DNA of 64,000 nucleotides, from the NCBI GenBank assembly GCA_963779755.1, contig CAVZZO010000001.1, positions 1,376,001-1,440,000 of the forward strand, given 5' to 3'. This document shows, piece after piece, positions 1-64,000 of this stretch (the first letter of the stretch is position 1; each line of letters opens with the position of its first letter). Position numbers and translations under genes: made by a program. This DNA comes from an uncultured Gemmatimonadales bacterium. Its GTDB lineage: Bacteria; Gemmatimonadota; Gemmatimonadetes; Gemmatimonadales; GWC2-71-9. Under the pieces are notes generated by a model. It did not search any database, had not been told where the DNA came from, and saw nothing but the letters and a program-made list of their open reading frames with translations.

Positions 1-873
1 GCGTGGGTGATGCAGAAGACCCTGGGCACCTCGGGCGCCGAAACGCTCTCGGCCTCCGGCAACATCTTCCTGGGGCAGACGGAGGCGCCGCTCCTCATCA
101 AGCCCTTTGTCCGGGCGATGACGCCTTCCGAGCTGACCACCGTCATGGTGGGCGGCTTCGCCACGGTGGCCGGCGGCGTGCTGGCCGCGTACATCGGCAT
201 GCTGGCCGGATACTTTCCCGACATCGCCGGGCATCTGCTCGCCGCCAGCGTGATGAACGCCCCCGCCGGACTCTATCTCAGCAAGATCCTGATGCCCGAG
301 ACGGGCGAGCCGGTGACCAAAGGCTCGCTCAAGATGGAAATCGAGAAGACCGAGAAGAGCGTGATCGAGGCCGCGGCCGGCGGGGCGGCCCAGGGCGTCC
401 AGCTCGCCATCAATGTCGCCGCCATGCTGATGGCGTTCGTGGCGCTGGTGGCGATGCTCAACTTCGGGCTGCACTGGATGGGCGGCCTCTGGGGACAGGA
501 CAACCTGAGCCTCCAGTGGGCGCTGGGCAAGCTGCTCCAGCCGCTGGCCTGGGTCATGGGGGTGCCCTGGAAGGACACCTCCTACGTGGGCGGCCTCATC
601 GGGCTCAAGACCACGCTCAACGAGTTCATCGCCTACGCGCAGTTCGCCGGCGACCTGAGCAACGGCATCGTGCTCTCACCCCGTTCGGCGGTCATCCTGA
701 CCTACGCGCTGCTCGGCTTCGCCAACTTCAGCTCCATCGCCATCCAGATCGGCGGCATCGGCGGCCTGGCGCCCGAACGGCGCAGCGAGCTGGCCCGCTT
801 CGGCCTGCGCGCCATGATCATGGGCAATCTGGCCGCCTTCATCTCGGCCAGCATCGCGGGGATGCTGCTGTGA
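1..873 (+). CDS. nupC: Concentrative nucleoside transporter, CNT/NupC family (5' truncated by window)
   Basis: Motifs GNIFLGQTEAPL, GFATVAGGVL, NEFIAY, ALLGFANFSSIAIQIGG; next to a purine nucleoside phosphorylase. Confidence 0.92.
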   Translation, partial: AWVMQKTLGTSGAETLSASGNIFLGQTEAPLLIKPFVRAMTPSELTTVMVGGFATVAGGVLAAYIGMLAGYFPDIAGHLLAASVMNAPAGLYLSKILMPETGEPVTKGSLKMEIEKTEKSVIEAAAGGAAQGVQLAINVAAMLMAFVALVAMLNFGLHWMGGLWGQDNLSLQWALGKLLQPLAWVMGVPWKDTSYVGGLIGLKTTLNEFIAYAQFAGDLSNGIVLSPRSAVILTYALLGFANFSSIAIQIGGIGGLAPERRSELARFGLRAMIMGNLAAFISASIAGMLL

Positions 874-881
874 AGGGGAAA

Positions 882-936
882 AGGCGGCAAGACGGCAGGT
901 GGAGCGCTCACGTGCCGTCCTGCCGTCCTGCCGCCT
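882..936. repeat. Inverted 8-bp tandem repeat hairpin
   Basis: GGCGGCAA GACGGCAG ... TGCCGTCC TGCCGTCC TGCCGCCT around loop GAGCGCTC. Confidence 0.85.
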
Positions 937-939
937 ACC

Positions 940-1758
940 ATGACGACTGATCTGATTTCGGCCGCGGCTACGGTTGTGCGCGAACGGCTCGGCGCGCCGC
1001 TCCCGGCCACTGCCATCGTCCTCGGCTCCGGGCTGGGCGGGCTCACCCGGCGGATCCAGGATCCGGTGCGCCTTCCCTACCAAGAGATCCCGGGTTTCCC
1101 GCTGCCCACCGTCGAAGGACACGCCGGCGAGCTGGTCGCCGGGCTGCTGGGCGGAAGGCGCGTGCTGGCGCAGAGCGGCCGCTTTCATATGTATGAAGGT
1201 CACGATGCGGCCACCGCGGCGCTGCCGGTACGGGTGTTCGCCGAGTTGGGAGTGCGGACCCTGCTCCTCACCAACGCCGCGGGCGGCATTCGCCGGACCT
1301 TCCGCGCGGGCGCGCTCATGCTGCTGTCCGATCACCTGAACCTGACCTTTCGCAATCCGCTGATCGGCGGGGTCCTGGCGGGGGAAGAGCGATTCCCCGA
1401 TATGTCCGATCCCTACGATCCCGGGTTGCGCCGCCTGGCCCGCGAAGTGGCGGCGGAGCGGAAGATCCCGCTGGAAGAGGGGGTGTACGCCGGGCTGCTG
1501 GGGCCGAGCTACGAGACGCCGGCCGAGGTGCGGATGCTGGAGCGAATGGGCGCCGATGCGGTGGGAATGAGCACCGTGCTTGAAGTCATCGCCGCCCGGG
1601 CGCGAGGGATCCGCTGCCTGGGCGTCAGCATCGTCACCAACCCCGCCAGCGGCCTGGGCGCGCCGCTGTCGCACCAGGAAGTGATGGAAAGCGCCGGGAA
1701 GGCCGGGGCGCAGCTGGAGGAGCTGATCGAAGGAATCGTCGCCTCCTCGGCGGGCTGA
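940..1758 (+). CDS. punA: Purine-nucleoside phosphorylase (trimeric type)
   Basis: IVLGSGLG, GRFHMYEG, TNAAGG, GPSYETPAE, DAVGMST. Confidence 0.95.
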   Translation: MTTDLISAAATVVRERLGAPLPATAIVLGSGLGGLTRRIQDPVRLPYQEIPGFPLPTVEGHAGELVAGLLGGRRVLAQSGRFHMYEGHDAATAALPVRVFAELGVRTLLLTNAAGGIRRTFRAGALMLLSDHLNLTFRNPLIGGVLAGEERFPDMSDPYDPGLRRLAREVAAERKIPLEEGVYAGLLGPSYETPAEVRMLERMGADAVGMSTVLEVIAARARGIRCLGVSIVTNPASGLGAPLSHQEVMESAGKAGAQLEELIEGIVASSAG

Positions 1759-1766
1759 TGGAGGTA

Positions 1767-1913
1767 AACCGCAAAGACGCGAAGGGCGCGAAGGGACGCG
1801 AAGGCTGCTTCTACACTGAGAGGCGGTCTCTTGGCCTCTGCGATCCGCGCAGGGGTTGGGGGACGCGGTTGTACCGAGTTGCAGTTGTTCGCGCTCTTCG
1901 CGTCTTCGCGGTT
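1767..1913. repeat. MITE-like inverted repeat element with CGCGAAG units
   Basis: AACCGCAAAGACGCGAAGGGCGCGAA (1767-) vs TTCGCGCTCTTCGCGTCTTCGCGGTT (1888-1913), 24/26 complementary. Confidence 0.85.
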
Positions 1914-1918
1914 AGCAG

Positions 1919-2713
1919 TTAATCCGACGATGGCGCCGGGACTGAGTGATTGAGCGGCCCATGGCCCCGGCCCAGGCCGGGCGCGGATTCGATGGCGCGG
2001 TGGACGTAATCGAGCGCATCCTCCACCGCGCGCTCCAGGTCGCGGCCCAGGGCCAGCCCGGCGGTGACGGCCGCGGAGAGGGTGCAGCCGGTACCGTGCG
2101 TCGAGGTCGTGTCGATCTTCGCGTGCCGGAAGCGGCGGGTGGTGTTCGGCGTGACCAGGAGGTCGATTACCTCCGCGCCCGGCAGGTGGCCGCCGGTGAT
2201 GAGCGCGGCCCCGGCGCCCCGCTGAAGCAGTGCCCGGGCGGCGCGCTCCATGTCCGGCTCGCTCTCTACCGGGATGCCGGCCAGCAGCGCGGCCTCCGCC
2301 AGGTTGGGCGTCACCAGCCGGCAGAGCGGCAGCAGGTCGGCGCGGACCGCGTCTTCGCCCTCGGCGGTCAACAACCGGTCGCCTGAGGTGGCGACCATGA
2401 CCGGATCGAGCACGTAAGGGCCCCAGTCGCGCGAGCGCAGCGCCCCGGCCACCAGCCGCACCAGCGGTGCCGTGGCCAGCATGCCGGTCTTGACTGCCGC
2501 GGGCGGCAGATCCTCGGCCAGCGCCTCGAGCTGGGCCGCGACGATCGTCTCGGGGACCACATGCACTCCGTGCACGCCCCGGGTATTCTGCGCCGTAATT
2601 GCCACGATGGCGCTGGTGCCGAAGACGCCGAACTGGTGGAAGGTCTTGAGGTCGGCCTGGATGCCGGCCCCGCCGCCGGAATCCGAGCCGGCAATGGTCA
2701 GTGCGACACGCAT
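1919..2713 (-). CDS. thiD: Hydroxymethylpyrimidine/phosphomethylpyrimidine kinase
   Basis: [43 protein letters not shown]; start moved to ATG 2713. Confidence 0.95.
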
Positions 2714-2740
2714 GGGCCCGGTCTCCCGGCCGAAAGGGAC

Positions 2741-3508
2741 ATGAGCAGCTCCCTGCAGACGATCATTCGAGATCTCCGCCGCCGCCGCGGCCGCGAGCGG
2801 CGCGGGCTGGCGCTGGCCGAAGGCGTCCGGCTGGTGGAGGAGGCGCTGCGGGCGGGCGTCGCCTTTCGCGGCGCCGCCGTTGCGCCCGCGCTGGAAAGTA
2901 GCCCCCGCGGCCGGGAGCTTGCAGCGGCGCTGGAGCGGAGGAGCGTCCCGCTGGAGCGGATGGACGACCGCGCCCTCGCCGGCCTGGCCGACACCGAGCA
3001 TCCGCAGGGGATCGTCGCCGTCATCGAGCCGCCTCACCCCACGCTGAGCGAACTGTTTCCCGCGGCGGGCGAGGTCGTGCTGGTGCTGGACGCGGTGCAG
3101 GACCCGGGCAACGTCGGGACCATGCTTCGCACCGCGCTGGCGCTGGGCGTCGCGGGCGTCATCGCGCTCGACGGCACCGCGGAGCTGACCAACCCCAAGG
3201 TGCTGCGGGGCGCGATGGGCGCGCATTTCCACCGGCCCGCCGTGATGGCGCGGCAGGAAGAGTTCCTCGCGTGGTGTGCGGAGCGGAAGGCGGAGCTTTG
3301 GGTGGCGGACATGGACGGCGAGCCGGTGCAGGGAAGGCCCGCCGCGCCGCTGGCCCTGGTGGTGGGCAACGAAGGGGCCGGCGTGCGCGAGGCGCTGCGG
3401 GAGCGCGCGGCGCGGCGGGTGGGCATTCCCCTCGCTGCCGGGGCCGAATCGCTGAACGTGGCCGTGGCCGCGGGCATCCTCCTCTACGAGGTGATGCGTG
3501 AGCGCTGA
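2741..3508 (+). CDS. TrmH/SpoU family RNA methyltransferase
   Basis: [27 protein letters not shown]; start ATG 2741. Confidence 0.92.
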
Positions 3509-4271
3509 TCCGTTCGTGGTGCTCGTCGCCGGGCTCTTCGGCGCCGTCATCGGAAGCTTCCTCAACGTCTGCATCCTGCGGCTGCCGCCGGGCGAATCGG
3601 TGGTCTCGCCGCCATCCGCCTGCCCCAGGTGCCATCAGCGGATCGCCTGGTATGACAACGTCCCCATTCTTTCCTGGCTCTTCCTGCGGGGACGCTGCCG
3701 CCGCTGCGGCAATCGCATCTCGGTCCAGTATCCTCTGATCGAGCTGGCCACGGCGCTTCTCTGGGTCTGGATGGCCTGGCGCTTTCCCGACCTGCTGGAG
3801 GCCCTGCGCGCCGCCCTGTTCCTCACCCTGCTCCTGGGCATCGCCATGACCGATGCGCGGGAATACATCATCCCGGATGAATTCTCCATCGGCGGGCTGG
3901 TGCTGGGCCTGGGCCTGAGCCTCATCCACGGGCTGGACGGACTGTTGACGGCGGCGATCGGCGCGGCGGTCGGATTTACGACGCTGTGGCTGGTGGCCGA
4001 GGGCGGGAAGCGCATGTTCCGGCGCGAAGCGATGGGCGGCGGCGACATCAAGATGATGGCCATGATCGGCGCCTTCCTCGGCTGGCAGGGCGTCTTCCTC
4101 ACCATCTTCCTGGGGTCGGTGGTGGGGACCCTCGTGTTCGGGCCGCTGGCGCTCTTCGGGCGGAAGAAGGAAGTGCCGTTCGGCATCTTCCTCGCGCTGG
4201 GTGCCGCCGTCACCTTCCTGTGGGGCGGGCTGCTGATCGACTGGTACCGGGGATATCTGGGAGGCATGTGA
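3498..4271 (+). CDS. pilD: Prepilin peptidase / N-methyltransferase
   Basis: GSFLNVCILR, two CxxC pairs (CPRC, CRRC), MGGGDIK, PFGIFL. Confidence 0.93.
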   Translation: MSADPFVVLVAGLFGAVIGSFLNVCILRLPPGESVVSPPSACPRCHQRIAWYDNVPILSWLFLRGRCRRCGNRISVQYPLIELATALLWVWMAWRFPDLLEALRAALFLTLLLGIAMTDAREYIIPDEFSIGGLVLGLGLSLIHGLDGLLTAAIGAAVGFTTLWLVAEGGKRMFRREAMGGGDIKMMAMIGAFLGWQGVFLTIFLGSVVGTLVFGPLALFGRKKEVPFGIFLALGAAVTFLWGGLLIDWYRGYLGGM

Positions 4272-4272
4272 G

Positions 4273-5484
4273 GTGAAACGAAGGAATACGCTGGGGCTGA
4301 TCTGTGCAGCGGGCATGGTGGCCGCCATGCTCCCCGGCTGCCGGGGCGAACCGCAGCGGGTCGCGCCCGGCCGCCTCCAGGTGCTGGTGGACAGCCTGCG
4401 CCCCCAGGTGGAGCGGGTGACCGGCCTCCAGTTCAAGGGTCCCATCCAGTCCGCCATGCAGACCAAGGACCAGGTCCGCTCCTACCTGCTGCGCCGGTTC
4501 GACGAGGAGATCCCGCCGGCGAAGCTCACAGGCATCGAGGACGCCTACCGGCTCTTCGGGCTCATCCCCGATACGCTCGACCTGCGCGGGCTGCTGCTCG
4601 ATCTCTACACCGAGCAGGTGGCGGGCTACTACGACCCCGAGAGCAACACGCTCTTCGGTGTCGAGGGCGCCGATCCCGCGCAGCTGAAGCTGGTCCTGGC
4701 GCACGAGCTGGTGCACGCGTTGCAGGATCAGTATACCAACCTCGATTCGCTGCTCTCGCTGAAGGGCGACGACGACCGTCAGTCGGCGGCCCAGGCCATT
4801 CTGGAGGGCCAGGCCAACCTGGCCTCGCTCCAGCTCATCGCTCCCGAGCGGGCCAACGATCCCGCCTTCTGGGACACCTTCCTCGACGCCCTGCGGCAGC
4901 AGCAGTCCACCATGCCGGTCTTTGCCCGCTCACCTCTGGTGGTGCGGGAGGACCTGCTCTTTCCCTACGTGGCCGGCGCGGAGTTCATGCGCTGGTGGGC
5001 CACCTCGCCGCTCAAGGATACCGTCCCCTACGGGCCCCGGATGCCGGTCTCGACCGAGCAGATCCTGCATCCCGAGCGGTATCTCAATGGCGATGAGCCG
5101 GACGGCTTGCGCTTCGCCGATACCGATTCGGCCGAGTATGACAATGTCCTGGGAGAGCTGGAGCTGCACGTGCTGGACGCGGTGCTCAAGGGCAGTGAGG
5201 ATGTCGTGACCCGCACCGTCCCCGGCTGGGGCGGCGACCGGTTCCGGGTCTATGCGACCCCCAATGGCCCCGCGCTGGTGTGGTATACCGTGTGGGACAG
5301 TCCGGTCTATGCCCAGCGCTTCGAGCTGGGCCTGGGAGCCCGGATGGCGATGCGCTCGCGGCAGGGCTATCGCACGGCGATGGATACGCTGACGGTGGAC
5401 AGCCTGCCCGCCGTACGCATCACCGTGGCGCCGGCCGGGTGGACGCGGTGGGGTCGGGAGCCCGGGGTGGAGCTCCGTCGGTAG
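4273..5484 (+). CDS. Putative zincin-like lipoprotein
   Basis: Lipobox-like LPGC, HELVHALQDQ (HExxH), downstream LEGQA. Confidence 0.7.
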   Translation: MKRRNTLGLICAAGMVAAMLPGCRGEPQRVAPGRLQVLVDSLRPQVERVTGLQFKGPIQSAMQTKDQVRSYLLRRFDEEIPPAKLTGIEDAYRLFGLIPDTLDLRGLLLDLYTEQVAGYYDPESNTLFGVEGADPAQLKLVLAHELVHALQDQYTNLDSLLSLKGDDDRQSAAQAILEGQANLASLQLIAPERANDPAFWDTFLDALRQQQSTMPVFARSPLVVREDLLFPYVAGAEFMRWWATSPLKDTVPYGPRMPVSTEQILHPERYLNGDEPDGLRFADTDSAEYDNVLGELELHVLDAVLKGSEDVVTRTVPGWGGDRFRVYATPNGPALVWYTVWDSPVYAQRFELGLGARMAMRSRQGYRTAMDTLTVDSLPAVRITVAPAGWTRWGREPGVELRR

Positions 5485-5496
5485 GACAGCTCCGGA

Positions 5497-5644
5497 ATTC
5501 ACCGCGAAGACGCCAAAGGCGCGAAGGTTGCGAAGTCATGTTGTGTGGGTCTATCCGTCGGGACCAGGCTGCGCCTGACACCCTGGGAGGGCCGCCAACA
5601 GAACACAGATTACTCTTCGCGCCCTTCGCGTCTTCGCGGTGAAT
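5497..5644. repeat. MITE-like inverted repeat element, 30-bp arms
   Basis: ATTCACCGCGAAGACGCCAAAGGCGCGAAG (5497-5526) vs CTTCGCGCCCTTCGCGTCTTCGCGGTGAAT (5615-5644), 28/30 complementary. Confidence 0.9.
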
Positions 5645-5647
5645 CAG

Positions 5648-7213
5648 TCATCGCCCCAACATGACGTTGATCCCGAACGCGATCGCGCCCACGATCGCTC
5701 CCAGCACGTAACCCAGGTTCACGATCAGGTCCAGCTCCTTCTGCGTCACGTTGCGGACGATCTCCTCCATCCGCTGCGTGCTGAACCCCAGCACCTTCTG
5801 CTCCACCATCTCCTGGACCTGGATCTGCCCCACCAGCATGGGGATCTGGCTCTGCACCCAGCCCCAGGCGGCCTCCACCAGATCCTGCCTGACCCGTGCC
5901 GAGCGCTCCTCGCCCAGCCAGCCGGCGGGGCGGCCCAGCGGGCGGTCGAGCAGGTGGTTCGCCACCGAGCGTACCGTCTCCTCCACCCACTGCTTCCCCC
6001 GCGGCCCCGCGGCGGCATCGGCAATGAGCCGGGCCAGCGTCTCGGCCGGGATGGCGTCCAGCACGTCTCCCCAGGTCCGTTGCTCGGCGGCGTGCAAGGC
6101 GCGGTCGACCGTCTGGCCGATCACCCGCCGGGTACCGGCATCGCGCGCCAGCTTTACCGCCCAGTCGCCCAGGGTCTTCTCCAGATCGGCCCGGCGTTGC
6201 TCGCCCAGCCGGCGGAATCGCTCGGCCAGGGGAATGCGCAGGAAGCTCACCACCGCATCGTTCACCGCGCGGGCAACCTGGGCCTCGATGGCCGGACTCT
6301 TCAGCTCGAAGCCCAGCCGGTCCAGCCCCCGCCTCTCGAACCCGTCCACCAGCCGCGCGATGGTGCGGTCGGTCACCACCATCTTGGCAAGGATGCGCTC
6401 GTGCAGCAGCAGATCGCGCACCGTATGGTCGAACGCGTCGCGCAGGGCGCCCTCGACCTGCCGCCGGGTATCGGGGTTCTGCAGCACCGAGCCGAGCCGC
6501 TCCACCGCGACGGGGAGATAATCGGTGATCCCCTGCTCGACGGCCCCCACCAGCCCGGGCGGCAGCCGCTCCAGCAGGGGCCGGTCGTCGCGTGCCAGGC
6601 TGTCCATCTGCTGCGTGATGAACCCGCGTACCGCGTTCTCCAGTGCCTCGCCCTCGGCCATCTGCCCCACCCACTCGTCCACCTTGCGGGCCAGTGACTC
6701 CCGGCGGCCGGCCGTCAGCACCTCGCCCAGCGGCCGGTCGCCCAGCTCGGCGCGGAGCTTCTCCTGCCAGACCTCCACCCGGGCGACGAAAGCAGGGCCG
6801 GCCGTGTACTCCGCCAGCCGCCGGGCCACTACATCGCTCAGTTCGGGCAGCGCCTGCTCGACGGTCTCCAGCAGGGACGGGCTCAGGCCCTGGCGGAGGG
6901 GGCCGCGATCGCGCTCCAGCAGGTCGTTCAGGAAACCGCCGATGGCCCGGGCGAAGGTCTCATAGACGCTCGGCGTGCTGAGCCGCTGGGCCAGGTCCTC
7001 CGGCGTCAGCAGCCGCTCGCCCACCGCCTTGCCCACGCTCTTCGCCAGACGGGCCTTGTTCTTGGGGATGGCGCCATGAAACCGGAACGGCCCGAACCCG
7101 CGCCGGTCGTGGGGATGAAACAGCATCCAGACGGCGACGGCGTTGGTGATGCCGCCGGACAAGGCACCGACCAGGACGGTGACGATGCCGGTGACGAGGA
7201 GCTGGTGGTTCAT
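5648..7213 (-). CDS. DUF445 family membrane protein
   Basis: N-term GGITNAVAVWMLFHP..GAIPKNK, C-term ELDLIVNLGYVLG; start ATG 7213. Confidence 0.85.
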   Translation of the reverse strand: MNHQLLVTGIVTVLVGALSGGITNAVAVWMLFHPHDRRGFGPFRFHGAIPKNKARLAKSVGKAVGERLLTPEDLAQRLSTPSVYETFARAIGGFLNDLLERDRGPLRQGLSPSLLETVEQALPELSDVVARRLAEYTAGPAFVARVEVWQEKLRAELGDRPLGEVLTAGRRESLARKVDEWVGQMAEGEALENAVRGFITQQMDSLARDDRPLLERLPPGLVGAVEQGITDYLPVAVERLGSVLQNPDTRRQVEGALRDAFDHTVRDLLLHERILAKMVVTDRTIARLVDGFERRGLDRLGFELKSPAIEAQVARAVNDAVVSFLRIPLAERFRRLGEQRRADLEKTLGDWAVKLARDAGTRRVIGQTVDRALHAAEQRTWGDVLDAIPAETLARLIADAAAGPRGKQWVEETVRSVANHLLDRPLGRPAGWLGEERSARVRQDLVEAAWGWVQSQIPMLVGQIQVQEMVEQKVLGFSTQRMEEIVRNVTQKELDLIVNLGYVLGAIVGAIAFGINVMLGR

Positions 7214-7228
7214 GGGTTGGGGAGTATA

Positions 7229-7260
7229 GGCGGCAGGGCGGCAGGGCGGCAGGGCGGCAG
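7229..7260. repeat. (GGCGGCAG)x4, left arm
   Basis: Four perfect 8-bp units. Confidence 0.95.
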
Positions 7261-7350
7261 GTGGGCCGACCCGGACGCCTCCGCGGGCTTCTGAAACGCC
7301 CAGCGCTCGAATGATGACAGTCGAGAGGCAGGCGCTGAATACCGTGGAGC

Positions 7351-7776
7351 ATGCCAAACGCCACCTCCAAGCCCTCGAGGCTCAGTTCCTTTCAGCGCCT
7401 CACGGCCTGGCGCGCCTGCCACGAGCTGACTCTCGCGATATATAGGCAATCCGACTCATGGCCCGAGACCGAGCGCTATGGCCTGATCTCGCAGGTCCGG
7501 CGGGCGGCCGTGTCGTGCTGCTGCAACATTGCGGAGGGCAGCGCAAAGCGTGGGAGTGCCGAGTTCAGGCGTTTTCTCGACATGGCCCTCGGTTCACTGG
7601 CCGAGATCGAGGCTCTGTTTCTCATCGCGAGAGATCTTGGGATTCTCCAGAAGACCACCTGGGGAGAACTTGAGGCTTTCCGCGACCACGCTGGCAAATT
7701 GGTTTGGGGTCTGTACCTGGCTGTCGGGAGGCGGACAACGCCGCGGCCTGCCAAGCCCAGAACGGAGAAGGGATAA
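7351..7776 (+). CDS. Four-helix bundle protein (23S rRNA IVP / TIGR02436-like)
   Basis: L.AW...H.L...IY...WP..ERYGL.SQVRRAA.S...NIAEG...EF.RFL..A.GSL.E signature. Confidence 0.9.
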   Translation: MPNATSKPSRLSSFQRLTAWRACHELTLAIYRQSDSWPETERYGLISQVRRAAVSCCCNIAEGSAKRGSAEFRRFLDMALGSLAEIEALFLIARDLGILQKTTWGELEAFRDHAGKLVWGLYLAVGRRTTPRPAKPRTEKG

Positions 7777-7815
7777 GGGAACGGTCTGGCACGCCGGGCT
7801 CTTGTGCAGCATTCT

Positions 7816-7895
7816 CCGCCTTGCCGCCTTGCCGCCTTGCCGCCTTGCCGCCTTGCCGCCTTGCCGCCTTGCCGCCTTGCCGCCCTGCCGCCTTG
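7816..7895. repeat. (CCGCCTTG)x10, right arm, inverted relative to 7229-7260
   Basis: Ten 8-bp units, one variant CCGCCCTG. Confidence 0.95.
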
Positions 7896-7922
7896 CTCCT
7901 AACCCCATGTCCGCGCTATAAT
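7893..7922 (+). promoter_or_regulatory. Putative sigma70 promoter of ffh operon
   Basis: TTGCTC-N18-TATAAT, 9 nt before ATG 7932. Confidence 0.6.
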
Positions 7923-7931
7923 TCCCGGCTT

Positions 7932-9320
7932 ATGTTCGAGGAGCTTTCGTCCAAACTGACCTCCACCCTGGCCCGCTTCACGGGCCGGGGTGTTCTGACC
8001 GAAGAGGCAGTCCGGGAGGGCCTGCGGGAGATCCGCCGGATCCTGCTCGAGGCGGACGTCAGCTTCGACCTCACGAGGGAATTCCTCGAACATGTGCAGG
8101 CCAAAGCGGTTGGGGCGGACGTGCTCAAGAGCGTCCGGCCCGGCCAGCAGCTGGTCAAGGTCGTCTACGACGAGCTGGTGGCCATGCTGGGCGAGACGCG
8201 CGCCCCGCTGGCCGTCGCCTCGGTGCCGCCCACCCTCATCCTGGTGGTGGGGCTCCAGGGCTCGGGCAAGACGACCACCGTGGCCAAGCTGGCCCGGCGG
8301 CTCAAGCAGGAGCAGAAGGCGCCCTTCGTGGTGGCGGCCGACGTCTACCGTCCCGCCGCCGAAGAGCAGCTGAAGCAGCTGGCGAAGCAGGTGGAGGTCG
8401 GTGCCTTCGGCATGACGGATTGGGTGGGGCAGGGTGGACCTGCCGTCCTGCCGTCTTCCCGTCCTGCGGCGGGGTCGGTGGATGTGGTGGGGCTCGTCCG
8501 CTCGGGCATGGAGGCCGCGGGCAAGGCCCGGGCCCGGACGGTCATCGTGGATACCGCCGGCCGGCTGCAGATAGACGAAGAGATGATGCACGAGCTGCAG
8601 GGCCTGAAGGGCGCCCTGCGGCCGCAGGAGATCCTCCTCGTGGCCGACGGCATGACCGGCCAGGATGCGGTCCGCATCGCCCGCGGGTTCCACGAGGCGC
8701 TGGGCATCACCGGGGTGGTGCTCACCAAGATGGACGGCGACAGCCGCGGCGGCGCGGCGCTTTCCATCTATGGCGTCACCCACGCGCCCATCAAGTTCGT
8801 GGGCACCGGCGAGCGGGTGGATGCGCTGGAGCCGTTCCACCCCGAGCGGATGGCGGGGCGCATTCTCCAGCAGGGGGATATCCTCTCGCTGGTGGAGAAG
8901 GCCCAGGCCACGGTGGACGAGGCCGAGGCCGAGAAGCTGGCGAAGAAGGCGGGCAGCAAGAAGGGGCTCGATCTGGGCGACTTCCTCACCGCCATGAAGC
9001 AGCTCCAGAAGATGGGGCCGCTCAAGAACGTGCTGGGGATGCTGCCGGGGGTGAACCCGGCGATGCTCAAGTCGGCCAACGTGGACGAAAAGCGGATCCG
9101 CCACATCGAGGCGATCGTGCTCTCCATGACGCCCAAGGAACGGGCCGACCCCGACGTCCTGAACGGATCGCGCCGGCTGCGCATCGCCAAAGGCTCGGGC
9201 CGGACGGTGCAGGAGGTAAATCAGCTGCTGAATCAGTTCAAGCAGATGAAAAAGTTCATGAAGGTGGCCGGGCGTCCCGGCATGAAGCTCCCGCTGGGGG
9301 GGATGTTCCCCGGGATGTAA
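7932..9320 (+). CDS. ffh: Signal recognition particle protein
   Basis: LLEADV, GLQGSGKTTT, DTAGRL, TKMDGD.RGG, M-domain SMTPKER..SRRLRIAKGSG. Confidence 0.97.
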   Translation: MFEELSSKLTSTLARFTGRGVLTEEAVREGLREIRRILLEADVSFDLTREFLEHVQAKAVGADVLKSVRPGQQLVKVVYDELVAMLGETRAPLAVASVPPTLILVVGLQGSGKTTTVAKLARRLKQEQKAPFVVAADVYRPAAEEQLKQLAKQVEVGAFGMTDWVGQGGPAVLPSSRPAAGSVDVVGLVRSGMEAAGKARARTVIVDTAGRLQIDEEMMHELQGLKGALRPQEILLVADGMTGQDAVRIARGFHEALGITGVVLTKMDGDSRGGAALSIYGVTHAPIKFVGTGERVDALEPFHPERMAGRILQQGDILSLVEKAQATVDEAEAEKLAKKAGSKKGLDLGDFLTAMKQLQKMGPLKNVLGMLPGVNPAMLKSANVDEKRIRHIEAIVLSMTPKERADPDVLNGSRRLRIAKGSGRTVQEVNQLLNQFKQMKKFMKVAGRPGMKLPLGGMFPGM

Positions 9321-9372
9321 CCGGCAGTCTGGACCGCGGCGCCACCGGCGCCGCCTGCGACAGGAAGAGCTA

Positions 9373-9639
9373 ATGGCAACTCGCATTCGTCTGCGCCGCG
9401 TGGGCCGCAAGGGCGTGCCCCTCTATCGGATCGTCGTCGCCGACCGGGAAAGTCCCCGGGACGGGCGCTTCATCGAGGTCATCGGGAGCTACAACCCGAA
9501 GTCCGAGAAGGCCCCGGTGACGGTCGATCAGGACAAGGCGCGGAACTGGCTGGCCAAGGGCGCGACCCCCACGGAAACCGTGGCATCGCTGCTCAAGAAG
9601 GCCGGCGTCTTTCAGCCGGCGGCCGCGGCCTCGGAGTGA
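9373..9639 (+). CDS. rpsP: 30S ribosomal protein S16
   Basis: RIRLRRVGRK..YRIVVAD..SPRDGRFIE. Confidence 0.97.
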   Translation: MATRIRLRRVGRKGVPLYRIVVADRESPRDGRFIEVIGSYNPKSEKAPVTVDQDKARNWLAKGATPTETVASLLKKAGVFQPAAAASE

Positions 9640-10169
9640 CCGCACCCCGCCTGCTGGTCGTGGGGCGGCTGCGCAAGCCCCACGGCCTGAAGGGCGAGAT
9701 GACGGTCTTTCCGCTCACCGACGCTCCCGAAACGGCGCTGGCCGCCGGACGGACGCTGCAGCTGATGGACCTGGAAGGCGCGATGGTGGGCGAGCCGGTG
9801 GTGATCGAACGCAGCCGGAGCTACCATCGCGAGTGGCTGGTGAAGTTCCGCGGGCACGACGACCGCGAAAGTCTCGAAGCCCTGCGCGAGCGGTTTCTCG
9901 CCGCGCCGGCCGACCAACTGGCGCCGCTGCAGCAGGACGAGGTCTACCTGCATGAGCTGGCCGGCTTCGCGGTCCGTTCCGAGGACGACGCCCCGCTGGG
10001 GGTCGTGAGCGATGTCTACGACGTCCCCTCGGGGCTCATGATCGAGGTGCAGGGGCCGAAGCGCGAGTTTCTTCTGCCCTACCGGCGCGAGTTCATTCGC
10101 GCGGTCGATCGCGATGCCCGGCGTCTGGTGGTGGCGCTCCCCGAAGGGCTGCTGGACCTCGAGAGCTGA
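9636..10169 (+). CDS. rimM: Ribosome maturation factor RimM
   Basis: VGRLRKPHGLKGE; conserved operon position. Confidence 0.93.
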   Translation: MTAPRLLVVGRLRKPHGLKGEMTVFPLTDAPETALAAGRTLQLMDLEGAMVGEPVVIERSRSYHREWLVKFRGHDDRESLEALRERFLAAPADQLAPLQQDEVYLHELAGFAVRSEDDAPLGVVSDVYDVPSGLMIEVQGPKREFLLPYRREFIRAVDRDARRLVVALPEGLLDLES

Positions 10170-10183
10170 CCCCGGGAGCGGGC

Positions 10184-10870
10184 ATGCTGGCGATCAACGT
10201 GGTCACGCTCTTCCCGGAGGTCTTCGAGCCCTGGCTCCGGACCAGCATCCCCGGGCGGGCGGCCGAGGCGGGGCTGGTGCGCTACCGGCTGGTGCAATTG
10301 CGGAGCTTCACGCACGACCGGCACCAGACGGTGGACGACTACCCCTACGGCGGCGGGGCCGGCATGGTGCTGAAGCCGCAGCCGTTCTTCGAGGCGGTGG
10401 AGTCGCTGAAGCCCGCGGGGCCCGTGGTCCTGATGTCGGCACGGGGGAAGCCCTTCGGGCATGCCGATGCAGTACGGTATGCGGTGGCGCCGGAGTTGAC
10501 GCTGCTCTGCGGCCACTACAAGGATGTGGACCAGCGGGTGGCCGACTTCCTGGCCACGGAGGAGCGGTCGGTGGGCGATGCGGTCCTTTCCGGGGGCGAG
10601 CCCGCGGCGCTCTGTGTACTGGATGCCGTGGTGCGGCTGCTGCCGGGCGCCCTGGGCGACCACGAAAGCGCCAGCGGCGACTCGCATTACGACGGGCTGC
10701 TGAGCCCGCCCAGCTATACCCGCCCGCCGGAATACCGGGGGCACGGCGTGCCCGAGGTGCTGCGCTCGGGCAACCACGCGGAGATCGACGCGTGGCGCCA
10801 GGCGGAGGCCCGGCGCCTCACGCGCGAGCGGCGGCCCGATCTGTGGCGGGCCTGGGACGAGCAGGAGTAG
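10184..10870 (+). CDS. trmD: tRNA (guanine-N1)-methyltransferase
   Basis: VTLFPE, VDDYPYGGGAGM, LSGGE, YTRPPEY, SGNH. Confidence 0.96.
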   Translation: MLAINVVTLFPEVFEPWLRTSIPGRAAEAGLVRYRLVQLRSFTHDRHQTVDDYPYGGGAGMVLKPQPFFEAVESLKPAGPVVLMSARGKPFGHADAVRYAVAPELTLLCGHYKDVDQRVADFLATEERSVGDAVLSGGEPAALCVLDAVVRLLPGALGDHESASGDSHYDGLLSPPSYTRPPEYRGHGVPEVLRSGNHAEIDAWRQAEARRLTRERRPDLWRAWDEQE

Positions 10871-10940
10871 CATTACAACACCGGCCGGCGCTCAGCGCCG
10901 GCGACATTGACGGCGCGATACCGGCGCGGAGGATACGGCT

Positions 10941-11288
10941 ATGGAGCGGTTGGCGGAGTTGAACCGGGAGAACCTGCGGGCGGACTTTCCCGCCTTCCAG
11001 CCGGGTGACACGGTGCGGGTGGCGGTTCGGGTCCGGGAAGGCGACAAGGAACGTCTCCAGGCCTTCGAAGGTGTCTGCATCGCGCGCCGGGGCGGCGGGC
11101 TGCAGGAGTCGTTCACGGTGCGCAAGGTGTCGGCCGGCGTCGGGGTGGAGCGCATCTTCCCCCTGCACAGCCCGTCCATCGCCTCCATCGAGCTGGTGCG
11201 GCGCGGCCGGGTCCGCCGGGCCAAGCTCTACTACCTGCGGGCGGTGAGTGGCAAGGCCGCCCGGATCCGGGAGAAGCGCGAGAACTGA
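10941..11288 (+). CDS. rplS: 50S ribosomal protein L19
   Basis: [32 protein letters not shown]. Confidence 0.97.
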
Positions 11289-11291
11289 GCC

Positions 11292-11960
11292 GTGCGGCGC
11301 CAGCGCCCCTCCCTCGCGCGCGAAGCCGAGGTCTGGGCGTCGGAACGTCTGCTGGTCGGTGTGGATGAAGTCGGCCGCGGCCCCCTGGCTGGTCCAGTGG
11401 TGGCCGCGGCCGTCGTCTTTCCTCCCCACGTCACCCGCCTGTATGGCCTGCGCGACAGCAAAGTCCTGACCGCCCGCCAGCGCGAGAAGCTGGCCGGCCG
11501 CATTCGCCAGCGGGCCCTGGCGCTGGCCGTGGGCGCCGCGTCCTGCCGCGAGATCGACCGCCTCAATATCCGGGTCGCCAGCGCGCTGGCCATGCGCCGC
11601 GCGGTCCGGCGGGTGCTCGTCCTTCTGCGCCGGGCCGAGCCGCCGGCCGCGCTGGCCGATCCCGCCGCCCGCTACCAGGTCCTGATCGACGGCCTGCCGC
11701 TGCCCGAGTTGGGCCTGCCGCACGACGCCCTGGTGGACGGCGACGCGCTCTGCGACTCCATCGCCGCCGCCGCCGTCATCGCCAAGACGGTGCGCGACCA
11801 TCTCATGGCGCGCCTGGCGCAGCGCTACCCCGGCTACGGCTGGGAGTCCAACATGGGCTACGCCACCGCCGATCACTGCGCGGCGCTGGGCCGGCGCGGC
11901 CCCACCCGGCACCACCGCCTCAGCTTCGAGCCATTGAGCCAGCTCCGGCTGCCGCTGTAG
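11292..11960 (+). CDS. rnhB: Ribonuclease HII
   Basis: GVDEVGRGPLAGPV, LRDSK, IAAAAVIAKTVRD. Confidence 0.95.
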   Translation: MRRQRPSLAREAEVWASERLLVGVDEVGRGPLAGPVVAAAVVFPPHVTRLYGLRDSKVLTARQREKLAGRIRQRALALAVGAASCREIDRLNIRVASALAMRRAVRRVLVLLRRAEPPAALADPAARYQVLIDGLPLPELGLPHDALVDGDALCDSIAAAAVIAKTVRDHLMARLAQRYPGYGWESNMGYATADHCAALGRRGPTRHHRLSFEPLSQLRLPL

Positions 11961-12093
11961 AAGAACCGCGACACGGAGGCACGGAGGCACGGAGCAAGCG
12001 AGCTACTACGGCGGCGGCGCCTACGGGGTTATGTATTTAGAACTTATGTTCCTCCGTGTCTCCGTGTCTCCGTGTCTCCGTGTCACAGTTCTT
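11961..12093. repeat. Inverted 8-bp tandem repeat element (CACGGAGG / CTCCGTGT)
   Basis: AAGAACCGCGACACGGAGGCACGGAGGCACGGAG ... (CTCCGTGT)x4 CACAGTTCTT. Confidence 0.9.
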
Positions 12094-12107
12094 CCAGGAG
12101 ATCAGCT

Positions 12108-14558
12108 ATGAGACGTTTTCTCGTTATTGCTCTGATCCTCGCCCTCCCCGCCCCGCTCGCCGCCCAGTCCAATGCCGAGCGGATGGCCAACGACTGGTAT
12201 ACCCGCTCGCATGATTACGATCTGGTGCACCAGCGCATCCAGCTCCGCGACATCAACTGGGATTCCACCAGCTTCAAGGGCCGGGTCACCAGCACGCTCG
12301 TTGCCCTGCGGCCCGGGCTCGATTCGGTCATCCTCGACGCCGGGCACCTGCTGAGCATCCAGAGCGTCGTCACCCCGGCCGGCAGGCCGCTCAACTTCAG
12401 CACCTCGGGCGATACCCTGGTGGTGCACCTCGCCCGCCCCGCCGCGTTCCACGACACGGTCCGATTCAGTATCGCCTACGACGCCAGGATCCAGAACGGC
12501 CGCGGCCTCACCTTCATCGACGCCGACACCGGTGCCAACTGGCGGCCGCAGCAGATCTGGAGCCAGGGCGAGGACGACAACAACCACGACTGGTTCCCCA
12601 CCTACGACTTCCCCAACGACAAGATGTCCTGGGAGATGATCGTGACCCTGCCCACGCGGTTCAGTGTGGTCTCCAACGGGAAGCTGGTGAGCGACCGGCC
12701 GGCGGAGAAGGGGCAGCATACGGTGACCTGGAGCGAGACGGAGCCGAGTGCCACCTACCTGGTCTCGCTCATCGTCGCGCCCCTGGTCAAGGTGCACGAT
12801 ACCTGGCAGGGGAAGCCGGTGGATTACTACGTCTACGCCAGGGACAGCACCCTGGCCTGGCGCCTCTTCCATGTGACGCCGGACATGATCCAGACCTATT
12901 CCGATCTCACCGGCATCAAGTACCCGTGGGCCAAGTATGCCCAGACCACCGTCGCGGATTTCTTCGGCGGCATGGAGAACGTGAGCGCCACCACGCTGGT
13001 GGACTGGCTGCCCGACGCCACCGCCTACCTCGACCGGCCCTGGTACCAGTACATCCTCATTCCCCACGAACTGGCCCACCAGTGGTTCGGCGACTACGTC
13101 ACCACCGAGAACTGGGCCAACATGTGGCTCAACGAAGGCTTCGCCGAGTTCATGCCGGGGCAGTACTGGGCGAAGAAGCTGGGCCGCCATGCGGAAGAGG
13201 ACTACTACCTGGACGAGTACAACTCGTTCATGCGCATCGACCAGCGCCGCCGGATGCCGCTGGCCTCGCTGGGCAGCAACAACATCTATCCCAAGGGCGC
13301 CCTGGTGCTGGAGATGCTGGAGCACTACCTGGGCCCGCAGGCGTTCTGGGCGTCCGTCAACCGGTACCTGAAGGACCACGCCTTCGACAACGCCACCAGC
13401 GACGACCTGCGCCAGGCCGTGCTGGATGCCACCGGACAGAACCTCGACTGGTGGTGGCAGCAGTGGGTCTACGATGCGGGCTATCCCGAGTTCACGGTCG
13501 GCGCGCAGTACGACAGCGCGGGCCACGCGCTGGTCCTGGATGTGAAGCAGACCCAGGTGGACACCAGCTCGGCCGACAGCACCGGGCTGCGCTATGGCAC
13601 GCCCCAGGCCTTCCGCATGCCCGTCACGGTGCGGGTGGGCACCGCCGGGGGCGAGGTGACCCGGACCTTCCAGCTGGCACATCGTGAGGATACCCTGCGG
13701 GTGGAACAGGTGCAGTCACCGCCCACCATGGTGATCTTTGACGACAACAATCAGATCCTGAAGAAGCTCACCTTCGACCAGCCCAGTGCCTGGCTGGCGC
13801 AGCAGCTGAGCCACGATCCCGATCTGTGGAACCGCTGGTGGGTGATCGGCCAGCTGGCCGCGCGTGACAGCGATACGGTTGCCGTGAACGCCCTGGCCGA
13901 CGCGGCGACCGGCGCGGATTACTACCTCACCCGGGTGCAGGCCATCGGCGCGCTGGCCGACCTGGCGGGCGAGCGCGCCATGCCCACGCTTACCCAGGCG
14001 CTGCGCGACACCTCGGCGACGGTGCGAGGAGCTGCGGTGGAAGCCATGGGGCAGATCCCCGGGGGCCACGCCGTGGCGCTGCTCAAGCGGGTGCTGGCCG
14101 GCGATTCCAGCTACGCGGTGCGCGCCGCCGCTATCGGCGCGCTGGCGGTGGCGGACTCCGCCAATCGCCGGGAATACATCCAGCAGGGGCTCAGCACGCC
14201 GTCCTATCGCGGTGCCCTGCAGAACGCCGCGCTGGGCGTCATCGCCCGCAGCGGGGATACCAGCTACGTCGAGCCGGTGGCCCATCTCCTGGGCGACGTG
14301 CAGAACGCCGCCTTCGTGCTGGCCAGCTTCGCCAACCGGGGGAACGCCCGGGCGCTCGACGTGCTGGTCAAGAACCTGGACAGTCCGCGTTCCACCGTCC
14401 GCAATTCCGTCCTCCAGGCCTTCCGCTTCGTGGTGCAGCCCAAGGTAGGGCTGCCCGCGCTCCAGGCCGCGGTGGACAGCCTCTCGCCCCGGGTGAAGGA
14501 GCAGGTGCAGGGGGTGCTCAAGCAGATGGAACAGCGGCAGGCGGGTAACGGGAGGTAA
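12108..14558 (+). CDS. Secreted M1 family aminopeptidase with C-terminal HEAT-like repeats
   Basis: Signal peptide, GGMEN, HELAHQWFG-x-WLNEGFA, IYPKG; RBS AGGAG. Confidence 0.9.
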   Translation: MRRFLVIALILALPAPLAAQSNAERMANDWYTRSHDYDLVHQRIQLRDINWDSTSFKGRVTSTLVALRPGLDSVILDAGHLLSIQSVVTPAGRPLNFSTSGDTLVVHLARPAAFHDTVRFSIAYDARIQNGRGLTFIDADTGANWRPQQIWSQGEDDNNHDWFPTYDFPNDKMSWEMIVTLPTRFSVVSNGKLVSDRPAEKGQHTVTWSETEPSATYLVSLIVAPLVKVHDTWQGKPVDYYVYARDSTLAWRLFHVTPDMIQTYSDLTGIKYPWAKYAQTTVADFFGGMENVSATTLVDWLPDATAYLDRPWYQYILIPHELAHQWFGDYVTTENWANMWLNEGFAEFMPGQYWAKKLGRHAEEDYYLDEYNSFMRIDQRRRMPLASLGSNNIYPKGALVLEMLEHYLGPQAFWASVNRYLKDHAFDNATSDDLRQAVLDATGQNLDWWWQQWVYDAGYPEFTVGAQYDSAGHALVLDVKQTQVDTSSADSTGLRYGTPQAFRMPVTVRVGTAGGEVTRTFQLAHREDTLRVEQVQSPPTMVIFDDNNQILKKLTFDQPSAWLAQQLSHDPDLWNRWWVIGQLAARDSDTVAVNALADAATGADYYLTRVQAIGALADLAGERAMPTLTQALRDTSATVRGAAVEAMGQIPGGHAVALLKRVLAGDSSYAVRAAAIGALAVADSANRREYIQQGLSTPSYRGALQNAALGVIARSGDTSYVEPVAHLLGDVQNAAFVLASFANRGNARALDVLVKNLDSPRSTVRNSVLQAFRFVVQPKVGLPALQAAVDSLSPRVKEQVQGVLKQMEQRQAGNGR

Positions 14559-14646
14559 GGCGGTAAGGCGGGAAGACGGGAAGGTGGGAAGAGGGAAAGG
14601 GGAATGGGGAACGGGCCGTTTCCCTGTTCCCCATTCCCGTTTCCCT
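14554..14646. repeat. 8-bp array followed by 7-bp-unit inverted hairpin
   Basis: GGTAAGGC GGTAAGGC GGGAAGAC GGGAAGGT; then AGGGAAAGGGGAATGGGGAACGGG / CCCTGTTCCCCATTCCCGTTTCCCT. Confidence 0.8.
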
Positions 14647-14664
14647 TTAGTTTTCCCGCTCTCC

Positions 14665-14737
<73 letters not shown>

Positions 14738-14743
14738 TTAGAG

Positions 14744-14823
14744 GGCGGCAAGACGGCAAGACGGCAAGACGGCAAGACGGCAAGACGGCAAGGCGGCAGG
14801 ACGGCAAGACGGCAGGACGGCAG
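14744..14823. repeat. (GACGGCAA)x10 with variants, no nearby partner arm
   Basis: Ten 8-bp units G[AG]CGGCA[AG] ending in GGCAGGTGG. Confidence 0.95.
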
Positions 14824-15002
14824 GTGGACGAAACCAGAACGGTCCTCCGGGTGTGGGGGCCGCCTTTCCATTCTCCTACTGCCCTCCAACCCCTGTAGGT
14901 GTAAACCCTTACTTGCCGCCGCTGTCCTGGATGCTACAGTAGATGTGTACGTTCAGCAGAACCCTGCTGCGACAGACCACCGCATAGCCCGTCTCGCTGC
15001 AC

Positions 15003-15860
15003 ATGACTGACACGCGAACCCGCCGCCGCGGCAACCGCGCAAACCGGGATATTCCATCGCCTGTCGAGGCCGGAGATGGAGCGCAGCTGGCGCTCGACAA
15101 CGCGCACCGTCACTTCGAGGCAGCCGGCATCCTGCGCGATGCTGAGCTCTACGCTTCCGCCCAGAGCCATCTGGTGCTGGCCACAGAGGAACTGGCCAAG
15201 GCAACCGCCCTGGCCACGGTCGCGGCCGGATTCCGCTGGCCGCCCGGCCACCTGGTGGAAGTCCTGTTCCATCGCGGTCCCCGGAACGCCCTGACCTTCG
15301 GCGATGTGCTGCTGGTCAGCATGCTGGGCGTGGCGCGGCGGGCGGCAGAGGTGGTGCAGGAGCGGAATGGCGTCCAGCGCTTTGTCCCTGAGCTGTGGAA
15401 CGAGTTCAAGGCCGAATTCGAGCGCGAGAGCCGCGAGCTGACGGAGGGGTCGGGGGCTTCCGATCTCATGCAGAAGCTGCTGGGCTGGGTTCGGGAGGCC
15501 TCGAGCCGCAGAGACCAGGGCTTCTATGTTGACTTCACGGCGCGATCAGGCTGGTGGGACCCGGGCAGCATCACCGCCGGGCAGCTGGCCCGGGACTACG
15601 AAATCGTAAAGGGATTGCTCGCGTTCCGCGGCCGGCAGATTACCGAAATGCTCGACCTGCAGCCCCAGCTCGATGAAACCGCCGCTACCCGGTTCACTGC
15701 CCTCCTCCAGGAGGCCAACTCTCTGGAGTTCGAGGAGATGCTGGCGCGCTTCATCTCCGTCGCCGAAGCCGATCCGGCTGCCATCTTCCTGCTCGCGCGC
15801 CACAGCTCGGACGCCGGTGACTGCGAAGGCGCGCTGCCCGAATCCCGGCAGGAGGCCTAG
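15003..15860 (+). CDS. AbiV family (HEPN-like) abortive infection protein, putative
   Basis: LDNA.RH..AA.IL....Y..A....VLA.EELAK and RRDQGFYVD resemble the AbiV pattern. Confidence 0.7.
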   Translation: MTDTRTRRRGNRANRDIPSPVEAGDGAQLALDNAHRHFEAAGILRDAELYASAQSHLVLATEELAKATALATVAAGFRWPPGHLVEVLFHRGPRNALTFGDVLLVSMLGVARRAAEVVQERNGVQRFVPELWNEFKAEFERESRELTEGSGASDLMQKLLGWVREASSRRDQGFYVDFTARSGWWDPGSITAGQLARDYEIVKGLLAFRGRQITEMLDLQPQLDETAATRFTALLQEANSLEFEEMLARFISVAEADPAAIFLLARHSSDAGDCEGALPESRQEA

Positions 15861-15866
15861 GCCGGC

Positions 15867-16247
15867 CTACGGTTCCCGGAACCCCACCACGCTCCACCTC
15901 AGCCGTCCCGCCGCGGGGTCATGGGCGAACATCACCCAGCCCCGCTTGCTTCCGTGGCCGGTCAGATAGCTCAGGTGCACCAGGCCATGCTCGGCCTCTC
16001 CCTCACCCTCCAGGGTCACCCGCACCCGCAAATCCTCCGCCGTCACGTCGCCTGCGTTCCTGACGGTGACCGGTAACGCGTAGCGCCCCGCGCGGGGCTC
16101 AGGCTGGCCCAATTCCACCTGAATCCGCGGCGGTATAGCGTCCGACCGTGCCATTTCGTATACCAGCACCCCGGCGCAAGCCAGCACCAGCGCTCCGCCC
16201 GCAACGAGCACCAGCCATTCGAGCCAGTTCTTGCCTTGATCAGCCAT
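15867..16247 (-). CDS. TIGR02588-like membrane-anchored protein
   Basis: KNWLEWLV TM, VTVRNAGDVTAEDL, F..DP; coupled to TIGR02587-like gene. Confidence 0.7.
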   Translation of the reverse strand: MADQGKNWLEWLVLVAGGALVLACAGVLVYEMARSDAIPPRIQVELGQPEPRAGRYALPVTVRNAGDVTAEDLRVRVTLEGEGEAEHGLVHLSYLTGHGSKRGWVMFAHDPAAGRLRWSVVGFREP

Positions 16248-17083
16248 CAGACCTGCAGCAGCAGTCGGCCCGCCGAGGAGCCGAGGGAAGCGGGAAGGCC
16301 GAGGACCACTACCTCGGCAATGGCCCGGTGCAGCGGCAGCTGCGTGAGGCGGCCGAAGAACCACAGCATGAGGGCGGAGACGAGCAGTGCCGCGGTGTAC
16401 ATGATCACGATACCCGCCGCCGCATCGTCGGGCCCGCTGGCCTGGCGGACCCAGCGTTGGTGCCCGTGGAAATCGGCCCAGTAGAGTACGCCCCCGCCGA
16501 TAAGAATCGACAACAGCATGATGAGCAGGATCTGGCCGGGCGCCGCCTGGGTCCCCACGATGACGATCTCCTGAGTCGGGGCGACATTGGAGGCGACGAA
16601 CACGGCCCCGCAGAGCGAGAGCACGAACTGACCCAGAAAGCGGGGAGTATCCTCCTCGCGGCGGCTCCCCTGATCCTGTTGCCCCTGCCGGCTGCCCAGT
16701 TGCGCTTTGCCCACCGAGACGCCGATCGCCACCATCATCGAGGCGATCACCACGATGCCGACCGCTTCCCGGATGCCGCTCGAGGCGTTGATCCGGCCCA
16801 TGAGCCACAGCGCGAGTGCCGCCACCACCATGCCCAGCCCCATCTCTTCCACACTCTCGGCCATGACATCCAGCAGGGTGTGGGACCGGCGCAGGCCCGC
16901 ATAGGCGTTGTAGCCCAGCAGGAGGAGGAAAGTGGCCCCCATATAGCCCAGCAATGGGCCCGGGGCCATGGTCGCTCCCGTCTGCCACAACTCCATGGTG
17001 TAGAGCAGGGGAATGCTGAACAGCAGGCCGCCCGCCATGGCGCGGGCGTATTCACTGAGGGACTGCCGGACCGGCTTGGTCAC
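16247..17083 (-). CDS. TIGR02587/DUF2391 family membrane protein
   Basis: AGGLLFSIPLLYTMELW, NVAPTQEI, LGLPASLG; GTG start with GGAGGAG RBS. Confidence 0.8.
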   Translation of the reverse strand: MTKPVRQSLSEYARAMAGGLLFSIPLLYTMELWQTGATMAPGPLLGYMGATFLLLLGYNAYAGLRRSHTLLDVMAESVEEMGLGMVVAALALWLMGRINASSGIREAVGIVVIASMMVAIGVSVGKAQLGSRQGQQDQGSRREEDTPRFLGQFVLSLCGAVFVASNVAPTQEIVIVGTQAAPGQILLIMLLSILIGGGVLYWADFHGHQRWVRQASGPDDAAAGIVIMYTAALLVSALMLWFFGRLTQLPLHRAIAEVVVLGLPASLGSSAGRLLLQV

Positions 17084-17267
17084 GCCGCTGCTCCTCCCCT
17101 GGGTTCCTCTGCCTCCGGTATTCTCGCGGTGCAACGATACCGGCGCGTTGATGCCTGTCACAGAGCGGCGCCTTGCAGAGCACCACCCTGCCCGGTGCCT
17201 GGCTCAGCCGCCCACTCCCCGCCCGCTCCCCAATCGAGTAGCCTTGGAGGTCCCAACCAGGCCTCTC

Positions 17268-18224
17268 ATGCGCAATGTTCGCCTCCGCCGCTTCGCCGGC
17301 TACTTCTTCGCCCTGGCTGCGGGTACCGTCTGGGGCACCACCGGCCCGCTCTCGACCGCGCTCTACGGCCAGGGGGCCGACATTACGGGCATCGGCTTCT
17401 GGCGGGTGCTGCTGGGAACCGCGGGGCTGGTCGCTTACGGTGCCCTCTTCTACCGAGACATGTTCCGCATCGACTGGCGGGGATTCCTGCTGGTGGGTCT
17501 GGGCGGCGGCGCGCTGGTGGCGCTCTTCGAGGTGGCCTACCAGTTCGGTATCGCGGGCGCCGGGGTGGCCGGGGCCGCCGCGTTGCTGTATACCGCGCCC
17601 GTGCTGGTGGCGATCCTCGCCCTGCCGCTTCTGGGCGAAAAGCTGACCAGCATCCGGCTGATCCTGGCCGTGGTGGTCATGGTCGGCGCCGCCCTGACCG
17701 TCACCGGCGGGCGGCTGGGCGCCAGTGGCGCGGGGCCCGCCACTCTGGTGCAGGGCGTGGTGGGCGGGCTGCTGGCCGCGGCCAGCTACGCCGGGACCAC
17801 CATTCTCGCCCGCTTCGCCGTGCCGCGCTACGGCACGCTGCGGGTGCTGTTCCTCGAGATCGCGGGTGGGGCGCTGCTCCTGGGCATCATCCTGCCGCTC
17901 GCTGGGCGGCCGCCGGCGGCTCCCACGGCAACTGAAGGCTGGATCTATCTCGCGGCCCTCGCCGCCGGCCCGGTGCTGCTGGCCAATTTCTTCTTCTTCG
18001 CCGGCGTGAAGCGGATCGAGGCCGCACCCACCGCGGTGGCGGCCACCATTGAACCGGTGGTGGGGGCGCTCCTCGCGCTCATCCTTTTCAGCCAGCGGCT
18101 CAGCCCCGTCGGGTGGCTCGGGCTGGCTCTGGTGGTGGGAGGGGTAGCGGCGGGCTACTGGCTGGAGGGCTCGGGAGAGCCGGATGTGACGCCCGTCCTC
18201 CCGGAGGCGGCCGAACGGATATAA
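17268..18224 (+). CDS. EamA/DMT family transporter
   Basis: About 10 TM, WGTTG, LLYTAP, EPV motifs. Confidence 0.88.
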   Translation: MRNVRLRRFAGYFFALAAGTVWGTTGPLSTALYGQGADITGIGFWRVLLGTAGLVAYGALFYRDMFRIDWRGFLLVGLGGGALVALFEVAYQFGIAGAGVAGAAALLYTAPVLVAILALPLLGEKLTSIRLILAVVVMVGAALTVTGGRLGASGAGPATLVQGVVGGLLAAASYAGTTILARFAVPRYGTLRVLFLEIAGGALLLGIILPLAGRPPAAPTATEGWIYLAALAAGPVLLANFFFFAGVKRIEAAPTAVAATIEPVVGALLALILFSQRLSPVGWLGLALVVGGVAAGYWLEGSGEPDVTPVLPEAAERI

Positions 18225-18303
18225 CGTCAGAGAAGACCCACGCAGGCCCGGGCGAGTCGGACCGCCTGGCCGGCCGCCCGCCTGCTCACCGCGCGGAGGG
18301 CCT

Positions 18304-18702
18304 GTGGTCAACGCTGTTCTGTTCGCCCTGTCGGTCGGGTTCTGCCTCACGTTCCTGCTGGTGGGCGTCTTCCGCTGGCGCCACCCGCGCCATCCGGCCA
18401 TGTGGAAGGCCGCCGTCTTTCTCTTCGCCATCCTCTTTCTGGTAGTCCTGGTCGCCGGAGTCTGGCAGCCCAATTACGGGTCGCCCTGGGGGCAAGGGTA
18501 CTGGGTCACGTTCGTGCTGGTCGGCTCCGTCGCGGCCATGTTTCTCGCCGCCGCCCCGCCGGAGCGGCGTCCGCCGCCGGAAGCGACAGCCGAGGTGGCC
18601 GAGTACCACGAGAAGGAGATTTCCGGCACCGTCTTCGGCGTGTTCTTCTGGATGCTGCTTCTTTCGCTGGGCCTGGTGCTGGGAATCCGGCTGATACACT
18701 AG
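18304..18702 (+). CDS. Hypothetical membrane protein (about 4 TM)
   Basis: Hydrophobic segments, GC3-biased codons. Confidence 0.65.
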   Translation: MVNAVLFALSVGFCLTFLLVGVFRWRHPRHPAMWKAAVFLFAILFLVVLVAGVWQPNYGSPWGQGYWVTFVLVGSVAAMFLAAAPPERRPPPEATAEVAEYHEKEISGTVFGVFFWMLLLSLGLVLGIRLIH

Positions 18703-18836
18703 GACGGCAGGACGGCCCTGAAGGACCTCCTCGCGGCCTCTTCGTTGGAGGGCCGCTCGGTCGCAGGACGGCAGGACGGCCCTAAAGGACTTCCTCGCGG
18801 CTCTCTATTGGAGGCCGCTCGGTCGCAGGACGGCAG
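18701..18836. repeat. Two 62-64 bp direct repeats with internal palindrome, interleaved with GGACGGCA units
   Basis: Units 18701-18764 and 18765-18826; hairpin GCGGCCTC..GAGG(G)CCGC. Confidence 0.85.
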
Positions 18837-18880
18837 GGGAAGGTGCCCACGCTCCGCGCCTGTTGGACGCCGATCTTCGC

Positions 18881-18970
18881 TCAGCCATCAGCCATCAGCC
18901 ATCAGCCATCAGCCATCAGCCATCAGCCATCAGCCATCAGCCATCAGCCATCAGCCATCAGCCATCAGCC
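18881..18970. repeat. (TCAGCCA)x~13 heptamer array
   Basis: 90 nt perfect 7-bp periodicity. Confidence 0.97.
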
Positions 18971-18984
18971 CTCCGTCCTCCGCC

Positions 18985-19016
18985 CTTCCCGCCTTCCCGC
19001 CCTGCCGCCTTCCCGC
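18985..19016. repeat. (CTTCCCGC/CCTGCCGC)x4, right arm
   Basis: Four 8-bp units, same family as 7816-7895. Confidence 0.8.
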
Positions 19017-19053
19017 CTATTTTCCCCCCATCCTTCTTCAGGATCAGTCACTC

Positions 19054-19911
19054 TTGGCCACGACGATCTGGCTCGACGGGAAGTGGTGCACCCGCGAGGA
19101 TGCGGCGGTCTCCGTTTTCGACCATGGTCTGCTCTATGGCGACGGCGTCTTCGAGGGCATCCGGGCCTATGAGGGGCGGCTGTTCCAGCTGCAGGACCAT
19201 CTGAAGCGCCTCTATGCTTCGGCCCGCTCCATCCTGCTGACGCCGCCGTTGTCGCTGGAGGAGATGACCTCGGTGACCGAGGAGGCGTTCCGGCGCTCGG
19301 GGCTCAGGGACGCCTACCTGCGACACATCGTCACCCGCGGTGTCGGCGATCTGGGCCTGAGTCCGCGCAACTGCCCCCGGCCGACGGTGATCATCATCGT
19401 GGACCAGATCAGGCTCTGGCCTCCAGAGCGCTACGAGCGGGGGCTGGACGTGATCACCGCGGCCACGCCCATTCCGCACCGTGAGGCGCTGTCGCCCCGG
19501 GTGAAGTCGCTCAACTATCTCTGCCACATCATGGCCAAGGTGGAGGGCATCAACGCCGGGGCAGACGAGGCCCTGATGATGGATCCGAACGGCATGGTGG
19601 TGGAAGCCAGCGGGCAGAATCTCTTCGTCGTGAAAGACGGCGTGCTCACCACCCCGCCCGCCTGGGCCGGCATTCTGCGGGGCATCACGCGCGACGCCGT
19701 CATGGGCCTGGCCCTGGAAGCCGGGCATCAGGTGGTGGAGCAGCCCCTGAACCGCTATGACATCTACACCGCCGATGAGGCCTTCCTGACCGGGACCGCC
19801 TCGGAAGTGGTGGCTATCCGGTCGCTGGACGCCCGGATCATCGGAGATGGCCGCCGTGGGCCCGTCACCCGGGCCCTGGCGGAGGCCTTCGCCCGGCTGG
19901 TCCGCAGCTGA
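19054..19911 (+). CDS. ilvE: Branched-chain amino acid aminotransferase
   Basis: DHGLLYGDGVFEGIRAY, VKSLNY, LRGITRD, ADEAFLTGT; TTG start approximate. Confidence 0.92.
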   Translation: MATTIWLDGKWCTREDAAVSVFDHGLLYGDGVFEGIRAYEGRLFQLQDHLKRLYASARSILLTPPLSLEEMTSVTEEAFRRSGLRDAYLRHIVTRGVGDLGLSPRNCPRPTVIIIVDQIRLWPPERYERGLDVITAATPIPHREALSPRVKSLNYLCHIMAKVEGINAGADEALMMDPNGMVVEASGQNLFVVKDGVLTTPPAWAGILRGITRDAVMGLALEAGHQVVEQPLNRYDIYTADEAFLTGTASEVVAIRSLDARIIGDGRRGPVTRALAEAFARLVRS

Positions 19912-19923
19912 AGCCGGGCGGCC

Positions 19924-19953
19924 TTGACCGCCCGCGCGCGTGGCCTGCATATT
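19924..19953 (+). promoter_or_regulatory. Putative sigma70 promoter
   Basis: TTGACC-N18-CATATT upstream of two small ORFs. Confidence 0.5.
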
Positions 19954-19993
19954 GCCCGTCCACCCCAGGTACCCTCAGGCTTGGAGTTCCCCC

Positions 19994-20227
19994 ATGGCAT
20001 GGCGCAGAGTCTCGCACGGGAATACCGTGTACGACGTCATGGCTGCCGCCGAACGAACCGGACCATCCGCTGCCTGGCGGCTGGTGCTTGCTTTCAGGAC
20101 CAGCGGCCGCCGGGCAGTGTGGGCCCCGTATCCGCTCATCTCGAGTTCACGATCGTCCCTGTTTGCGCAGGCCGACCAGCTGTCGGACGAGAAAATCAGC
20201 GCCGTCCTCGCCGATCACCTGTCCTAA
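19994..20227 (+). CDS. Small hypothetical protein (77 aa)
   Basis: GGAG RBS, globular-looking sequence. Confidence 0.6.
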   Translation: MAWRRVSHGNTVYDVMAAAERTGPSAAWRLVLAFRTSGRRAVWAPYPLISSSRSSLFAQADQLSDEKISAVLADHLS

Positions 20228-20242
20228 TCTCCCAGGAGAACA

Positions 20243-20497
20243 ATGCCCCAGGCCTCACTGCAGGATCTCCGGCGGATCGCCGAGTCCCTGGAGAGTCTGC
20301 GCGGGCACTCGGTACTCGAGACTTCCGTCCGCTCCGATTTCCGCCAGCTCCGGCTGGAGCTGTCCGATGGGATGATCCTGGTCGTCGCGCTGGAGAGCGA
20401 TGAGAACGGCCGGCCCCGTATCGACGTGGATGTCGTCCGCCAGCCCGAGGAAATGAACCGCCAGCAGCTCGAGGTGCGATTCGACACGGCGGTCTGA
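20243..20497 (+). CDS. Small hypothetical protein (84 aa)
   Basis: AGGAG RBS, typical codon bias. Confidence 0.7.
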   Translation: MPQASLQDLRRIAESLESLRGHSVLETSVRSDFRQLRLELSDGMILVVALESDENGRPRIDVDVVRQPEEMNRQQLEVRFDTAV

Positions 20498-20530
20498 GCC
20501 ACAGCTGAAAGAGAAAAGCCGACAAAACCT

Positions 20531-20584
20531 GAGAGAGGGGGAGGAACCACGATTCCTTCCCTTTCCTCTTTTCTCCTTCCTCTT
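20531..20584. terminator. Purine/pyrimidine hairpin between convergent genes, possible terminator
   Basis: GAGGGGGAGGAA-ccacga-TTCCTTCCCTTTC plus pyrimidine tail. Confidence 0.45.
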
Positions 20585-21484
20585 CTACTCCGACGCGCCC
20601 CCGGTCAGTCCGTTCCAGACTTGCTTCGAGATCGCCGCGATGAGCCGGGCGGAGTCGCCGGATTCCAGCCCGGTCGTCAGTACGACCAGCACATAGGGCG
20701 CCCGGTGCGCCGGGTAGACGATCCCGGCATCGTGGGCCAGCCGGGTAATCTCTCCTGTCTTGTGGGCCACGCGGACCCCTGGTGGCAGCCCCGCGGGTAT
20801 CCGCGCATTGAATTCCTGGGCCGAGAGAATATCCAGCATTTCCCGGGAGCGCTCGGCCGAGGCCGCCTGCCCGTCCGCCAGGGCGACAAACAGACGCGCC
20901 AGATCGCGGGCCGTCGTGGTGTTGTTGCGGCCGGCGTCATACGCCTTCAGGTCTTCCACTCCCCGCAGCACCTCGATCGAATCCGCCCCCAGCGCGTGCG
21001 CCGTCGCGTTTACCCGCTTCGCGTCCAGCAGGTCGATAAGGACATTGGTCGCCAGGTTGCTGCTGCGATCGATCATGTGCCGTGCCAGGTAGCGGAGGGT
21101 GACCGGCCGGCCCGCCATCGCGTACATGCTCGAATCGGAATCGTCGGACGGATCGAGGGCATACGATGAGCCGTCCACGATGGAGCGGAACCGGTTCTGC
21201 ACCACCAGCGTGTCGTCCCAATGCAGCGTGCCGGCGTCGATCCGGCGGGCCAACTCGATCAGGACCGGTACTTTCATGGTGCTCGCGGCGTGAAAGCGCT
21301 GGTCCGGATGGAGGAAAAGGGTGTCGCGGGTTCCCAGGTCCACCAGCGCCACGGCCACCGTCGCGCCTGTCGGCGCGATGATGGCCCGAAGGGAGTCGGC
21401 CAGTGCGGCAGGGGCGGGGATCTGGGCGGCCAGGGAGGCGGGCAGGAGGGCGGCCAGAACCGCCCCAAGGCATGAGATTCGCAT
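20585..21484 (-). CDS. Secreted serine hydrolase, class A beta-lactamase-like fold
   Basis: Signal peptide, ASTMK (SxxK), SSN, HKTG. Confidence 0.88.
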   Translation of the reverse strand: MRISCLGAVLAALLPASLAAQIPAPAALADSLRAIIAPTGATVAVALVDLGTRDTLFLHPDQRFHAASTMKVPVLIELARRIDAGTLHWDDTLVVQNRFRSIVDGSSYALDPSDDSDSSMYAMAGRPVTLRYLARHMIDRSSNLATNVLIDLLDAKRVNATAHALGADSIEVLRGVEDLKAYDAGRNNTTTARDLARLFVALADGQAASAERSREMLDILSAQEFNARIPAGLPPGVRVAHKTGEITRLAHDAGIVYPAHRAPYVLVVLTTGLESGDSARLIAAISKQVWNGLTGGASE

Positions 21485-21540
21485 CCCCCCAAGTTAGCTT
21501 CAAGGCGATTATCGGCCGATCCCCTGCCAGGAAACCCCGC

Positions 21541-21960
21541 ATGACGAGCCCCGAGAAGCCTCGTGAACGGCTGCGGTTCAGCGATTTTCACCTGGAGCGT
21601 CTGCCCAATGGCCGCTGCCGGTCGTCGGTCACGCTCACCTGGCTCAACGACTATGCCTATAGTGCCCAGACCGAAGGGCTCTCCTCTCCGGCGGGAGAGC
21701 TGCGCTGCTGCGCCCAGGCCTGTCTCGACGCGCTCACCCAGGCGATCAACAAGGCCATGAGTTTTGAGCTCTTCGGCGTGAAAGCGGTGCGGGCGTTCGA
21801 CTCCACGGTCGTTATCGTCTCACTGGCCGCCGAGGGGGCGGATGGCGGCCACCGTCTGGTTGGGTGTGTTCTGACGAACGAAGACCCGGCGCGCGGGGCG
21901 GCACTGGCCGTGCTCAATGCAACCAACCGGGTCCTGGGGAACCGGTTCTTCGTGCGCTAA
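21541..21960 (+). CDS. Hypothetical protein
   Basis: Codon bias; C-term LVG.V...EDP.RGAALAVLNATNR. Confidence 0.7.
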   Translation: MTSPEKPRERLRFSDFHLERLPNGRCRSSVTLTWLNDYAYSAQTEGLSSPAGELRCCAQACLDALTQAINKAMSFELFGVKAVRAFDSTVVIVSLAAEGADGGHRLVGCVLTNEDPARGAALAVLNATNRVLGNRFFVR

Positions 21961-22304
21961 GGTCCCGCTACGCGACGATTTGTCCCCGCGGGTCATCGGT
22001 GGGGCAGGCGGCCGGGGCAGGGAGTTGCCTCGAAAAACGCCAGAACCGGGGTCAATTCGCACGTGCAGGAATCCGCGCCCCTGCCGAAGATGCCCCGAAC
22101 CCAGGGGAGCCCGGTTTCGTCGGGGTGGGGCGGCAGTTTGTTGCACCCGCGGCGTGTGAGATGTGTCCTCGCGCACCGAACGGTTGTCGGCCACACTGGC
22201 AGCGCAATGGAACTGTCGGCCGGTCCATGACGTTGGGCATTCTGAGAATCCCGCCGGGAGCGCTCTGCCCTCCCGTTGCTGCCGCAGGAAAGGAGTCGTC
22301 GCCG

Positions 22305-23999
22305 ATGAAGCGCTGGGTCTTTGTATTGCCTCTGGCCGCCGGTCTGGGGTGTGCCGGCCATGGTCCCGCCACCTCCGGCCCTGCTCCGGAAACGGCGGCG
22401 GCAGCCTCAGCCGGGAGCGCCTCGCTTCCCGGCGATTCCGCCGTGATCGCCCTGAGCGACAGCGCCTCTCCCGACACGCTGGATCCGGAAACGGCCGCCG
22501 ATCTTCGTGCCGCCGCCGATTCGGCCGCGGACGCCGCCGTGCTGGAGCAGCTCGACTCCGCGTCGGCCGAGGTGGCCGACCGCCCGTCCGATCATTCCAC
22601 CGCATCCGGCGGTGCCAAGACCGTGGGCAACAGCGGCGTCACCTGGGACATCGACGTCGAGTCCTTCACCGGGCACGACCGGGTCCAGTATTATCTCGAT
22701 TTCTTCCAGGGTCCGGCGCGCGACCGCATGGCGGTCTGGCTGCAGCGGATGCCCCGCTATGAGCCCATGATCCGCCGCCGGCTGGCCGAGCGGGGCCTTC
22801 CGGGCGATCTGGTCTATCTCGCGCTCATCGAGAGCGGCTTCTCCAATAGCGCGGTGAGCCGGTCGCGGGCGGTGGGCATGTGGCAGTTCATGAAGGGAAC
22901 CGCCCGTCTTTACGGGCTGCGGATCGACAGCTGGGTGGATGAGCGGCGCGATCCTTACAAGGCCACCATCGCCGCGGCGCACCACCTGGCCGACCTGCGC
23001 GACCGCTTCGGCTCCCTCTACCTCGCGGCGGCGGCCTACAATGCCGGTGCCGGACGGGTGACCCGCGGCCTGCGGCGGCTGCCGGACGACGACGAAGACA
23101 GTCTCTATTCCGACGCGACCTTCTTCCGCCTCTATGATTCCCGCAGTCTCCGGCGGGAAACCAAGGACTACGTTCCCAAGCTGATCGCCGCGGCCCTCAT
23201 CGCCAAAGAGCCGGAGCGGTATGGTTTCGATCCGGAGACGCCGGTCGATCCCACCACCTGGGATTCGATTACCGTGACCGGCATGACCGGACTTGATGTG
23301 ATCGCCAGGCTGGCGGATACCACGGTGGCGGTCATCCGCAATCTGAATCCCGAATATCTCCGGCTGGCCACGCCGCCGGGCGCCAGGAGCGTCATTCGTC
23401 TTCCGGCCGGCCGCGGGCCGGGCGTGGCGGCAGCGTATGCCCGCCTCCCGGCCAATCAGCGGGTCTCGTTCGTCGAGCACTTCGTGAAGCGGGGCGAAAC
23501 CTACGGACACATCGCGCGCCGCTACCACGTGTCGGTGCGCGACCTGGAAGACGCCAACCCGCGCGTCCGTCCCACGCAGCTTCGGGTGGGGCAGCGGATC
23601 GTGGTGCCGACCAGTGGGGTGAGCACTGCCCGCGCGGCGGCGGCGGCGGAAGAGCGCAGCGCGGCGGTGCACCGATCGGTGTCCTCCACCCATCGGGTTC
23701 GCTCCGGCGAGACGCTCTCCGGTATTGCCGTGCGCTATCACGTCTCCGTGGGACAGTTGCGGGCATGGAACGGGCTGCGGGGCAGCGCGATTCGTGCGGG
23801 ACAGGTGCTGCGGGTGGTTGGCGGGTCGCATCCCGCGGCCGGGCGGACCGGCGCCCGGGTCTATGTGGTGCGCCGGGGCGATACCCTCTCCGGCATCGCG
23901 CAGCGCTATGGCGTATCCGTGGCCGCTCTTCAGGACGCCAACGAACTTGGCTCCAGCTCGACCATTCGAGCTGGAGCCAGGCTCAGGATCCCGCGCTGA
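22305..23999 (+). CDS. mltD: MltD-like lytic transglycosylase lipoprotein with 3 LysM domains
   Basis: LGC lipobox, LALIESGF, GMWQFM, AAYNAG, ETKDYVPK, three LysM repeats. Confidence 0.9.
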   Translation: MKRWVFVLPLAAGLGCAGHGPATSGPAPETAAAASAGSASLPGDSAVIALSDSASPDTLDPETAADLRAAADSAADAAVLEQLDSASAEVADRPSDHSTASGGAKTVGNSGVTWDIDVESFTGHDRVQYYLDFFQGPARDRMAVWLQRMPRYEPMIRRRLAERGLPGDLVYLALIESGFSNSAVSRSRAVGMWQFMKGTARLYGLRIDSWVDERRDPYKATIAAAHHLADLRDRFGSLYLAAAAYNAGAGRVTRGLRRLPDDDEDSLYSDATFFRLYDSRSLRRETKDYVPKLIAAALIAKEPERYGFDPETPVDPTTWDSITVTGMTGLDVIARLADTTVAVIRNLNPEYLRLATPPGARSVIRLPAGRGPGVAAAYARLPANQRVSFVEHFVKRGETYGHIARRYHVSVRDLEDANPRVRPTQLRVGQRIVVPTSGVSTARAAAAAEERSAAVHRSVSSTHRVRSGETLSGIAVRYHVSVGQLRAWNGLRGSAIRAGQVLRVVGGSHPAAGRTGARVYVVRRGDTLSGIAQRYGVSVAALQDANELGSSSTIRAGARLRIPR

Positions 24000-24005
24000 C
24001 GGCAG

Positions 24006-24692
24006 TTAGTTGGTCGCGCCGCGGGGCCCCAGGTTCTTCATGACGGCCTGCTCGTAACCGTTCGCCGGGTCGCCGCCCTGCGCCAGGATTTCGGCCACGC
24101 GGCCCGGCCCCCGGTTGTATGCCAGTAGCGCCAGCTTCATGTTCGAATCGTACCGGCGCAGCAGGTCCTTCAGAAAGCGGAACCCCAGCCGCAGGTTGGT
24201 CTCCCGGTCGTACAGCGCCGCCGGTTGGATGCCCGGCTCGTAGAAACGGGCCGTGGCGGGCTGAATCTGGGTGTAGCCGTAGGCGTTGGCACCGCTCCTG
24301 GCCCGCGGATTGAAATTGCTCTCCACTTTTACCAGCCGGAACGCGATCACCGGCTCGATGCCCTCGCTCAGTGCAATGTCGTAGATGGATCCCGCCACGT
24401 CGGCCGGAATCGCGTATTGCGCCGAGTAATCCATGACCGTGCTGGCCCGCTCCAGCTGGACGCGCGCCACCGCCAGCTCGCCCCGGACGGAATCGAGCTC
24501 ACGGCCCATGGTCTGCAGCTGCCGGGCAGCCGCCTCTACCCCCACCGGCGTCGCAATATCCGCGGCCCGGGCCCGCCCCACCGATCCTCCCAGCAGACTG
24601 ATTGCCAGCGCCCCTGCCAGCACCAGCGCCCCGCGGGCGATCAGCACGCCCGTGCGGTGCGGACCAGACAGCTCATGCGTTGGCTTGTGCAT
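24006..24692 (-). CDS. SLT-domain lytic transglycosylase
   Basis: VKVESNFNP, GYTQI, ALLAYNRG; GAGGAGG RBS. Confidence 0.85.
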   Translation of the reverse strand: MHKPTHELSGPHRTGVLIARGALVLAGALAISLLGGSVGRARAADIATPVGVEAAARQLQTMGRELDSVRGELAVARVQLERASTVMDYSAQYAIPADVAGSIYDIALSEGIEPVIAFRLVKVESNFNPRARSGANAYGYTQIQPATARFYEPGIQPAALYDRETNLRLGFRFLKDLLRRYDSNMKLALLAYNRGPGRVAEILAQGGDPANGYEQAVMKNLGPRGATN

Positions 24693-24715
24693 CGTGCCTC
24701 CTCGATCTGGCCGGT

Positions 24716-25189
24716 TCATCCGCGCTTGAAGTCGCCTCGGACTCCCCCGGTTTTCTCCAACAACCGCACTCCCTCAATGGTCATCTCGCGATCTAGCGCC
24801 TTGACCATGTCATACACTGTGAGGCAGGCCACGCTGACCGCCGTGAGTGCCTCCATCTCGACCCCGGTTCGGCCCACCGTGCCTACAGTGGCCCGAACCC
24901 GGACGCCGGGAAGATCAGGGTCGGGGTTCACCCGGACCTCGATCGCATCCAGACCCAGCGGATGGCAGAGCGGAATCAGCTCGCCGGTGCGTTTGGCCGC
25001 CATGATGCCGGCCGTCTGGGCCACGCCGAGCACATCGCCCTTGGCCAGCGCGTTGCGCTCCACCTGCTCAAAGGCGGCCCGGCTCATCCGCACGGCGCCT
25101 TCCGCTACTGCGCGCCGTTCACTGGCCGGCTTGCCGCTCACATCAACCATGCGGGCCCGGCCCGTCTCATCCACGTGCGACAGCTTCAT
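24716..25189 (-). CDS. moaC: Cyclic pyranopterin monophosphate synthase
   Basis: [35 protein letters not shown]. Confidence 0.96.
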
Positions 25190-26250
25190 GACGCGCCTGC
25201 CAGGTTCCGTCCCAGCACTGCCAGCAGCAGCTGGGGATTTACGTTCTGCTGCGCCGCCTCTCGCGCCTCGGCGATCTGCTCCAGGGCGGCCAGCAGGTCG
25301 TCCGGGGTCGCACCGGCGCCTGGTTGCTCCAACCCCTGACGGAGTTCCGTGCCCAGCTGCCGGGCCAGCGCGTCGAGCAATGCCGTGAAGTCTCCGCGGG
25401 CGGAGAAGGGCGGTTGCTTGAGAGCAACCTCCCAGGCGGCCGGCCCTCCCTGCCGGAGAGCGCCGAGCAGGGCCGCTGCCGTCGCGCGAGCTTTCCCCGC
25501 GTCTTCATCTTCGGCCACTGCTGCCCCGATTGCGCCCTCGGCACGAGCGACGCGCGCATCCAGATCGCGCCCCCGTGACATGCCTGCCTGCGCCCCCAGG
25601 AACTCCAGTACTGTGGCGTCGTCCAGCCGTCCCAATCCGAGCCGCACCGCCCGCGAGCGGATGGTCGGGAGAATGTCTTCGGCATCGGCCGCCGTCAGGA
25701 TGAACCAGGTATCCTGGGGCGGTTCCTCGAACAGCTTGAGCAGCGCATTTGCCGCTTCCGGACTCGACTCCTGCGGCACCAGTCGCTCGGCATAGCCGAT
25801 GAGGAAGACCTTTCCTCGCTCCTGCACCGGCCGCATCGAGGCCCGACGGGCGACCAGCCGCGAAGTGGCCACGAAATGGCCCGCCATGCCTTCGGGGGGC
25901 CCGTACAGCGGTTGTTTTCTGCGCGCCTCCATGGCCTCGCCCAGCGCGTCGGCCAATTCATCTACCTGCCGGTCGGCATCACCGCCCTTGGGACGGAGCA
26001 CCGGGACCACCCAGTGAAGATCCGGATGGGTAAGTCCCAGAACCTGGCGACAGGAACGGCACCTGCCGCACGGTTCCGTCTCACCGGGTGTTTCGCAGAA
26101 CAACCGCTGGGCAATCCACAGGCCCAGGCGCTGCTTGCCGATGCCGGCCGTCCCGGTCAGAAGGAGAAGCTGCGGCAGACTACCCCTGTTGATGGCGTGC
26201 GCGATCCTCTGCCGTTCGGTGGTATGCCCTATCAGGGGGTGCATTGGCAT
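25186..26250 (-). CDS. holB: DNA polymerase III subunit delta'
   Basis: [36 protein letters not shown]. Confidence 0.85.
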
Positions 26251-26380
26251 GGCGAGAAGCTAGAGCAGGAAGGTGACCAGCGGTAGCAGGATCTCTGTAA
26301 CATCTTTTTCAACAATAACTTACGGTGTTGGATCACCGCCAATTTGGCCGAACAATGCGGAGACTTCCGACCTCAATTGT

Positions 26381-26429
26381 ATTGCGAGCGCTCACTATTC
26401 ATTGTAAAGAGATAGCGAGCGCTCACATT
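26381..26429. promoter_or_regulatory. Two LacI-family-like operator palindromes
   Basis: ATTGCGAGCGCTCACTAT and ATAGCGAGCGCTCACATT, centres 31 bp apart, in an AT-rich stretch. Confidence 0.6.
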
Positions 26430-26602
26430 TAATCGAAACACCATTTGGCACAAGGGAATAGCTCGTGGGGCCTTTCCGGGTTCGTTGGAGCCCTTTCGGC
26501 CCCCTCTGCCATTCTGTCTGGAGAGAATGGCCTGGCCTCAGGATGGCCTCGGGCAGGCGCTGGCTTTGCCGGGCCTGCTCGCTGCGGCAGCTGTACCGCT
26601 GA

Positions 26603-27640
26603 CTAGGCAGAAATGTCGCGGATCTGCGACGGGTGGACCCGGTGAAACGCGCCTCGTTCGGGGCGGGGGACATGACGCCGTTCCCGCGCTGGAAGGGTGA
26701 GCGCGCGTTCTCCCCGCACCCGGTAGCCGGCGCGCCGGGAAGCGTTGAGGTGCACGATCATCTCTCCGATGAGGCCCAGGGCGATCGCCTGAATCCCGAG
26801 GGTCAGCAGCAGGACACCGAGCAGCAGCCAGGGGCGGTCGGCGATCCCCGAGGCCCCCGAGAGCCGTTCCACCAGCAGGATCGCCAGCATGGCACCGCCC
26901 GCGAGCGAGAGCAGCGAGCCGAGAAACCCGAAGAACCGCAGCGGTTTGTCGGTGAAGCGGAAGAGGAACATCAACGCCAGAATATCGAGCAACCGGCGCA
27001 GGTAGAGGCCGAGGCCATAACCGCGGCGGCCCATGGCGCGGGGGTGCACCGGGCTCTGCACCTCTTCTACCAGGAATCCTTCGCGCCGCGCCACCAGGGG
27101 GAGGTAGCGGACGATATCCCCGTAGAGCCGGATTTCACGCAGCACGTAGGGGCGCATTGCCCGTGCGCCGCAGGCGATATCGTGCAGGCGCCCCCCGGCC
27201 AGGCGCCCGACCATCGCGTGTAGCAGGCGGGTACGCAGCCCGTTGATCCAGGCATCGTGCCGCGGCCAGCGCCACGCCACCGCCAGATCGGCTCCCTGCC
27301 GCACCCGCTCGATGAGCCCGAGAACGCACCCGGCCTCCACCTGACGGTAGGCCGGCAGCGTGACGATGATTTCCCCTTGGCACTGCAAGACGGCGGTGCG
27401 CAGCATGGCCGCCTCTCCTACGGGGTGCCCGAACTCCAGGGCGCGAACCGGGGCGTGCACTCCCTGCAGGGCCTCGAGCGGGCCCAGCAGCGCACTGGTG
27501 CCGGGGTGGGTGGCGAAGATGAACTCGTGGCTCAGGCCGGCCGTCTCGAGCGGCTGCCGGAACTCCTGGTAGAGGTCCACCAGCGACTCCGGCCGCTCCA
27601 GCACCGGAACGATGACCGAGACTTCGACGTCGCCCTTCAC
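26603..27640 (-). CDS. GT2 ArnC/GtrB-like protein with degenerate catalytic motifs
   Basis: VSVIVPV, GADL...R..R.D, D..CG, LYGD, KPLRFFG plus 2 TM; lacks DDGS and DxD. Confidence 0.8.
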   Translation of the reverse strand: MKGDVEVSVIVPVLERPESLVDLYQEFRQPLETAGLSHEFIFATHPGTSALLGPLEALQGVHAPVRALEFGHPVGEAAMLRTAVLQCQGEIIVTLPAYRQVEAGCVLGLIERVRQGADLAVAWRWPRHDAWINGLRTRLLHAMVGRLAGGRLHDIACGARAMRPYVLREIRLYGDIVRYLPLVARREGFLVEEVQSPVHPRAMGRRGYGLGLYLRRLLDILALMFLFRFTDKPLRFFGFLGSLLSLAGGAMLAILLVERLSGASGIADRPWLLLGVLLLTLGIQAIALGLIGEMIVHLNASRRAGYRVRGERALTLPARERRHVPRPERGAFHRVHPSQIRDISA

Positions 27641-28596
27641 AGGACCCGCACCCCGGCGAGCAGGGGAGGCTCTTCCTGCTCCTCGCGCGACTTCCGGAGG
27701 GCGATCTCTCCCACCAGGCCGACCAGCAGGAGATAACAGCCCAGCATCAGCCAGAGCAGCATGGAGGCCGGCAGGACGAAGGCATCGGCCATCTGGGCCC
27801 GCACCCGGAGCAGCCCCGCAAGCGATGCGCCGCCGAAGATCGCCGCGGCCGCGAACGCCCCCAGGGCCCCCAGCCCGAACATCTGCAGGGGGCGCTCGCG
27901 GAACCAGGAGATCAGCATGATCGTGAGCAGATCAGCCAGAATCTTGAGGATCCGCGAGAGGCCATACTTGCTCTGGCCGCGCCGCCGGGCGTGGTGGCGG
28001 ACCGGCATTTCGGTAATCCGGGCTCCGGCGGTAGCCGCCGCGAGGGCCGGCAGGAAGCGGTGCATGTCGGAGTAGAGCGCCAGTCGCTGGAGCGTCCAAC
28101 GCCGGTATGCCTTGAGGGAGCAGCCGTTGTCGCGGATATCTACGTGAGTGATGGCGCGGATGAGGCGATTGGCCACCAGCGAAGGGAGTTTCCGGGTGAG
28201 CATCCGGTCCTTCCGCCGCACCCGATATCCCGCTACCAGGTCGTAGCCCTGGTTCAGCCTGCCCACCAGGCGGGGGATATCCGCCGGATCGTTCTGCAGG
28301 TCCCCATCCATGCTCACAACGATGTCCCCCCGTGCAGCATCGAACCCGGCCTGCATCGCCTGGGTCTGACCGTAATTACGCGCCAGTTGCAGGGGCCGCA
28401 CGCGCGGATCGGCTGCGGCCGCGGCCGCACAGCGCTGCGCGCTGCCGTCGCCGCTGCCGTCATCGACCAGGATCAGCTCCCAGGGGGTGCTGTCACCCAG
28501 CGACGAGCGCACCGCGTCCACGAGAGGCTCGATATTGTCCTCTTCGTTGTAGACGGGGACCACGACCGACAGAAGACCAGGTGGTGCAGGCGTCAT
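27637..28596 (-). CDS. GT2 ArnC/GtrB-like polyprenyl-phosphate glycosyltransferase
   Basis: VVVPVYNE, VDDGS, RNYGQT, MDGDLQNDP, MHRFLP, SKYG. Confidence 0.9.
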   Translation of the reverse strand: MTPAPPGLLSVVVPVYNEEDNIEPLVDAVRSSLGDSTPWELILVDDGSGDGSAQRCAAAAAADPRVRPLQLARNYGQTQAMQAGFDAARGDIVVSMDGDLQNDPADIPRLVGRLNQGYDLVAGYRVRRKDRMLTRKLPSLVANRLIRAITHVDIRDNGCSLKAYRRWTLQRLALYSDMHRFLPALAAATAGARITEMPVRHHARRRGQSKYGLSRILKILADLLTIMLISWFRERPLQMFGLGALGAFAAAAIFGGASLAGLLRVRAQMADAFVLPASMLLWLMLGCYLLLVGLVGEIALRKSREEQEEPPLLAGVRVL

Positions 28597-28833
28597 GGGC
28601 TCTTGGGGTTACGGCTCTGGCGAATCCGTGAAAAAGCGCTGTCCGCACGGTACCCCGCCGCGCGGCCGCGGGCTGTGCGATGTGTCACAGGAAAACTGCG
28701 ACGCCGGACCCGGACCGCCCTCCGTCCGCAGGCGAAATTCCTACTCGGTTCACGTCGCGCCCACCCCGCCGGGCCGGGCGCGGCGCCGCCGGTAGCCATA
28801 CTCTCAGGAACCCCGAAGCAAAAGGAGCCGCCT

Positions 28834-30303
28834 GTGCGCCGCGAGCCTGAGCGCCTCAGTCAGGAGACCTTCGATCTTCTGGTGATCGGAGGTGGAGTTA
28901 CCGGGGCGTTCACGGCCTGGGATGCCACGCTGCGCGGTCTGCGGGTGGCGTTGGTCGAGCGGGAGGATTTCGGGGCCGCGACCAGCGCCAACAGTCTCCG
29001 CATCGTCCACGGCGGCCTGCGCTATCTGCAGCAGGCCAACTGGGAGCGGGTGCGCGCGTCGGCCGCGGAACAGGCCATCTTCCTGCGGATTGCCCCCGGG
29101 CTGGTCCGACCGCTTCCCTGTCTGGCCGGCACGCATGGCCTGGGGCTCCGGAGCCGTCTGGCCTTCCGGGCCGCGTTCGGCCTCTACCGCCGCCTGGCCC
29201 ATCTCGACGGTGTGCTTCCCCCACCGCGACTGCTCTCCTCCACGGCCTGCCGGGAACTGGCGCCCGGTTTCGAGGATGCCCGGCTCACCGGGGGGGCACT
29301 CTGGTATGACGCGCAGGTTCACGACAGCGAGCGGCTGATCCTGAGCCTCCTTTCCGGTACGGCGAACCGTGGGGGCGTGGTTGCCAACTACACCGAAGCG
29401 GACCGGCTGCTGGAGCGGGGGGGCCGGACCACCGGCGCTCTGGTGCGCGATCGCCTGAGCGGGGCCCGGTACCAGATCCGGGCGCGGTCGGTCGTGAACG
29501 CCACCGGTCCCTGGCTGCGCACTCTGGCCGAGCCCGGCGCGGACCTGCCGCGGCACCTGGCGCTGGCGGTCAATCTGGTGATTCGCCGGCCGGCCCCGCC
29601 GGTGGCCGTGGCGCTGCCGGTCCGTACCAGTGCGGACGATCCGGCGGGCGCCAGCCGGAACTTCTTCCTGGTGCCCTGGCGCGGACTCACGGTCGTCGGC
29701 ACGGCCTACCGCAGGATCGCGGGGCCGTGGCAGGGGACACCGGACGCGGACCTGCTCGACGGCTTCCTGCGGGATATCACCCGCGCATGTCCCGATCTGC
29801 AGCTCACCCGCGATGATGTCATCGCCGTCCAGTCCGGGATGCTGCCGGTCCGGGCAGCCTCCGGATCGGCGGTGCCGCGGCTGGCCGATCGCAGCCGGGT
29901 GATCCCCCACCGGACCGGCGGGGTCTTCACCGTGGAGAGCGTGAAGTACACCACGGCGCGCCGCCTGGCGCAGCGGGCGGTGGACCGGGTACTGGACGGA
30001 CTCGACCGCCGCCTGCTCCCGTGCCGGACCCATGCCGAGCCGCTCCCCCTGGGCCGGCGCACCGTGACGGACCTTCCGGCCATGGTGCGGCGGGCGGTCC
30101 ACGAGGAGATGGCGATTCATCTGCCGGATCTGATTTTCCGGCGGCTGGGGTGGGGCCCCGAGGGGCCGCCCTCGCGGCCCCTGTTCCAGCAGGCCGCCGA
30201 AACCATGCGCCAGGCGCTGAACTGGTCGGCGGCGGCCTGCGACGAGGAAATGGCGGCGGTGGAGCGGGTCTGGCGGACCGTCGCCCGGGCGAGGGCGGCA
30301 TGA
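28834..30303 (+). CDS. FAD-dependent glycerol-3-phosphate dehydrogenase/oxidase-like protein
   Basis: DLLVIGGG.TG, DF..ATS.NS.RIVHGGLRYL, VNATGPW, KYTTAR; AAGGAG RBS, GTG start. Confidence 0.85.
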   Translation: MRREPERLSQETFDLLVIGGGVTGAFTAWDATLRGLRVALVEREDFGAATSANSLRIVHGGLRYLQQANWERVRASAAEQAIFLRIAPGLVRPLPCLAGTHGLGLRSRLAFRAAFGLYRRLAHLDGVLPPPRLLSSTACRELAPGFEDARLTGGALWYDAQVHDSERLILSLLSGTANRGGVVANYTEADRLLERGGRTTGALVRDRLSGARYQIRARSVVNATGPWLRTLAEPGADLPRHLALAVNLVIRRPAPPVAVALPVRTSADDPAGASRNFFLVPWRGLTVVGTAYRRIAGPWQGTPDADLLDGFLRDITRACPDLQLTRDDVIAVQSGMLPVRAASGSAVPRLADRSRVIPHRTGGVFTVESVKYTTARRLAQRAVDRVLDGLDRRLLPCRTHAEPLPLGRRTVTDLPAMVRRAVHEEMAIHLPDLIFRRLGWGPEGPPSRPLFQQAAETMRQALNWSAAACDEEMAAVERVWRTVARARAA

Positions 30304-31475
30304 AGATTCTGGTGCTCGCTCCGCACCCGTTCTTCCAGCAGCGGGGGACACCGATCGCCGACCGCCGGCTGCTGGAATTTCTCAGCGCCGAGGGGCACGA
30401 GGTAGACCTGCTCACCTTTCCCGAGGGCGAGGACCTGGTCATTCCCCGCTGCCGCATCCACCGTCTTCCCCGTATTCCCGGTGCGGGGGGAATCCGCCCC
30501 GGGTTTTCGCTTCGCAAGCTCCTCTACGACCTCCTGATGGTTCCGATGTGTCTGCGGCTGGTGGGCCGGCGACACTACGACCTGGTGCACGCCGTGGAGG
30601 AATCCGCCTTCATCGCGGCCCTGGCCCGGCTGCTGTTCCGCACGCCCTTCGTCTACGATATGGACAGCTCGCTTTCCGAGCAGCTGGTGAACCGCTTCCG
30701 GTTGCCGCGCCCGGCGCGGCGACTGCTCGAGACCTGCGAGCGGGCCATGATCCGGCGTAGCCTGGGCGTGCTCACCGTGTGCCCGGCGCTGGTGGAAGCG
30801 GCGCGCCGGCACGATGAATCCAAGCTGGTGGCCTGCGTCGAGGACGGCACCATGCTCGAAGGGGCCTCCGGGCCGGTGGAGCCGTTGCGCCGCGCGCTGG
30901 GCATCACCGGGCCCATCGTGATGTACGTCGGGAATCTCGAACCCTACCAGGGGGTGGATCTGCTGCTGGACAGCTTTGCCCGCGTTCGCGCCGCCAGTCC
31001 GTCGGCGCATCTGGTGGTGATCGGCGGCACGCCGGAGCACATCGGGCAGTACGTTCAACGGGCCGCGGAGATCGGGATTGTCGAACAGGCACATTTCCTC
31101 GGCCCGCGACCACTCTCCATGCTGGGCAGCTATCTGGCCCAGGCTGACCTCCTGGTCTCTCCCCGGCTGGAAGGCCATAACACACCCATGAAGATCTACT
31201 CCTATCTCGATAGCGGGGTCGCCGTCCTGGCGACCCGCCTGCCGACCCATACCCAGGTCCTGGACCCGGAGATCGCCGCGCTGGCGGCTCCCGATCCCGG
31301 GGCCTTCGGCGCCGCGATGGCCGCCTTGCTGGGCGACGCGCCCCGGCGCCTTGCCCTGGGACGCCGCGCCCGGCAGCGGGCCCGGGAGCAATACACTGCC
31401 GGGGCGGTGCGGGCCAAGCTCGACCAGTTCTATCACCGCATCGGCGAACAGGTTCACGCCGGGGGGGCGGCGTGA
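30300..31475 (+). CDS. Glycosyltransferase family 4
   Basis: YVGNLEPYQG, ADLLVSPR, PMKIYSYL. Confidence 0.88.
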   Translation: MKILVLAPHPFFQQRGTPIADRRLLEFLSAEGHEVDLLTFPEGEDLVIPRCRIHRLPRIPGAGGIRPGFSLRKLLYDLLMVPMCLRLVGRRHYDLVHAVEESAFIAALARLLFRTPFVYDMDSSLSEQLVNRFRLPRPARRLLETCERAMIRRSLGVLTVCPALVEAARRHDESKLVACVEDGTMLEGASGPVEPLRRALGITGPIVMYVGNLEPYQGVDLLLDSFARVRAASPSAHLVVIGGTPEHIGQYVQRAAEIGIVEQAHFLGPRPLSMLGSYLAQADLLVSPRLEGHNTPMKIYSYLDSGVAVLATRLPTHTQVLDPEIAALAAPDPGAFGAAMAALLGDAPRRLALGRRARQRAREQYTAGAVRAKLDQFYHRIGEQVHAGGAA

Positions 31476-32302
31476 GGCCGGCAGAGTGGGCGGACACCAT
31501 GTTTCGGGCCTCGGTGCTGAAACAGGCCAAACATCGCGCCATCGTGTCGTTGCTGGGCGACTGCAAGGGGTGCCGCTGCCTGGATCTCGGGGGCGATAAC
31601 GGCGTCATCAGTCGCGCTCTCCGGCAGAGCGGAGGAGAATGGTCCAGCGCCGATCTGGATGCCGGGGCGGTCCGCTCCATTGCGGCGCTGGTGGGCGGGG
31701 AGGTGCACCTCCTGAAGGGACCGAGGCTGCCCTTTCCGGAGAGCAGTTTCGACCGGGTCGCCGTCGTGGATCTGCTGGAGCATGTCGAGGACGACGAACG
31801 TCTGGTGGGCGAGCTGCGACGGGTACTCCGTCCCGGCGGGGTGCTGGTCATCAACGTCCCCCACCTCCAGCGACGGTCGGTGCTCAACCGGGTGCGGGAC
31901 GCCGTGGGGCTGACCGACGCCTGGCATGGACACCTGCGGCCGGGCTACAGCGAAGACGGCCTCCGCACCCTGCTCGCGCCCTGGTTCCATGTCACGGACG
32001 TTTATCCCTACTCGCGGGCCTTTTCCGAGACTCTGGACACCGCGCTCAACCTGGCGTACCGGCTGAAGCAGCGGGGTGGCGGCCGCAAGGGTACTGTTGT
32101 CACGCTGGAAGATTCCGGCGGCACGGGACTCGAGGCTCGTCTGCTGCGAAGGGCGTATCGTCTCTGCCGCGCATTTGCCGGCCTGGATCGATTGCTGCCG
32201 CTGCAGCGCGGCTACAAGCTGGCGATCCGGGCGGTGCCGCGTCCGCCCCTTCCCCAGGTACAGGTGGTTGCCCGCTCCCCTCGCCTGCGAGCCGCGCAAT
32301 GA
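31472..32302 (+). CDS. Class I SAM-dependent methyltransferase
   Basis: LDLGGDNG, LPFPESSFD, LEHV, VLRPGG. Confidence 0.85.
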   Translation: MRPAEWADTMFRASVLKQAKHRAIVSLLGDCKGCRCLDLGGDNGVISRALRQSGGEWSSADLDAGAVRSIAALVGGEVHLLKGPRLPFPESSFDRVAVVDLLEHVEDDERLVGELRRVLRPGGVLVINVPHLQRRSVLNRVRDAVGLTDAWHGHLRPGYSEDGLRTLLAPWFHVTDVYPYSRAFSETLDTALNLAYRLKQRGGGRKGTVVTLEDSGGTGLEARLLRRAYRLCRAFAGLDRLLPLQRGYKLAIRAVPRPPLPQVQVVARSPRLRAAQ

Positions 32303-33294
32303 CCGGCCCCGTCACCCTGGTCACGGGGGGCACCGGCTGTATCGGCTCCCGGCTGGTGGAATCGCTGGTAGGGGACGGACGCCGCGTCCGCGTGCTGACC
32401 CGCTCGGCGTCGCGCGGCCGCACCCGGGTGCCCGAGGGCGCCGAGGTCGTGGAGGGCGACGTGTCCAATCCCGATCACGCCCGGAACTCGGTCTGCGACT
32501 GTGAGGCGGTCTTTCACCTGGCCGGCCCTTTCCGGGAGGCGGGGCTGCCGGATCACCGCTATCGCGAGGTGCAGGTGGATGGAACCCGCAACATGCTGGA
32601 GGCGGCGCGAGAGGCGGGCGTGCAACGGTTCGTGCATGTGAGCACCATCGGGGTGCTGGGCCACATCGCCCATCCGCCGGCGGACGAGAACAGCCCTTAC
32701 AATCCGGGCGACGTCTACCAGGAAACCAAAATGGAGGGAGAGCGGCTGGCGCTGGAATTCCGGCAGCGGCACCAGGGAATGCACCTCACCGTGGCGCGCC
32801 CTGCCTCGGTGTACGGCCCCGGCGACCTGCGCTTCCTCAAGCTCTTCAAAGCCATCCGGCGCGGCTGGTTCGTGATGCTGGGCAAAGGCGAGGTGCTGCT
32901 GCACCTGGTGTACCTGGACGATGTCGTCCGCGGCCTGCGGCTGCTGGAGACTTCCCCCGACGCGGACGGCGAGGTCTTCATCCTCGCGGGGCCGCAGGCG
33001 CGGCCGCTCAACGATATCACCGCGCTGATCGCCGACATTCTCGAGGTCAAACAGCCCCGGCGGCATGCGCCCGCCTGGCCGGTGCAACTGGCCGGGAGCT
33101 TGTGCGAGCGGCTCTGCATTCCCCTGGGCATCAACCCTCCCATCTTCCGGCGGCGGGTCGACTTCTTCACCAAGAGCCGGGCCTTCCGGATCGACAAGGC
33201 GGAACGGCTGCTGGGTTTCCGGCCCAAAGTGGATGTGGAGGCCGGTCTGCGCCGTACGGCGGACTGGTATCGGGGACAGCGGTTGCTTGATTGA
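32299..33294 (+). CDS. NAD-dependent epimerase/dehydratase
   Basis: LVTGGTGCIG, VFHLA, YQETK, VYGPGD. Confidence 0.9.
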   Translation: MTGPVTLVTGGTGCIGSRLVESLVGDGRRVRVLTRSASRGRTRVPEGAEVVEGDVSNPDHARNSVCDCEAVFHLAGPFREAGLPDHRYREVQVDGTRNMLEAAREAGVQRFVHVSTIGVLGHIAHPPADENSPYNPGDVYQETKMEGERLALEFRQRHQGMHLTVARPASVYGPGDLRFLKLFKAIRRGWFVMLGKGEVLLHLVYLDDVVRGLRLLETSPDADGEVFILAGPQARPLNDITALIADILEVKQPRRHAPAWPVQLAGSLCERLCIPLGINPPIFRRRVDFFTKSRAFRIDKAERLLGFRPKVDVEAGLRRTADWYRGQRLLD

Positions 33295-33337
33295 GTGGGC
33301 AGAGTGGGCAGAGTGGGTAGACGGGGACGGGGACGGG
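33293..33337. repeat. (GAGTGGG[CT]A)x3 then (GACGGG)x3
   Basis: Short purine-rich arrays starting at a stop codon. Confidence 0.75.
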
Positions 33338-33348
33338 GCGGTGCGGGG

Positions 33349-34497
33349 TCAGAGGGGAATATCCCCGCCGATGGGGTTGTCCGGACGGTTGGCCGGGGCC
33401 GCCCGGGCGGTCCCGTCCAGCAAGCCGAGGAGGATGCGATGCACCGAGTCCGCCCGCTGGTCCCAGGAGTGTTCCCGCCGGATGATCCCGGCGGCACGCG
33501 CCCCCATAGCCTGTCGCAGCGCCTCATCGCCGGCCAGGCGCCGCACCGCCCGGGCCAGCGCGGCGTCGTCGTTCTGCGGGATGACCACCCCTCCCTCGCA
33601 GGCCCGGAGGATGTCCGTCTGGCCATGGTAATCCGTGACGATAGCCGGCACGCCGCACGCCAGCGTCTCGTACAGCTTGAGCGGCGACATGCCGGTACCC
33701 GGCCGCTCCGGCAGATCCCGCTTGAGCGAGAGTCCGGCAATACTGCCGGCGATGAGTCCAGGCATGTCCTGGTAGGGCACCACGCCGCGGTATTCCACCG
33801 CGTGCTCTCGCGCCGCCTGCGCTACCCGGGGGCGCAGCTGCCCGTCGCCGGCGATCACCGCGCGCACCCCCGCGGGCCAGTCGGGATGCCGCACCGCCTC
33901 CAGCAGCGTTTCCACTCCCTGCCATGGCGCCAGCACGCCGAAGAAGAGCACGTAGGGGAATCCGGGCCGCCAGGGGGCCGCCCCGGGGCGGAAGATCGCC
34001 GTATTGGCCCCGTTGGGAACCACGTGCACCGGGCGGCCGGGAGCCTCGCGCGCCAGCCAGTCGGCCATGGCAGGGGTCACGGTGATGAGGGCGGAGGCCC
34101 GGCGAAGCTGGGCGCGCTGCAGTCCGATGAATACGGGGCGGAAACGGCGGGTCCAGGGCTTCGCGATGAAGCGATCCTGGTACGGGCCGTTCACCTCGTG
34201 CACGACCGGTATCCCGCCCAGCCTGGCGCCGAGGGCGGTGGGCCAGGCCAGCGCATCGGAGCGGATGTAGACCAGATCGTAGCGCGAGAGCCGGGGAATA
34301 AGGTGGACCTGCGGCTGGAGATATCGTCCCAGATAGCGGAGCTTGCCCGCGCGCTGCCCCGGCGCGTCCCGGGTCACCTCATGCAGGTCGACGTCCCATC
34401 CGCGCCGCCGCAGGCCGGCGATGATCTCATGCACGTGCGCGTGGCTGGCTTGCCCCTCGAGGGTCTGCTGCAGACAGAGATAGGCCAGGCGAGGCAT
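33349..34497 (-). CDS. Glycosyltransferase family 4
   Basis: HEVNG, VPNGAN, FGVLAPWQG, SPLKLYE.LACG. Confidence 0.88.
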   Translation of the reverse strand: MPRLAYLCLQQTLEGQASHAHVHEIIAGLRRRGWDVDLHEVTRDAPGQRAGKLRYLGRYLQPQVHLIPRLSRYDLVYIRSDALAWPTALGARLGGIPVVHEVNGPYQDRFIAKPWTRRFRPVFIGLQRAQLRRASALITVTPAMADWLAREAPGRPVHVVPNGANTAIFRPGAAPWRPGFPYVLFFGVLAPWQGVETLLEAVRHPDWPAGVRAVIAGDGQLRPRVAQAAREHAVEYRGVVPYQDMPGLIAGSIAGLSLKRDLPERPGTGMSPLKLYETLACGVPAIVTDYHGQTDILRACEGGVVIPQNDDAALARAVRRLAGDEALRQAMGARAAGIIRREHSWDQRADSVHRILLGLLDGTARAAPANRPDNPIGGDIPL

Positions 34498-34534
34498 GCG
34501 CCAAGATAGCCCGGTCGCTCTCGAGGAGGGTGTG

Positions 34535-36070
34535 ATGCAGGAACCGTCCGCCCCTCGGCCCCCGCCGGACCGGCATTTCGGGACCGAACATCTGCGGGCC
34601 AACCTCCGGGAGCGCTCGGTGCGGGGCGGCGCCCTGGTGCTGGGGGCGCAGAGCATCAAGTTTGCGCTGCAGGTGGGGTCTACCATGATCCTGGCCCGCC
34701 TGCTCACGCCGCGCGACTTCGGCCTGATCGGCATGGTCACCGCCATCACGGGCTTCCTGGCGCTCTTCAAAGACCTGGGCTTGTCACGCGCCACGGTCCA
34801 GCGCGAGGAGATTACCCAGGGGCAGGTCAGCGCCCTCTTCTGGATCAACGTTCTGGTGAGCCTGGTGCTTACCTTGCTCACCGCCGTGCTGGCGCCGTTG
34901 GTGAGCCGCTTCTACGGCGAGCCGCGGTTGACCCTGGTGACCCTGGCGCTGGCCGCGGGGTTCCTCTTTGGCGGACTGAGCGTGCAGCACCAGGCCCTAC
35001 TGCAGCGGCAGATGCGCTTCCGCGCGCTGGCCGCGGTGGACGTCGGTTCACTGCTGCTGGGGATTCTGGCGGCGGTGGCGGTTGCCCTTGGCGGCAGCAG
35101 CTACTGGGCGCTGGTGGCCATGCCGCTGGTGACCGTCGCGGCGGCCACCGCCGGATACTGGACCCTCTGCCGCTGGCGGCCGGGCCGGCCCGCCTGGTCG
35201 GAGCGGACCCGCTCCATGCTGGGCTTCGGGGGGAATCTCACAGCCTATAACGTGATCAACTACGCCGCCCGCAACGGCGACAATCTCCTGATCGGCCGGG
35301 TATGGGGGGCCGGTCCGCTGGGGCTCTATACCCGCGCCTATCAACTGCTGCTGCTGCCGGTGCGCCAGGTGAATGCGCCCGTTGCCTCGGTGGCGGTGCC
35401 GGCCATGAGCCGGCTGGTGGGGGAGCCCGTGCGCTATCGCCGGGCCTATCTCCGGTTTGCCGGGCTGGTCGCGCTGGTAACCATGCCGGCCATCGCGCTG
35501 CTCGCGGTCACCAGCGACTGGGTGGTACGGATCACGCTGGGGCCGGGCTGGCAGGGAGCCGTCGCGATCTTCACCTGGCTCAGCATCGCCGCCCTGGTGC
35601 AGCCGGTGGCGAATACCACCGGCTGGCTGTTCATCACCCAGGACCGGACCCGTGAGATGCTGCACTGGGGCGTGATCGGCGGCAGCCTGGCCCTGCTTTC
35701 CTTTATAGCCGGACTACCCTGGGGAGCGGTGGGGGTAGCGGCGGCCTACGCCTGTACCGACCTCGTGCTGCGGACGCCGATCCTGTTCTGGCTGGCCGGC
35801 CGGCATGGTCCGGTCCGGCCCCGCGATATCTACCGTACGCTGGCGCTCCCCGGACTGGTGGCGTGTGCGGTTCTGGCCGCGGTGGGCTCGCTCCGCCTCT
35901 GGGGGCCGGCGCTGCGTCCGCTGCCGGGGCTCCTGCTCTCCACCGGGCTTGCAGCAGTGGCATCCCTGGCCTTGCTGCTGGTACTGCCTGCGGGCCGGGA
36001 CGCGCTGGCCGAGCTGCGACGGCTGGGGGCCACCGTCACCCAGGGGCGCGCCGGAGGAGCGGAGTCATGA
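34535..36070 (+). CDS. wzx: Wzx-type polysaccharide flippase (WzxC-like)
   Basis: LARLLTPRDFGL, DLGLS.A.VQ, multi-TM; GAGGAGG RBS. Confidence 0.88.
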   Translation: MQEPSAPRPPPDRHFGTEHLRANLRERSVRGGALVLGAQSIKFALQVGSTMILARLLTPRDFGLIGMVTAITGFLALFKDLGLSRATVQREEITQGQVSALFWINVLVSLVLTLLTAVLAPLVSRFYGEPRLTLVTLALAAGFLFGGLSVQHQALLQRQMRFRALAAVDVGSLLLGILAAVAVALGGSSYWALVAMPLVTVAAATAGYWTLCRWRPGRPAWSERTRSMLGFGGNLTAYNVINYAARNGDNLLIGRVWGAGPLGLYTRAYQLLLLPVRQVNAPVASVAVPAMSRLVGEPVRYRRAYLRFAGLVALVTMPAIALLAVTSDWVVRITLGPGWQGAVAIFTWLSIAALVQPVANTTGWLFITQDRTREMLHWGVIGGSLALLSFIAGLPWGAVGVAAAYACTDLVLRTPILFWLAGRHGPVRPRDIYRTLALPGLVACAVLAAVGSLRLWGPALRPLPGLLLSTGLAAVASLALLLVLPAGRDALAELRRLGATVTQGRAGGAES

Positions 36071-37290
36071 GGGTGGCGTATCTGCTGGAACGGTTTCCGG
36101 TCGTCTCGGAGACTTTCATCCTGACCCAGATGACGGCGCTCGCCGCGCGGGGACACGAGATCATCGTGCTGGCCGAGCGCCCGTCAGGAGAGCCGGTGAC
36201 CCATCGGGAGGTGTCGGACCGCTCGGTGGCGCAGCCCCACTACGGATTCTCCACCCCCGGCGGCCGCACCGCCCGACGCCTGCGCCAGGGGGGAAGGCTG
36301 GTGGCCGATGTCATGCGCGGGCGGGTATCGCCCTTGCGGGCCGGCCGATTGCTGCAGCGCTACGGCGAGGCCGGTCTGGCGGCCTGGTCCTTCGCGCCGT
36401 TGCCCGAACTGGTGGGCGGCTTCGATGCCATCGTCGCGCATTTCGGCACCATGGGCCTCCGCGGCGCCGCCCTGCGCGAAGCCGATCGGATCGGGGGACC
36501 GCTGGTCACCTGTTTTCACGGCTTTGACATGACGCGGATACCGCGGGAACAGGGACCCGGGGTGTATCGCCCGCTCTTCGCCCAGGGTGAGCTGTTTCTG
36601 CCGGTGAGTGAATTCTGGCGCGACCGGCTCCTCGGCTGGGGCGCCGACCCCGCCCGTACCCGCGTCCTCCCCATGGGCATCCGCCTGGAGCGTTTTCCCT
36701 ACGAGCCGCCGTCGCCCGATGGTGTCCGGCCGCTGGAGGTGCTCAGCATTGCGCGGCTGGTGGAGAAGAAGGGCATCGAATTCGGGCTGCAGGCGATCGC
36801 CCGGCTGCCCGAGCTCCAGCTGCGCTATACCATCGTGGGTGAGGGCCCGCTCCGGGCGAGCCTGGAGCGAATGGTGGTGGAGCTCGGGCTGGCCGGCCGG
36901 GTACGCTTTACCGGCTGGGCCGACCAGACAGCGGTGCGGAAGCTACTGCGGGGAGCCGACATCCTGCTGGCCCCCAGCATCACGGCCGCCGACGGCGATC
37001 AGGAAGGCATCCCCGTAGTGCTGATGGAGGCGATGGCGATGGGGGTGCCGGTGGTCAGCACCACCCACAGCGGCATTCCCGAACTGGTGACGGACGGCGA
37101 GTCCGGCTTTCTCGTGCCCGAGCGGGACAGCGCCCGGCTCGCTGAGCGGATACTGTGGCTGGCCTCCCGGCCCGAGTGCCGCCTGGGAATCTCGCAGGCC
37201 GCCCGGCACCGCGTCGAGTTGCAGCACGATGCCGCCCAGCTGGCCGGTCGGTTGGAGGGAATGCTGCGCGGCCTCTCGGCCAGGCGATGA
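36067..37290 (+). CDS. Glycosyltransferase family 4, WcaL-like
   Basis: FP..SETFI..Q, AHFG, FHGFD, ARLVEKKG, GDQEGIPVVLMEAM. Confidence 0.9.
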   Translation: MRVAYLLERFPVVSETFILTQMTALAARGHEIIVLAERPSGEPVTHREVSDRSVAQPHYGFSTPGGRTARRLRQGGRLVADVMRGRVSPLRAGRLLQRYGEAGLAAWSFAPLPELVGGFDAIVAHFGTMGLRGAALREADRIGGPLVTCFHGFDMTRIPREQGPGVYRPLFAQGELFLPVSEFWRDRLLGWGADPARTRVLPMGIRLERFPYEPPSPDGVRPLEVLSIARLVEKKGIEFGLQAIARLPELQLRYTIVGEGPLRASLERMVVELGLAGRVRFTGWADQTAVRKLLRGADILLAPSITAADGDQEGIPVVLMEAMAMGVPVVSTTHSGIPELVTDGESGFLVPERDSARLAERILWLASRPECRLGISQAARHRVELQHDAAQLAGRLEGMLRGLSARR

Positions 37291-38135
37291 GACTGCCGAC
37301 CTTTCTCATTGTCGGGGCGCAGAAGAGCGGGACGACCTGGCTGGCCGCCCAGCTCCGTCGTCACCGCGACATCTTCATCGCCCCCAGGGAGATTCACTTC
37401 TTCGACAAGGCGCATAACGCACGCCGGGGGGCCGGCTGGTATGCCGCCCATTTCGCCGATGCCGGGGAGGCGGTGGCGATAGGGGAAAAGACACCCGACT
37501 ATCTCTGGGCCAACGGCCAGGGCGCCGAAAACCATCTGCCAGATGTCCACCGCCGGATCCACGCGCTGCTGCCGGAGGCCCGGCTGGTGGTGGTGCTGCG
37601 CGAGCCGGTAGCGCGTGCCATCTCGGCAGTGCGGCACCTGATGCGGACGCGGCGGGTGTCGCCCCGGGAGCCGCTCGACCGTCTGCTCTCGCCGGTGCAT
37701 CCGGTCTGCCGGGCGCACGGTGTGCTGGCCAAAGGCTGCTACGCCGGGCAGCTCGCAGCCTTCCTGGAGCTGTATCCCCGGGAGCGTCTGCTGATCTTCA
37801 TCTTCGAGGACGATGTGGTCGCCGCGCCGGAGCGCTCGTTGCGGCGCGCCTGCGAATTTCTGGGAGTGGAACCATACCTGGCGGTCGAGCCGGGAGCGGA
37901 GCGCAACGAGAGCCGGCGTAGCCGGCTCCGCCTGCTCATGGATTATTATCTGCCGGCCCTGCGGCCGTTCACGCCCGGGCTGGACCGGTTGGCGACGGCG
38001 TGGCAACCCCGGCCATCGGCCGCGGTGCTCGAGCAGTTGCGGGCGTTCTACCGGCCGGAGAACGAGCGGCTGTTCACGCTCATCGGCCGGAGAATCCCTT
38101 CCTGGGAAGCCGGCGAGCGTGCCGGACCCACATAG
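37287..38135 (+). CDS. PAPS-dependent sulfotransferase
   Basis: IVGAQKSGTT (5'-PSB), EIHFFD, GEKTPDY, LREPVARAIS (3'-PB). Confidence 0.9.
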   Translation: MRLPTFLIVGAQKSGTTWLAAQLRRHRDIFIAPREIHFFDKAHNARRGAGWYAAHFADAGEAVAIGEKTPDYLWANGQGAENHLPDVHRRIHALLPEARLVVVLREPVARAISAVRHLMRTRRVSPREPLDRLLSPVHPVCRAHGVLAKGCYAGQLAAFLELYPRERLLIFIFEDDVVAAPERSLRRACEFLGVEPYLAVEPGAERNESRRSRLRLLMDYYLPALRPFTPGLDRLATAWQPRPSAAVLEQLRAFYRPENERLFTLIGRRIPSWEAGERAGPT

Positions 38136-39337
38136 CCGGACAGTTCGGCCAGCAGATCGAGATGCCGGCCTACCGCGAGGTCGAGGCTGTAGAGTCCGGT
38201 GACCCGCCGGCGCGCCGCCGTTCCCATGCGCCGCCCGGCCGCCGGGTCGGTCGCGAGCCGTTGCAGCGCGGCGGCGAGTGCCGCGGGATTGCGATGCGGG
38301 ACCAGGTAGCCGGTTTCCCCCGGCAGAATCAACTCGCTGTTACCGCTGGCGGGGGTACCCACCACCGGGAGCCCGCAGGCCATCGCCTCCAGCAGGGCAA
38401 TGGAAAACCCCTCACGTTCCGAGGGGAGCACGAAGGCGTCGGCGGCACGGAGGTAGTCGCCCACGTTGGGCCGTGGACCGGTGAAGATCACGCGATCTCC
38501 CAGCTTGAGCTCGTTCACCCGGCTCCGCAGCTCGGGCTCGCAGCCGCAGACGGTACTGTCCCCGCCTACGATCACCAGGTGGGACTCGGGATGCCCGCCG
38601 GCCATCTCCCGCCAGGCCTCGACCAGAGTAAAGAGGCCCTTGTCGCGATGGAGCCGGCCGGCGTAGAGCACGAGAAAGCCTGAGGGCAGGTCCAGCTCGC
38701 CGCGCAGCCGAAGCCGCTCGGACTCATCCGCCGGGTGGAAGCGGTCGGTATCCACCCCGTTGGGCAACGGGCGGATCCTTCCAGGTGCGAACCCTACCTG
38801 CCGGAACTCCTGCTCGATATCCCGGCTGATGGCCACGAAGCAGGTGGCCCGGCGGAGTAGAGCGTTGCGGGCAGCCATGGCCAGGGCGACGGCGCCGCGC
38901 AGCAGCAGGCCGCCCCGCCGGCGGGCCTGCCAGACGAAGCGGCCATTGGCTTCGCCCGTCTGTTCGGCGCGGAGCAGGACTGGCTTCCCCAGCAGGAATC
39001 CCAGGGGCACGGCGATGGAGCCCAGCACCCGGAGCCCGAACACATAGATGATGTCGTACTGCCGGCGCAGCTGGATCAGCCGGAGCGCGGCCGGCAGGAG
39101 CAGGAGGTATTTGCCCAACCGTTTCCGGCCGGTGGGCGGCAGGCGGAGAATGGTGACCCCATCGACGCGTTCGACAGGCTTGAGTTCCGGCCGCTCGCGG
39201 CGGGTGAGCACCAGGGTGCGGATGCCCTGGCGCCGCAGCTCCCGCGCGAGGGCCAGACCATAGGTGCCCACTCCTCCACCCAAGGGGTAGAAGGCTTCGG
39301 CCAGGATGCAGATCCGCGGCGGGGTGGGTCGGGGCAT
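38048..39337 (-). CDS. Glycosyltransferase family 4
   Basis: PNGVDTDRF, YAGRL..DKG, ADAFVLPS.REGF..ALLEAMA; 88-bp 3' overlap with sulfotransferase. Confidence 0.88.
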   Translation of the reverse strand: MPRPTPPRICILAEAFYPLGGGVGTYGLALARELRRQGIRTLVLTRRERPELKPVERVDGVTILRLPPTGRKRLGKYLLLLPAALRLIQLRRQYDIIYVFGLRVLGSIAVPLGFLLGKPVLLRAEQTGEANGRFVWQARRRGGLLLRGAVALAMAARNALLRRATCFVAISRDIEQEFRQVGFAPGRIRPLPNGVDTDRFHPADESERLRLRGELDLPSGFLVLYAGRLHRDKGLFTLVEAWREMAGGHPESHLVIVGGDSTVCGCEPELRSRVNELKLGDRVIFTGPRPNVGDYLRAADAFVLPSEREGFSIALLEAMACGLPVVGTPASGNSELILPGETGYLVPHRNPAALAAALQRLATDPAAGRRMGTAARRRVTGLYSLDLAVGRHLDLLAELSGYVGPARSPASQEGILRPMSVNSRSFSGR

Positions 39338-39443
39338 GGGGGTGGCGCAGGCTCCGGATGAGGACGGGAACGCTCCCCTAGCTAGCGTCGAACTCCATCT
39401 GGGGCCGTGACTTGCCGCACAGCGCGGCGGGCCCTGGCGCCCG

Positions 39444-39472
39444 TTGCCCGCCGGGCGGCTGGTGGTTAGGAT
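39444..39472 (+). promoter_or_regulatory. Putative tRNA-Asn promoter
   Basis: TTGCCC-N17-TAGGAT. Confidence 0.5.
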
Positions 39473-39503
39473 TGGGTCGCCGCCCGGCGGTGCCGGCGGC
39501 CGA

Positions 39504-39576
39504 TCCCGAGTAGCTCAGTTGGTAGAGCAGGTGACTGTTAATCACCGGGTCGGGGGTTCGAGTCCCTCCTCGGGAG
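39504..39576 (+). tRNA. tRNA-Asn (GTT)
   Basis: TCCCGAG/CTCGGGA acceptor, GGTGA-CTGTTAA-TCACC, TTCGAGT; CCA not encoded. Confidence 0.96.
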
Positions 39577-39587
39577 CTGCTATACCG

Positions 39588-39627
39588 GCACCCTCTCGCT
39601 CGAAAGGACGGGAGGGTGTCTTCTGTT
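39588..39627 (+). terminator. Putative intrinsic terminator after tRNA-Asn
   Basis: CACCCTCTCG..CGGGAGGGTG then TCTTCTGTT. Confidence 0.55.
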
Positions 39628-39786
39628 GCGGCCCGGCATTGGCTGGACGACGCCAGTCTCGGGCCATATGTTGGCCTATCTGCTTCCCAGTTTCTCGCGT
39701 TTCTCCCTTGCCCTGACGGGCGAGCGGCTGCGCCAAAGCCCTTTCGCCAGCGGCATTCCACAGCGCAGGTTGTGGAGGAAATCCTC

Positions 39787-41607
39787 ATGACCGGAAATCT
39801 CCCCGCCCGAGCGCGCCCGGGGCCTCTCGCCCTGGCAGTGTGGTTCGGGCTGCTTGCGGGATTCGGCGAGTTGATGCTGCTCGCGGTGCGCCGGTTTGTT
39901 CTGCACCGGTTCCTCTTTATAGGACGCGATGTGCTGTGGATGGCACCAGCCGCGGATGTCTGCATCTTTGCGGTCGTTGGGCTGGTGTTCTGGGCCGTGT
40001 CGCGCCTGCCTCAGCGGCCGGAGGTGCGTCCGGTCGCGACGGGGGTGCTGGCCGGGCTGACCATGTTCACCCTGTTGCTCATGTACGGACCGCTGCATCG
40101 TCTTGCAGCCCTGCTCATCGCGGCGGGCGTGGGGGTTCAGACGGCGCGCCTGGTCCGGCCGCGGCTGCACCTGCTGAACCGGCTGGTACGGCGAACTCTG
40201 CCGGTGGGCGTTGCCGTGGTCATCGGCCTGGGTCTGGGGCTGCACGCGTATCTGTGGTGGGTTGAGCGCCGGATGGCAGCGGAGCGCCCCCAGGCGCAGG
40301 CCGATGCTCCGAACATTCTTCTGATCGTGCTGGACACCGTGCGTTCACTGGACCTGAGTCTCTACGGATACCAGCGGTCCACCACCCCTCATCTTGACGA
40401 GTGGGCCCGCAAGGGCACGATTTTCCTGCGGGCTCTTTCCGCCGCCCCATGGACGCTGCCTTCCCACGCGTCGATCATGACGGGGCACTATCCCCACGAC
40501 CTGTCCGCTGACTGGGAGGCTCCGCTGGATGGAACCTACCCCACGCTGGCCGAGGTTCTCGAGACATACGGTTACCGCACCGGCGGCTTCGTGGGGAATA
40601 TCGCGTATTGCAGCTACGAGACCGGAATCGGGCGCGGCTTTTCCCGTTACCAGGATTATGTCATCAATCCCACCAACCTCCTGCTCAGTTCTTCGCTGGC
40701 CAAACTGAGCCGTCGCACCAAGAATCTCCGGTATTCCGGCATCCGCAAGCAGGCGGACCTCGTCAACCGGGAATTTCTTACCTGGTTGGATGAGGACACG
40801 GTGAAGCGGCCCTTCTTCGCCTTCCTGAATTACTTCGACGCCCACGGCCCCTATGCGCCGCCCCCGCCCTATGACCGGATGTTCGCAGGTCCGGGCGACG
40901 GGCAGCGCCTCCAGCAAGACATTCGGGACATACCGGCGCGGGAGTGGACACCGTCAATGGTTCAGGCCGCGAGAGACGCGTACGACGAGTCGATCGCCTA
41001 CCTGGACGGACAACTGAGCCGCGTGTTCGATGTGCTCCAGCAGCGCGGCCTCGCCGATCGTACACTTGTCGTCCTTACGGCAGATCACGGAGAAGAATTC
41101 GGGCGGCACGGTCAGTTCTATCACGGGAATACCCTCTACCGCGCGGCCGTCCAGGTTCCTCTCGTTTTCGTCTGGCCGGGGCATATACCCGAAGGTCTTG
41201 ACGTGGACAGCCCGGTGTCCCTCAGAGACCTGGGCGCCACGATCCTGGCGCTTGCACTCCCTGCGGCGCGGCCGTTTCCCGGGCGCTCCCTCTCCCGGTT
41301 CTGGGATGGGACGTTTGCGGCGGATCGCCCCGACACCCTGCTCCAGGAAGTCAATCATGCCGTGGGACTCCCGAGAGACGCACCAGTCAGTCTTGGACCG
41401 ATGCGAGCGGTTGTGCTGAACGGCCTGCGACTGATCCGTCGCGGTGATGGACGCGAGGAACTCTTCGATTTTGATCACGATACGGCGGAGGGTCGGGATC
41501 TGAGCAACCAGAAGGGGGAGACTGCCGGGCTTGAGGAGCTCCGGGCTGCCCTGGACCAGTTGCTGCTCGGGGAAAGGTCCGGCACACTGTCTTCAAGGCG
41601 ACGCTGA
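39787..41607 (+). CDS. Membrane-anchored sulfatase-like hydrolase/transferase
   Basis: About 5 N-term TM, PNILLIVLDTVR, PWTLPSHASIMTG, DAHGPY, TADHGE. Confidence 0.88.
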   Translation: MTGNLPARARPGPLALAVWFGLLAGFGELMLLAVRRFVLHRFLFIGRDVLWMAPAADVCIFAVVGLVFWAVSRLPQRPEVRPVATGVLAGLTMFTLLLMYGPLHRLAALLIAAGVGVQTARLVRPRLHLLNRLVRRTLPVGVAVVIGLGLGLHAYLWWVERRMAAERPQAQADAPNILLIVLDTVRSLDLSLYGYQRSTTPHLDEWARKGTIFLRALSAAPWTLPSHASIMTGHYPHDLSADWEAPLDGTYPTLAEVLETYGYRTGGFVGNIAYCSYETGIGRGFSRYQDYVINPTNLLLSSSLAKLSRRTKNLRYSGIRKQADLVNREFLTWLDEDTVKRPFFAFLNYFDAHGPYAPPPPYDRMFAGPGDGQRLQQDIRDIPAREWTPSMVQAARDAYDESIAYLDGQLSRVFDVLQQRGLADRTLVVLTADHGEEFGRHGQFYHGNTLYRAAVQVPLVFVWPGHIPEGLDVDSPVSLRDLGATILALALPAARPFPGRSLSRFWDGTFAADRPDTLLQEVNHAVGLPRDAPVSLGPMRAVVLNGLRLIRRGDGREELFDFDHDTAEGRDLSNQKGETAGLEELRAALDQLLLGERSGTLSSRRR

Positions 41608-41717
41608 TCCGACGGCGCGAGACGTTTTCCGCTGACTCGCCGGTGGGCGTTCCCCCCGGTCGCGGAATACGGCGCCTCGCGGCAGATTTCGCCCTCTCAG
41701 CGGCTCCTCCTGCCGTC

Positions 41718-42635
41718 TCACGATGTGGTCTCCCGCTGCCCGTAGAGGATCTCCCCCACCCGCCGCAGCCGGTCAAGACCCCGGATTTCGTGGGGGAAGA
41801 GCGGAATGATGCCGATGGGAAGGTGGCCAGGGCGCTCCCGTAGCTCCTCCAGACGCGCCTGCTGCTGCGCCGCCTTCTCCCGCAGGAACGGCGAATCGGG
41901 ATGCTGGACGACGTTGTTGACGATCAGCCGATCCACGGTGAGGCCGTGGCGCGCCAACTCGGCGAAGACGCCTTCCAGCTGCCGCACGGCGAGCGCTTCG
42001 GGGATGGTCACCATGGAGAAGCGGACCTCGCGGCGCAGAAATTCCATACAGGCGCGCGCCAACTCGTCCCAGCGATGCAGGACCTGCATGACCGATTCCC
42101 GGCGCTCTCCCGATGTGCGGAGATGGGAATAGACCCGCGGCGCGAGGCGCAGATGCTCGGCCAGCATGGCCGGCGTCTCCAGCAGCGCCAGCGTCTGTCC
42201 CAGGGGCGCGGTATCCCACACGATGTGGCGGTAGCGGCCCTGAAGCGCGATGCGCCTGATGTGATCCACCATGAACTCTTCGTTGAGCCCCGGCAGGACC
42301 GACGTCATGAACGCCACGAAGGTGGCGTAGTCGATGTCCACGAAGGCCGAGAAGACGGCGTAGACCTCCCGGCCGAAGCGTTCGTCCCACATCGCCCGGA
42401 CCTCTTCCAGCCCCAGCTCGGTCAACACCAGCCCGGGGAGCAGCTCCCGCTCGTGCTGCCGGCCCTCCAGCTCGAAGATGTGCGAGAGAGAAGGCGTCGG
42501 ATCGGTGGACAGCACCAGGCTCCGATCACCGGCTTCGGCGTGGTGCAGGGCCGTCGCGGCGGAGCAGGTCGTCTTGCCCACGCCGCCCTTGCCGAGGAAG
42601 ACGTGGGTGCGGATGGGGCCGGGGGTCTCAGGCAT
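41718..42635 (-). CDS. ArsA/Get3 family ATPase, single domain
   Basis: GKGGVGKTT, STDP..SLS, PGLNE, DTAP.G, LIVNNV. Confidence 0.88.
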   Translation of the reverse strand: MPETPGPIRTHVFLGKGGVGKTTCSAATALHHAEAGDRSLVLSTDPTPSLSHIFELEGRQHERELLPGLVLTELGLEEVRAMWDERFGREVYAVFSAFVDIDYATFVAFMTSVLPGLNEEFMVDHIRRIALQGRYRHIVWDTAPLGQTLALLETPAMLAEHLRLAPRVYSHLRTSGERRESVMQVLHRWDELARACMEFLRREVRFSMVTIPEALAVRQLEGVFAELARHGLTVDRLIVNNVVQHPDSPFLREKAAQQQARLEELRERPGHLPIGIIPLFPHEIRGLDRLRRVGEILYGQRETTS

Positions 42636-42698
42636 GTCCAAAGCTAGACCTGCCGCACAGCGGGGCCCACCGCCAGGCCTGGCCGCCGGCTGTTCATC

Positions 42699-42727
42699 TT
42701 GACGGCGGGCCACTTCCTCGGCACATT
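42699..42727 (+). promoter_or_regulatory. Putative trp operon promoter
   Basis: TTGACG-N17-CACATT, 7 nt before leader ATG. Confidence 0.65.
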
Positions 42728-42734
42728 GCTACCC

Positions 42735-42818
42735 ATGCACACGTCGCACCCTTCGCTTACCCGGACGTGGTGGCCCTGGCGCGGTTGTTCCCGCGGTGGG
42801 CCTGTGTGTGCCTTGTAG
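42735..42818 (+). CDS. trpL: Trp operon leader peptide (27 aa, MHTSHPSLTRTWWPWRGCSRGGPVCAL)
   Basis: Three Trp codons (WWPW) directly upstream of a terminator and the trp operon. Confidence 0.85.
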   Translation: MHTSHPSLTRTWWPWRGCSRGGPVCAL

Positions 42819-42852
42819 CGTCCAAACCTGCAGTTCCGGACCCGGCAGCCTG

Positions 42853-42883
42853 AGCCCATCGCGAATGCGATGGGCTTTGTGTT
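42853..42883 (+). terminator. Attenuator terminator
   Basis: AGCCCATCGC-GAAT-GCGATGGGCT-TTGTGTT; CGCGGTGGGC (42792-42801) can sequester the 5' arm. Confidence 0.85.
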
Positions 42884-42932
42884 GGTAACCGCCGGGTGCG
42901 TCCTGCCGCCCGGCTCTCCGTGAGAGGCGGGC

Positions 42933-43946
42933 ATGATCATCGTCCTGAAACCCGATACCCCCAAGGCGCATGCCGAGCGGCTGATGCAGCGCATCCAGGC
43001 GCTGGGGCTGCGCCCCCTCTGCATGCCGGGCGAGGAACGCGTGGTGCTGGGGGCGCTCGGCGACGAGCGCACGCTCGAATCGCTGCATCTCGAGAGCGAT
43101 CCCCAGGTGGAGAGCGTCAAGCCGATTCTTTCACCCTACAAACTGGTCAGCCGGGAGCTGCATCCGCCCGACACGGTCGTTTCGCTGGCTGGGGTCCAGG
43201 TCGGCGGCCGCGGGTTTACGGTGATCGCCGGGCCCTGCGCGATCGAGTCGCCGACGCAGATGCTGGAGACCGCCCGCCAGGTCCGGGCCGCGGGGGCGCA
43301 TGCACTGCGGGGAGGAGCCTACAAGCCGCGGACCAGCCCCTACTCCTTCCAGGGACTGGGACTCGAGGGACTGCGAATCCTGCACGAGGTATCGCGGGAG
43401 TGCGGGCTGCCGGCCGTTACCGAAGTGGTGGAGGTGGCGGATGTGGAAGTGGTGGATCGCTATGCCGACGCCTTTCAGGCCGGCGCGCGCAACATGCAGA
43501 ACTACCGGCTGCTGCAGGCGCTGGGCCGCAGCCGCAAGCCGGTAGTCCTGAAGCGGGGGCCGGCCGCCCGGATCGAGGATCTCCTGCTCTCGGCGGAGTA
43601 CATCCTGGCCGAGGGCAACCCCAACGTGATCCTGTGCGAGCGGGGCATCCAGACCTTCGAGACCGCCACCCGGAATACCCTGGATCTCAGCGCCATCCCG
43701 CTCATCAAACAGCGCAGCCACCTGCCGGTGCTGGTGGACCCGTCCCACGGGACCGGTCTGCGGGAGCTGGTAGCCCCCATGGCCAGGGCCGCCCTGGCAT
43801 GCGGCGCCGACGGGCTGCTGCTCGAGGTGCACTGTGATCCGCCGGCCGCCCTCTCGGACGGGCGCCAATCGCTCTTCCCCGACCAGTTTGCCCGGCTCAT
43901 GCGGGAGCTGGAGCCGTTCGCCCGCGCGGCGGGGAAGGAATTGTGA
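42933..43946 (+). CDS. aroF: DAHP synthase, type I-beta with N-terminal regulatory domain
   Basis: IAGPCAIE, RGGAYKPRTSPYSFQG, ARNMQN, CERGI, DPSHG. Confidence 0.94.
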   Translation: MIIVLKPDTPKAHAERLMQRIQALGLRPLCMPGEERVVLGALGDERTLESLHLESDPQVESVKPILSPYKLVSRELHPPDTVVSLAGVQVGGRGFTVIAGPCAIESPTQMLETARQVRAAGAHALRGGAYKPRTSPYSFQGLGLEGLRILHEVSRECGLPAVTEVVEVADVEVVDRYADAFQAGARNMQNYRLLQALGRSRKPVVLKRGPAARIEDLLLSAEYILAEGNPNVILCERGIQTFETATRNTLDLSAIPLIKQRSHLPVLVDPSHGTGLRELVAPMARAALACGADGLLLEVHCDPPAALSDGRQSLFPDQFARLMRELEPFARAAGKEL

Positions 43947-45502
43947 CGATGGTGCGCTCCCTGCGCCGCGTTCTCCCGGCGACGCCCGATCCCTGTGCAC
44001 TGTATGGAGCGTTGACCAGCGCCGGCGCCATGCCCGGTACGTTCCTGCTCGAATCGGCCGACCTGGCCGCCGGCACCGGGGAGCGGAGCCTGCTGGGCGT
44101 GCGGGCCGCGCTCCGGATTGTCTGCCACGGCCGGCGTGTGATCGTCGAGGCCCGGAGCGCCAACGGCCAGGCGCTGCTGCCGTTCCTGGGACGGCGTCTG
44201 GCCGCGACGGCGACGGTGCACCGGCGTGCGGATGCAATCGAGGCATGGTATCCGGAGGTCCCGGACGGGTCGCTGGACGAAGCGGCGCGGCTCCGACGCC
44301 CCTCGCCCCTGGACGCGCTCCGTATCGCGATTCTGGGTGCGGAGGTGCAGGCGGAGGGCGGCAGTTCCGAACTACTCGCGGCCGGCACCTTTTCCTATGA
44401 CCTGGTCGAACTGTTCGAGCATCTGCCCGCCGGGCGGCCGGAGGCGGCCGCCACGCCGTTCTTCGAGTTCTGGGTCCCCGACCGGCTCATCATCGTCGAT
44501 CATTTGCGCGGGCAGACGGTGGTCATGGCCCTGGCCTGCGGCCCGGAGGATACCCATTACCACGATGCGGTGCGTGCGGTAGGGAGCCTGGCCGCGGCCG
44601 TGGAACGCGCGGCCGTCAACCCACTGCCGGCGGAGGCGCCTGCCGGAGGCCCTTTGCCCGAGCCGTCCGTGGATCTCGATGATGCCGGGTTCGCGGATCT
44701 GGTGGGGGCGCTCCAGCGCCATATCCTCGCGGGCGACGTTTTTCAGATCGTACCGTCCCGCTGTTTTTCGCTGCCCTGCGCCGGCTCTCCGCTCCAGGCT
44801 TATCGCCGGCTCCGCGCGGCCAATCCGAGTCCCTGCCTCTTCTTTGTAGCCGGCGATGCGGGAACCCTCTTTGGCGCCTCGCCGGAGCCGGCGGTGCGTG
44901 TCTCGGGACGGGCCCGCCGGGTTACGGTCCGTCCCATCGCCGGGACGGCGCCGCGCGGCCGGACGCCTGACGGGCGCCTCGATCCGGATCTGGACGTTCG
45001 GCTGGAGGCGGCATTGCACCAGGACCCGAAGGAGTTGGCCGAGCACATGATGCTGGTAGACCTGGCGCGCAACGATGTCGCCCGGATCTGCCAACCCGGA
45101 TCCCGCGAGGTCACCCGATTGCTTACGGTGGACCGCTACAGCCGCGTGATGCACCTGGTTTCCGAAGTCCAGGGTACGCTTGCCGGGGAGTGGGATGCGC
45201 TGCACGCCTATGCGGCGTGCATGAACATGGGAACGCTGGTAGGTGCCCCCAAGCTGCGGGCGGCGGAGCTGCTGCGGGAATTCGAGCCGTCCCGCCGAGG
45301 CGTTTACGGCGGAGCGGTCGGATACCTGGCGCAAAGCGGCGATCTCGATACCGCCATCGTCATCCGGGCCGCGGTGGTGCGTGACGGCATCGCCACCGTC
45401 CGCGCCGGTGCCGGGGTGGTACACGGTTCGCGTCCACTGGCCGAAGCGCGAGAAACCCGGCTGAAGGCGGAGGCGGTGCTGCGCGCCGTGGCGGCATGCT
45501 GA
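43943..45502 (+). CDS. trpE: Anthranilate synthase component I
   Basis: LLESA, GDVFQIVPSR, NPSP, PIAGT, AEHMMLVDLARND, MNMGTL.GAPK. Confidence 0.95.
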   Translation: MTMVRSLRRVLPATPDPCALYGALTSAGAMPGTFLLESADLAAGTGERSLLGVRAALRIVCHGRRVIVEARSANGQALLPFLGRRLAATATVHRRADAIEAWYPEVPDGSLDEAARLRRPSPLDALRIAILGAEVQAEGGSSELLAAGTFSYDLVELFEHLPAGRPEAAATPFFEFWVPDRLIIVDHLRGQTVVMALACGPEDTHYHDAVRAVGSLAAAVERAAVNPLPAEAPAGGPLPEPSVDLDDAGFADLVGALQRHILAGDVFQIVPSRCFSLPCAGSPLQAYRRLRAANPSPCLFFVAGDAGTLFGASPEPAVRVSGRARRVTVRPIAGTAPRGRTPDGRLDPDLDVRLEAALHQDPKELAEHMMLVDLARNDVARICQPGSREVTRLLTVDRYSRVMHLVSEVQGTLAGEWDALHAYAACMNMGTLVGAPKLRAAELLREFEPSRRGVYGGAVGYLAQSGDLDTAIVIRAAVVRDGIATVRAGAGVVHGSRPLAEARETRLKAEAVLRAVAAC

Positions 45503-46083
45503 ACGTCACGTTCATCGACAACCGCGATTCGTTCATCTGGAACCTGGTGGACGAGTTCACCCGGCGCGGAGCCCGCGCGACGGTCTACCGGAACACGGTC
45601 GAGAGCGGCCTGGTGCTGGCGGAGCTGGAGCGGGCGCAGCCCGCGCTGCTGGTTCTCTCCCCCGGCCCCGGGCGGCCGGCGGGCGCCGGGTGCTGTGCCG
45701 AGCTGGTGCGGCTCGCTGCCGGCCGGATTCCCACGTTCGGCGTCTGTCTGGGCCATCAGGTCATGGTGGAGGTGCTGGGGGGCCGCGTCGCGCCGGCGGA
45801 CGCCGTGGTCCATGGGCGGGCCATGCCCGTATGCCATCGGGGTGGGCCGCTCTTCACCGGGGTGCCTTCGCCCTTCCTGGCGGGCCGCTATCACTCGCTC
45901 GCTGCGGAGCGCCTGCCGGAGTCGCTGGACTGTGTGGCCAGCGCCGGGGAAACCGTGATGGCGGTGCAGCACCGCGGCGCGCCCATGCTGGGCGTGCAGT
46001 TCCATCCCGAGTCGATCCTCACGCCGGACGGCGGCCGCATTATCGAGAACGTCATCCAATGGGCTGCCCATGCAGGTCGCTGA
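45496..46083 (+). CDS. trpG: Anthranilate synthase component II
   Basis: IDN.DSF..NL, SPGPG, GVCLGHQ, RYHSL, QFHPES. Confidence 0.95.
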   Translation: MLNVTFIDNRDSFIWNLVDEFTRRGARATVYRNTVESGLVLAELERAQPALLVLSPGPGRPAGAGCCAELVRLAAGRIPTFGVCLGHQVMVEVLGGRVAPADAVVHGRAMPVCHRGGPLFTGVPSPFLAGRYHSLAAERLPESLDCVASAGETVMAVQHRGAPMLGVQFHPESILTPDGGRIIENVIQWAAHAGR

Positions 46084-47083
46084 AGCGCTGGAAACGCTGG
46101 CGCGCCGCATGCCCTCCAGGCAAGAAAGCCTGGCGCTCTTCCGCCGCTTGCTCACCGGCGGCTACAGCGAGCCGCAGATGGCGGCCATCCTCGCGGGCCT
46201 GAAGACCCGGGGAGAAACGCCCGAGGTCATGGCCGGGGCAGTGGAGGCGCTGCTCGAGGCGGCGGTGCCGTTTCCGCGCCCCGACTACCCCTACGCCGAC
46301 TGCTGCGGGACCGGCGGTGATGGGGCGGGCACCGTGAACATTTCCACGGCCGCGGCGTTCGTGGCCGCGGAGCTGGGCATTCCGGTTGCGAAAGCGGGCA
46401 ATCGTTCCGTGTCCTCCCGGTGTGGCTCTGCCGACCTGCTGGAGCGCCTGGGAGTCCGGCTGGACCTGGGGCCGGAGGAGGCCCGCGCCTGTCTCGACCG
46501 GGTCGGTCTGTGTTTCGTCTACGCGCCCCGGTACCATCCCGGCCTCCGGCATGCCGCACCGGTGCGGCGCGCCCTGGGAGTCCGCACGGTCTTCAACCTG
46601 GTCGGCCCGCTGGCCAACGCTGCGCGGCCCACCTGGCAGCTCATGGGGGTCTACGACCCGGCATGGTGCGAAGCATCCGCCCGCACCCTGTCGCTGCTGG
46701 GCCGTACCGCGGCGCTGGTGGTGCATGGCAGCGGGCTGGATGAACTGGCTCTGCACGGGCCGAGCACCGGATGGCTGCTGCGGGAAGGAATGCTCCGGCC
46801 CGTGACGCTCACGCCGGAAGCGGCGGGACTGCGGCGGAGCCCGCTGGCCGCGCTCGCTGGCGGCGACGCCCAAGCAAATGCAGCCTGGCTGGAAGAGGTG
46901 CTGCTCGGCAGGGCGCCTCGAGCCCACTGTGACGCGGTGGCCCTGAATGCTGGAGCATTGGCCTGGGCGGTTGGTGTGGCCGGCGATCTGCGCGCGGGAG
47001 CCGCCATGGCTCTCGACGCGCTCGCCACCGGCCGTTGTCTCGACCGCCTGCACCGGCTGGTGGAGTTCCCGCGGCATGCTTGA
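46070..47083 (+). CDS. trpD: Anthranilate phosphoribosyltransferase
   Basis: CGTGGDG..TVNIST, K.GNRS.SS..GSAD, RTVFN..GPL, GLDE. Confidence 0.95.
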   Translation: MQVAEALETLARRMPSRQESLALFRRLLTGGYSEPQMAAILAGLKTRGETPEVMAGAVEALLEAAVPFPRPDYPYADCCGTGGDGAGTVNISTAAAFVAAELGIPVAKAGNRSVSSRCGSADLLERLGVRLDLGPEEARACLDRVGLCFVYAPRYHPGLRHAAPVRRALGVRTVFNLVGPLANAARPTWQLMGVYDPAWCEASARTLSLLGRTAALVVHGSGLDELALHGPSTGWLLREGMLRPVTLTPEAAGLRRSPLAALAGGDAQANAAWLEEVLLGRAPRAHCDAVALNAGALAWAVGVAGDLRAGAAMALDALATGRCLDRLHRLVEFPRHA

Positions 47084-48455
47084 GGAAATCCTGGCGCACA
47101 AGCGCGCCGAGCTGGCCGAGCGCCGTCGCCGGCTCTCGTACGAGTCGCTGCTGGGGCGCGCTCGGGCCACCACAAGGGATTTCGAACATTCTCTGCGGTC
47201 CCGGCGGCCCGGCTTCATTCTGGAGGTCAAGACGGCATCGCCCTCCGCCGGGGCTCTGCGGCCGGAGAGCGAGCTCGAGCCGGTACTGGCCGCGTATGCC
47301 GCCCATGCCGATGCGATCAGCGTCCTGACCGACGAGCACTTCTTCGGCGGATCGCTGGCGCGTCTGCGTGCCGTCCGGCGCCGGGTGCGCCAGCCGCTGC
47401 TCTGCAAGGATTTCATCCTCGATCCTTACCAGGTGGCGGAAGCGCGCGGCGCCGGCGCGGATGCCGTGCTGCTCATCCTTGCGGCGCTCTCCGACGCCCA
47501 GTGGCGCGACTGCGCGGCGCTGGCATGCCGGCTCGGCATGGCGGTGCTGACGGAGGTTCACGACGCCGCCGAAGCGGCGCGAGCCGTTGCACTGGGGGCG
47601 CGTGTGATCGGCATCAATAATCGTGATCTCCGCACTCTGGCGGTCGACCCGGGGACAGTGGCCCGGCTCGCGCCGCGGCTTCCGCCCCGCGTGCTGGTGG
47701 TGGCGGAGTCCGGCATCGCCACGCGGGAAGACGCCGAGCGCCAGGCGCGACAGGCCGATGCCATGCTCATCGGCAGTGCCGTGATGCGTTCGTCCGCTCC
47801 GTCGCGGACGGTGCGACGCCTGGTGTTCGGGCGAACCAAGATCTGCGGTCTCACCAGTCCCGACGATGCCATGGCGGCCGCGGCGGCGGGCGCAACGCAT
47901 GGTGGCCTGGTCTTTGTCCCGTCGTCGCCTCGCCGGGTGGAGCCCGAGGCCGCGCGCGCCATCGCCGAATCGGCAGATCTCGACTGGGTCGGGGTCTTCG
48001 CCGATGCGTCGCCGGCGCTGATGGCCTCCCTGGCGCGCTCCCTCAATCTGGCCGCAGTGCAGCTGCACGGCCGCGAGGACGCCCGGGCGGTGGCGGCGGT
48101 GCGTGCCGCGCTGCCGCCCAGCTGCCGGATCTGGCAGGCGGCGCGGGTCGCGGGGTGCCTCCCGGCCGGCCCCGCGCCGGCTGTGGACCGCCTGCTGTTC
48201 GACACCTGGGTGCCCGGCCGGGCGGGCGGGACCGGCCGGTCGTTCGACTGGTCGCTGCTCGACGGTTATCCGGCACGCGCCGAGGTCGTCCTGGCCGGAG
48301 GCATTCATCCGGGGAATGTCGAACGTGCGGCCGCCCTGGGGGTTCATGCCTTGGACGTGAGCACCGGAGTGGAACGGAGTATGGGCCGGAAGGATGCCGC
48401 GCTCATGGCTGTCCTGCTCGAGCGACGGCGGAGATTGCCGGGGAGGCGAGCGTGA
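47076..48455 (+). CDS. trpCF: Fused indole-3-glycerol-phosphate synthase / phosphoribosylanthranilate isomerase
   Basis: [25 protein letters not shown], then KICGLT, QLHG.E, GGTG.SFDW, LDVS.GVE. Confidence 0.95.
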
Positions 48456-49645
48456 GCGTGAGCGCGGGCCGGCTGGGCCGGCCGGGCCGGTTCGGCGGGT
48501 ACGGTGGGCGGTATGTGCCGGAGATTCTGGTGCCGGCGCTCACCGCGCTGGAGCAGGGCTTCGGCGAGGCCATGGCCGATGCCGATTTCCAGGCCCAGCT
48601 GGGCGATCTCCTGCGCAATTACGCTGGGCGCCCGACGCCTCTGTATCGCTGCCGCAGGCTCCGGGCCGGCGCTACGGAGATCTATCTCAAGCGGGAAGAC
48701 TTGTTGCACGGCGGCGCCCACAAGACCAACCAGGCGCTGGGACAGGGACTGCTGGCCCGCCGGCTGGGCAAGCGGCGACTCATTGCGGAAACCGGCGCGG
48801 GCCAGCACGGGGTCGCCACGGCCATGACCGGCGCCGTGCTGGGGCTACCGGTACGGGTGTACATGGGTGCCCGCGATATGGAACGGCAGCAGACCAACGT
48901 GCTGCGGATGCAGCTCATGCGCGCCGAGGTGGTGCCGGTGACGGCGGGCTCGGCCACGCTCAAGGAGGCCATCAACGAGGCCCTGCGCGACTGGTCCGCC
49001 AGCTACGACGAGACCCACTATCTCCTGGGCACGGTGGCCGGTCCGCACCCCTATCCCACCATGGTCCGTGAATTTCAGCGGGTGATCGGCGACGAGGCCC
49101 GGGCACAGTTCCTTGCGGCCGAGGGGCGCCTGCCGGATCTGGTGATCGCCGCTGTCGGTGGCGGCTCCAACGCCATGGGCATCTTCACGGCTTTCCTGTC
49201 CGATGCCGGCGTGCGGTTACGGGCGGTCGAGGCCGCCGGCGCCGGCCTCGAGACCGGCCGGCACGGAGCTACCCTGGCGCGCGGTACCCCGGGCGTTCTC
49301 CATGGCGCGTTGACCCGGGTCCTGCAGGATGCCGAGGGCCAGATCCGCGAGAGCTATTCCATCAGCGCGGGGCTCGATTACCCGGCGGTTGGGCCGGAGC
49401 TGACGGCCCTGGCCGAAGCTGGGCGGGTGGAGACGGCCGCCTGTGACGACCATGCGGCCGTGGCGGCCTTCCATGACCTGGCGGAGCATGAGGGCATCCT
49501 GCCCGCGCTGGAATCGGCGCATGCACTGGCGGAAGCACTGGAGGCCGGCCGGCGCGGTGAAGGGGCGCGGATCCTGGTGAATCTCTCGGGCCGGGGTGAC
49601 AAGGATCTTGCGACCATCGAGAAGTGGAACGGGAGCCGCGGATGA
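48452..49645 (+). CDS. trpB: Tryptophan synthase beta chain
   Basis: [45 protein letters not shown]. Confidence 0.97.
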
Positions 49646-50475
49646 ACGACCGGTATGCCTGTCTGTTCCAGGAGCTCGCCCGCAAACGGGAGGGCGCCTT
49701 CGTCCCCTTCGCCATGCTGGGCGATCCCGGGCCTGATCTCTCCCGGGTCGTTCTGCATGCCCTGGCGGAATCGGGCGCGGACGCGCTGGAGCTGGGCCTC
49801 CCGTTTTCCGATCCCGTGGCCGACGGGCCGGTGATCCAGGCGGCGGCGGGGCGGGCGCTTCGTGCGGGTCTGCGCCGCGCCGACTGCTGGGAACTCATTG
49901 CGGAAATTCGCCGGGAGTATCCAACCCTGCCGGTGGGCATTCTGGCCTACGCCAACCTCGTGTTTCATGACGGTCCCGACGCGTTCTGCCGCCAGGCCGC
50001 CCGGGCGGGGGTGGACGCCCTCCTGATTCCCGACCTGCCGCTGGAGGAGGCGGATGAAGTGCGCGAGGCCGGGGCGCGCTGTGGGGTGCACAGCGTGTTC
50101 ATCCTCCCGCCTGATGCCGACGAGAACACCCTTGGCCGGATCGCGGCCGCGAGCCGGGGCTTTACGTACGTGACCACCCGGGCGGGCGTGACCGGCGCGG
50201 ACCGCATGCTCCAGCGGGCGCAGGCCGAGCGGGTGAGACGGCTCCGGGCGCTGGCGGCGGCGCCGCCCCTGCTCGGCTTCGGTATCGCCCGGCCCATGCA
50301 GGTGCGCGCCGCGCTCGAGCTGGGGGCGGCGGGGGCGATCAGCGGCTCGGCGGTAGTGGCGCTGGTCGAACGCTACGCGGCGGAGGGCGCAGCGCTCTCC
50401 GCTGCGCTGGCGGGGTTCGTCCGCGAAATGAAGGCGGCCACGCGGCAGCCGGAGACCGAGGCGTTCGGGGTCTAG
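49642..50475 (+). CDS. trpA: Tryptophan synthase alpha chain
   Basis: [32 protein letters not shown]. Confidence 0.96.
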
Positions 50476-51641
50476 GATTCTGCGGGCCTCCGCAGCAGCC
50501 GCACATCCTCGCGGGGGTAGCTGGGCAGGATACGGTCTGCGTGCTCCGGTTTCGCCAGCTCCTCGCTCAATCGCTCCGTGAGCAGGCTGGCCCACTTCCG
50601 CCGCTGGCGCGCGTCCACCAGGTAGCGCACGGTCAGGTTGGTCCAGGAGTCGGTGACGTCCACATACACCTGCGGCTCGTTGGAGATATCCCAGGCCAGT
50701 CCGGCGGCGGTCAGCAGCTGGCGGTAGGAGGTGGCCGGGTCGGCCATCATGGGGCCCACGACCTCGGTGGAAATGCCGCGGACCACGGTGATGGCGTACT
50801 TGAGGTCGCTCTCGTTGGCGATGCCCACGGTCACTTCGTCCCAGACGAACGAGAAATCACGGGTGTAGTTGATCACGTTGTTGCGCAGCACTTCGGAATT
50901 GGGAAACGTGATCATGGCGCCGGTGGGTTGCGCCGCCCGGACGGGCTTGCCGGGGCCGCCGGCTTCCCAGACCGTCGTGGTGAGAAAATCGATCCGGAAG
51001 ACATCGCCGAACACCTCGCCGACCGCAATCCGGTCGCCCACCCGGTAATAGCCGCGAAACGAATTGATGAGCCACCCGGTGAAGCTTTCGATCGGGGTCT
51101 GCAGCGCCCAGGAAAGGGCGAGTCCGATCAGGCCCAGCGAGCCGATCAGGGTCCGCACGTCGCCCGCGAGCACACTGAGGGCCACGCCGAGGGCGAGAAT
51201 CCAGATGACGATCCCGGCCAGGGCGCTGAACGCGTCGGCCCGGCTGAAACTGCGCAGGACGGAGCGGAGCAGCAGGCGCGCGGCGCGGCTCAGGATGCCG
51301 GCCAGCACCAGGATCACCAGCGCGATGCCGATCTTGGGCAAGAGCGCGACGAACCCGTGCCAGAACCCCCGGAGCGCGCCGGTCGCCTGGTGCACGGACT
51401 CGGCGGTGGTGGGCGCGGCGGTATCGGCGGCGGCGGCCGCGGTTTCGGGCGGCGTGGCCGGGTGCTGGGCCGGCACCTGCCAGGCCAGCAGGAGCATGGC
51501 GGTAAACGCCACCGCCAGAGTCGTGCGCTGGCGAAACCAGCGCATGCGCTGCAGGGCGGAACGGTTGTATTCGCGAACGCCCGGCCGCTGCGGGGCGCGC
51601 CGGTGCCGGCGTTCGCGGTCCTCAGGGTTCCCGCTGGGCAT
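50472..51641 (-). CDS. MscS family mechanosensitive channel (start uncertain)
   Basis: LGLIGLALSWALQ, YRVGDRI.VG...GDV..I. Confidence 0.85.
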   Translation of the reverse strand: MPSGNPEDRERRHRRAPQRPGVREYNRSALQRMRWFRQRTTLAVAFTAMLLLAWQVPAQHPATPPETAAAAADTAAPTTAESVHQATGALRGFWHGFVALLPKIGIALVILVLAGILSRAARLLLRSVLRSFSRADAFSALAGIVIWILALGVALSVLAGDVRTLIGSLGLIGLALSWALQTPIESFTGWLINSFRGYYRVGDRIAVGEVFGDVFRIDFLTTTVWEAGGPGKPVRAAQPTGAMITFPNSEVLRNNVINYTRDFSFVWDEVTVGIANESDLKYAITVVRGISTEVVGPMMADPATSYRQLLTAAGLAWDISNEPQVYVDVTDSWTNLTVRYLVDARQRRKWASLLTERLSEELAKPEHADRILPSYPREDVRLLRRPAES

Positions 51642-51679
51642 GTCTCCTCCATCGGCCGGGGGGGAGCGCCTGGTGGCTG

Positions 51680-52570
51680 CTAGCCGTGCGCGGACGACCC
51701 GGTCCGAATTGCGAGCTCCTGCATCAGTGAGCGAGTCTCGGGCTCGAGCACCCGTTCGTCGAAACGGCGGCGCCAGTCCCAGGCGGTGCCGGGCTCGATG
51801 CCCGTGTGCCGGTGGAACCCCGGGTCACCGATTCCCGCCGGGATGGGACGGGCCCGTTCTTCGGGATGGAGCATCGGTTCCACCAGCTCGATGCCGAGAG
51901 CGTCGCAGACGGTCTCGAGGGTGCGCCGCGGATGATGGACCAGCTCCTCGAAGCTTACCCGGCACTGCCGCTCCGGTGGTATATCCCCGAGAAAGGCACG
52001 GATGTTCCGCTGCTGCTGCCGCCAGCGGCGCTCGCGGGCGCGTGCCCGGCGCGGCAGCCCTCCGCCCACCGCGCGCTCGGCCACGTCGCGCACGCGGCGC
52101 ATGGCGCGCCACCAGCCGGGCCGCCGGCCGTCCTTGAGCCGCAGGTCGGAATCCACCACTGCGAGGGGGTGGCGCACCAGCCAGACATAGAACACGGCGA
52201 GGGGCCGGCTGCGCTCCAGGGCCTGGGGATCGGCGGCATAGGCCGGGGTCTTGTCCAGCAGCCAGCCGTCGGGCCGGATATGACGGAACAGCCAGTGGTA
52301 AACGCGCGTGGTGGACCAGCCGGCGCAGCGCGTGTCGATCTCGCCGCCGGTCTTCGGCTGCCCCACCAGGCGGAAGAACTGCTCCAGACTGCGCAGGGCG
52401 AGCGGCTTGGCGGCGCGCCAGGCGAGAAAATCGGGATATCGCAGGAGGAACAACTCCGGGGGAGCCACAATCCGCGGGTGGCCGCCGAGCATGACGCTGA
52501 GCAGGGTTGAGCCGGAGCGCTCACTGCTCAGCAGCAGCAGCAGCCGCCGGTCGTCGGGGGAGACGTGCAC
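51680..52570 (-). CDS. Sulfotransferase family protein
   Basis: SERSGSTLL..ML..HP, LLDKTP, LVRHP.AV..S, FEELV..P. Confidence 0.82.
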   Translation of the reverse strand: MHVSPDDRRLLLLLSSERSGSTLLSVMLGGHPRIVAPPELFLLRYPDFLAWRAAKPLALRSLEQFFRLVGQPKTGGEIDTRCAGWSTTRVYHWLFRHIRPDGWLLDKTPAYAADPQALERSRPLAVFYVWLVRHPLAVVDSDLRLKDGRRPGWWRAMRRVRDVAERAVGGGLPRRARARERRWRQQQRNIRAFLGDIPPERQCRVSFEELVHHPRRTLETVCDALGIELVEPMLHPEERARPIPAGIGDPGFHRHTGIEPGTAWDWRRRFDERVLEPETRSLMQELAIRTGSSAHG

Positions 52571-52571
52571 G

Positions 52572-53501
52572 TCAGGCCTGCTCCGCCGCCCGGCCCAGCC
52601 CGGCGGCTTCGATGAAGATCTGGTGCACGGTGGGAAACTCCCGGCGGATCTTCCGCTCGATCCGGCCCACCGCTTCGGCGACCTCCGTTGCCCGGATGCC
52701 GCGGCTGAATCCCAGCTCGATATTGACCAGGACCTGGTCGGGCCCCAGCTGCATGGTGAGCGGCGGCCGGGCGCGCTCGACCGCGGGGTCATCTTCGGCG
52801 ATCCGGCGAATCCCGCGTACCAGCCGCAGGTCGGCCGATTCGCCCAGAAGCAGGGCCCGCGACTCCCAGACCAGGAAAGACGCGACGCTGACCAGGATCG
52901 TCCCGATCAGGACCGAGGCGACGCCGTCCAGCGCCGGCATGCCGAGCTGCCGGCTCAGCAGCACGCCCAGAAAGGCGACGACGATGCCCGCGATGGCGGC
53001 GGAATCCTCCGCCAGCACCACGAAGACCCCCGGGTCCTTGCTGCCCCGGATGGCGTGCCAGACGCTTTCACCCGGCAACCGGGCGCGGAGCATCGCCCGC
53101 ATGGCGATCGTCCAGGAGGTGCCTTCGGAGACGAGCGCCACGCCCAGCACGACATAGTTCCACAGCGGATTGCCGGTCTCCAACGGGTGTGCCAAGTGAC
53201 GGATTCCCTCGTAGATGGACATGCCGCCGCCGGCAGCGAAGAGCAGCACCGCTACCAGCAGGCTCCAGAAATAGAGCTCCTTGCCGTGGCCGAAGGGGTG
53301 CCCTTCATCGGGCGGCTTCTGGCTGCGGTGAATGCCGAGCAGCAGCAGGCATTCGTTGCCCGTATCCACCAGCGAGTGAATCCCCTCCGACAGCATGGCG
53401 GAGCTACCGGAGATGAACGCCGCGATGAATTTCGCCGCGGCGATGACGAAGTTCGCCGCGATCGCGACATAGACGGTGACCCGGCTGTCCTGGCTCGCCA
53501 C
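52572..53501 (-). CDS. Cation diffusion facilitator family transporter
   Basis: GSSAMLSEGIHSLVD, HPFGHGKELYFW, EDSAA. Confidence 0.9.
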   Translation of the reverse strand: MASQDSRVTVYVAIAANFVIAAAKFIAAFISGSSAMLSEGIHSLVDTGNECLLLLGIHRSQKPPDEGHPFGHGKELYFWSLLVAVLLFAAGGGMSIYEGIRHLAHPLETGNPLWNYVVLGVALVSEGTSWTIAMRAMLRARLPGESVWHAIRGSKDPGVFVVLAEDSAAIAGIVVAFLGVLLSRQLGMPALDGVASVLIGTILVSVASFLVWESRALLLGESADLRLVRGIRRIAEDDPAVERARPPLTMQLGPDQVLVNIELGFSRGIRATEVAEAVGRIERKIRREFPTVHQIFIEAAGLGRAAEQA

Positions 53502-53502
53502 G

Positions 53503-54027
53503 TCAGTCCGGACTCAGGACGGCGGCGTCGTGGCTCTGCCGCCGGAGCAGCCAGAGGGCGACCTGCTCCAGGACTACCAGCACCGCGGTTACCGCCACTG
53601 CCAGCCCGAAGATGGCAACGTTGCTGGTGGAGCCGGCGCGCAGGGCGAAGCTCATGGCGGTGGATACGGCGGGCGGATGCGCCACATTGAGGGCGATCAT
53701 GCCGACGATCGTCAGTACCATGGCCAGCGCGGCGGGGATGTAGCCGTTTCCCAGCAGCAGGTAGGTCAGCAGCCCCAGCGTCGCGGCCAGCATCTGGGCG
53801 GACACCAGGGTCTTGACCTCGTTCATGCTGTGCTCGGGATCGAGGTAGATCAGGAATGCGCTCGATGCCAGCGAGGAGAAGAGCAGGCGCTGGCGGGTGA
53901 GGCCGTCCACCATGGCCAGCACGATGAGCACGGTGACCGTCGGCAGCAGGGCCAGCAGCAGCTCGCCCTTGAGGTCGAGCCGCCGGCGCAGGGACGTCCT
54001 GCCTCCCCGGCCCGTGGCCTTCTTCAC
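53503..54027 (-). CDS. HPP family membrane protein
   Basis: SLASSAFL, HPPA motif, 4-5 TM; GTG start approximate. Confidence 0.8.
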   Translation of the reverse strand: MKKATGRGGRTSLRRRLDLKGELLLALLPTVTVLIVLAMVDGLTRQRLLFSSLASSAFLIYLDPEHSMNEVKTLVSAQMLAATLGLLTYLLLGNGYIPAALAMVLTIVGMIALNVAHPPAVSTAMSFALRAGSTSNVAIFGLAVAVTAVLVVLEQVALWLLRRQSHDAAVLSPD

Positions 54028-54031
54028 CGGC

Positions 54032-54787
54032 CTACTTTGCGGTCGCGCCGCCATCCACCACCAGCTCGGCCCCCGTGACCCAGCGGGACTCGTCCGAGGC
54101 CAGATACAGCACCGCCCAGGCGACATCCTCCGGCTCGCCGATATGGCCCAGGGGAAATTCCTCTCCCAGCTGCTCCAGAGTTTCTCCATAGAAACGGCCG
54201 CCCTGCTCCGCCATGCGGGTGCGGATATAGCCCGGGTGAATCGAATTCACCCGCACCCGGTCGGCGGCCAGCTCCACGGCGGCATCCTTGGTCATGATGC
54301 GCACCGCGCCCTTGCTGGCTCCGTAAGCGGTATGGCCTTCGGCGCCGACCAGCCCATCCATGGACGACATGTTGATGATGGAGCCCCCGCCCTGCGCCAC
54401 CATGGCCGGAGCGCAGGCGCGCATGCCCAGGAAGACGCCCCGGACGTTGGTGGCCAGGATGGCTTCGAGATCCTCCACCGAGGTCGTCGCCAGGTCGCGG
54501 ATCAGGTAGATACCGGCGTTGTTCACCAGCACATCGAGGTGGCCCCAGTGGCGACGGGCGTGCGTGATAACACGCCCCCAGTCGGCCTCGCTGCGTACAT
54601 CATGAAGCAGAAAGTCGGCCTCGCCCCCTTCGGCCCGGATAGCGGCGGCGGCGGCTTCGCCCTCGGACCCGGCAATATCGGTCAGCAGGACCGTGGCTCC
54701 CTCGCGGGCCAGGAGGGCCGCGGTGGCGCGGCCGATGCCCAGCGCCCCCCCGGTCACTACCACCACTTTGTCCTGAACCCGCCTCAT
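54032..54787 (-). CDS. SDR family oxidoreductase
   Basis: TGGALGIG, VNNAG, YGASK, VNSIHPG. Confidence 0.92.
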   Translation of the reverse strand: MRRVQDKVVVVTGGALGIGRATAALLAREGATVLLTDIAGSEGEAAAAAIRAEGGEADFLLHDVRSEADWGRVITHARRHWGHLDVLVNNAGIYLIRDLATTSVEDLEAILATNVRGVFLGMRACAPAMVAQGGGSIINMSSMDGLVGAEGHTAYGASKGAVRIMTKDAAVELAADRVRVNSIHPGYIRTRMAEQGGRFYGETLEQLGEEFPLGHIGEPEDVAWAVLYLASDESRWVTGAELVVDGGATAK

Positions 54788-54919
54788 GAGCCGGCCCCAT
54801 TGAGGAAAGAGGCCCCCACCATGGCGGCTGGCGGCCTTTCCTGCCGTGACCTCGCACACCCCAGGGCCGATGCCGGATGTATATGCTTCCCAACCGATTA
54901 CGCTCAGGTACCGGGGTGC

Positions 54920-54978
54920 CATACCTGAAAGTATGTTATCTGTTCACAATGAAACTCCCGGCCATGCTTCTCCGTACG
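54920..54978. promoter_or_regulatory. Putative TetR operators
   Basis: CATAC-N6-GTATG (54920-54935) and degenerate CATGC-N6-GTACG (54963-54978). Confidence 0.5.
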
Positions 54979-54984
54979 GGCAGC

Positions 54985-55545
54985 ATGAGCCGACAGCGGC
55001 AGGACTGGATTCGGGCGGGGACGGTCGCCTTGCGCCACGGCGGCGTGGGCGCCGTCCGGGTGGAGGCGCTGGCGCGGGAACTGGGTGTCACCAAGGGCAG
55101 TTTCTACTGGCATTTCCGCGACCGGGGCGAACTCCTCGAGGCGCTGCTCGCCGCTTGGGCCTCGGAGACGGACTGGCTGCTGGAAGAAGCCGCGGCGGCC
55201 ACGCATCCCACCGCCCGGCTGCGGCGGTTCTTCGAGTTGGCCTCCCGCTCCGACTACCCGCCCGACCTGGCCATCTTCGCCTGGGCCCGGCAGGATGAGT
55301 CGGTGGCCCGGCAGGCGCGGGAAGTCGAGGAGCGGCGCATTGCGTTTCTCGCCGCGCAGCTCCGGGCGCAGGGACTCGACCACTCGGCGGCCCGGGAGCG
55401 GGCCGAGCTGGGCTACCTCGCCACTCTGGGCTGGATCGAGCGGCGGCAGCGCACGGACGCCGAGCCGGCCGAGCTGGCGGGATTTGCCGACCTGGTGTTT
55501 CGACTGCTCACCTCTCCGGTACTGGTAAGCGAACCGGCCACCTGA
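54985..55545 (+). CDS. TetR/AcrR family regulator
   Basis: LARELGVTKGSFYWHF HTH. Confidence 0.92.
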   Translation: MSRQRQDWIRAGTVALRHGGVGAVRVEALARELGVTKGSFYWHFRDRGELLEALLAAWASETDWLLEEAAAATHPTARLRRFFELASRSDYPPDLAIFAWARQDESVARQAREVEERRIAFLAAQLRAQGLDHSAARERAELGYLATLGWIERRQRTDAEPAELAGFADLVFRLLTSPVLVSEPAT

Positions 55546-55568
55546 CATCAACCGCGGAGCCACGATCC

Positions 55569-56621
55569 ATGCGACGGACCACCGCCGTAGCCCTGGCTGT
55601 ACTCCTGGCCCTTCCTTCTGCCGCAACGGCCCAGAGTGCGGCATCCCTCGACGGTGCCGCGCGCCGCGCCGTGATCGACAGTCTCACCCGGCGGCTCGAC
55701 TCGGTCTACGTGTTTCCCGAGGTGGCCCGGCAGCTGGGCAGCGCCCTGCGGGACCGCGCCCGGCACGGCGCCTACGACCGCTACGCCGATCCGGACAGTT
55801 TCGCCGCGGCGCTTACCCGGGATCTGCGGAGCCTGGGGCATGACGTGCACCTGGGCGTCGACTACAGCGCGGACCGGCTGGTCCCTTCGGCCGATTTCGA
55901 CAACGACAGCAGCCTGGCAGCGCGCCGCCGCGAGTGGGAGGTACTGCACAATTATGGCTTCCCCCGGGTGGAGATTCTGCCGGGGAACATCGGCTACCTC
56001 GCCATTACCAGCATGATGGACCCGGCCACCGGCGGGCCGACCGCCGCGGCCGCGATGAACTTCATCGCCCATACCGACGCCCTGATTCTCGATCTGCGCG
56101 AGAACCACGGCGGTTCCCCCGCGATGGTCGCCTTTCTGCTGAGCTATCTCTTCGACGGCAGGGTGCACCTCAACGACTTCGCCTGGCGCGGACAGGCCGA
56201 CCGGCAGCAGAGCTGGACGGTGCCCTATGTCCCGGGGCTCAGGTACGGCAACAGGCCGGTCTACGTGCTGACCAGCCGCCGGACGGTTTCGGCCGGGGAA
56301 GAATTCGCCTATGACCTGCAGGCGAACCGGCGGGCGACGATCATCGGGGAGGTGACGGCGGGCGGCGCCAATCCCGGCGGCATGGAGCGGCTGACCGACC
56401 ACTTCAAGGCCTTCATCCCGGTGGGTCGGGCCATCAACCCGGTGACCGGTACCAACTGGGAAGGCGTGGGTGTAATGCCCGACCGGGTAGTCCCAGCCGC
56501 GGCGGCGCTGATCGCCGCGCAGCGCGCGGCGCTGGATATGCTGTTCGCCTCCGGGCCGCCGGGACGGCGCGAACTGGTGCAGGAGGCCCGGCAGCGGTTG
56601 CAGCCGGCCGGGGGCCGGTGA
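55569..56621 (+). CDS. Secreted S41 family peptidase
   Basis: Signal peptide, NIGYL, LDLRENHGG, T.SAGEEF, WEGVGV.PD. Confidence 0.9.
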   Translation: MRRTTAVALAVLLALPSAATAQSAASLDGAARRAVIDSLTRRLDSVYVFPEVARQLGSALRDRARHGAYDRYADPDSFAAALTRDLRSLGHDVHLGVDYSADRLVPSADFDNDSSLAARRREWEVLHNYGFPRVEILPGNIGYLAITSMMDPATGGPTAAAAMNFIAHTDALILDLRENHGGSPAMVAFLLSYLFDGRVHLNDFAWRGQADRQQSWTVPYVPGLRYGNRPVYVLTSRRTVSAGEEFAYDLQANRRATIIGEVTAGGANPGGMERLTDHFKAFIPVGRAINPVTGTNWEGVGVMPDRVVPAAAALIAAQRAALDMLFASGPPGRRELVQEARQRLQPAGGR

Positions 56622-56624
56622 CGC

Positions 56625-56801
56625 TCAGGGGCTGCGTCTGGGCCGGCGGACCAGCTCGCCGCCGCAATTGGGGCAGACGCCCTTGTGGTTGCGGGTGCAA
56701 GCGGGACAGAAAGTGCATTCGTAGGAGCAGATGAACGCCTCGCTATCGGGAGCGAGCGGCGTCTCGCACTTCTCGCAGATGCTTCGCATTTCGAGTGGCA
56801 T
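56625..56801 (-). CDS. DUF1272 small Cys-rich protein
   Basis: CEKC..ICSYECTFC..C..CPNCGGELVRRP. Confidence 0.85.
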   Translation of the reverse strand: MPLEMRSICEKCETPLAPDSEAFICSYECTFCPACTRNHKGVCPNCGGELVRRPRRSP

Positions 56802-56952
56802 GGGATCTCGGCTCGCGATGGCCGGCGAGCCACGGCACGAGGTTGAACAGAATGGGCGGTTCCGGCGGCGCCGGCTCATGCTCTGGCGATGCGCCGAAGT
56901 CCGCCCAGCCGGCCCGAGGAGATGTCGCGCCTGGCTGCCTTAGATTGAAGAT

Positions 56953-58257
56953 ATGCGCTCCGTCAGTGATCGGGCGACCGTCCTGGTGGCGATTGTGCTG
57001 CTGGGGGGTGCCTGTACCAGGACGGCCCCTCCGGGGCCGGCGGTGGCCGAGCCGGCGTGCCTGCTGCAGCCCGGGGCGGCCGACACTCCGGATACGATAA
57101 CCCTCGGGGTGACGGACTCCCTGCACCGTTCCGATGCTCCCCGGGCACAAAACCATGCCGAGCGGCTGGTCTTCGGCCTGCTGTATCCCGGGCTGGTTCG
57201 GCTCGATTGCCAGGGCCGCCTGATGCCCGGTCTGGCAGCGCGGTGGACGGGCGGGGCGAACATCTGGTCGCTCCAGCTGGCCGGGGACGCGCATTTCACC
57301 GACAGTGTCCCGCTCACGCCCCAACGCGTAGCCGCTTCGTGGCTGCAGGCCGGGGCCGGCGCGCTGGCGGGGCTGCGATTCGAGGCAACGACTCCCAGCG
57401 ATTCGGGCACCCTGGTACTCGGACTGGACATCCCGAGTGACTCCCTGCCGGCCTTCCTGGCAGCCGGGGCGCTGGCGCCGGTGCTTCCAGTCGCCGGCGG
57501 GTGGCCCCTGGGGGCGGGAGCGTACCGCATCATCCAGGATTCCGGCGGTCTGCTCCTGGTACCGGGGCGGGAGTACACGCGGTTCCCGGTGCTTCGCGTC
57601 CGGATGGCGCCCGGTGCCGACCCGCGCGACCTGCTGGATGCCGGCGTGCAGCTGCTGGTGACCGACGATCCCGCGACGATCGACTATGCCCTGGCGCACG
57701 ACTCGCTCGCGACGGTGCCACTCCCCTGGAACCGGGTTTATGTGCTGATCCTCCCCCAGGCGCTGGTCCAGGGGGCCGCGCCGGGGGAACTGCGCCGGGC
57801 GCTCGCCGGCGATGCGGTGCGGGTGGAGGCACGGGCTGCCCGCGACTCGCTGCCGCTGCGCTCCGGCGGGGCCGGTCCGGCGCGACGGGGCGCGACGCCC
57901 CGGGTGGTGTATCCGGCGACCGATCCTACCGCGGGTGAGCTGGCGCGCCGGCTGGTTTCGCTCGCCTCCCGTGCCGGGGGCGACACGGCCTCGTCCTGGG
58001 CCGCCCATGCGCTGCCGGGCGGACCATCGCTGGTGGCGGTGGGCCTGCAGCCCGAGCAGTTCGCCCGTGCCCTGGCGCGGGGAGACGCTGCCGGATATGT
58101 GGCCAGCCGCGATCTGCTGTTACCGGCCCCCCCGCCGGGGGGAGGTGTCGCGGTGCCGCTCATCGAAACCCGCTCCAGGGCGATCGTCCGTGCCGGCACG
58201 GGCGGTTTCGAGATCCAGGGCGACGGCACGCTCCGGGTCCGCGGGACGACCCCATGA
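56953..58257 (+). CDS. Lipoprotein with divergent family-5 solute-binding-like N-terminus
   Basis: GAC lipobox; LY.GLVRLD..G.L.PGLA.RW..F.D..PLT. Confidence 0.65.
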   Translation: MRSVSDRATVLVAIVLLGGACTRTAPPGPAVAEPACLLQPGAADTPDTITLGVTDSLHRSDAPRAQNHAERLVFGLLYPGLVRLDCQGRLMPGLAARWTGGANIWSLQLAGDAHFTDSVPLTPQRVAASWLQAGAGALAGLRFEATTPSDSGTLVLGLDIPSDSLPAFLAAGALAPVLPVAGGWPLGAGAYRIIQDSGGLLLVPGREYTRFPVLRVRMAPGADPRDLLDAGVQLLVTDDPATIDYALAHDSLATVPLPWNRVYVLILPQALVQGAAPGELRRALAGDAVRVEARAARDSLPLRSGGAGPARRGATPRVVYPATDPTAGELARRLVSLASRAGGDTASSWAAHALPGGPSLVAVGLQPEQFARALARGDAAGYVASRDLLLPAPPPGGGVAVPLIETRSRAIVRAGTGGFEIQGDGTLRVRGTTP

Positions 58258-59981
58258 GTTTCCGTGCGCGCCTGTTTGCCGGGTTCCTGATCGCGGTCAT
58301 GATCCCGCTGGGGCTGTTCGCGGTGGGGGTGCGGCAGACCATGTCGCGCCGGCTGGTAGAGCAATACCGGGCGGGCACCGCCGCGCTGGCGGCCTCGGCC
58401 GCGGGCGAGCTGCAGCGCCAGGGCCAGGAGATTGCCGGCCGCCTCTCCGCCATCGCGGGGCGGTTGAGCGAGGACAACCGTTTCCGTCTCGGGTTGCTGG
58501 ATTCGACCGCGCCCGACCGGCGCTACCTGCTGGATTACGCCGGCGCGGCCATGCGCGCCACCGGTCTCCACCTGCTGCAGATCCAGGATGCCGACGGCCG
58601 CATTCTGAGCTCGGGGCAGTTCCGGAACGATTACGACCGGCTCGATCCCGGTCTGCCGCGGTCTCTGGCTCGCAGCTCCGGACCGGCGGTGGTCGAGGCC
58701 CGGACGGCGGAAGCGCCGTTCCTGGCGCTGGCCCGGGTGGATTCGGCGAGGGTGGCGGGCCGGAGCCTCTATCTGGTCGGCGGGATCCAACTCGACCGCG
58801 ATATCCTTGCCGGGCTCACCCGCGATTCGGTCCTGACGGTCTCGCTGATCGCGCCGGGCCATGTCATCTCGCCCGATCCCCGGCTGCAGGCCGCGCTGGA
58901 TTCGTCCGCCAGGCCGGGGACTATCCCCGGCGACCGGATCGCCAGCCGCTTCGCGCTGCCGTACCTGTCTCAGCCTGCGCCGGCCAGCGTGTCCGACTCC
59001 GCTCTGCTGCTGGTGACCCAATCTCTCGGGCCGGTCGCAGCGCTGCGGCGGCAGACCGATCTCTGGTTTGCGGCGGCCGTGGGGTTGGCGGCCCTGCTGG
59101 GGCTGCTGGTGGCGGGATGGCTCTCCGGCCGGGTGAGCGCCCCCCTGCGCGAGCTGGCGGCGCGGACCGCGAGGCTGGATCTGGAACAGCTGGATCAGGA
59201 CTTCACGCTCGACCGTGCCGATGAAATCGGCGCGCTCTCCCGGGTGCTGGGCGACATGGCCCAGCGGCTGCGGGGCGACATGATCCGGCTGCGCGAGGTA
59301 GAGCGCCGGGCGACGGTGGGAGACCTGGCGCGCCAGGTGAATCACGATATCAAGAACGGCCTCATCCCCATCCGGAACGTGCTGCGCCACCTGGAACAGG
59401 TTGCCCGGGAGCATCCCGAGACCCTGGCCGCGGTGCTGCAGGAGCGGCAGGAGACGCTGCATGCGTCGGTCGCCTACCTCGAGACCCTGGCCCGCAACTA
59501 CGCCCGCCTGACGCCGGCGGCCAGCGGGGTGGCCTGCGACCTCAACCCGCTGGCGGCCCAGATTGCGCGCGACGCGGCGCGGCCCGGCATACAATTCGAT
59601 CTCCGGCTGTCGGAGCGGCCCGCGGTGGTGGCCGCGGATAGTGTGGTCGCGCGGCGGGTGGCGGAAAATCTGATCGGGAATGCGGTGGACAGTCTGGACG
59701 GCCGAGGCGGTACGGTGGGAGTGTTCACCGAGCATGTCCACGGAGCGGACGGCGGCCCGCTGGTGCGCCTGACGGTCGCCGACTCGGGCCGGGGCATGAC
59801 GCGGGAAGAGCTCAACCGCGCCTTCGACGACTTTTATACCACGAAAGAGACCGGCACGGGGCTGGGCCTCAGCATCGTGCGCCGGTTGGTGCTCGATCTG
59901 CACGGTGCGCTGCGCGTGGAGACGGAGCCGGGGCAGGGAAGCCGGTTCATTGTGGAGCTGCCATCGGCGACGACCCTGTGA
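58254..59981 (+). CDS. HAMP-domain sensor histidine kinase (NtrY-like)
   Basis: 2 TM, DEIGAL, H-box NHDIKNGL, NL..NAVD, DSGRGM, TTK..GTGLGL. Confidence 0.92.
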   Translation: MSFRARLFAGFLIAVMIPLGLFAVGVRQTMSRRLVEQYRAGTAALAASAAGELQRQGQEIAGRLSAIAGRLSEDNRFRLGLLDSTAPDRRYLLDYAGAAMRATGLHLLQIQDADGRILSSGQFRNDYDRLDPGLPRSLARSSGPAVVEARTAEAPFLALARVDSARVAGRSLYLVGGIQLDRDILAGLTRDSVLTVSLIAPGHVISPDPRLQAALDSSARPGTIPGDRIASRFALPYLSQPAPASVSDSALLLVTQSLGPVAALRRQTDLWFAAAVGLAALLGLLVAGWLSGRVSAPLRELAARTARLDLEQLDQDFTLDRADEIGALSRVLGDMAQRLRGDMIRLREVERRATVGDLARQVNHDIKNGLIPIRNVLRHLEQVAREHPETLAAVLQERQETLHASVAYLETLARNYARLTPAASGVACDLNPLAAQIARDAARPGIQFDLRLSERPAVVAADSVVARRVAENLIGNAVDSLDGRGGTVGVFTEHVHGADGGPLVRLTVADSGRGMTREELNRAFDDFYTTKETGTGLGLSIVRRLVLDLHGALRVETEPGQGSRFIVELPSATTL

Positions 59982-59999
59982 GTAGGCGGAGGGGGCAGT

Positions 60000-60032
60000 C
60001 CTTCTCCCGTCCTTTTCCCGTCCTTTTCCCGT
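60000..60032. repeat. (CCTT[TC]TCCCGT)x3
   Basis: 11-bp pyrimidine-rich units between kinase and regulator. Confidence 0.75.
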
Positions 60033-60063
60033 CTTTTCTTTCGCCTTTCTTCCGGTACCTGCC

Positions 60064-61482
60064 GTGACCCTGATTCTCATCGTTGACGATGTTCCCGCGA
60101 TGGCGGAGCAGTATGCCTACGACCTGCGGCGGATCGGCGGCTATGACGTTCTGACCGCGCCGGGGGGCGAGGCGGCCCTGGACCTGCTCACGCTGGAGCC
60201 GGTGGATGCCATGGTGCTGGACCTGGAAATGCCGGGGCTGGACGGGTTCGGGGTGCTGCGCGCCATGCGGCAGCGCGCCATCGGAACGCCGGTCGTGGTC
60301 TATACCGGCACCGGGAACTTCGACCGTTGCGTCCAGGCGGTGAAGCTCGGCGCCTACGGGTTCATTGACAAGGCGGAGCCGGTCGAACGAGTGGTGCAGG
60401 AGATCGAAAGCGCGATCGACCGGAAGCGGCTGGAAGACGAAGTAGGCATGCTGCGGCGGCGCATGGTGGGCGAGGGCGCGCTGGTCGGCGACAGCCCCGC
60501 CATGCAGCGGCTGCGCGAGACCCTGGCGAGGCTGGCCCCGATCCCCAGCCCCGTGCTGGTCCTGGGAGAAAGCGGTACAGGCAAGGAGCTGGCCGCGCAC
60601 GAGCTGCACCGGTTGGGGTCCACTCCATCGGCACCCTTCATCGCGGTCAACTGTGCGGCGCTGCCGGAGCAACTGGTGGAGAGCGAGCTCTTCGGCCACG
60701 AGCGGGGGGCCTTCACCGGCGCCGCGGCCCTGCGGAAGGGTGCCTTCGAGGCGGCGGGAAAGGGCACGCTCTTCCTGGACGAGATCGGCGAGCTGCCGCT
60801 CGCGGCCCAGGCCAAGCTGCTGCGGGTGCTGGAGGAGCGCCAGGTGACGCGGCTGGGCGGCACGCGGACGGTTCCGGTCCAGGCCCGCGTGGTGGCCGCC
60901 ACCAACCGCGAGCTGGGCCAGGAAGTGGCCGAAGGCCGCTTCAGGAAGGACCTCCTTTACCGGCTCAACGTGCACACGGTGACGCTGCCGCCGCTCGACG
61001 AGCGCCGGTCGGATATTCCGCGGCTGGCGGAGCGTTTCCTGGAGAGTATCTGCGGCCGGTTCGGCATGCGGGCAAAGCGGCTATCGCCCGAGGCGCTGGC
61101 CGCGCTGATGGAATACGGCTGGCGGCAGAACAACGTGCGCGAGCTGCGCAACGTGATCGAGCGCATGATCCTCGCGGCCGACGGCGATGTCATCGGTGCC
61201 GATTGCGTTCCCGACGACATCGGGGGCGGCGCGCCCCCTCCCCGCGGTGAGGCTCGCACGTACCAGGAGCGCCGGGCCGAAGCCGAACGCCGGATCCTGC
61301 TGGAGGCGCTGGAGGAGAACGAGTGGCAGATCACGCGGACGGCCAGGGAACTGGGGCTGGCGGATCACTCCAGCCTGCTGAAGATCATGCGGAGATTGGG
61401 GGTGGAGAAAAGGAGTGAGGAGGTGAGGAGTGGGGAGAGAGGAGTGAGGAACGAGGAACGAGGAACGAGGAACGAGGACTGA
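60064..61482 (+). CDS. Sigma54-dependent response regulator (NtrC family)
   Basis: REC (VDD, DLEMP), GESGTGKE, GAFTGA, FLDEIG, NVREL, Fis-type HTH. Confidence 0.95.
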   Translation: MTLILIVDDVPAMAEQYAYDLRRIGGYDVLTAPGGEAALDLLTLEPVDAMVLDLEMPGLDGFGVLRAMRQRAIGTPVVVYTGTGNFDRCVQAVKLGAYGFIDKAEPVERVVQEIESAIDRKRLEDEVGMLRRRMVGEGALVGDSPAMQRLRETLARLAPIPSPVLVLGESGTGKELAAHELHRLGSTPSAPFIAVNCAALPEQLVESELFGHERGAFTGAAALRKGAFEAAGKGTLFLDEIGELPLAAQAKLLRVLEERQVTRLGGTRTVPVQARVVAATNRELGQEVAEGRFRKDLLYRLNVHTVTLPPLDERRSDIPRLAERFLESICGRFGMRAKRLSPEALAALMEYGWRQNNVRELRNVIERMILAADGDVIGADCVPDDIGGGAPPPRGEARTYQERRAEAERRILLEALEENEWQITRTARELGLADHSSLLKIMRRLGVEKRSEEVRSGERGVRNEERGTRNED

Positions 61483-61502
61483 GGAATGAGGACTGAGGAA
61501 TG
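61411..61502. repeat. About 13 heptamers AGGA[AGC][CT]G overlapping the regulator C-terminus
   Basis: AGGAGTG, AGGAACG x4, AGGACTG, AGGAATG. Confidence 0.9.
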
Positions 61503-61505
61503 CGT

Positions 61506-61649
61506 GATCGTGTACGGACGGACACGATCGGTGGTTCGGCTCCGTGTCCGGCCGCACACAAGAGTCCTTGGTCGGGCCGCGACGCTTTCTGGAACTGACG
61601 TTGGCTTAAGGACTTAGCGAATGGGGGCGAGGATGGCCCCGCCCCTGCC
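61506..61649 (+). promoter_or_regulatory. Putative sigma54 promoter with two upstream activator sites
   Basis: GTGT-N8-ACAC at 61510 and 61544; TGGCCCCGCCCCTGC (GG-N10-GC) at 61634. Confidence 0.6.
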
Positions 61650-61713
61650 TTTCTCCGGGGTGACCGCAGGTCGTCACTCACGGCGCCTCGGCGCCCATGC
61701 AAGGAGAAGGGCC

Positions 61714-62808
61714 ATGCCCGCAACCCGCGCAATCAACTGCAAGCAGGACCGTCGTGTCTGGATTCCCATGGGATTTCTGGTGGGCTTCCTGGGGTTGGCG
61801 AGCCTCACGCTGGCCGCCTCCGGCTGCAGCGACAACGACGGCACCGCCGCGGTGGTGAAGACCACCCCGGCGGTGAACACCAGCACAACCGCGCCCACGG
61901 TCATTCCGGCGAGCACGGAGTCCGGCACCACGACCGAATCAAAGGTGCTGCCCGCCAACGTCAGCTTCGACCAGGCGCGGGAGGTGTACCGGACCGGCGA
62001 TTACCGGGCTGCGGCGGATCTGTTCGGAGTGTACGTGCGGAACAAGCCGTCCAATCCCTGGGGCCATTTCATGCTGGGCATGTCGGAGTTCAAGACCGGG
62101 GATATCAGGGGGGCGGAGGAATCGTTCAAACAGGCGCTGGCACTGGACTCCACCCATCTGAAGAGCCGGTTCAACCTGAGCCGGGTCTATCTGCAGACCG
62201 ACCGGCCGCGTGAAGCGCTGGAGCAGATCGAGCAGGCACTGGCGGTGGATTCCACCGCAGGCGAGGCGTTCCGGCTGCAGGGTATCGCCTACGGCGACCT
62301 GGGGCAGGACGACGAAGCGATCGATGCCTACCAGCGCGCCCTGGTCCGGGACGACCACGATGCCTGGTCGATGAACAACCTGGGTCTCCTCTATATCCGC
62401 GAAGGCCGTTTCGAGGATGCGCTGCCGCCGCTGGCGCGGGCGGTCGAGATCCGGCCCAACGCCCCGGTGTTCCAGAACAATCTGGGGATCGCGCTGGAGC
62501 GGAGCGGGCACTATCGGGCGGCGGAGACGGCCTATGGCGCGGCCCTGGCCGCGGACAGCGCCTATCCCAGGGCGGGCGTGAACCTGGAGCGGGTCCGTGG
62601 CCTGGAGGAGGATGCGCTGACCGGTCCGGTGGACCTGAGCGGGCTGGCCGAGTCGTTCATGGCCCAGCTCAAGTGGTGGCGGGACAGCTCGGTCCGGCCG
62701 GGCGACAGCGTCATCGATGTGGTGCCGGATACGACCGTGGCGGACACGGTAACGTCCGTGCCGGTGCCGGGGGACTCGACCGCCGCGGACAGCGTGACGG
62801 GCCGGTAA
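61714..62808 (+). CDS. TPR-repeat exported protein, probable lipoprotein
   Basis: Hydrophobic stretch plus ASGC, Thr-rich linker, about 6 TPRs; AGGAG RBS. Confidence 0.85.
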   Translation: MPATRAINCKQDRRVWIPMGFLVGFLGLASLTLAASGCSDNDGTAAVVKTTPAVNTSTTAPTVIPASTESGTTTESKVLPANVSFDQAREVYRTGDYRAAADLFGVYVRNKPSNPWGHFMLGMSEFKTGDIRGAEESFKQALALDSTHLKSRFNLSRVYLQTDRPREALEQIEQALAVDSTAGEAFRLQGIAYGDLGQDDEAIDAYQRALVRDDHDAWSMNNLGLLYIREGRFEDALPPLARAVEIRPNAPVFQNNLGIALERSGHYRAAETAYGAALAADSAYPRAGVNLERVRGLEEDALTGPVDLSGLAESFMAQLKWWRDSSVRPGDSVIDVVPDTTVADTVTSVPVPGDSTAADSVTGR

Positions 62809-62813
62809 GCCGG

Positions 62814-62870
62814 GAGGCGTGAGGCGTGAGGCGTGAGGCGTGAGGTACCCCTTACGCCTCACGTCTTACG
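62814..62870. repeat. Inverted heptamer repeat hairpin
   Basis: (GAGGCGT)x4 GAGG tacc CCTTACG CCTCACG TCTTACG. Confidence 0.88.
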
Positions 62871-62895
62871 TTCGTTCCACCCTGAAAGCCCCGTG

Positions 62896-62924
62896 TTGAA
62901 CAATTTCCCGCCTTGCAGTAAACT
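62896..62924 (+). promoter_or_regulatory. Putative sigma70 promoter
   Basis: TTGAAC-N17-TAAACT. Confidence 0.55.
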
Positions 62925-62977
62925 GTCCGGTCGGCTCTCCGGTCGGACTCTCTTTTCACGTCATCTTCCCGGTATCC

Positions 62978-64000
62978 ATGTCTCAGGGAAAAACCGAGCA
63001 ATGGGGTACCCGTGTCGGCGTCATTCTGGCGGTGGCCGGCTCGGCGGTGGGACTGGGCAACTTCCTGCGCTTTCCCGGGCAGGCGGCGGCCAACGGGGGC
63101 GGGGCCTTTCTCATCCCCTATTTTTGCGCGCTGATCTTCCTGGGCATTCCGGTCGGCTGGGCGGAATGGACCATGGGGCGCTACGGCGGTCGCAAGGGCT
63201 TCCACTCGGCTCCGGCGGTGATGGGCGTGATCGGCAAGGGCCGGCTGCCGCGCTACCTGGGCGTGGTGGGCGTGGTCATTCCGCTTGCGGTCTCGTTCTA
63301 CTACGTGTTCATCGAAGCCTGGACCCTGGGCTACTGCTGGAAGTTCCTGACGGGCGGCATCGGGATCGACCCCGCGGCGCCGATCGCGGATCAGACCGCG
63401 GCCTCGATGCACTTCTACAACTGGTTCACCGGCGTGGCCAAGGACGGGGTGCTGGTGACCTCCGGCGGCGAGCACGCGGCGATCTGGTTCTGGATCATCA
63501 CCTTTGCGGTGAATCTCTTTTTCATCTACCGGGGCCTGTCCAAGGGCATCGAGAAGTTCTGCACCTGGGCCATGCCGGCTATGGCCATCTGCGCGCTGAT
63601 CGTGCTGATCCGGGTGCTGACGCTGGGAACGCCCAATCCCTCGCTGCCCGACCAGAATGTGATCAACGGCCTGGGCTACATGTGGAACCCGGACTTCAAG
63701 GCGCTGGGGAACTTCCAGACCTGGCTGGCGGCGGCGGGCCAGATCTTCTTCAGCATCTCGGTCGGGTTCGGCATCATCATCAACTACGCCTCCTACATGA
63801 AGCGGCGGGATGATGTCGTGCTCTCGGCCCTGACGTCCACCGCCACCAACGAGGTCTTCGAGGTCGGCTTCGGCGGCCTGATCACACTCACCAGCGCGTT
63901 CGTCTTCCTGGGGCTTTCGGGGACGGCGGCGGCGGTGTCCACCGGTACCTTCGGGCTGGGCTTCAATACGCTGCCGGTGGTGTTCGCCCACATGGGAGCG
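62978..64000 (+). CDS. Sodium-dependent transporter, NSS/SNF family (3' truncated; absent from ORF track)
   Basis: MSQGKTEQWGTR..AGSAVGLGNFLRFP..NGGGAFLIPY, AAAGQIFFSISVG. Confidence 0.93.
   Translation, partial: MSQGKTEQWGTRVGVILAVAGSAVGLGNFLRFPGQAAANGGGAFLIPYFCALIFLGIPVGWAEWTMGRYGGRKGFHSAPAVMGVIGKGRLPRYLGVVGVVIPLAVSFYYVFIEAWTLGYCWKFLTGGIGIDPAAPIADQTAASMHFYNWFTGVAKDGVLVTSGGEHAAIWFWIITFAVNLFFIYRGLSKGIEKFCTWAMPAMAICALIVLIRVLTLGTPNPSLPDQNVINGLGYMWNPDFKALGNFQTWLAAAGQIFFSISVGFGIIINYASYMKRRDDVVLSALTSTATNEVFEVGFGGLITLTSAFVFLGLSGTAAAVSTGTFGLGFNTLPVVFAHMGA

Follow-up and report, generated by a model that had tools for sequence, protein, structure and literature searches.

Cyanobacterial STRR hairpins and REP elements are the closest parallels to the long intergenic hairpins described here. 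The copies of a REPIN share their arms; a canonical transcription terminator combines a short stem with a loop of 3-8 nt, and the Foldback transposons known from Drosophila and its relatives depend on a transposase and are eukaryotic elements of kilobase scale. The 7-bp STRRs form intergenic hairpins, to which authors have ascribed possible roles in the stability of transcripts, in translational coupling or in termination (PMC2670836). In addition, an A-tract preceding the stem is described as marking a terminator as bidirectional, and U-tracts as rare in GC-rich Streptomyces (PMC12207403). A further point of reference are the 23S rRNA intervening sequences, the stem of which is cut by RNase III in Coxiella (PMC4990558).

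We analysed a window of 64 kb (the whole stretch of DNA under study) from an uncultured Gemmatimonadales bacterium (GCA_963779755.1 CAVZZO010000001.1:1376001-1440000), using TRF for tandem units and copy numbers, RNAfold for hairpins and Pfam for the gene families of 127 ORFs. A first-pass annotation had listed eight pairs of short-tandem-repeat arms with the purine-rich arm at the 5' side, an observation that is partly confirmed: seven of the eight are true inverted repeats, and 18701/18985 is only weakly complementary. Two further paired elements were found (20531-20568 and 59982-60053), along with about five arrays lacking a partner, including those at 14746-14822, 18881-18970, 33293-33338 and 61411-61499. 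The units measure 7-9 nt and are present in 2.6-12.9 copies (TRF). The features are as follows:

882-936, unstranded: element 1, purine arm 882-899 and pyrimidine arm 913/919-936, units GGCARGAC, loop of 13-19 nt; pair 882/914 of 18 bp with 1 mismatch, between a nupC-like stop (871-873) upstream and a pnp-like start (940) downstream (Pfam).
1767-1913, unstranded: element 2, arms 1767-1792 and 1888-1913 of CGCGAAG type, loop of 95 nt; pair 1767/1888 of 26 nt, complementarity 92%, between convergent pnp-like (stop 1756-1758) and thiD-like (stop 1919-1921) genes.
5497-5644, unstranded: element 3, arms 5497-5526 and 5615-5644, loop of 88 nt unrelated to that of element 2; pair 5497/5615 of 30 nt, complementarity 93%, between convergent genes (stops 5482-5484 and 5648-5650).
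7225-7896, plus strand: element 4, purine arm 7228-7262 (GGCAGGGC x4) and pyrimidine array 7816-7896 (CCGCCTTG x10); pair 7229/7816 of 32-39 nt, complementarity 87-94%, between the divergent DUF445 gene and ffh.
11960-12094, unstranded: element 5, arms 11960-11994 (CACGGAGG x3) and 12049-12094 (CTCCGTGT x4), loop of 51-65 nt; pair 11961/12052 of 35 nt, complementarity 89%, with the 5' edge inside the rnhB stop codon and the 3' edge 14 nt upstream of the peptidase M1 start.
14557-14658, unstranded: element 6, purine array (AAGGCGGG x4.4, then GGGAAWG) with its 5' edge within the peptidase M1 stop codon; hairpin 14592-14646, loop of 7-13 nt, followed by a T-rich tail; pair 14592/14622 of 21-24 nt, complementarity 92-95%.
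14746-14822, plus strand: unpaired purine array (GGCAAGAC x9.6) immediately 3' of tRNA-Lys (14665-14737).
18701-19018, unstranded: complex region of AGGACGGC octamers beginning within a stop codon; repeat of 64 bp, x2.2 (18701-18837); TCAGCCA x12.9, perfect (18881-18970); pyrimidine array, 18962-19018.
20531-20568, unstranded: extra purine-first hairpin, homopurine arm 20531-20546 and homopyrimidine arm 20553-20568, A-rich before and T-rich after, between convergent genes (stops 20495-20497 and 20585-20587).
33293-33338, plus strand: unpaired purine arrays (GAGTGGGCA x3.2, GACGGG x3.2) with the 5' edge in the stop codon of ORF 31639-33294, a putative gene with no family match.
59982-60053, plus strand: extra element, a short purine run adjoining a histidine-kinase stop (59979-59981), then a long T/C array (GTCCTTTTCCC x3.8), mutually paired (RNAfold).
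61411-61559, plus strand: unpaired purine array AGGAGTG/AGGAACG x12.6 (61411-61499), which codes for the last ~24 residues of a sigma-54 activator and extends beyond its stop (61480-61482), and a separate 17-bp hairpin (61510-61559).
62814-62870, unstranded: element 8, GAGGCGT x4.6 paired with 62847-62870, loop of 5-11 nt, 3 G:T positions; pair 62814/62850 of 21-24 nt, complementarity 83-86%, with the 5' edge 6 nt past a TPR gene stop (62806-62808).

Pairing above chance was borne out by shuffled-window controls: at loops of up to 120 nt the window holds 6 inverted repeats scoring at least 14 and 4 scoring at least 16, against a mean of 0.3 and none, respectively, in 20 dinucleotide shuffles. 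The spacers are indeed unrelated, as had been claimed, those at 1767 and 5497 being unalignable, and range from 4-13 to about 550-600 nt. Around 18701/18985, the short AGGACGGC runs pair with the pyrimidine array 18962-19018 at -23 to -34 kcal/mol, whereas for this array pairing is stronger with the purine arrays at 14550-14620 (-85 kcal/mol) and with the purine arm of element 4 (-73 kcal/mol); the arrays cross-hybridise, which makes the assignment of partners ambiguous. The 4.3 kb between the arrays 14557-14615 and 18962-19018 hold tRNA-Lys and an AbiV-type gene.

As in the STRRs described from Nostoc and Anabaena, tandem units of about 7 nt lie here between genes, near gene 3' ends or between co-transcribed genes, and can fold into predicted hairpins, the perfect TCAGCCA x12.9 array looking alike. 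On the other hand, STRRs are cyanobacterial by definition and the window belongs to another phylum, with very high GC and different units, mostly of 8 nt; the likeness is one of form, without sequence relation, and in the STRR literature searched neither a fixed purine-first order nor T-free/A-free arms were reported. With REP/BIME/REPIN sequences the elements share an extragenic location, hairpin formation, tolerance in operons and inverted pairs around a variable spacer, but within the window they lack a single conserved REP word, carry mostly private units and have tandem arrays as arms. The sole arm to recur in the 64 kb is a 26-nt sequence of elements 2 and 3, with 3 substitutions between the copies, and no RAYT (Y1 transposase) gene was found among the 127 window ORFs (Pfam). 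Foldback transposons have been described with similar inverted termini of short tandem subrepeats, variable arm length and centre and occasional cargo, but the window elements gave no evidence of transposition. A CRISPR array was rejected, the window units being of 7-9 nt, head to tail and without spacers, as opposed to repeats of 24-48 nt with unique spacers; elsewhere in the window there is one sub-threshold CRISPR-DR match (Rfam, 24.4 bits against a gathering score of 39).

The first-pass annotation had seen no reversed pair, and pyrimidine-first tandem pairs are indeed absent from the window, whose sole pyrimidine-first inverted repeat (3338-3419) is a 13-bp, chance-level match inside a coding region. 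Since the order from purine to pyrimidine arm is identical when read from either strand, neither gene direction nor replication direction can explain it. The single architecture with fixed polarity extends, moreover, to related Gemmatimonadales genomes. In a census of inverted repeats (loop of up to 120 nt, score of at least 12), 6 purine-first, 1 pyrimidine-first and 7 neutral cases were counted among 14 in the window, as compared with 10, 1 and 20 among 31 in 230 kb of syntenic loci from other Gemmatimonadales, and 1, 1 and 22 among 24 in 245 kb of outgroup DNA. Taken together, window and relatives yield 16 purine-first against 2 pyrimidine-first repeats (binomial p=0.0013; against outgroups, Fisher p=0.0034), and 5' arms with more A than T outnumber the opposite by 16 to 5 in related loci and by 12 to 8 in outgroups. 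The pooled 5' arms contain 27% A, 18% C, 51% G and 4% T, and the 3' arms 3% A, 43% C, 17% G and 36% T, the window averaging 15% A and 16% T. What the elements have in common is better described as a constraint: a T-free purine tract immediately past the stop codon and an A-free pyrimidine 3' arm.

This one architecture with interchangeable units had been read as the sign of a shared generating or recognition mechanism rather than of slippage, a claim not supported by the evidence. Units are uniform inside an arm and different across arms, as in element 5 (CACGGAGG x3 in the purine arm against CACGGAGA x4 in the other arm as reverse complement) and element 4 (GGCAGGGC x4 against GGCAAGGC x9), and copy numbers are unequal (x4.1 at 7229, x10.1 at 7816; TRF), all as predicted by independent replication slippage in each arm; unpaired arrays also speak against the claim. 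Single copies of the units are not enriched outside the arrays, which argues that the units do not act as dispersed recognition words, and the 64-kb window encodes no recombinase, transposase or other candidate enzyme (Pfam, 127 ORFs). We consider it very unlikely, then, that a dedicated system, with an array-binding protein or array-writing enzyme, uses one architecture with interchangeable units to bracket cargo genes. Architecture and polarity are uniform over at least five unit types, one pair encloses a gene and 14557-14615 could pair with 18962-19018 across 4.3 kb, all in its favour; yet interchangeable units speak against sequence-specific recognition, promiscuous cross-hybridisation deprives the 4.3-kb pairing of specificity, and cargo is present in only one of the nine paired elements. 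Among the cargo genes that had been suggested, a four-helix-bundle gene is enclosed by one pair; GxxExxY or nuclease cargo was not seen in the window.

If slippage accounts for the arrays, the elements might be neutral by-products, in which an intergenic palindrome with a small direct repeat slips in both arms and template switching maintains a rough complementarity, without any function. Besides the unequal copy numbers, the uniform units and the unpaired arrays, this explanation is favoured by perfect arrays suggestive of recent expansion (TCAGCCA x12.9 at 100%, CCGCCTTG x10 at 97%), by the fast sequence turnover among related genomes and by the array that spilled into a coding region, adding a low-complexity protein tail. 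It predicts, however, neither a single polarity (16 against 2 in window and relatives) nor 5' arms almost devoid of T and 3' arms almost devoid of A, nor purine tracts starting at stop codons, and we regard it as unlikely.

Adjacency to a stop codon, claimed for many purine arms, was found at 882, 1767, 5497, 11961, 14557, 18701 and 62814, and fails at 7229, between divergent genes. Purine tracts begin in a stop codon or up to 12 nt past it in elements 1, 2, 3, 5, 6 and 8 and at 18701, 33293 and 59982, and a stop codon lies within 12 nt of the start of 8 of the 9 paired elements, element 4 being the exception; in two convergent gaps each arm adjoins one stop codon. The mean purine content past the stops of 37 called window genes declines from 0.59 (first 10 nt) to 0.44 (60-70 nt), with a weak gradient from 0.52 to 0.47 in 148 genes of the related loci and a flat profile in 189 outgroup genes. 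Orthologous gaps were compared among relatives: in L008 (35 bp, perfect) and L015 (12 bp) the convergent DUF6782|DUF445 gap carries a purine-first inverted repeat of unrelated sequence, in L023 a hairpin (RNAfold), and in L004 an unpaired array alone, whose purine-rich strand is the sense strand of the adjacent gene. The rimM|trmD gap measures 5-43 nt in 11 of 15 sequences and carries four differing hairpin elements, in L002, L003, L005 and L008, each extending from 0-16 nt past the stop codon to 3-14 nt before the start codon.

Such presence/absence polymorphism, with four different inserts in 15 sequences, could also result from non-autonomous mobile hairpins (REPIN-, MITE- or Foldback-like) moved by an enzyme encoded elsewhere, the four-helix-bundle gene being either cargo or what is left of an autonomous copy. 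The 26-nt arm of elements 2 and 3 around unrelated loops, GGCARGRC-type units at 882, 7229, 14746 and 18701, and a second family of hairpins, whose nearly identical arms recur at several sites in relatives (L008 1548 and 11581; L005 6654), would fit this scenario, as would the many four-helix homologues on contigs shorter than 3 kb, expected beside assembly-breaking repeats, and the proposal that ORF-bearing intervening sequences are or have been mobile (PMC4990558). It is nevertheless doubtful, because target-site duplications are not visible at elements 2 and 3 or at the rimM|trmD inserts, the interiors bear no relation to one another, units are mostly private to a single element, transposase, RAYT-type and recombinase genes are absent from the 64 kb (Pfam), within-arm homogeneity points to growth in place, and the window arm sequences are missing from the 230 kb of related loci save for one loose match in L003. 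A MITE was rejected: inverted termini are present, but at elements 2 and 3 and at the rimM|trmD inserts flanking direct duplications are absent and the interiors cannot be aligned.

Element 4 has a predicted stem (minimum-free-energy fold), which joins 7225-7262 with 7858-7895 over 37 bp with 3-4 G:U and encloses the four-helix-bundle gene at 7351-7776 (PF05635, 5.8e-28, 97.7 bits, cutoff 33.8; TIGR02436, 1.4e-25, 89.6 bits, cutoff 24). It resembles a 23S rRNA intervening sequence located outside rRNA, since those of Coxiella and Leptospira also bear an S23p-family ORF (PF05635, TIGR02436) inside a long terminal stem, which comprises 28 bp in the Coxiella case as described (PMC4990558), against the 37 bp predicted here. 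Element 4, in contrast, lies outside an rRNA gene, between DUF445 and ffh, its stem consists of octamer arrays of unequal length, and the window contains no rRNA (Rfam).

The anatomy, polarity, composition, stop-codon position and within-arm homogeneity of the elements and their turnover among relatives are observed, whereas their transcription, a role in termination or stabilisation and the cause of the polarity are inferred. As our best explanation, with about an even chance of being correct, they are transcribed stem-loops at gene ends, terminator-like or protecting 3' ends and lengthened by slippage, in a high-GC Gemmatimonadales genome rarely using hairpin-plus-U-tract terminators. Each would originate as a palindrome immediately past a stop codon, with a 5' half of G, A and some C but almost no T, and a 3' half of C, T and some G but almost no A. 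The arm polarity would correspond to the A-tract, hairpin and U-tract of a bidirectional intrinsic terminator spread over the whole stem, so that a transcript from either strand would end in a U/C-rich arm, with a weak RNA:DNA hybrid, to be captured at once by the purine arm transcribed earlier. Ordinary replication slippage in each arm separately would then generate the tandem 7-9-nt units, both arms being prone to it because they contain the same motif in complementary form, and longer stems would be tolerated or favoured. Within operons, an insert that is a closed hairpin makes the stop and the next start codon adjoin at the stem base, which would explain its tolerance.

Like bidirectional intrinsic terminators, the elements are strand-symmetric, with purine (A) at the 5' and pyrimidine (U) at the 3' side, and lie directly past stop codons, convergent gaps included. 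They differ in stems of 18-37 bp, in loops of up to 95 nt and in one case of ~600 nt, in a polarity residing inside the stem, in arms made of tandem repeats and, for most, in the absence of a T-run. A pattern scan of 1-20 kb revealed no enrichment of canonical terminator-like sites (6 found, 6.5 expected), and element 6 is the only element to fit the pattern. All stems are GC-rich, loops of up to 13 nt are restricted to elements 6, 8 and the 20531 hairpin, the remaining loops spanning 13-95 nt except for the one of ~600 nt, and most elements have no run of T 0-2 nt past the stem; T-rich tails were noticed by eye at 20569 and 60000. As to an RNA-level signature, arm mismatches giving G:U number 13 on the strand of the upstream gene and 7 on the other, and folding-energy differences between plus and minus strands fall inside the spread of random 125-nt segments (SD 9.5 kcal/mol). 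Several observations weigh against terminator-like stem-loops: divergent genes, which require no terminator between them, flank element 4 and the L005 hairpin; efficient termination by elements within operons (nupC|pnp; rimM|trmD in L002) would do harm; several arrays are unpaired, so that no local hairpin is possible; and growth in place does not explain the 26-nt arm shared by elements 2 and 3. It is tempting to go further and speculate, though the odds are decidedly poor, that Gemmatimonadales, this genome above all, may use a separate class of strand-symmetric terminators without U-tracts, in which a T-free purine array right behind the stop codon pairs with an A-free pyrimidine array. Release would then rely on the weak hybrid of pyrimidine RNA with purine DNA in the 3' arm instead of a U-run, slippage would adjust stem length and with it read-through over short evolutionary times, and the stems would double as cassettes of RNase III type able to carry small genes such as the four-helix-bundle ORF.

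The arrays are of practical relevance, since they change quickly, may extend a protein by a low-complexity tail, as in the sigma-54 activator, may break assemblies, and give rise to spurious ORFs in metagenome bins rich in GC. If the elements were slippage debris only, they would be a curiosity of genome texture. How very GC-rich bacteria with few U-tracts end their transcripts is still poorly understood, the canonical criteria being reported for 4-6.6% of mapped 3' ends in Streptomyces (PMC12207403), and a strict purine-first, T-free/A-free rule for post-stop hairpins in one lineage provides a concrete hypothesis on transcript ends.

Seven of the eight inverted pairs of short tandem repeats that the first-pass annotation had listed were recovered where it had placed them by TRF and by two inverted-repeat searches, with stems of 18-39 nt and 83-95% complementarity, but complementarity is weak in the eighth (18701/18985), whose pyrimidine array finds better partners in other purine arrays, as arrays of the GGCARGRC and GGGAAGGC types cross-hybridise. 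Such pairing lies beyond chance, since with loops of up to 120 nt the window holds six inverted repeats of score at least 14 and four of score at least 16, against means of 0.3 and 0 in 20 dinucleotide-preserving shuffles of the window. Folding of the remaining intergenic gaps revealed two further purine-first hairpins, i.e. with the purine-rich arm 5' and the pyrimidine-rich arm 3'.

Additional purine-first hairpins found by folding
20531-20568: homopurine/homopyrimidine hairpin between convergent genes
59982-60053: hairpin of a short purine run and a long T/C array

The first of these follows the stop codon of a minus-strand chromosomal class A beta-lactamase family gene (20585-21484; PF13354, 1.7e-57). 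Five arrays (14746-14822, 18881-18970, 33293-33338, 61411-61499 and the 18701 octamers) have no local partner, and the inverted paired architecture is common in the window, not universal. The array at 18881-18970, a perfect TCAGCCA x12.9 heptamer repeat (100% matches) upstream of a class IV aminotransferase gene, is without purine skew as well as without partner and looks like a very recent expansion. A 64-bp unit is repeated in tandem at 18701-18837 (2.2 copies, 90% matches); every copy opens with two AGGACGGC octamers and holds a small hairpin of its own. The last ~24 residues of a sigma-54 response regulator (…KRSEEVRSGERGVRNEERGTRNED and the stop codon) are encoded by the purine heptamer array at 61411-61482, which overlaps the end of the gene, so that the protein has gained a charged low-complexity tail through array expansion. 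A CCTGCCGT x3.6 run within the ffh coding sequence (8439-8467), complement of the GGCAGGAC-type unit, is probably a coincidence or a small in-frame slippage.

The Pfam map of the window, whose G+C content is 69%, is one of ordinary chromosomal genes.

Genes of the window
Nucleoside transporter and phosphorylase (Pfam)
thiD, SpoU methylase, prepilin peptidase and DUF445 gene (Pfam)
ffh-rpsP-rimM-trmD-rplS-rnhB and peptidase M1 (Pfam)
tRNA-Lys
Polysaccharide synthesis genes, trp operon and two-component genes (Pfam)

Among the matches listed, the nearest loci of public genomes are titled Gemmatimonadales or Gemmatimonadota and have the order nupC-pnp-thiD-spoU-pilD-DUF6782-DUF445-ffh-rpsP-rimM-trmD-rplS-rnhB in common with the window. 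Loci for comparison were picked via ffh, independently of the repeats, with a query translated from 7934, out of frame with ffh (start codon 7932); the resulting set of at least 31 ffh loci, at least 16 of them from Gemmatimonadota, is usable and surely incomplete, and closer relatives may be missing from it. Ffh identity is 62-77% across the 15 loci whose ffh match is continuous, one locus (L016) giving fragmented matches only. Purine arrays after the peptidase M1 gene are complementary to the pyrimidine array at 18962-19018 (duplex of -85 kcal/mol, 75% ungapped identity), and the complementary arrays, within 14557-19018, bracket 4.3 kb with tRNA-Lys, an AbiV/HEPN-type gene adjoining the tRNA-Lys array, DUF2391, an EamA transporter and an unknown ORF. 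Synteny with the relatives stops after the peptidase gene. This stretch, where arrays cross-pair promiscuously, could be an island beside a tRNA. A PADLOC search of six small ORFs for defence-system cargo returned no match.

The reverse complement of a purine arm followed by a pyrimidine arm reads in the same order again. Arm order thus belongs to the element as such, and gene direction and replication direction are excluded as its cause. The search treats both orders alike, the reverse one being a different object, and about three inverted repeats per 64 kb, evenly split between the orders, are expected by chance at a score of at least 12.

Inverted repeats of score at least 12, by order of their arms
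Window: purine-first 6, pyrimidine-first 1, neutral 7, total 14
Gemmatimonadales loci, 230 kb: purine-first 10, pyrimidine-first 1, neutral 20, total 31
Outgroup loci, 245 kb: purine-first 1, pyrimidine-first 1, neutral 22, total 24

The fixed polarity claimed in the first-pass annotation is supported by 16 purine-first to 2 pyrimidine-first repeats in the window and its relatives together (p=0.0013); neither the window nor the relatives hold a pyrimidine-first stem of score at least 14. The purine-first excess is also significant with respect to the outgroups (p=0.0034). Pooled 5' arms contain 27% A and 4% T, and pooled 3' arms 3% A and 36% T, the window averages being 15% and 16%, respectively; the polarity asymmetry is in essence one of A versus T. 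An outgroup locus titled delta proteobacterium (L011) holds at 4576-4738 an inverted (GTGTTTG)x4.9/(CACCAAA)x4.7 pair with a 99-nt loop, its G/T-rich arm first and its end adjoining the stop codon of a gene. The architecture is alike and the skew different, so inverted tandem-heptamer hairpins are not restricted to Gemmatimonadota.

Anchoring of the purine arms at stop codons, also remarked on earlier, was borne out, the purine tract starting in the stop codon or at most 12 nt after it in eight of nine paired elements, and three unpaired arrays likewise. In the convergent gaps 1759-1918 and 5485-5647, the two clear cases, the end of each arm is 3-12 nt away from one of the stop codons. The exception is element 4 (7225), whose neighbours are divergent genes; a hairpin without cargo occupies the same site, likewise between divergent genes, in the relative L005. 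Purine content falls from 0.59 directly after the stop to 0.44 at 60-70 nt across 37 of the ~59 window genes, these profiles being approximate as they depend on a crude GC3-based caller that made at least one false call and merged one gene pair; the relatives show a weak trend (0.52 to 0.47, 148 genes) and the outgroups none (189 genes).

Comparison with the relatives revealed a rapid change of sequence at these positions. In the convergent DUF6782-DUF445 gap the relatives L008 (35 bp, perfect and not tandem) and L015 have purine-first inverted repeats that are unrelated in sequence, RNAfold places a hairpin in L023, and L004 has only an unpaired (CCCCTCT)x7.6 array, purine-rich when read in the direction of the neighbouring DUF445 gene. 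The rimM-trmD junction measures 5-43 nt in 11 of 15 sequences, the window included, and has been filled four times in the others.

Inserts at the rimM-trmD junction of relatives
L002: purine-first tandem hairpin
L003: purine array and hairpin of a second family
L005 and L008: hairpins of the second family

Each insert starts 0-16 nt past the stop codon and ends 3-14 nt ahead of the start codon, so that the stop and start codons remain side by side where the stem closes. The second hairpin family, with near-identical 21-27-nt arms opening GTCATCC/GTCATTGC, occupies several unrelated intergenic gaps in three related genomes, twice in L008, and has filled the rimM-trmD junction independently in L003, L005 and L008. 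It has no Rfam match, and a search of open-access text for its arm motif returned unrelated primer matches only.

Members of the second hairpin family
L008:1548-1614
L008:11581-11650
L005:6654-6748
L003:7433-7518
L005:7440-7560

The arm sequences of the window do not recur in the relatives except for one loose match in L003, and array density is ~3x higher in the window (16 per 64 kb vs 18 per 230 kb). Elements 2 (1767) and 3 (5497) have a 26-nt arm in common, with three substitutions, around unrelated loops; slippage does not account for this common arm, which needs inter-locus copying by transposition or conversion. A mobile hairpin element would account for such arms in common and for the insertion polymorphism, but it leaves over the private units, the missing target duplications and the growth in place.

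Growth in place shows in the units themselves, which vary less inside one arm than from one arm to the other. Element 5 (11960) has CACGGAGG x3 in one arm and the complement of CACGGAGA x4 in the other, and element 4 has GGCAGGGC x4 versus the complement of GGCAAGGC x9 plus one GGCAGGGC, copy numbers being unequal between the arms of most pairs. Both traits are a signature of slippage in each arm, contrary to the first-pass proposal of a shared generating or recognition mechanism instead of random slippage. A dedicated system of this kind has no positive support in the window. Units acting as dispersed Chi-like or uptake-like recognition words were rejected, their singleton counts outside the arrays being near the composition expectation in the window. 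To judge from the repeat units, the arrays arose by replication slippage, separately in each arm of a pre-existing palindrome and not by one process writing both; complementary arms are equally prone to slip, hence the frequency of arrays in inverted pairs. Slippage debris and nothing else, which would account for the arrays, leaves the polarity, the A/T exclusion and the stop-codon anchoring over.

Element 4 encloses an ORF (7351-7776) of the 23S rRNA intervening-sequence/four-helix-bundle family (PF05635, 5.8e-28; TIGR02436, 1.4e-25), and minimum-free-energy folding of 7215-7931 pairs the purine arm with the far end of the pyrimidine array in a 37-bp stem around it. In the Coxiella intervening sequence, as described in PMC4990558, an ORF of this kind occupies the loop closed by a 28-bp terminal stem within 23S rRNA, the stem being cut by RNase III; element 4 shares this arrangement but lies outside an rRNA gene. 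ORF family and predicted stem thus give element 4 the form of an intervening sequence. With 3636 homologues at E<=1e-5 among 3683 candidates, the family is a very large one; the named homologues of the protein are Gemmatimonadales too, and many homologues lie on very short contigs, which would fit repeat-flanked genes. The idea that the variable stretch upstream of ffh is a hotspot for cargo bracketed by hairpins was discarded: nine relatives have ordinary genes there (transporters, Lon, kinases) and none of the four-helix family. A perfect TATAAT (7916-7921) stands 10 nt ahead of the ffh start codon (7932), with TTGCTC 17 nt further upstream at the end of the pyrimidine array (region 7893-7934). 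This suggests that ffh is transcribed with no leader or almost none and that the last repeat unit forms the -35 region.

Bidirectional intrinsic terminators, as presented in PMC12207403, carry an A-tract ahead of the stem and a U-tract after it, and the strand-symmetric purine-to-pyrimidine order is common to them and the window elements. By this analogy we infer, as the most likely mechanism, that the hairpins would serve as terminator-like stems. The A/U logic of the terminator would have spread into the stem in this lineage, turning the 3' arm into a U/C tract without A. Such RNA makes a weak RNA:DNA hybrid, and the 3' arm would be captured at once by the previously transcribed purine arm; the opposite order would expose a C-rich single strand first and leave the transcript end in a strong purine-RNA hybrid. 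Canonical terminator sites are not enriched in 1-20 kb (6 found vs 6.5 expected), element 6 (14557) is the only element that matches the canonical pattern, and a strong terminator is at odds with those elements that stand between divergent genes or within operons. Arm mismatches are G:U in 13 cases on the plus strand and 7 on the minus strand, and folding-energy differences between strands fall within the control spread (SD 9.5 kcal/mol). The same stems could also shield 3' ends against exonucleases or undergo RNase III cleavage, roles that PMC2670836 reports to have been proposed for REP and STRR elements (STRR, cyanobacterial short tandem heptamer repeats).

A known RNA family was rejected, as Rfam at gathering score retrieved only two tRNAs from the whole window, and permissive scans of 1-20 kb and of a hairpin from one relative yielded nothing beyond generic microRNA-precursor hairpins, all below threshold. 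An ARAGORN tRNA-Ala(CGC) call at 39164-39237, within a glycosyltransferase gene (38048-39337) and with no Rfam support at gathering score, is probably a false positive. Open-access text yielded no paper on inverted tandem-repeat hairpins or on purine-first polarity, in Gemmatimonadota or other bacteria. The inverted tandem-repeat hairpins are a real, statistically supported feature of genome texture, alike in form to STRR, in place to REP and in polarity to intrinsic terminators. They are best filed with the known extragenic tandem-repeat and palindromic hairpins as a new variant, one copy of which, element 4, has the form of an intervening sequence. To our knowledge the transcript ends of Gemmatimonadota have not been mapped, and the finding is of value for the clean polarity rule that it offers for testing in this GC-rich phylum.

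Follow-up and report, generated by a model that had tools for sequence, protein, structure and literature searches.

Between the divergent genes for a DUF445 protein (positions 5648-7213, minus strand; PF04286, 113 bits; start codon at 7213) and for Ffh (ffh, SRP54; 7932-9320, plus strand; TIGR00959, 544 bits) lies a short cassette, in which the gene of a 141-residue IVP-type four-helix-bundle protein (7351-7776, plus strand) is enclosed by two inverted tandem arrays of octamers. Positions are those of the window, the whole 64,000-nucleotide stretch of DNA that was analysed, which corresponds to G000:C1:1376001-1440000 in a genome of 4.23 Mb with 68% GC and a completeness of 97%. The left arm (7229-7261, plus strand) is a G-rich array of 4.1 copies of GGCGGCAG with 100% matches in TRF, and the right arm (7816-7896, plus strand) is a C-rich array of 10.1 copies of CCGCCTTG with 97% matches, whose ninth unit (7880-7887) is CCGCCCTG, the exact complement of the left unit. 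The inverted-stem score of the locus is 68, compared with a median of 24 in 768 control genes of 300-600 nt from the same genome, and the arms fold together on the sense strand (-352.5 kcal/mol, z -2.92) as well as on the antisense strand (-336.2 kcal/mol, z -2.73). The inverted arrays, the divergent DUF445 and ffh flanks, the membership of the IVP/Avd-like family and the single position that distinguishes the units of the two arms, giving G-U pairs in the sense RNA and A-C mismatches in the antisense (5 G-U, 0 A-C in the alignment of the locus), had all been proposed in a first-pass annotation and are borne out by these data and by the domain and fold matches given below.

The limits of the cassette can be approached from its flanks. 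A TATACT at 7223-7228 (minus strand), 9 nt before the ATG of the DUF445 gene, is its likely -10 box as read from the sequence, and is likely host DNA abutted by the left arm. On the other side, a likely ffh promoter spans 7893-7922 (plus strand; TTG at 7893, TATAAT at 7917-7922); its TTG overlaps the last repeat unit of the right arm, and a TTG...AACCCC...GCTA pattern recurs, by eye, before ffh in cassette-free relatives. This promoter is likely host sequence as well and would mark the right limit of the cassette. A strict scan for promoters and terminators returned 0 sites, including none at either putative promoter. Extra complementarity beyond the arrays, around the C-rich tracts close to both ATGs, resembled a longer terminal repeat, but this reading was dropped, as cassette-free relatives also have the right-hand tract before ffh. 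With DUF445 and ffh as its flanks, the cassette lies outside any rRNA gene, and no Rfam family was found over 7229-7896, the sole above-threshold match in 5000-20000 being a tRNA gene (14665-14737). Of note, -10-like boxes about 9 nt before an ATG occur at 7223-7228 and 7917-7922 and also at loci L003, L007 and L009, a spacing that suggests leaderless or near-leaderless messages in this genome.

The protein scores 97.7 bits against PF05635 (cut-off 33.8) and 89.6 bits against TIGR02436 (cut-off 24), and its predicted structure consists of four helices (pLDDT 92). The best fold match is XCC0516 (2gsc; rmsd 0.7-1.0 Å, 39% identity), followed by BT_0352 (2rld) and then by Avd (4dwl), the latter match being weak (E 0.014, TM 0.86 on the target, 9% identity). 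Avd is described as a pentameric basic barrel, all five subunits of which contact an RNA stem-loop (10.1101/2023.10.23.563531). Based on this and on the five chains present in both 2gsc and 2rld, the IVP protein would probably form a basic homopentameric ring like XCC0516 and Avd. The IVP protein is under purifying selection, with pN well below pS in 11 of the 12 pairs for which values could be computed (14 were tried). Nine IVP matches are found in this genome and are scattered over the IVP tree, no near-identical IVP cassettes were found at different sites of the genome, and the copy before ffh appears to be an old resident, not a recent arrival.

The architecture seen at this locus is common to the IVP family across many phyla. 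IVP genes are present in 34 of the 41 genomes of the order and absent from 7, and nearly all IVP loci of the present genome have, by eye, inverted arms with units of 7, 8, 9 or 11 bp. The first-pass annotation had advised comparing the flanks of PF05635/TIGR02436 genes with those of control genes, and the outcome is in its favour: of 158 loci of the order, 134 were complete in domain and flanks, and 108 were kept after filtering to less than 80% identity; of these, 102 have an inverted stem of at least 30 and 93 one of at least 40, versus 91 and 11 of the 768 control genes, the top scorer among the latter being a GxxExxY gene (see below). Direct orientation reaches 30 in only 14 of the 108 loci. 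Arms of different loci pair with a median score of 22, compared with 56 for arms of the same locus, and the own partner ranks first out of 108 in 70 cases; unit sequence thus turns over from locus to locus while the arms stay matched. Among 66 loci from Acidobacteriota, Planctomycetota, Chloroflexota, Bacteroidota, Verrucomicrobiota, Proteobacteria and other phyla (80 sampled, 14 dropped for short flanks or redundancy), stems of at least 30 occur in 57 and of at least 40 in 39, with 2% of cross-locus pairs reaching 40. Viral contigs behave alike, with stems of at least 30 in 24 and of at least 40 in 17 of 26 loci (35 sampled, 9 dropped).

The length of the repeat unit (7 versus 8-10) follows the protein tree. 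In the other phyla, 43 of the 47 periodic stems have a period of 7, and of the 102 stems of this order 27 are too weakly periodic for a call. In a quick tree of IVP proteins, one clade of 97 rows (SH-aLRT 99), to which the gene studied here belongs, has a period other than 7 in 38 of 40 cases, versus a period of 7 in 31 of 35 outside it, a contrast whose p-value is overstated, since the shift amounts to about one transition and kin are not independent. As unit length tracks the protein clade at many different sites, the arms travel with the gene. The median paired arm length is 4.25 units. In the other phyla and viral contigs, the dinucleotide AG is present in 46 and GA in 17 of 58 distinct heptamers, and heptamers with AG only outnumber those with GA only by 31 to 2 (shuffles 27.6 ± 3.3); the octamers of the present order do not have this bias (20 vs 20 of 31), and its heptamers have it only weakly (22 vs 16 of 32). 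In family f2 (L044, L048, L057, L084 and L088; genomes G031, G033 and G035), the IVP arms consist of long inverted repeats that show little or no periodicity.

The single-position difference between the arms had been read as a sign of an RNA-level element, and this part of the first-pass annotation did not withstand comparison across loci. In a strict alignment of 102 loci of the order, G-U pairs number 125 and A-C mismatches 133 (31 vs 39 loci, p 0.40), a loose alignment gives 214 vs 234, and the values are 42 vs 43 in the other phyla and 13 vs 15 in viral contigs, compared with 30 vs 2 in a control made of 58 tRNA acceptor stems. In co-oriented loci of the other phyla, G-U pairs number 8 and A-C mismatches 13. 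In the antisense subset, wobble leans towards the host strand (18 vs 7 loci; p 0.043 in one test out of five), a bias that is not repeated in 86 gene-less pairs (89 G-U vs 90 A-C on the host strand). We therefore reject the G-U wobble as an RNA signature.

Comparison of the DUF445-ffh site among relatives shows that the cassette is gained or lost as a block. Forty relatives were used, none of them of the same genus, so that the cassette junctions are placed only approximately; 34 have an ffh match, and the DNA upstream of it was compared in 20 (L010-L029). Four of these 20 have a bare divergent DUF445-ffh junction with neither IVP gene nor array, in agreement with the self-contained unit initially proposed, for which an empty site was the suggested check. 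In one relative, gene-less repeats lie at a DUF445-ffh junction, in another, gene-less arrays stand behind a different gene, and a third has an IVP gene before ffh whose product is 58% identical; the remaining 13 have other genes there, and the region before ffh is thus a hot spot. In L017 and L028, no IVP remnant was found before ffh.

Among 60 metagenome loci, the closest relatives of this IVP protein likewise lie before ffh and form one clade with it (SH-aLRT 89), yet both of their arms are built of other units (GCGGGGAA and GGCAGGGA types). In the ffh tree, the hosts of those metagenome loci form a group (support 100) and the present genome falls outside it. Since the IVP clade is shared but the ffh tree separates this genome from the other hosts, either the cassette is old and has been lost many times, or the ffh site received a related cassette on two occasions. 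Synonymous sites are saturated between this genome and those ffh-site relatives. For three close hosts (L047, L131 and L136), pS is about 0.72 in the IVP gene, higher than the value of about 0.40 in the adjacent ffh; codon bias accounts for part of this excess, and replacement of the cassette at the same site is possible.

The gene-bearing cassettes are accompanied by a far larger set of gene-less repeats. Our detector found 473 arrays in the genome, 452 of which have a period of 7-11, and 393 of the 452 are intergenic according to our own gene calls. An inverted partner lies within 700 nt in 216 of the 452, compared with 11 of 452 at 5 kb, and the G-rich arm comes first in 181. The partnered arrays merge into 177 elements, 152 of which have loops shorter than 150 nt; the pair at 11972-12084 is an example of this dispersed class. 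Convergent junctions hold 48 of 172 elements versus about 12% among all junctions, and 125 of the 199 element ends that face the 3' end of a gene lie within 10 nt of its stop codon. The loops of gene-less elements are mostly unique and do not form copy families, and a search for IVP remnants in the 177 elements gave hits solely in the 5 known cassettes.

The units of these arrays match those of the resident IVP genes in a genome-specific manner. Of the 442 arrays away from IVP genes, 192 differ by at most one mismatch from one of the 8 IVP units of this genome (one unit call, L007, is doubtful), versus 49 ± 23 of 442 for period-matched foreign sets, with a maximum of 122 in 200 draws. With 152 gene-less arm pairs and this match, the idea that the cassette is the gene-coding member of the gene-less repeats in the window stands. 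Octamer arrays are scarce in the IVP-less genomes of family f1: matches to four copies of an octamer have a median of 37 in 18 IVP-positive genomes and number 0, 0, 4, 0, 0 and 5 in 6 IVP-negative ones (p 0.0006, with kin not independent and several assemblies fragmented). Among IVP-positive genomes, array counts show no scaling with the number of IVP genes (rho 0.26, p 0.29), sampled DNA holds 12 arrays in 279 kb for IVP-positive vs 3 in 511 kb (per-genome p 0.13; 4 of 9 positive samples have zero), and in the other two families 10 of 15 IVP-positive genomes are without an octamer match.

Elements are also found within genes. A gene-less octamer hairpin of the same repeat family (8414-8467; TRF 8439-8467, period 8) extends a variable loop of ffh without breaking the frame and, in ffh alignments, adds 18 codons compared with most relatives; among 20 relatives, two have other insertions at this place, and the remaining 18 have no extra residues or three. 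The insertions in that same Ffh loop in L191 and L192 are independent. Four more in-gene elements are present in the genome. Repeat hairpins lie within called protein genes at G000:C1:961522-961581, C3:733078-733157 and C3:1583070-1583192, and in the first of these, unit variants are mirrored between the arms. Elsewhere in the window, the tRNA gene at 14665-14737 has an octamer hairpin on one side and a 9.6-copy octamer array on the other (14557-14822), and positions 18701-19018 hold a 64-bp tandem unit made of octamer repeats, then a 12.9-copy TCAGCCA array and then an octamer array. Arm pairs made of 7- and 8-mers enclose a REP-like palindrome (TGTCACCCTGAG...CTCAGGGTGACA) in their loops at G000:C1:409526-409680, C1:2031651-2031848, C1:2220090-2220388 and C3:1164525-1164675.

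No obvious enzyme accounts for this distribution. In the cassette, PF05635 is the only family matched and no transposase is found, and no RVT_1 (reverse transcriptase) match was found in the 97% complete genome. Of the three Y1 transposases encoded, two are IS200-like and the third has palindromes of its own; none of them has arms like those of the cassette. Target-site duplications show no excess (13.9% vs 14.1% in shuffled controls, n=137, with ends mapped roughly), and no recent copy of a gene-bearing cassette was found. The lack of transposase, reverse transcriptase and target duplication initially remarked upon is confirmed for the cassette, and a reverse transcriptase or an array-flanked transposase acting in trans was rejected, none being found.

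Our current working hypothesis, to which we would give a probability of about 0.45, slightly below even, is that the cassette is a REPIN/RAYT-like system without a transposase, in which a ring protein reads the periodic arms. It would be a small DNA unit devoid of an enzyme of its own, consisting of the IVP gene between inverted periodic arms and of hundreds of gene-less pairs. The ring would bind an arm as a single strand or a hairpin, with about one unit per subunit, and host repair or replication enzymes would copy or capture the bound hairpin into a new site, the IVP protein acting as a targeting scaffold and not as a catalyst. Slippage would alter the number of units, and template switching from arm to arm would keep the arms complementary on both strands. 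The only insertions to persist would be those at gene ends, between promoters or in loops that tolerate them. The oligomeric state, the binding, the copying and the direction of cause in this model are what we infer from the layout, the fold and the comparisons above.

The alternative that survives best, although we regard it as unlikely, is a regulator kept by the host: the ring protein would bind periodic repeats in transcripts and regulate its own mRNA by way of the arms, with the dispersed arrays serving as its sites at gene ends and in 5' leaders. TRAP, which binds triplet repeats in transcripts, provides a model. Such a role would suit a conserved protein with a long residence at one site, element ends close to stop codons, the oriented AG found every 7 nt in other phyla and the genome-specific match of units, and most Xanthomonas repeats are reported to be transcribed (PMC4692102). 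It is harder to reconcile with the patchy presence of IVP genes, with neighbours that have no common function, with wobble pairs devoid of strand bias and with several paralogues per genome that have different units; moreover, a binding site would not need inverted pairs. Next in rank, and improbable to our mind, the cassette may be a passive by-product, that is, an old hairpin-bounded passenger gene from IVS-like elements, with slippage and template switching alone making the arrays and the gene-less pairs being remnants after deletion of the gene. The lack of both enzyme and target duplication, the unique loops, the gene-less arms before ffh in two relatives and the strand-symmetric mismatches, which fit copying at the DNA level, would all be expected. 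Yet no IVP remnant is seen in the gene-less loops or before ffh in L017 and L028, the 152 gene-less pairs greatly exceed the 9 genes, the period of 7 and the AG are kept across phyla while other positions vary, and selection on the protein is left unexplained.

Quite improbably, the stem may close in the transcript and the IVP message be excised by RNase III as an intervening sequence of messenger RNA, as happens in 23S rRNA. The family of the protein and the stem-bounded layout are those of rRNA intervening sequences (PMC4990558), both neighbours run in the direction of the IVP gene in 19 of the 21 loci of other phyla for which both flanks could be called (by a cruder method), and the wobble excess on the host strand of the antisense subset points the same way. 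Against this, G-U pairs equal A-C mismatches overall, in the co-oriented loci and in the gene-less pairs, and the flanks are divergent at the DUF445-ffh locus. In the order, moreover, the IVP gene is mostly antisense to co-directional neighbours (35 loci), with 22 between convergent flanks, 7 co-oriented and 5 between divergent flanks (69 of 102 loci with both flanks called, using our own unvalidated codon model). Searches with PF00636, PF14622 and TIGR02191 gave no RNase III in this genome, nor was the enzyme found in 39 of the 40 relatives (genomes 72-100% complete; 8-9 of 14 controls positive), and the only hit lies on one contig of a fragmented assembly, so that RNase III is detected in 1 of 41 genomes versus 34 of 41 for IVP (9 of 14 controls). 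These observations, too, weigh against the RNA-level element originally suggested. The apparent lack of RNase III in the order is noteworthy by itself and may bear on the tolerance of long hairpins in transcripts. Finally, an orphan part of a retroelement, with the protein as the Avd-like helper of a reverse transcriptase that writes tandem units by repeated copying of a template, is highly improbable: the fold match to Avd would fit, but no reverse transcriptase was found in the 97% complete genome or in the cassette, and identity to Avd is 9% versus 39% to XCC0516.

By its tested features, the cassette is a member of the IVP family that is neither an rRNA intervening sequence nor a REPIN-RAYT, IS/MITE or DGR system. 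PMC4990558 describes rRNA intervening sequences with terminal inverted repeats, cutting by RNase III and an ORF proposed to serve mobility; the cassette shares with them the IVP/S23p family, a gene within terminal inverted repeats, a sporadic distribution and a mobility that is proposed without an explanation, but it lies between protein genes, has arms made of periodic arrays, gene-less counterparts and no wobble bias on the sense strand, and belongs to a lineage apparently devoid of RNase III. REPIN-RAYT systems (10.1101/2021.07.10.451892 and PMC3337134) comprise scattered intergenic inverted pairs tied to a conserved, rarely moving gene. The dispersed gene-less inverted pairs that match the gene's own flanks and the long vertical residence are reminiscent of this, whereas the cassette gene encodes a four-helix bundle instead of a Y1/HUH transposase, has several paralogues per genome, and has arms that are tandem 7-11-mers differing by locus and not conserved palindromes. 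Unlike IS and MITEs, the cassette has no transposase, its ends differ per locus, and no excess of duplications is seen at its roughly mapped ends. The four-helix fold is shared with Avd, but the cassette lacks the reverse transcriptase, the template and the variable repeat of a DGR.

Heptamer repeats resembling these arrays have been described before. For Xanthomonas campestris, PMC4692102 reports 70 convergent pairs of GGGAATC repeats, and in its supplement repeat 15 overlaps the start of XCC0516 with no comment in the main text; XCC0516 is the solved IVP structure that is the best fold match to our protein. TAACTGA repeat sets of unexplained origin are reported in Beggiatoaceae (PMC4679880). 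We find GGGAATC arms at IVP locus L002 and a TAACTGA unit in the 3' arm at L368. The repeats of Xanthomonas and Nostoc (PMC4692102) and of Beggiatoaceae (PMC4679880) are, like ours, intergenic 7-mers with a median of four units, often in convergent pairs and near stop or start codons; the proposals made there are G-quadruplex or translational roles, and many of our units cannot form quadruplexes. The terms "helix bundle", "intervening" and "S23" are all absent from the main texts of both papers. IVP genes also occur in cas loci, and IVP is homologous to Avd (PMC3936711 and PMC10053308). We found no paper on IVP genes within periodic inverted arms in a literature search that covered subscription journals little, and the element, real and general, is apparently unpublished.

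These results join two questions, the role of IVP/S23 proteins and the source of abundant 7-8-bp intergenic arrays, and suggest that a class of bacterial repeats that long lacked an explanation has its missing partner in the IVP protein. Tentatively, and with more doubt than for the cassette itself, IVP proteins may drive a widespread mobile DNA without transposase or reverse transcriptase, the ring reading the period of the repeat (7 for the majority of phyla and at least 8 for one clade of this order) and host enzymes copying the hairpin; rRNA intervening sequences would then derive from insertions into 23S rRNA, and the unexplained heptamer arrays known from Xanthomonas, cyanobacteria and Beggiatoaceae would be non-autonomous copies. 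The correspondence between unit length and protein clade makes the reading of the period directly testable. If mobility is true, genes would be dispersed without a dedicated recombinase, reshaping gene ends, promoters and the loops of essential proteins such as Ffh, and a hint would be gained at the role of Avd before its recruitment by DGRs. Enzyme-free mobility, if shown, would make the element categorically new.

A parallel set of repeat-flanked genes exists in the same genome. GxxExxY genes, with 12 matches in the genome and a product that we take to have a nuclease fold, are enclosed by inverted 8-9-mer arms of their own (CGCAGATTA and CGCGAAGA types), as at G000:C3:1465409-1465957, C1:2086479-2086829 and C3:1553769-1554110. 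Ten gene-less copies have in common a conserved loop of about 120 nt, for example at C1:695761-695932 and at positions 5500-5640 of the window. The pairing of GxxExxY genes with 8-9-mer arms suggests a family of such systems. At G000:C1:953128-953475, a RAYT-like Y1 transposase is flanked by TCGGCTGAAGCCGA palindromes.
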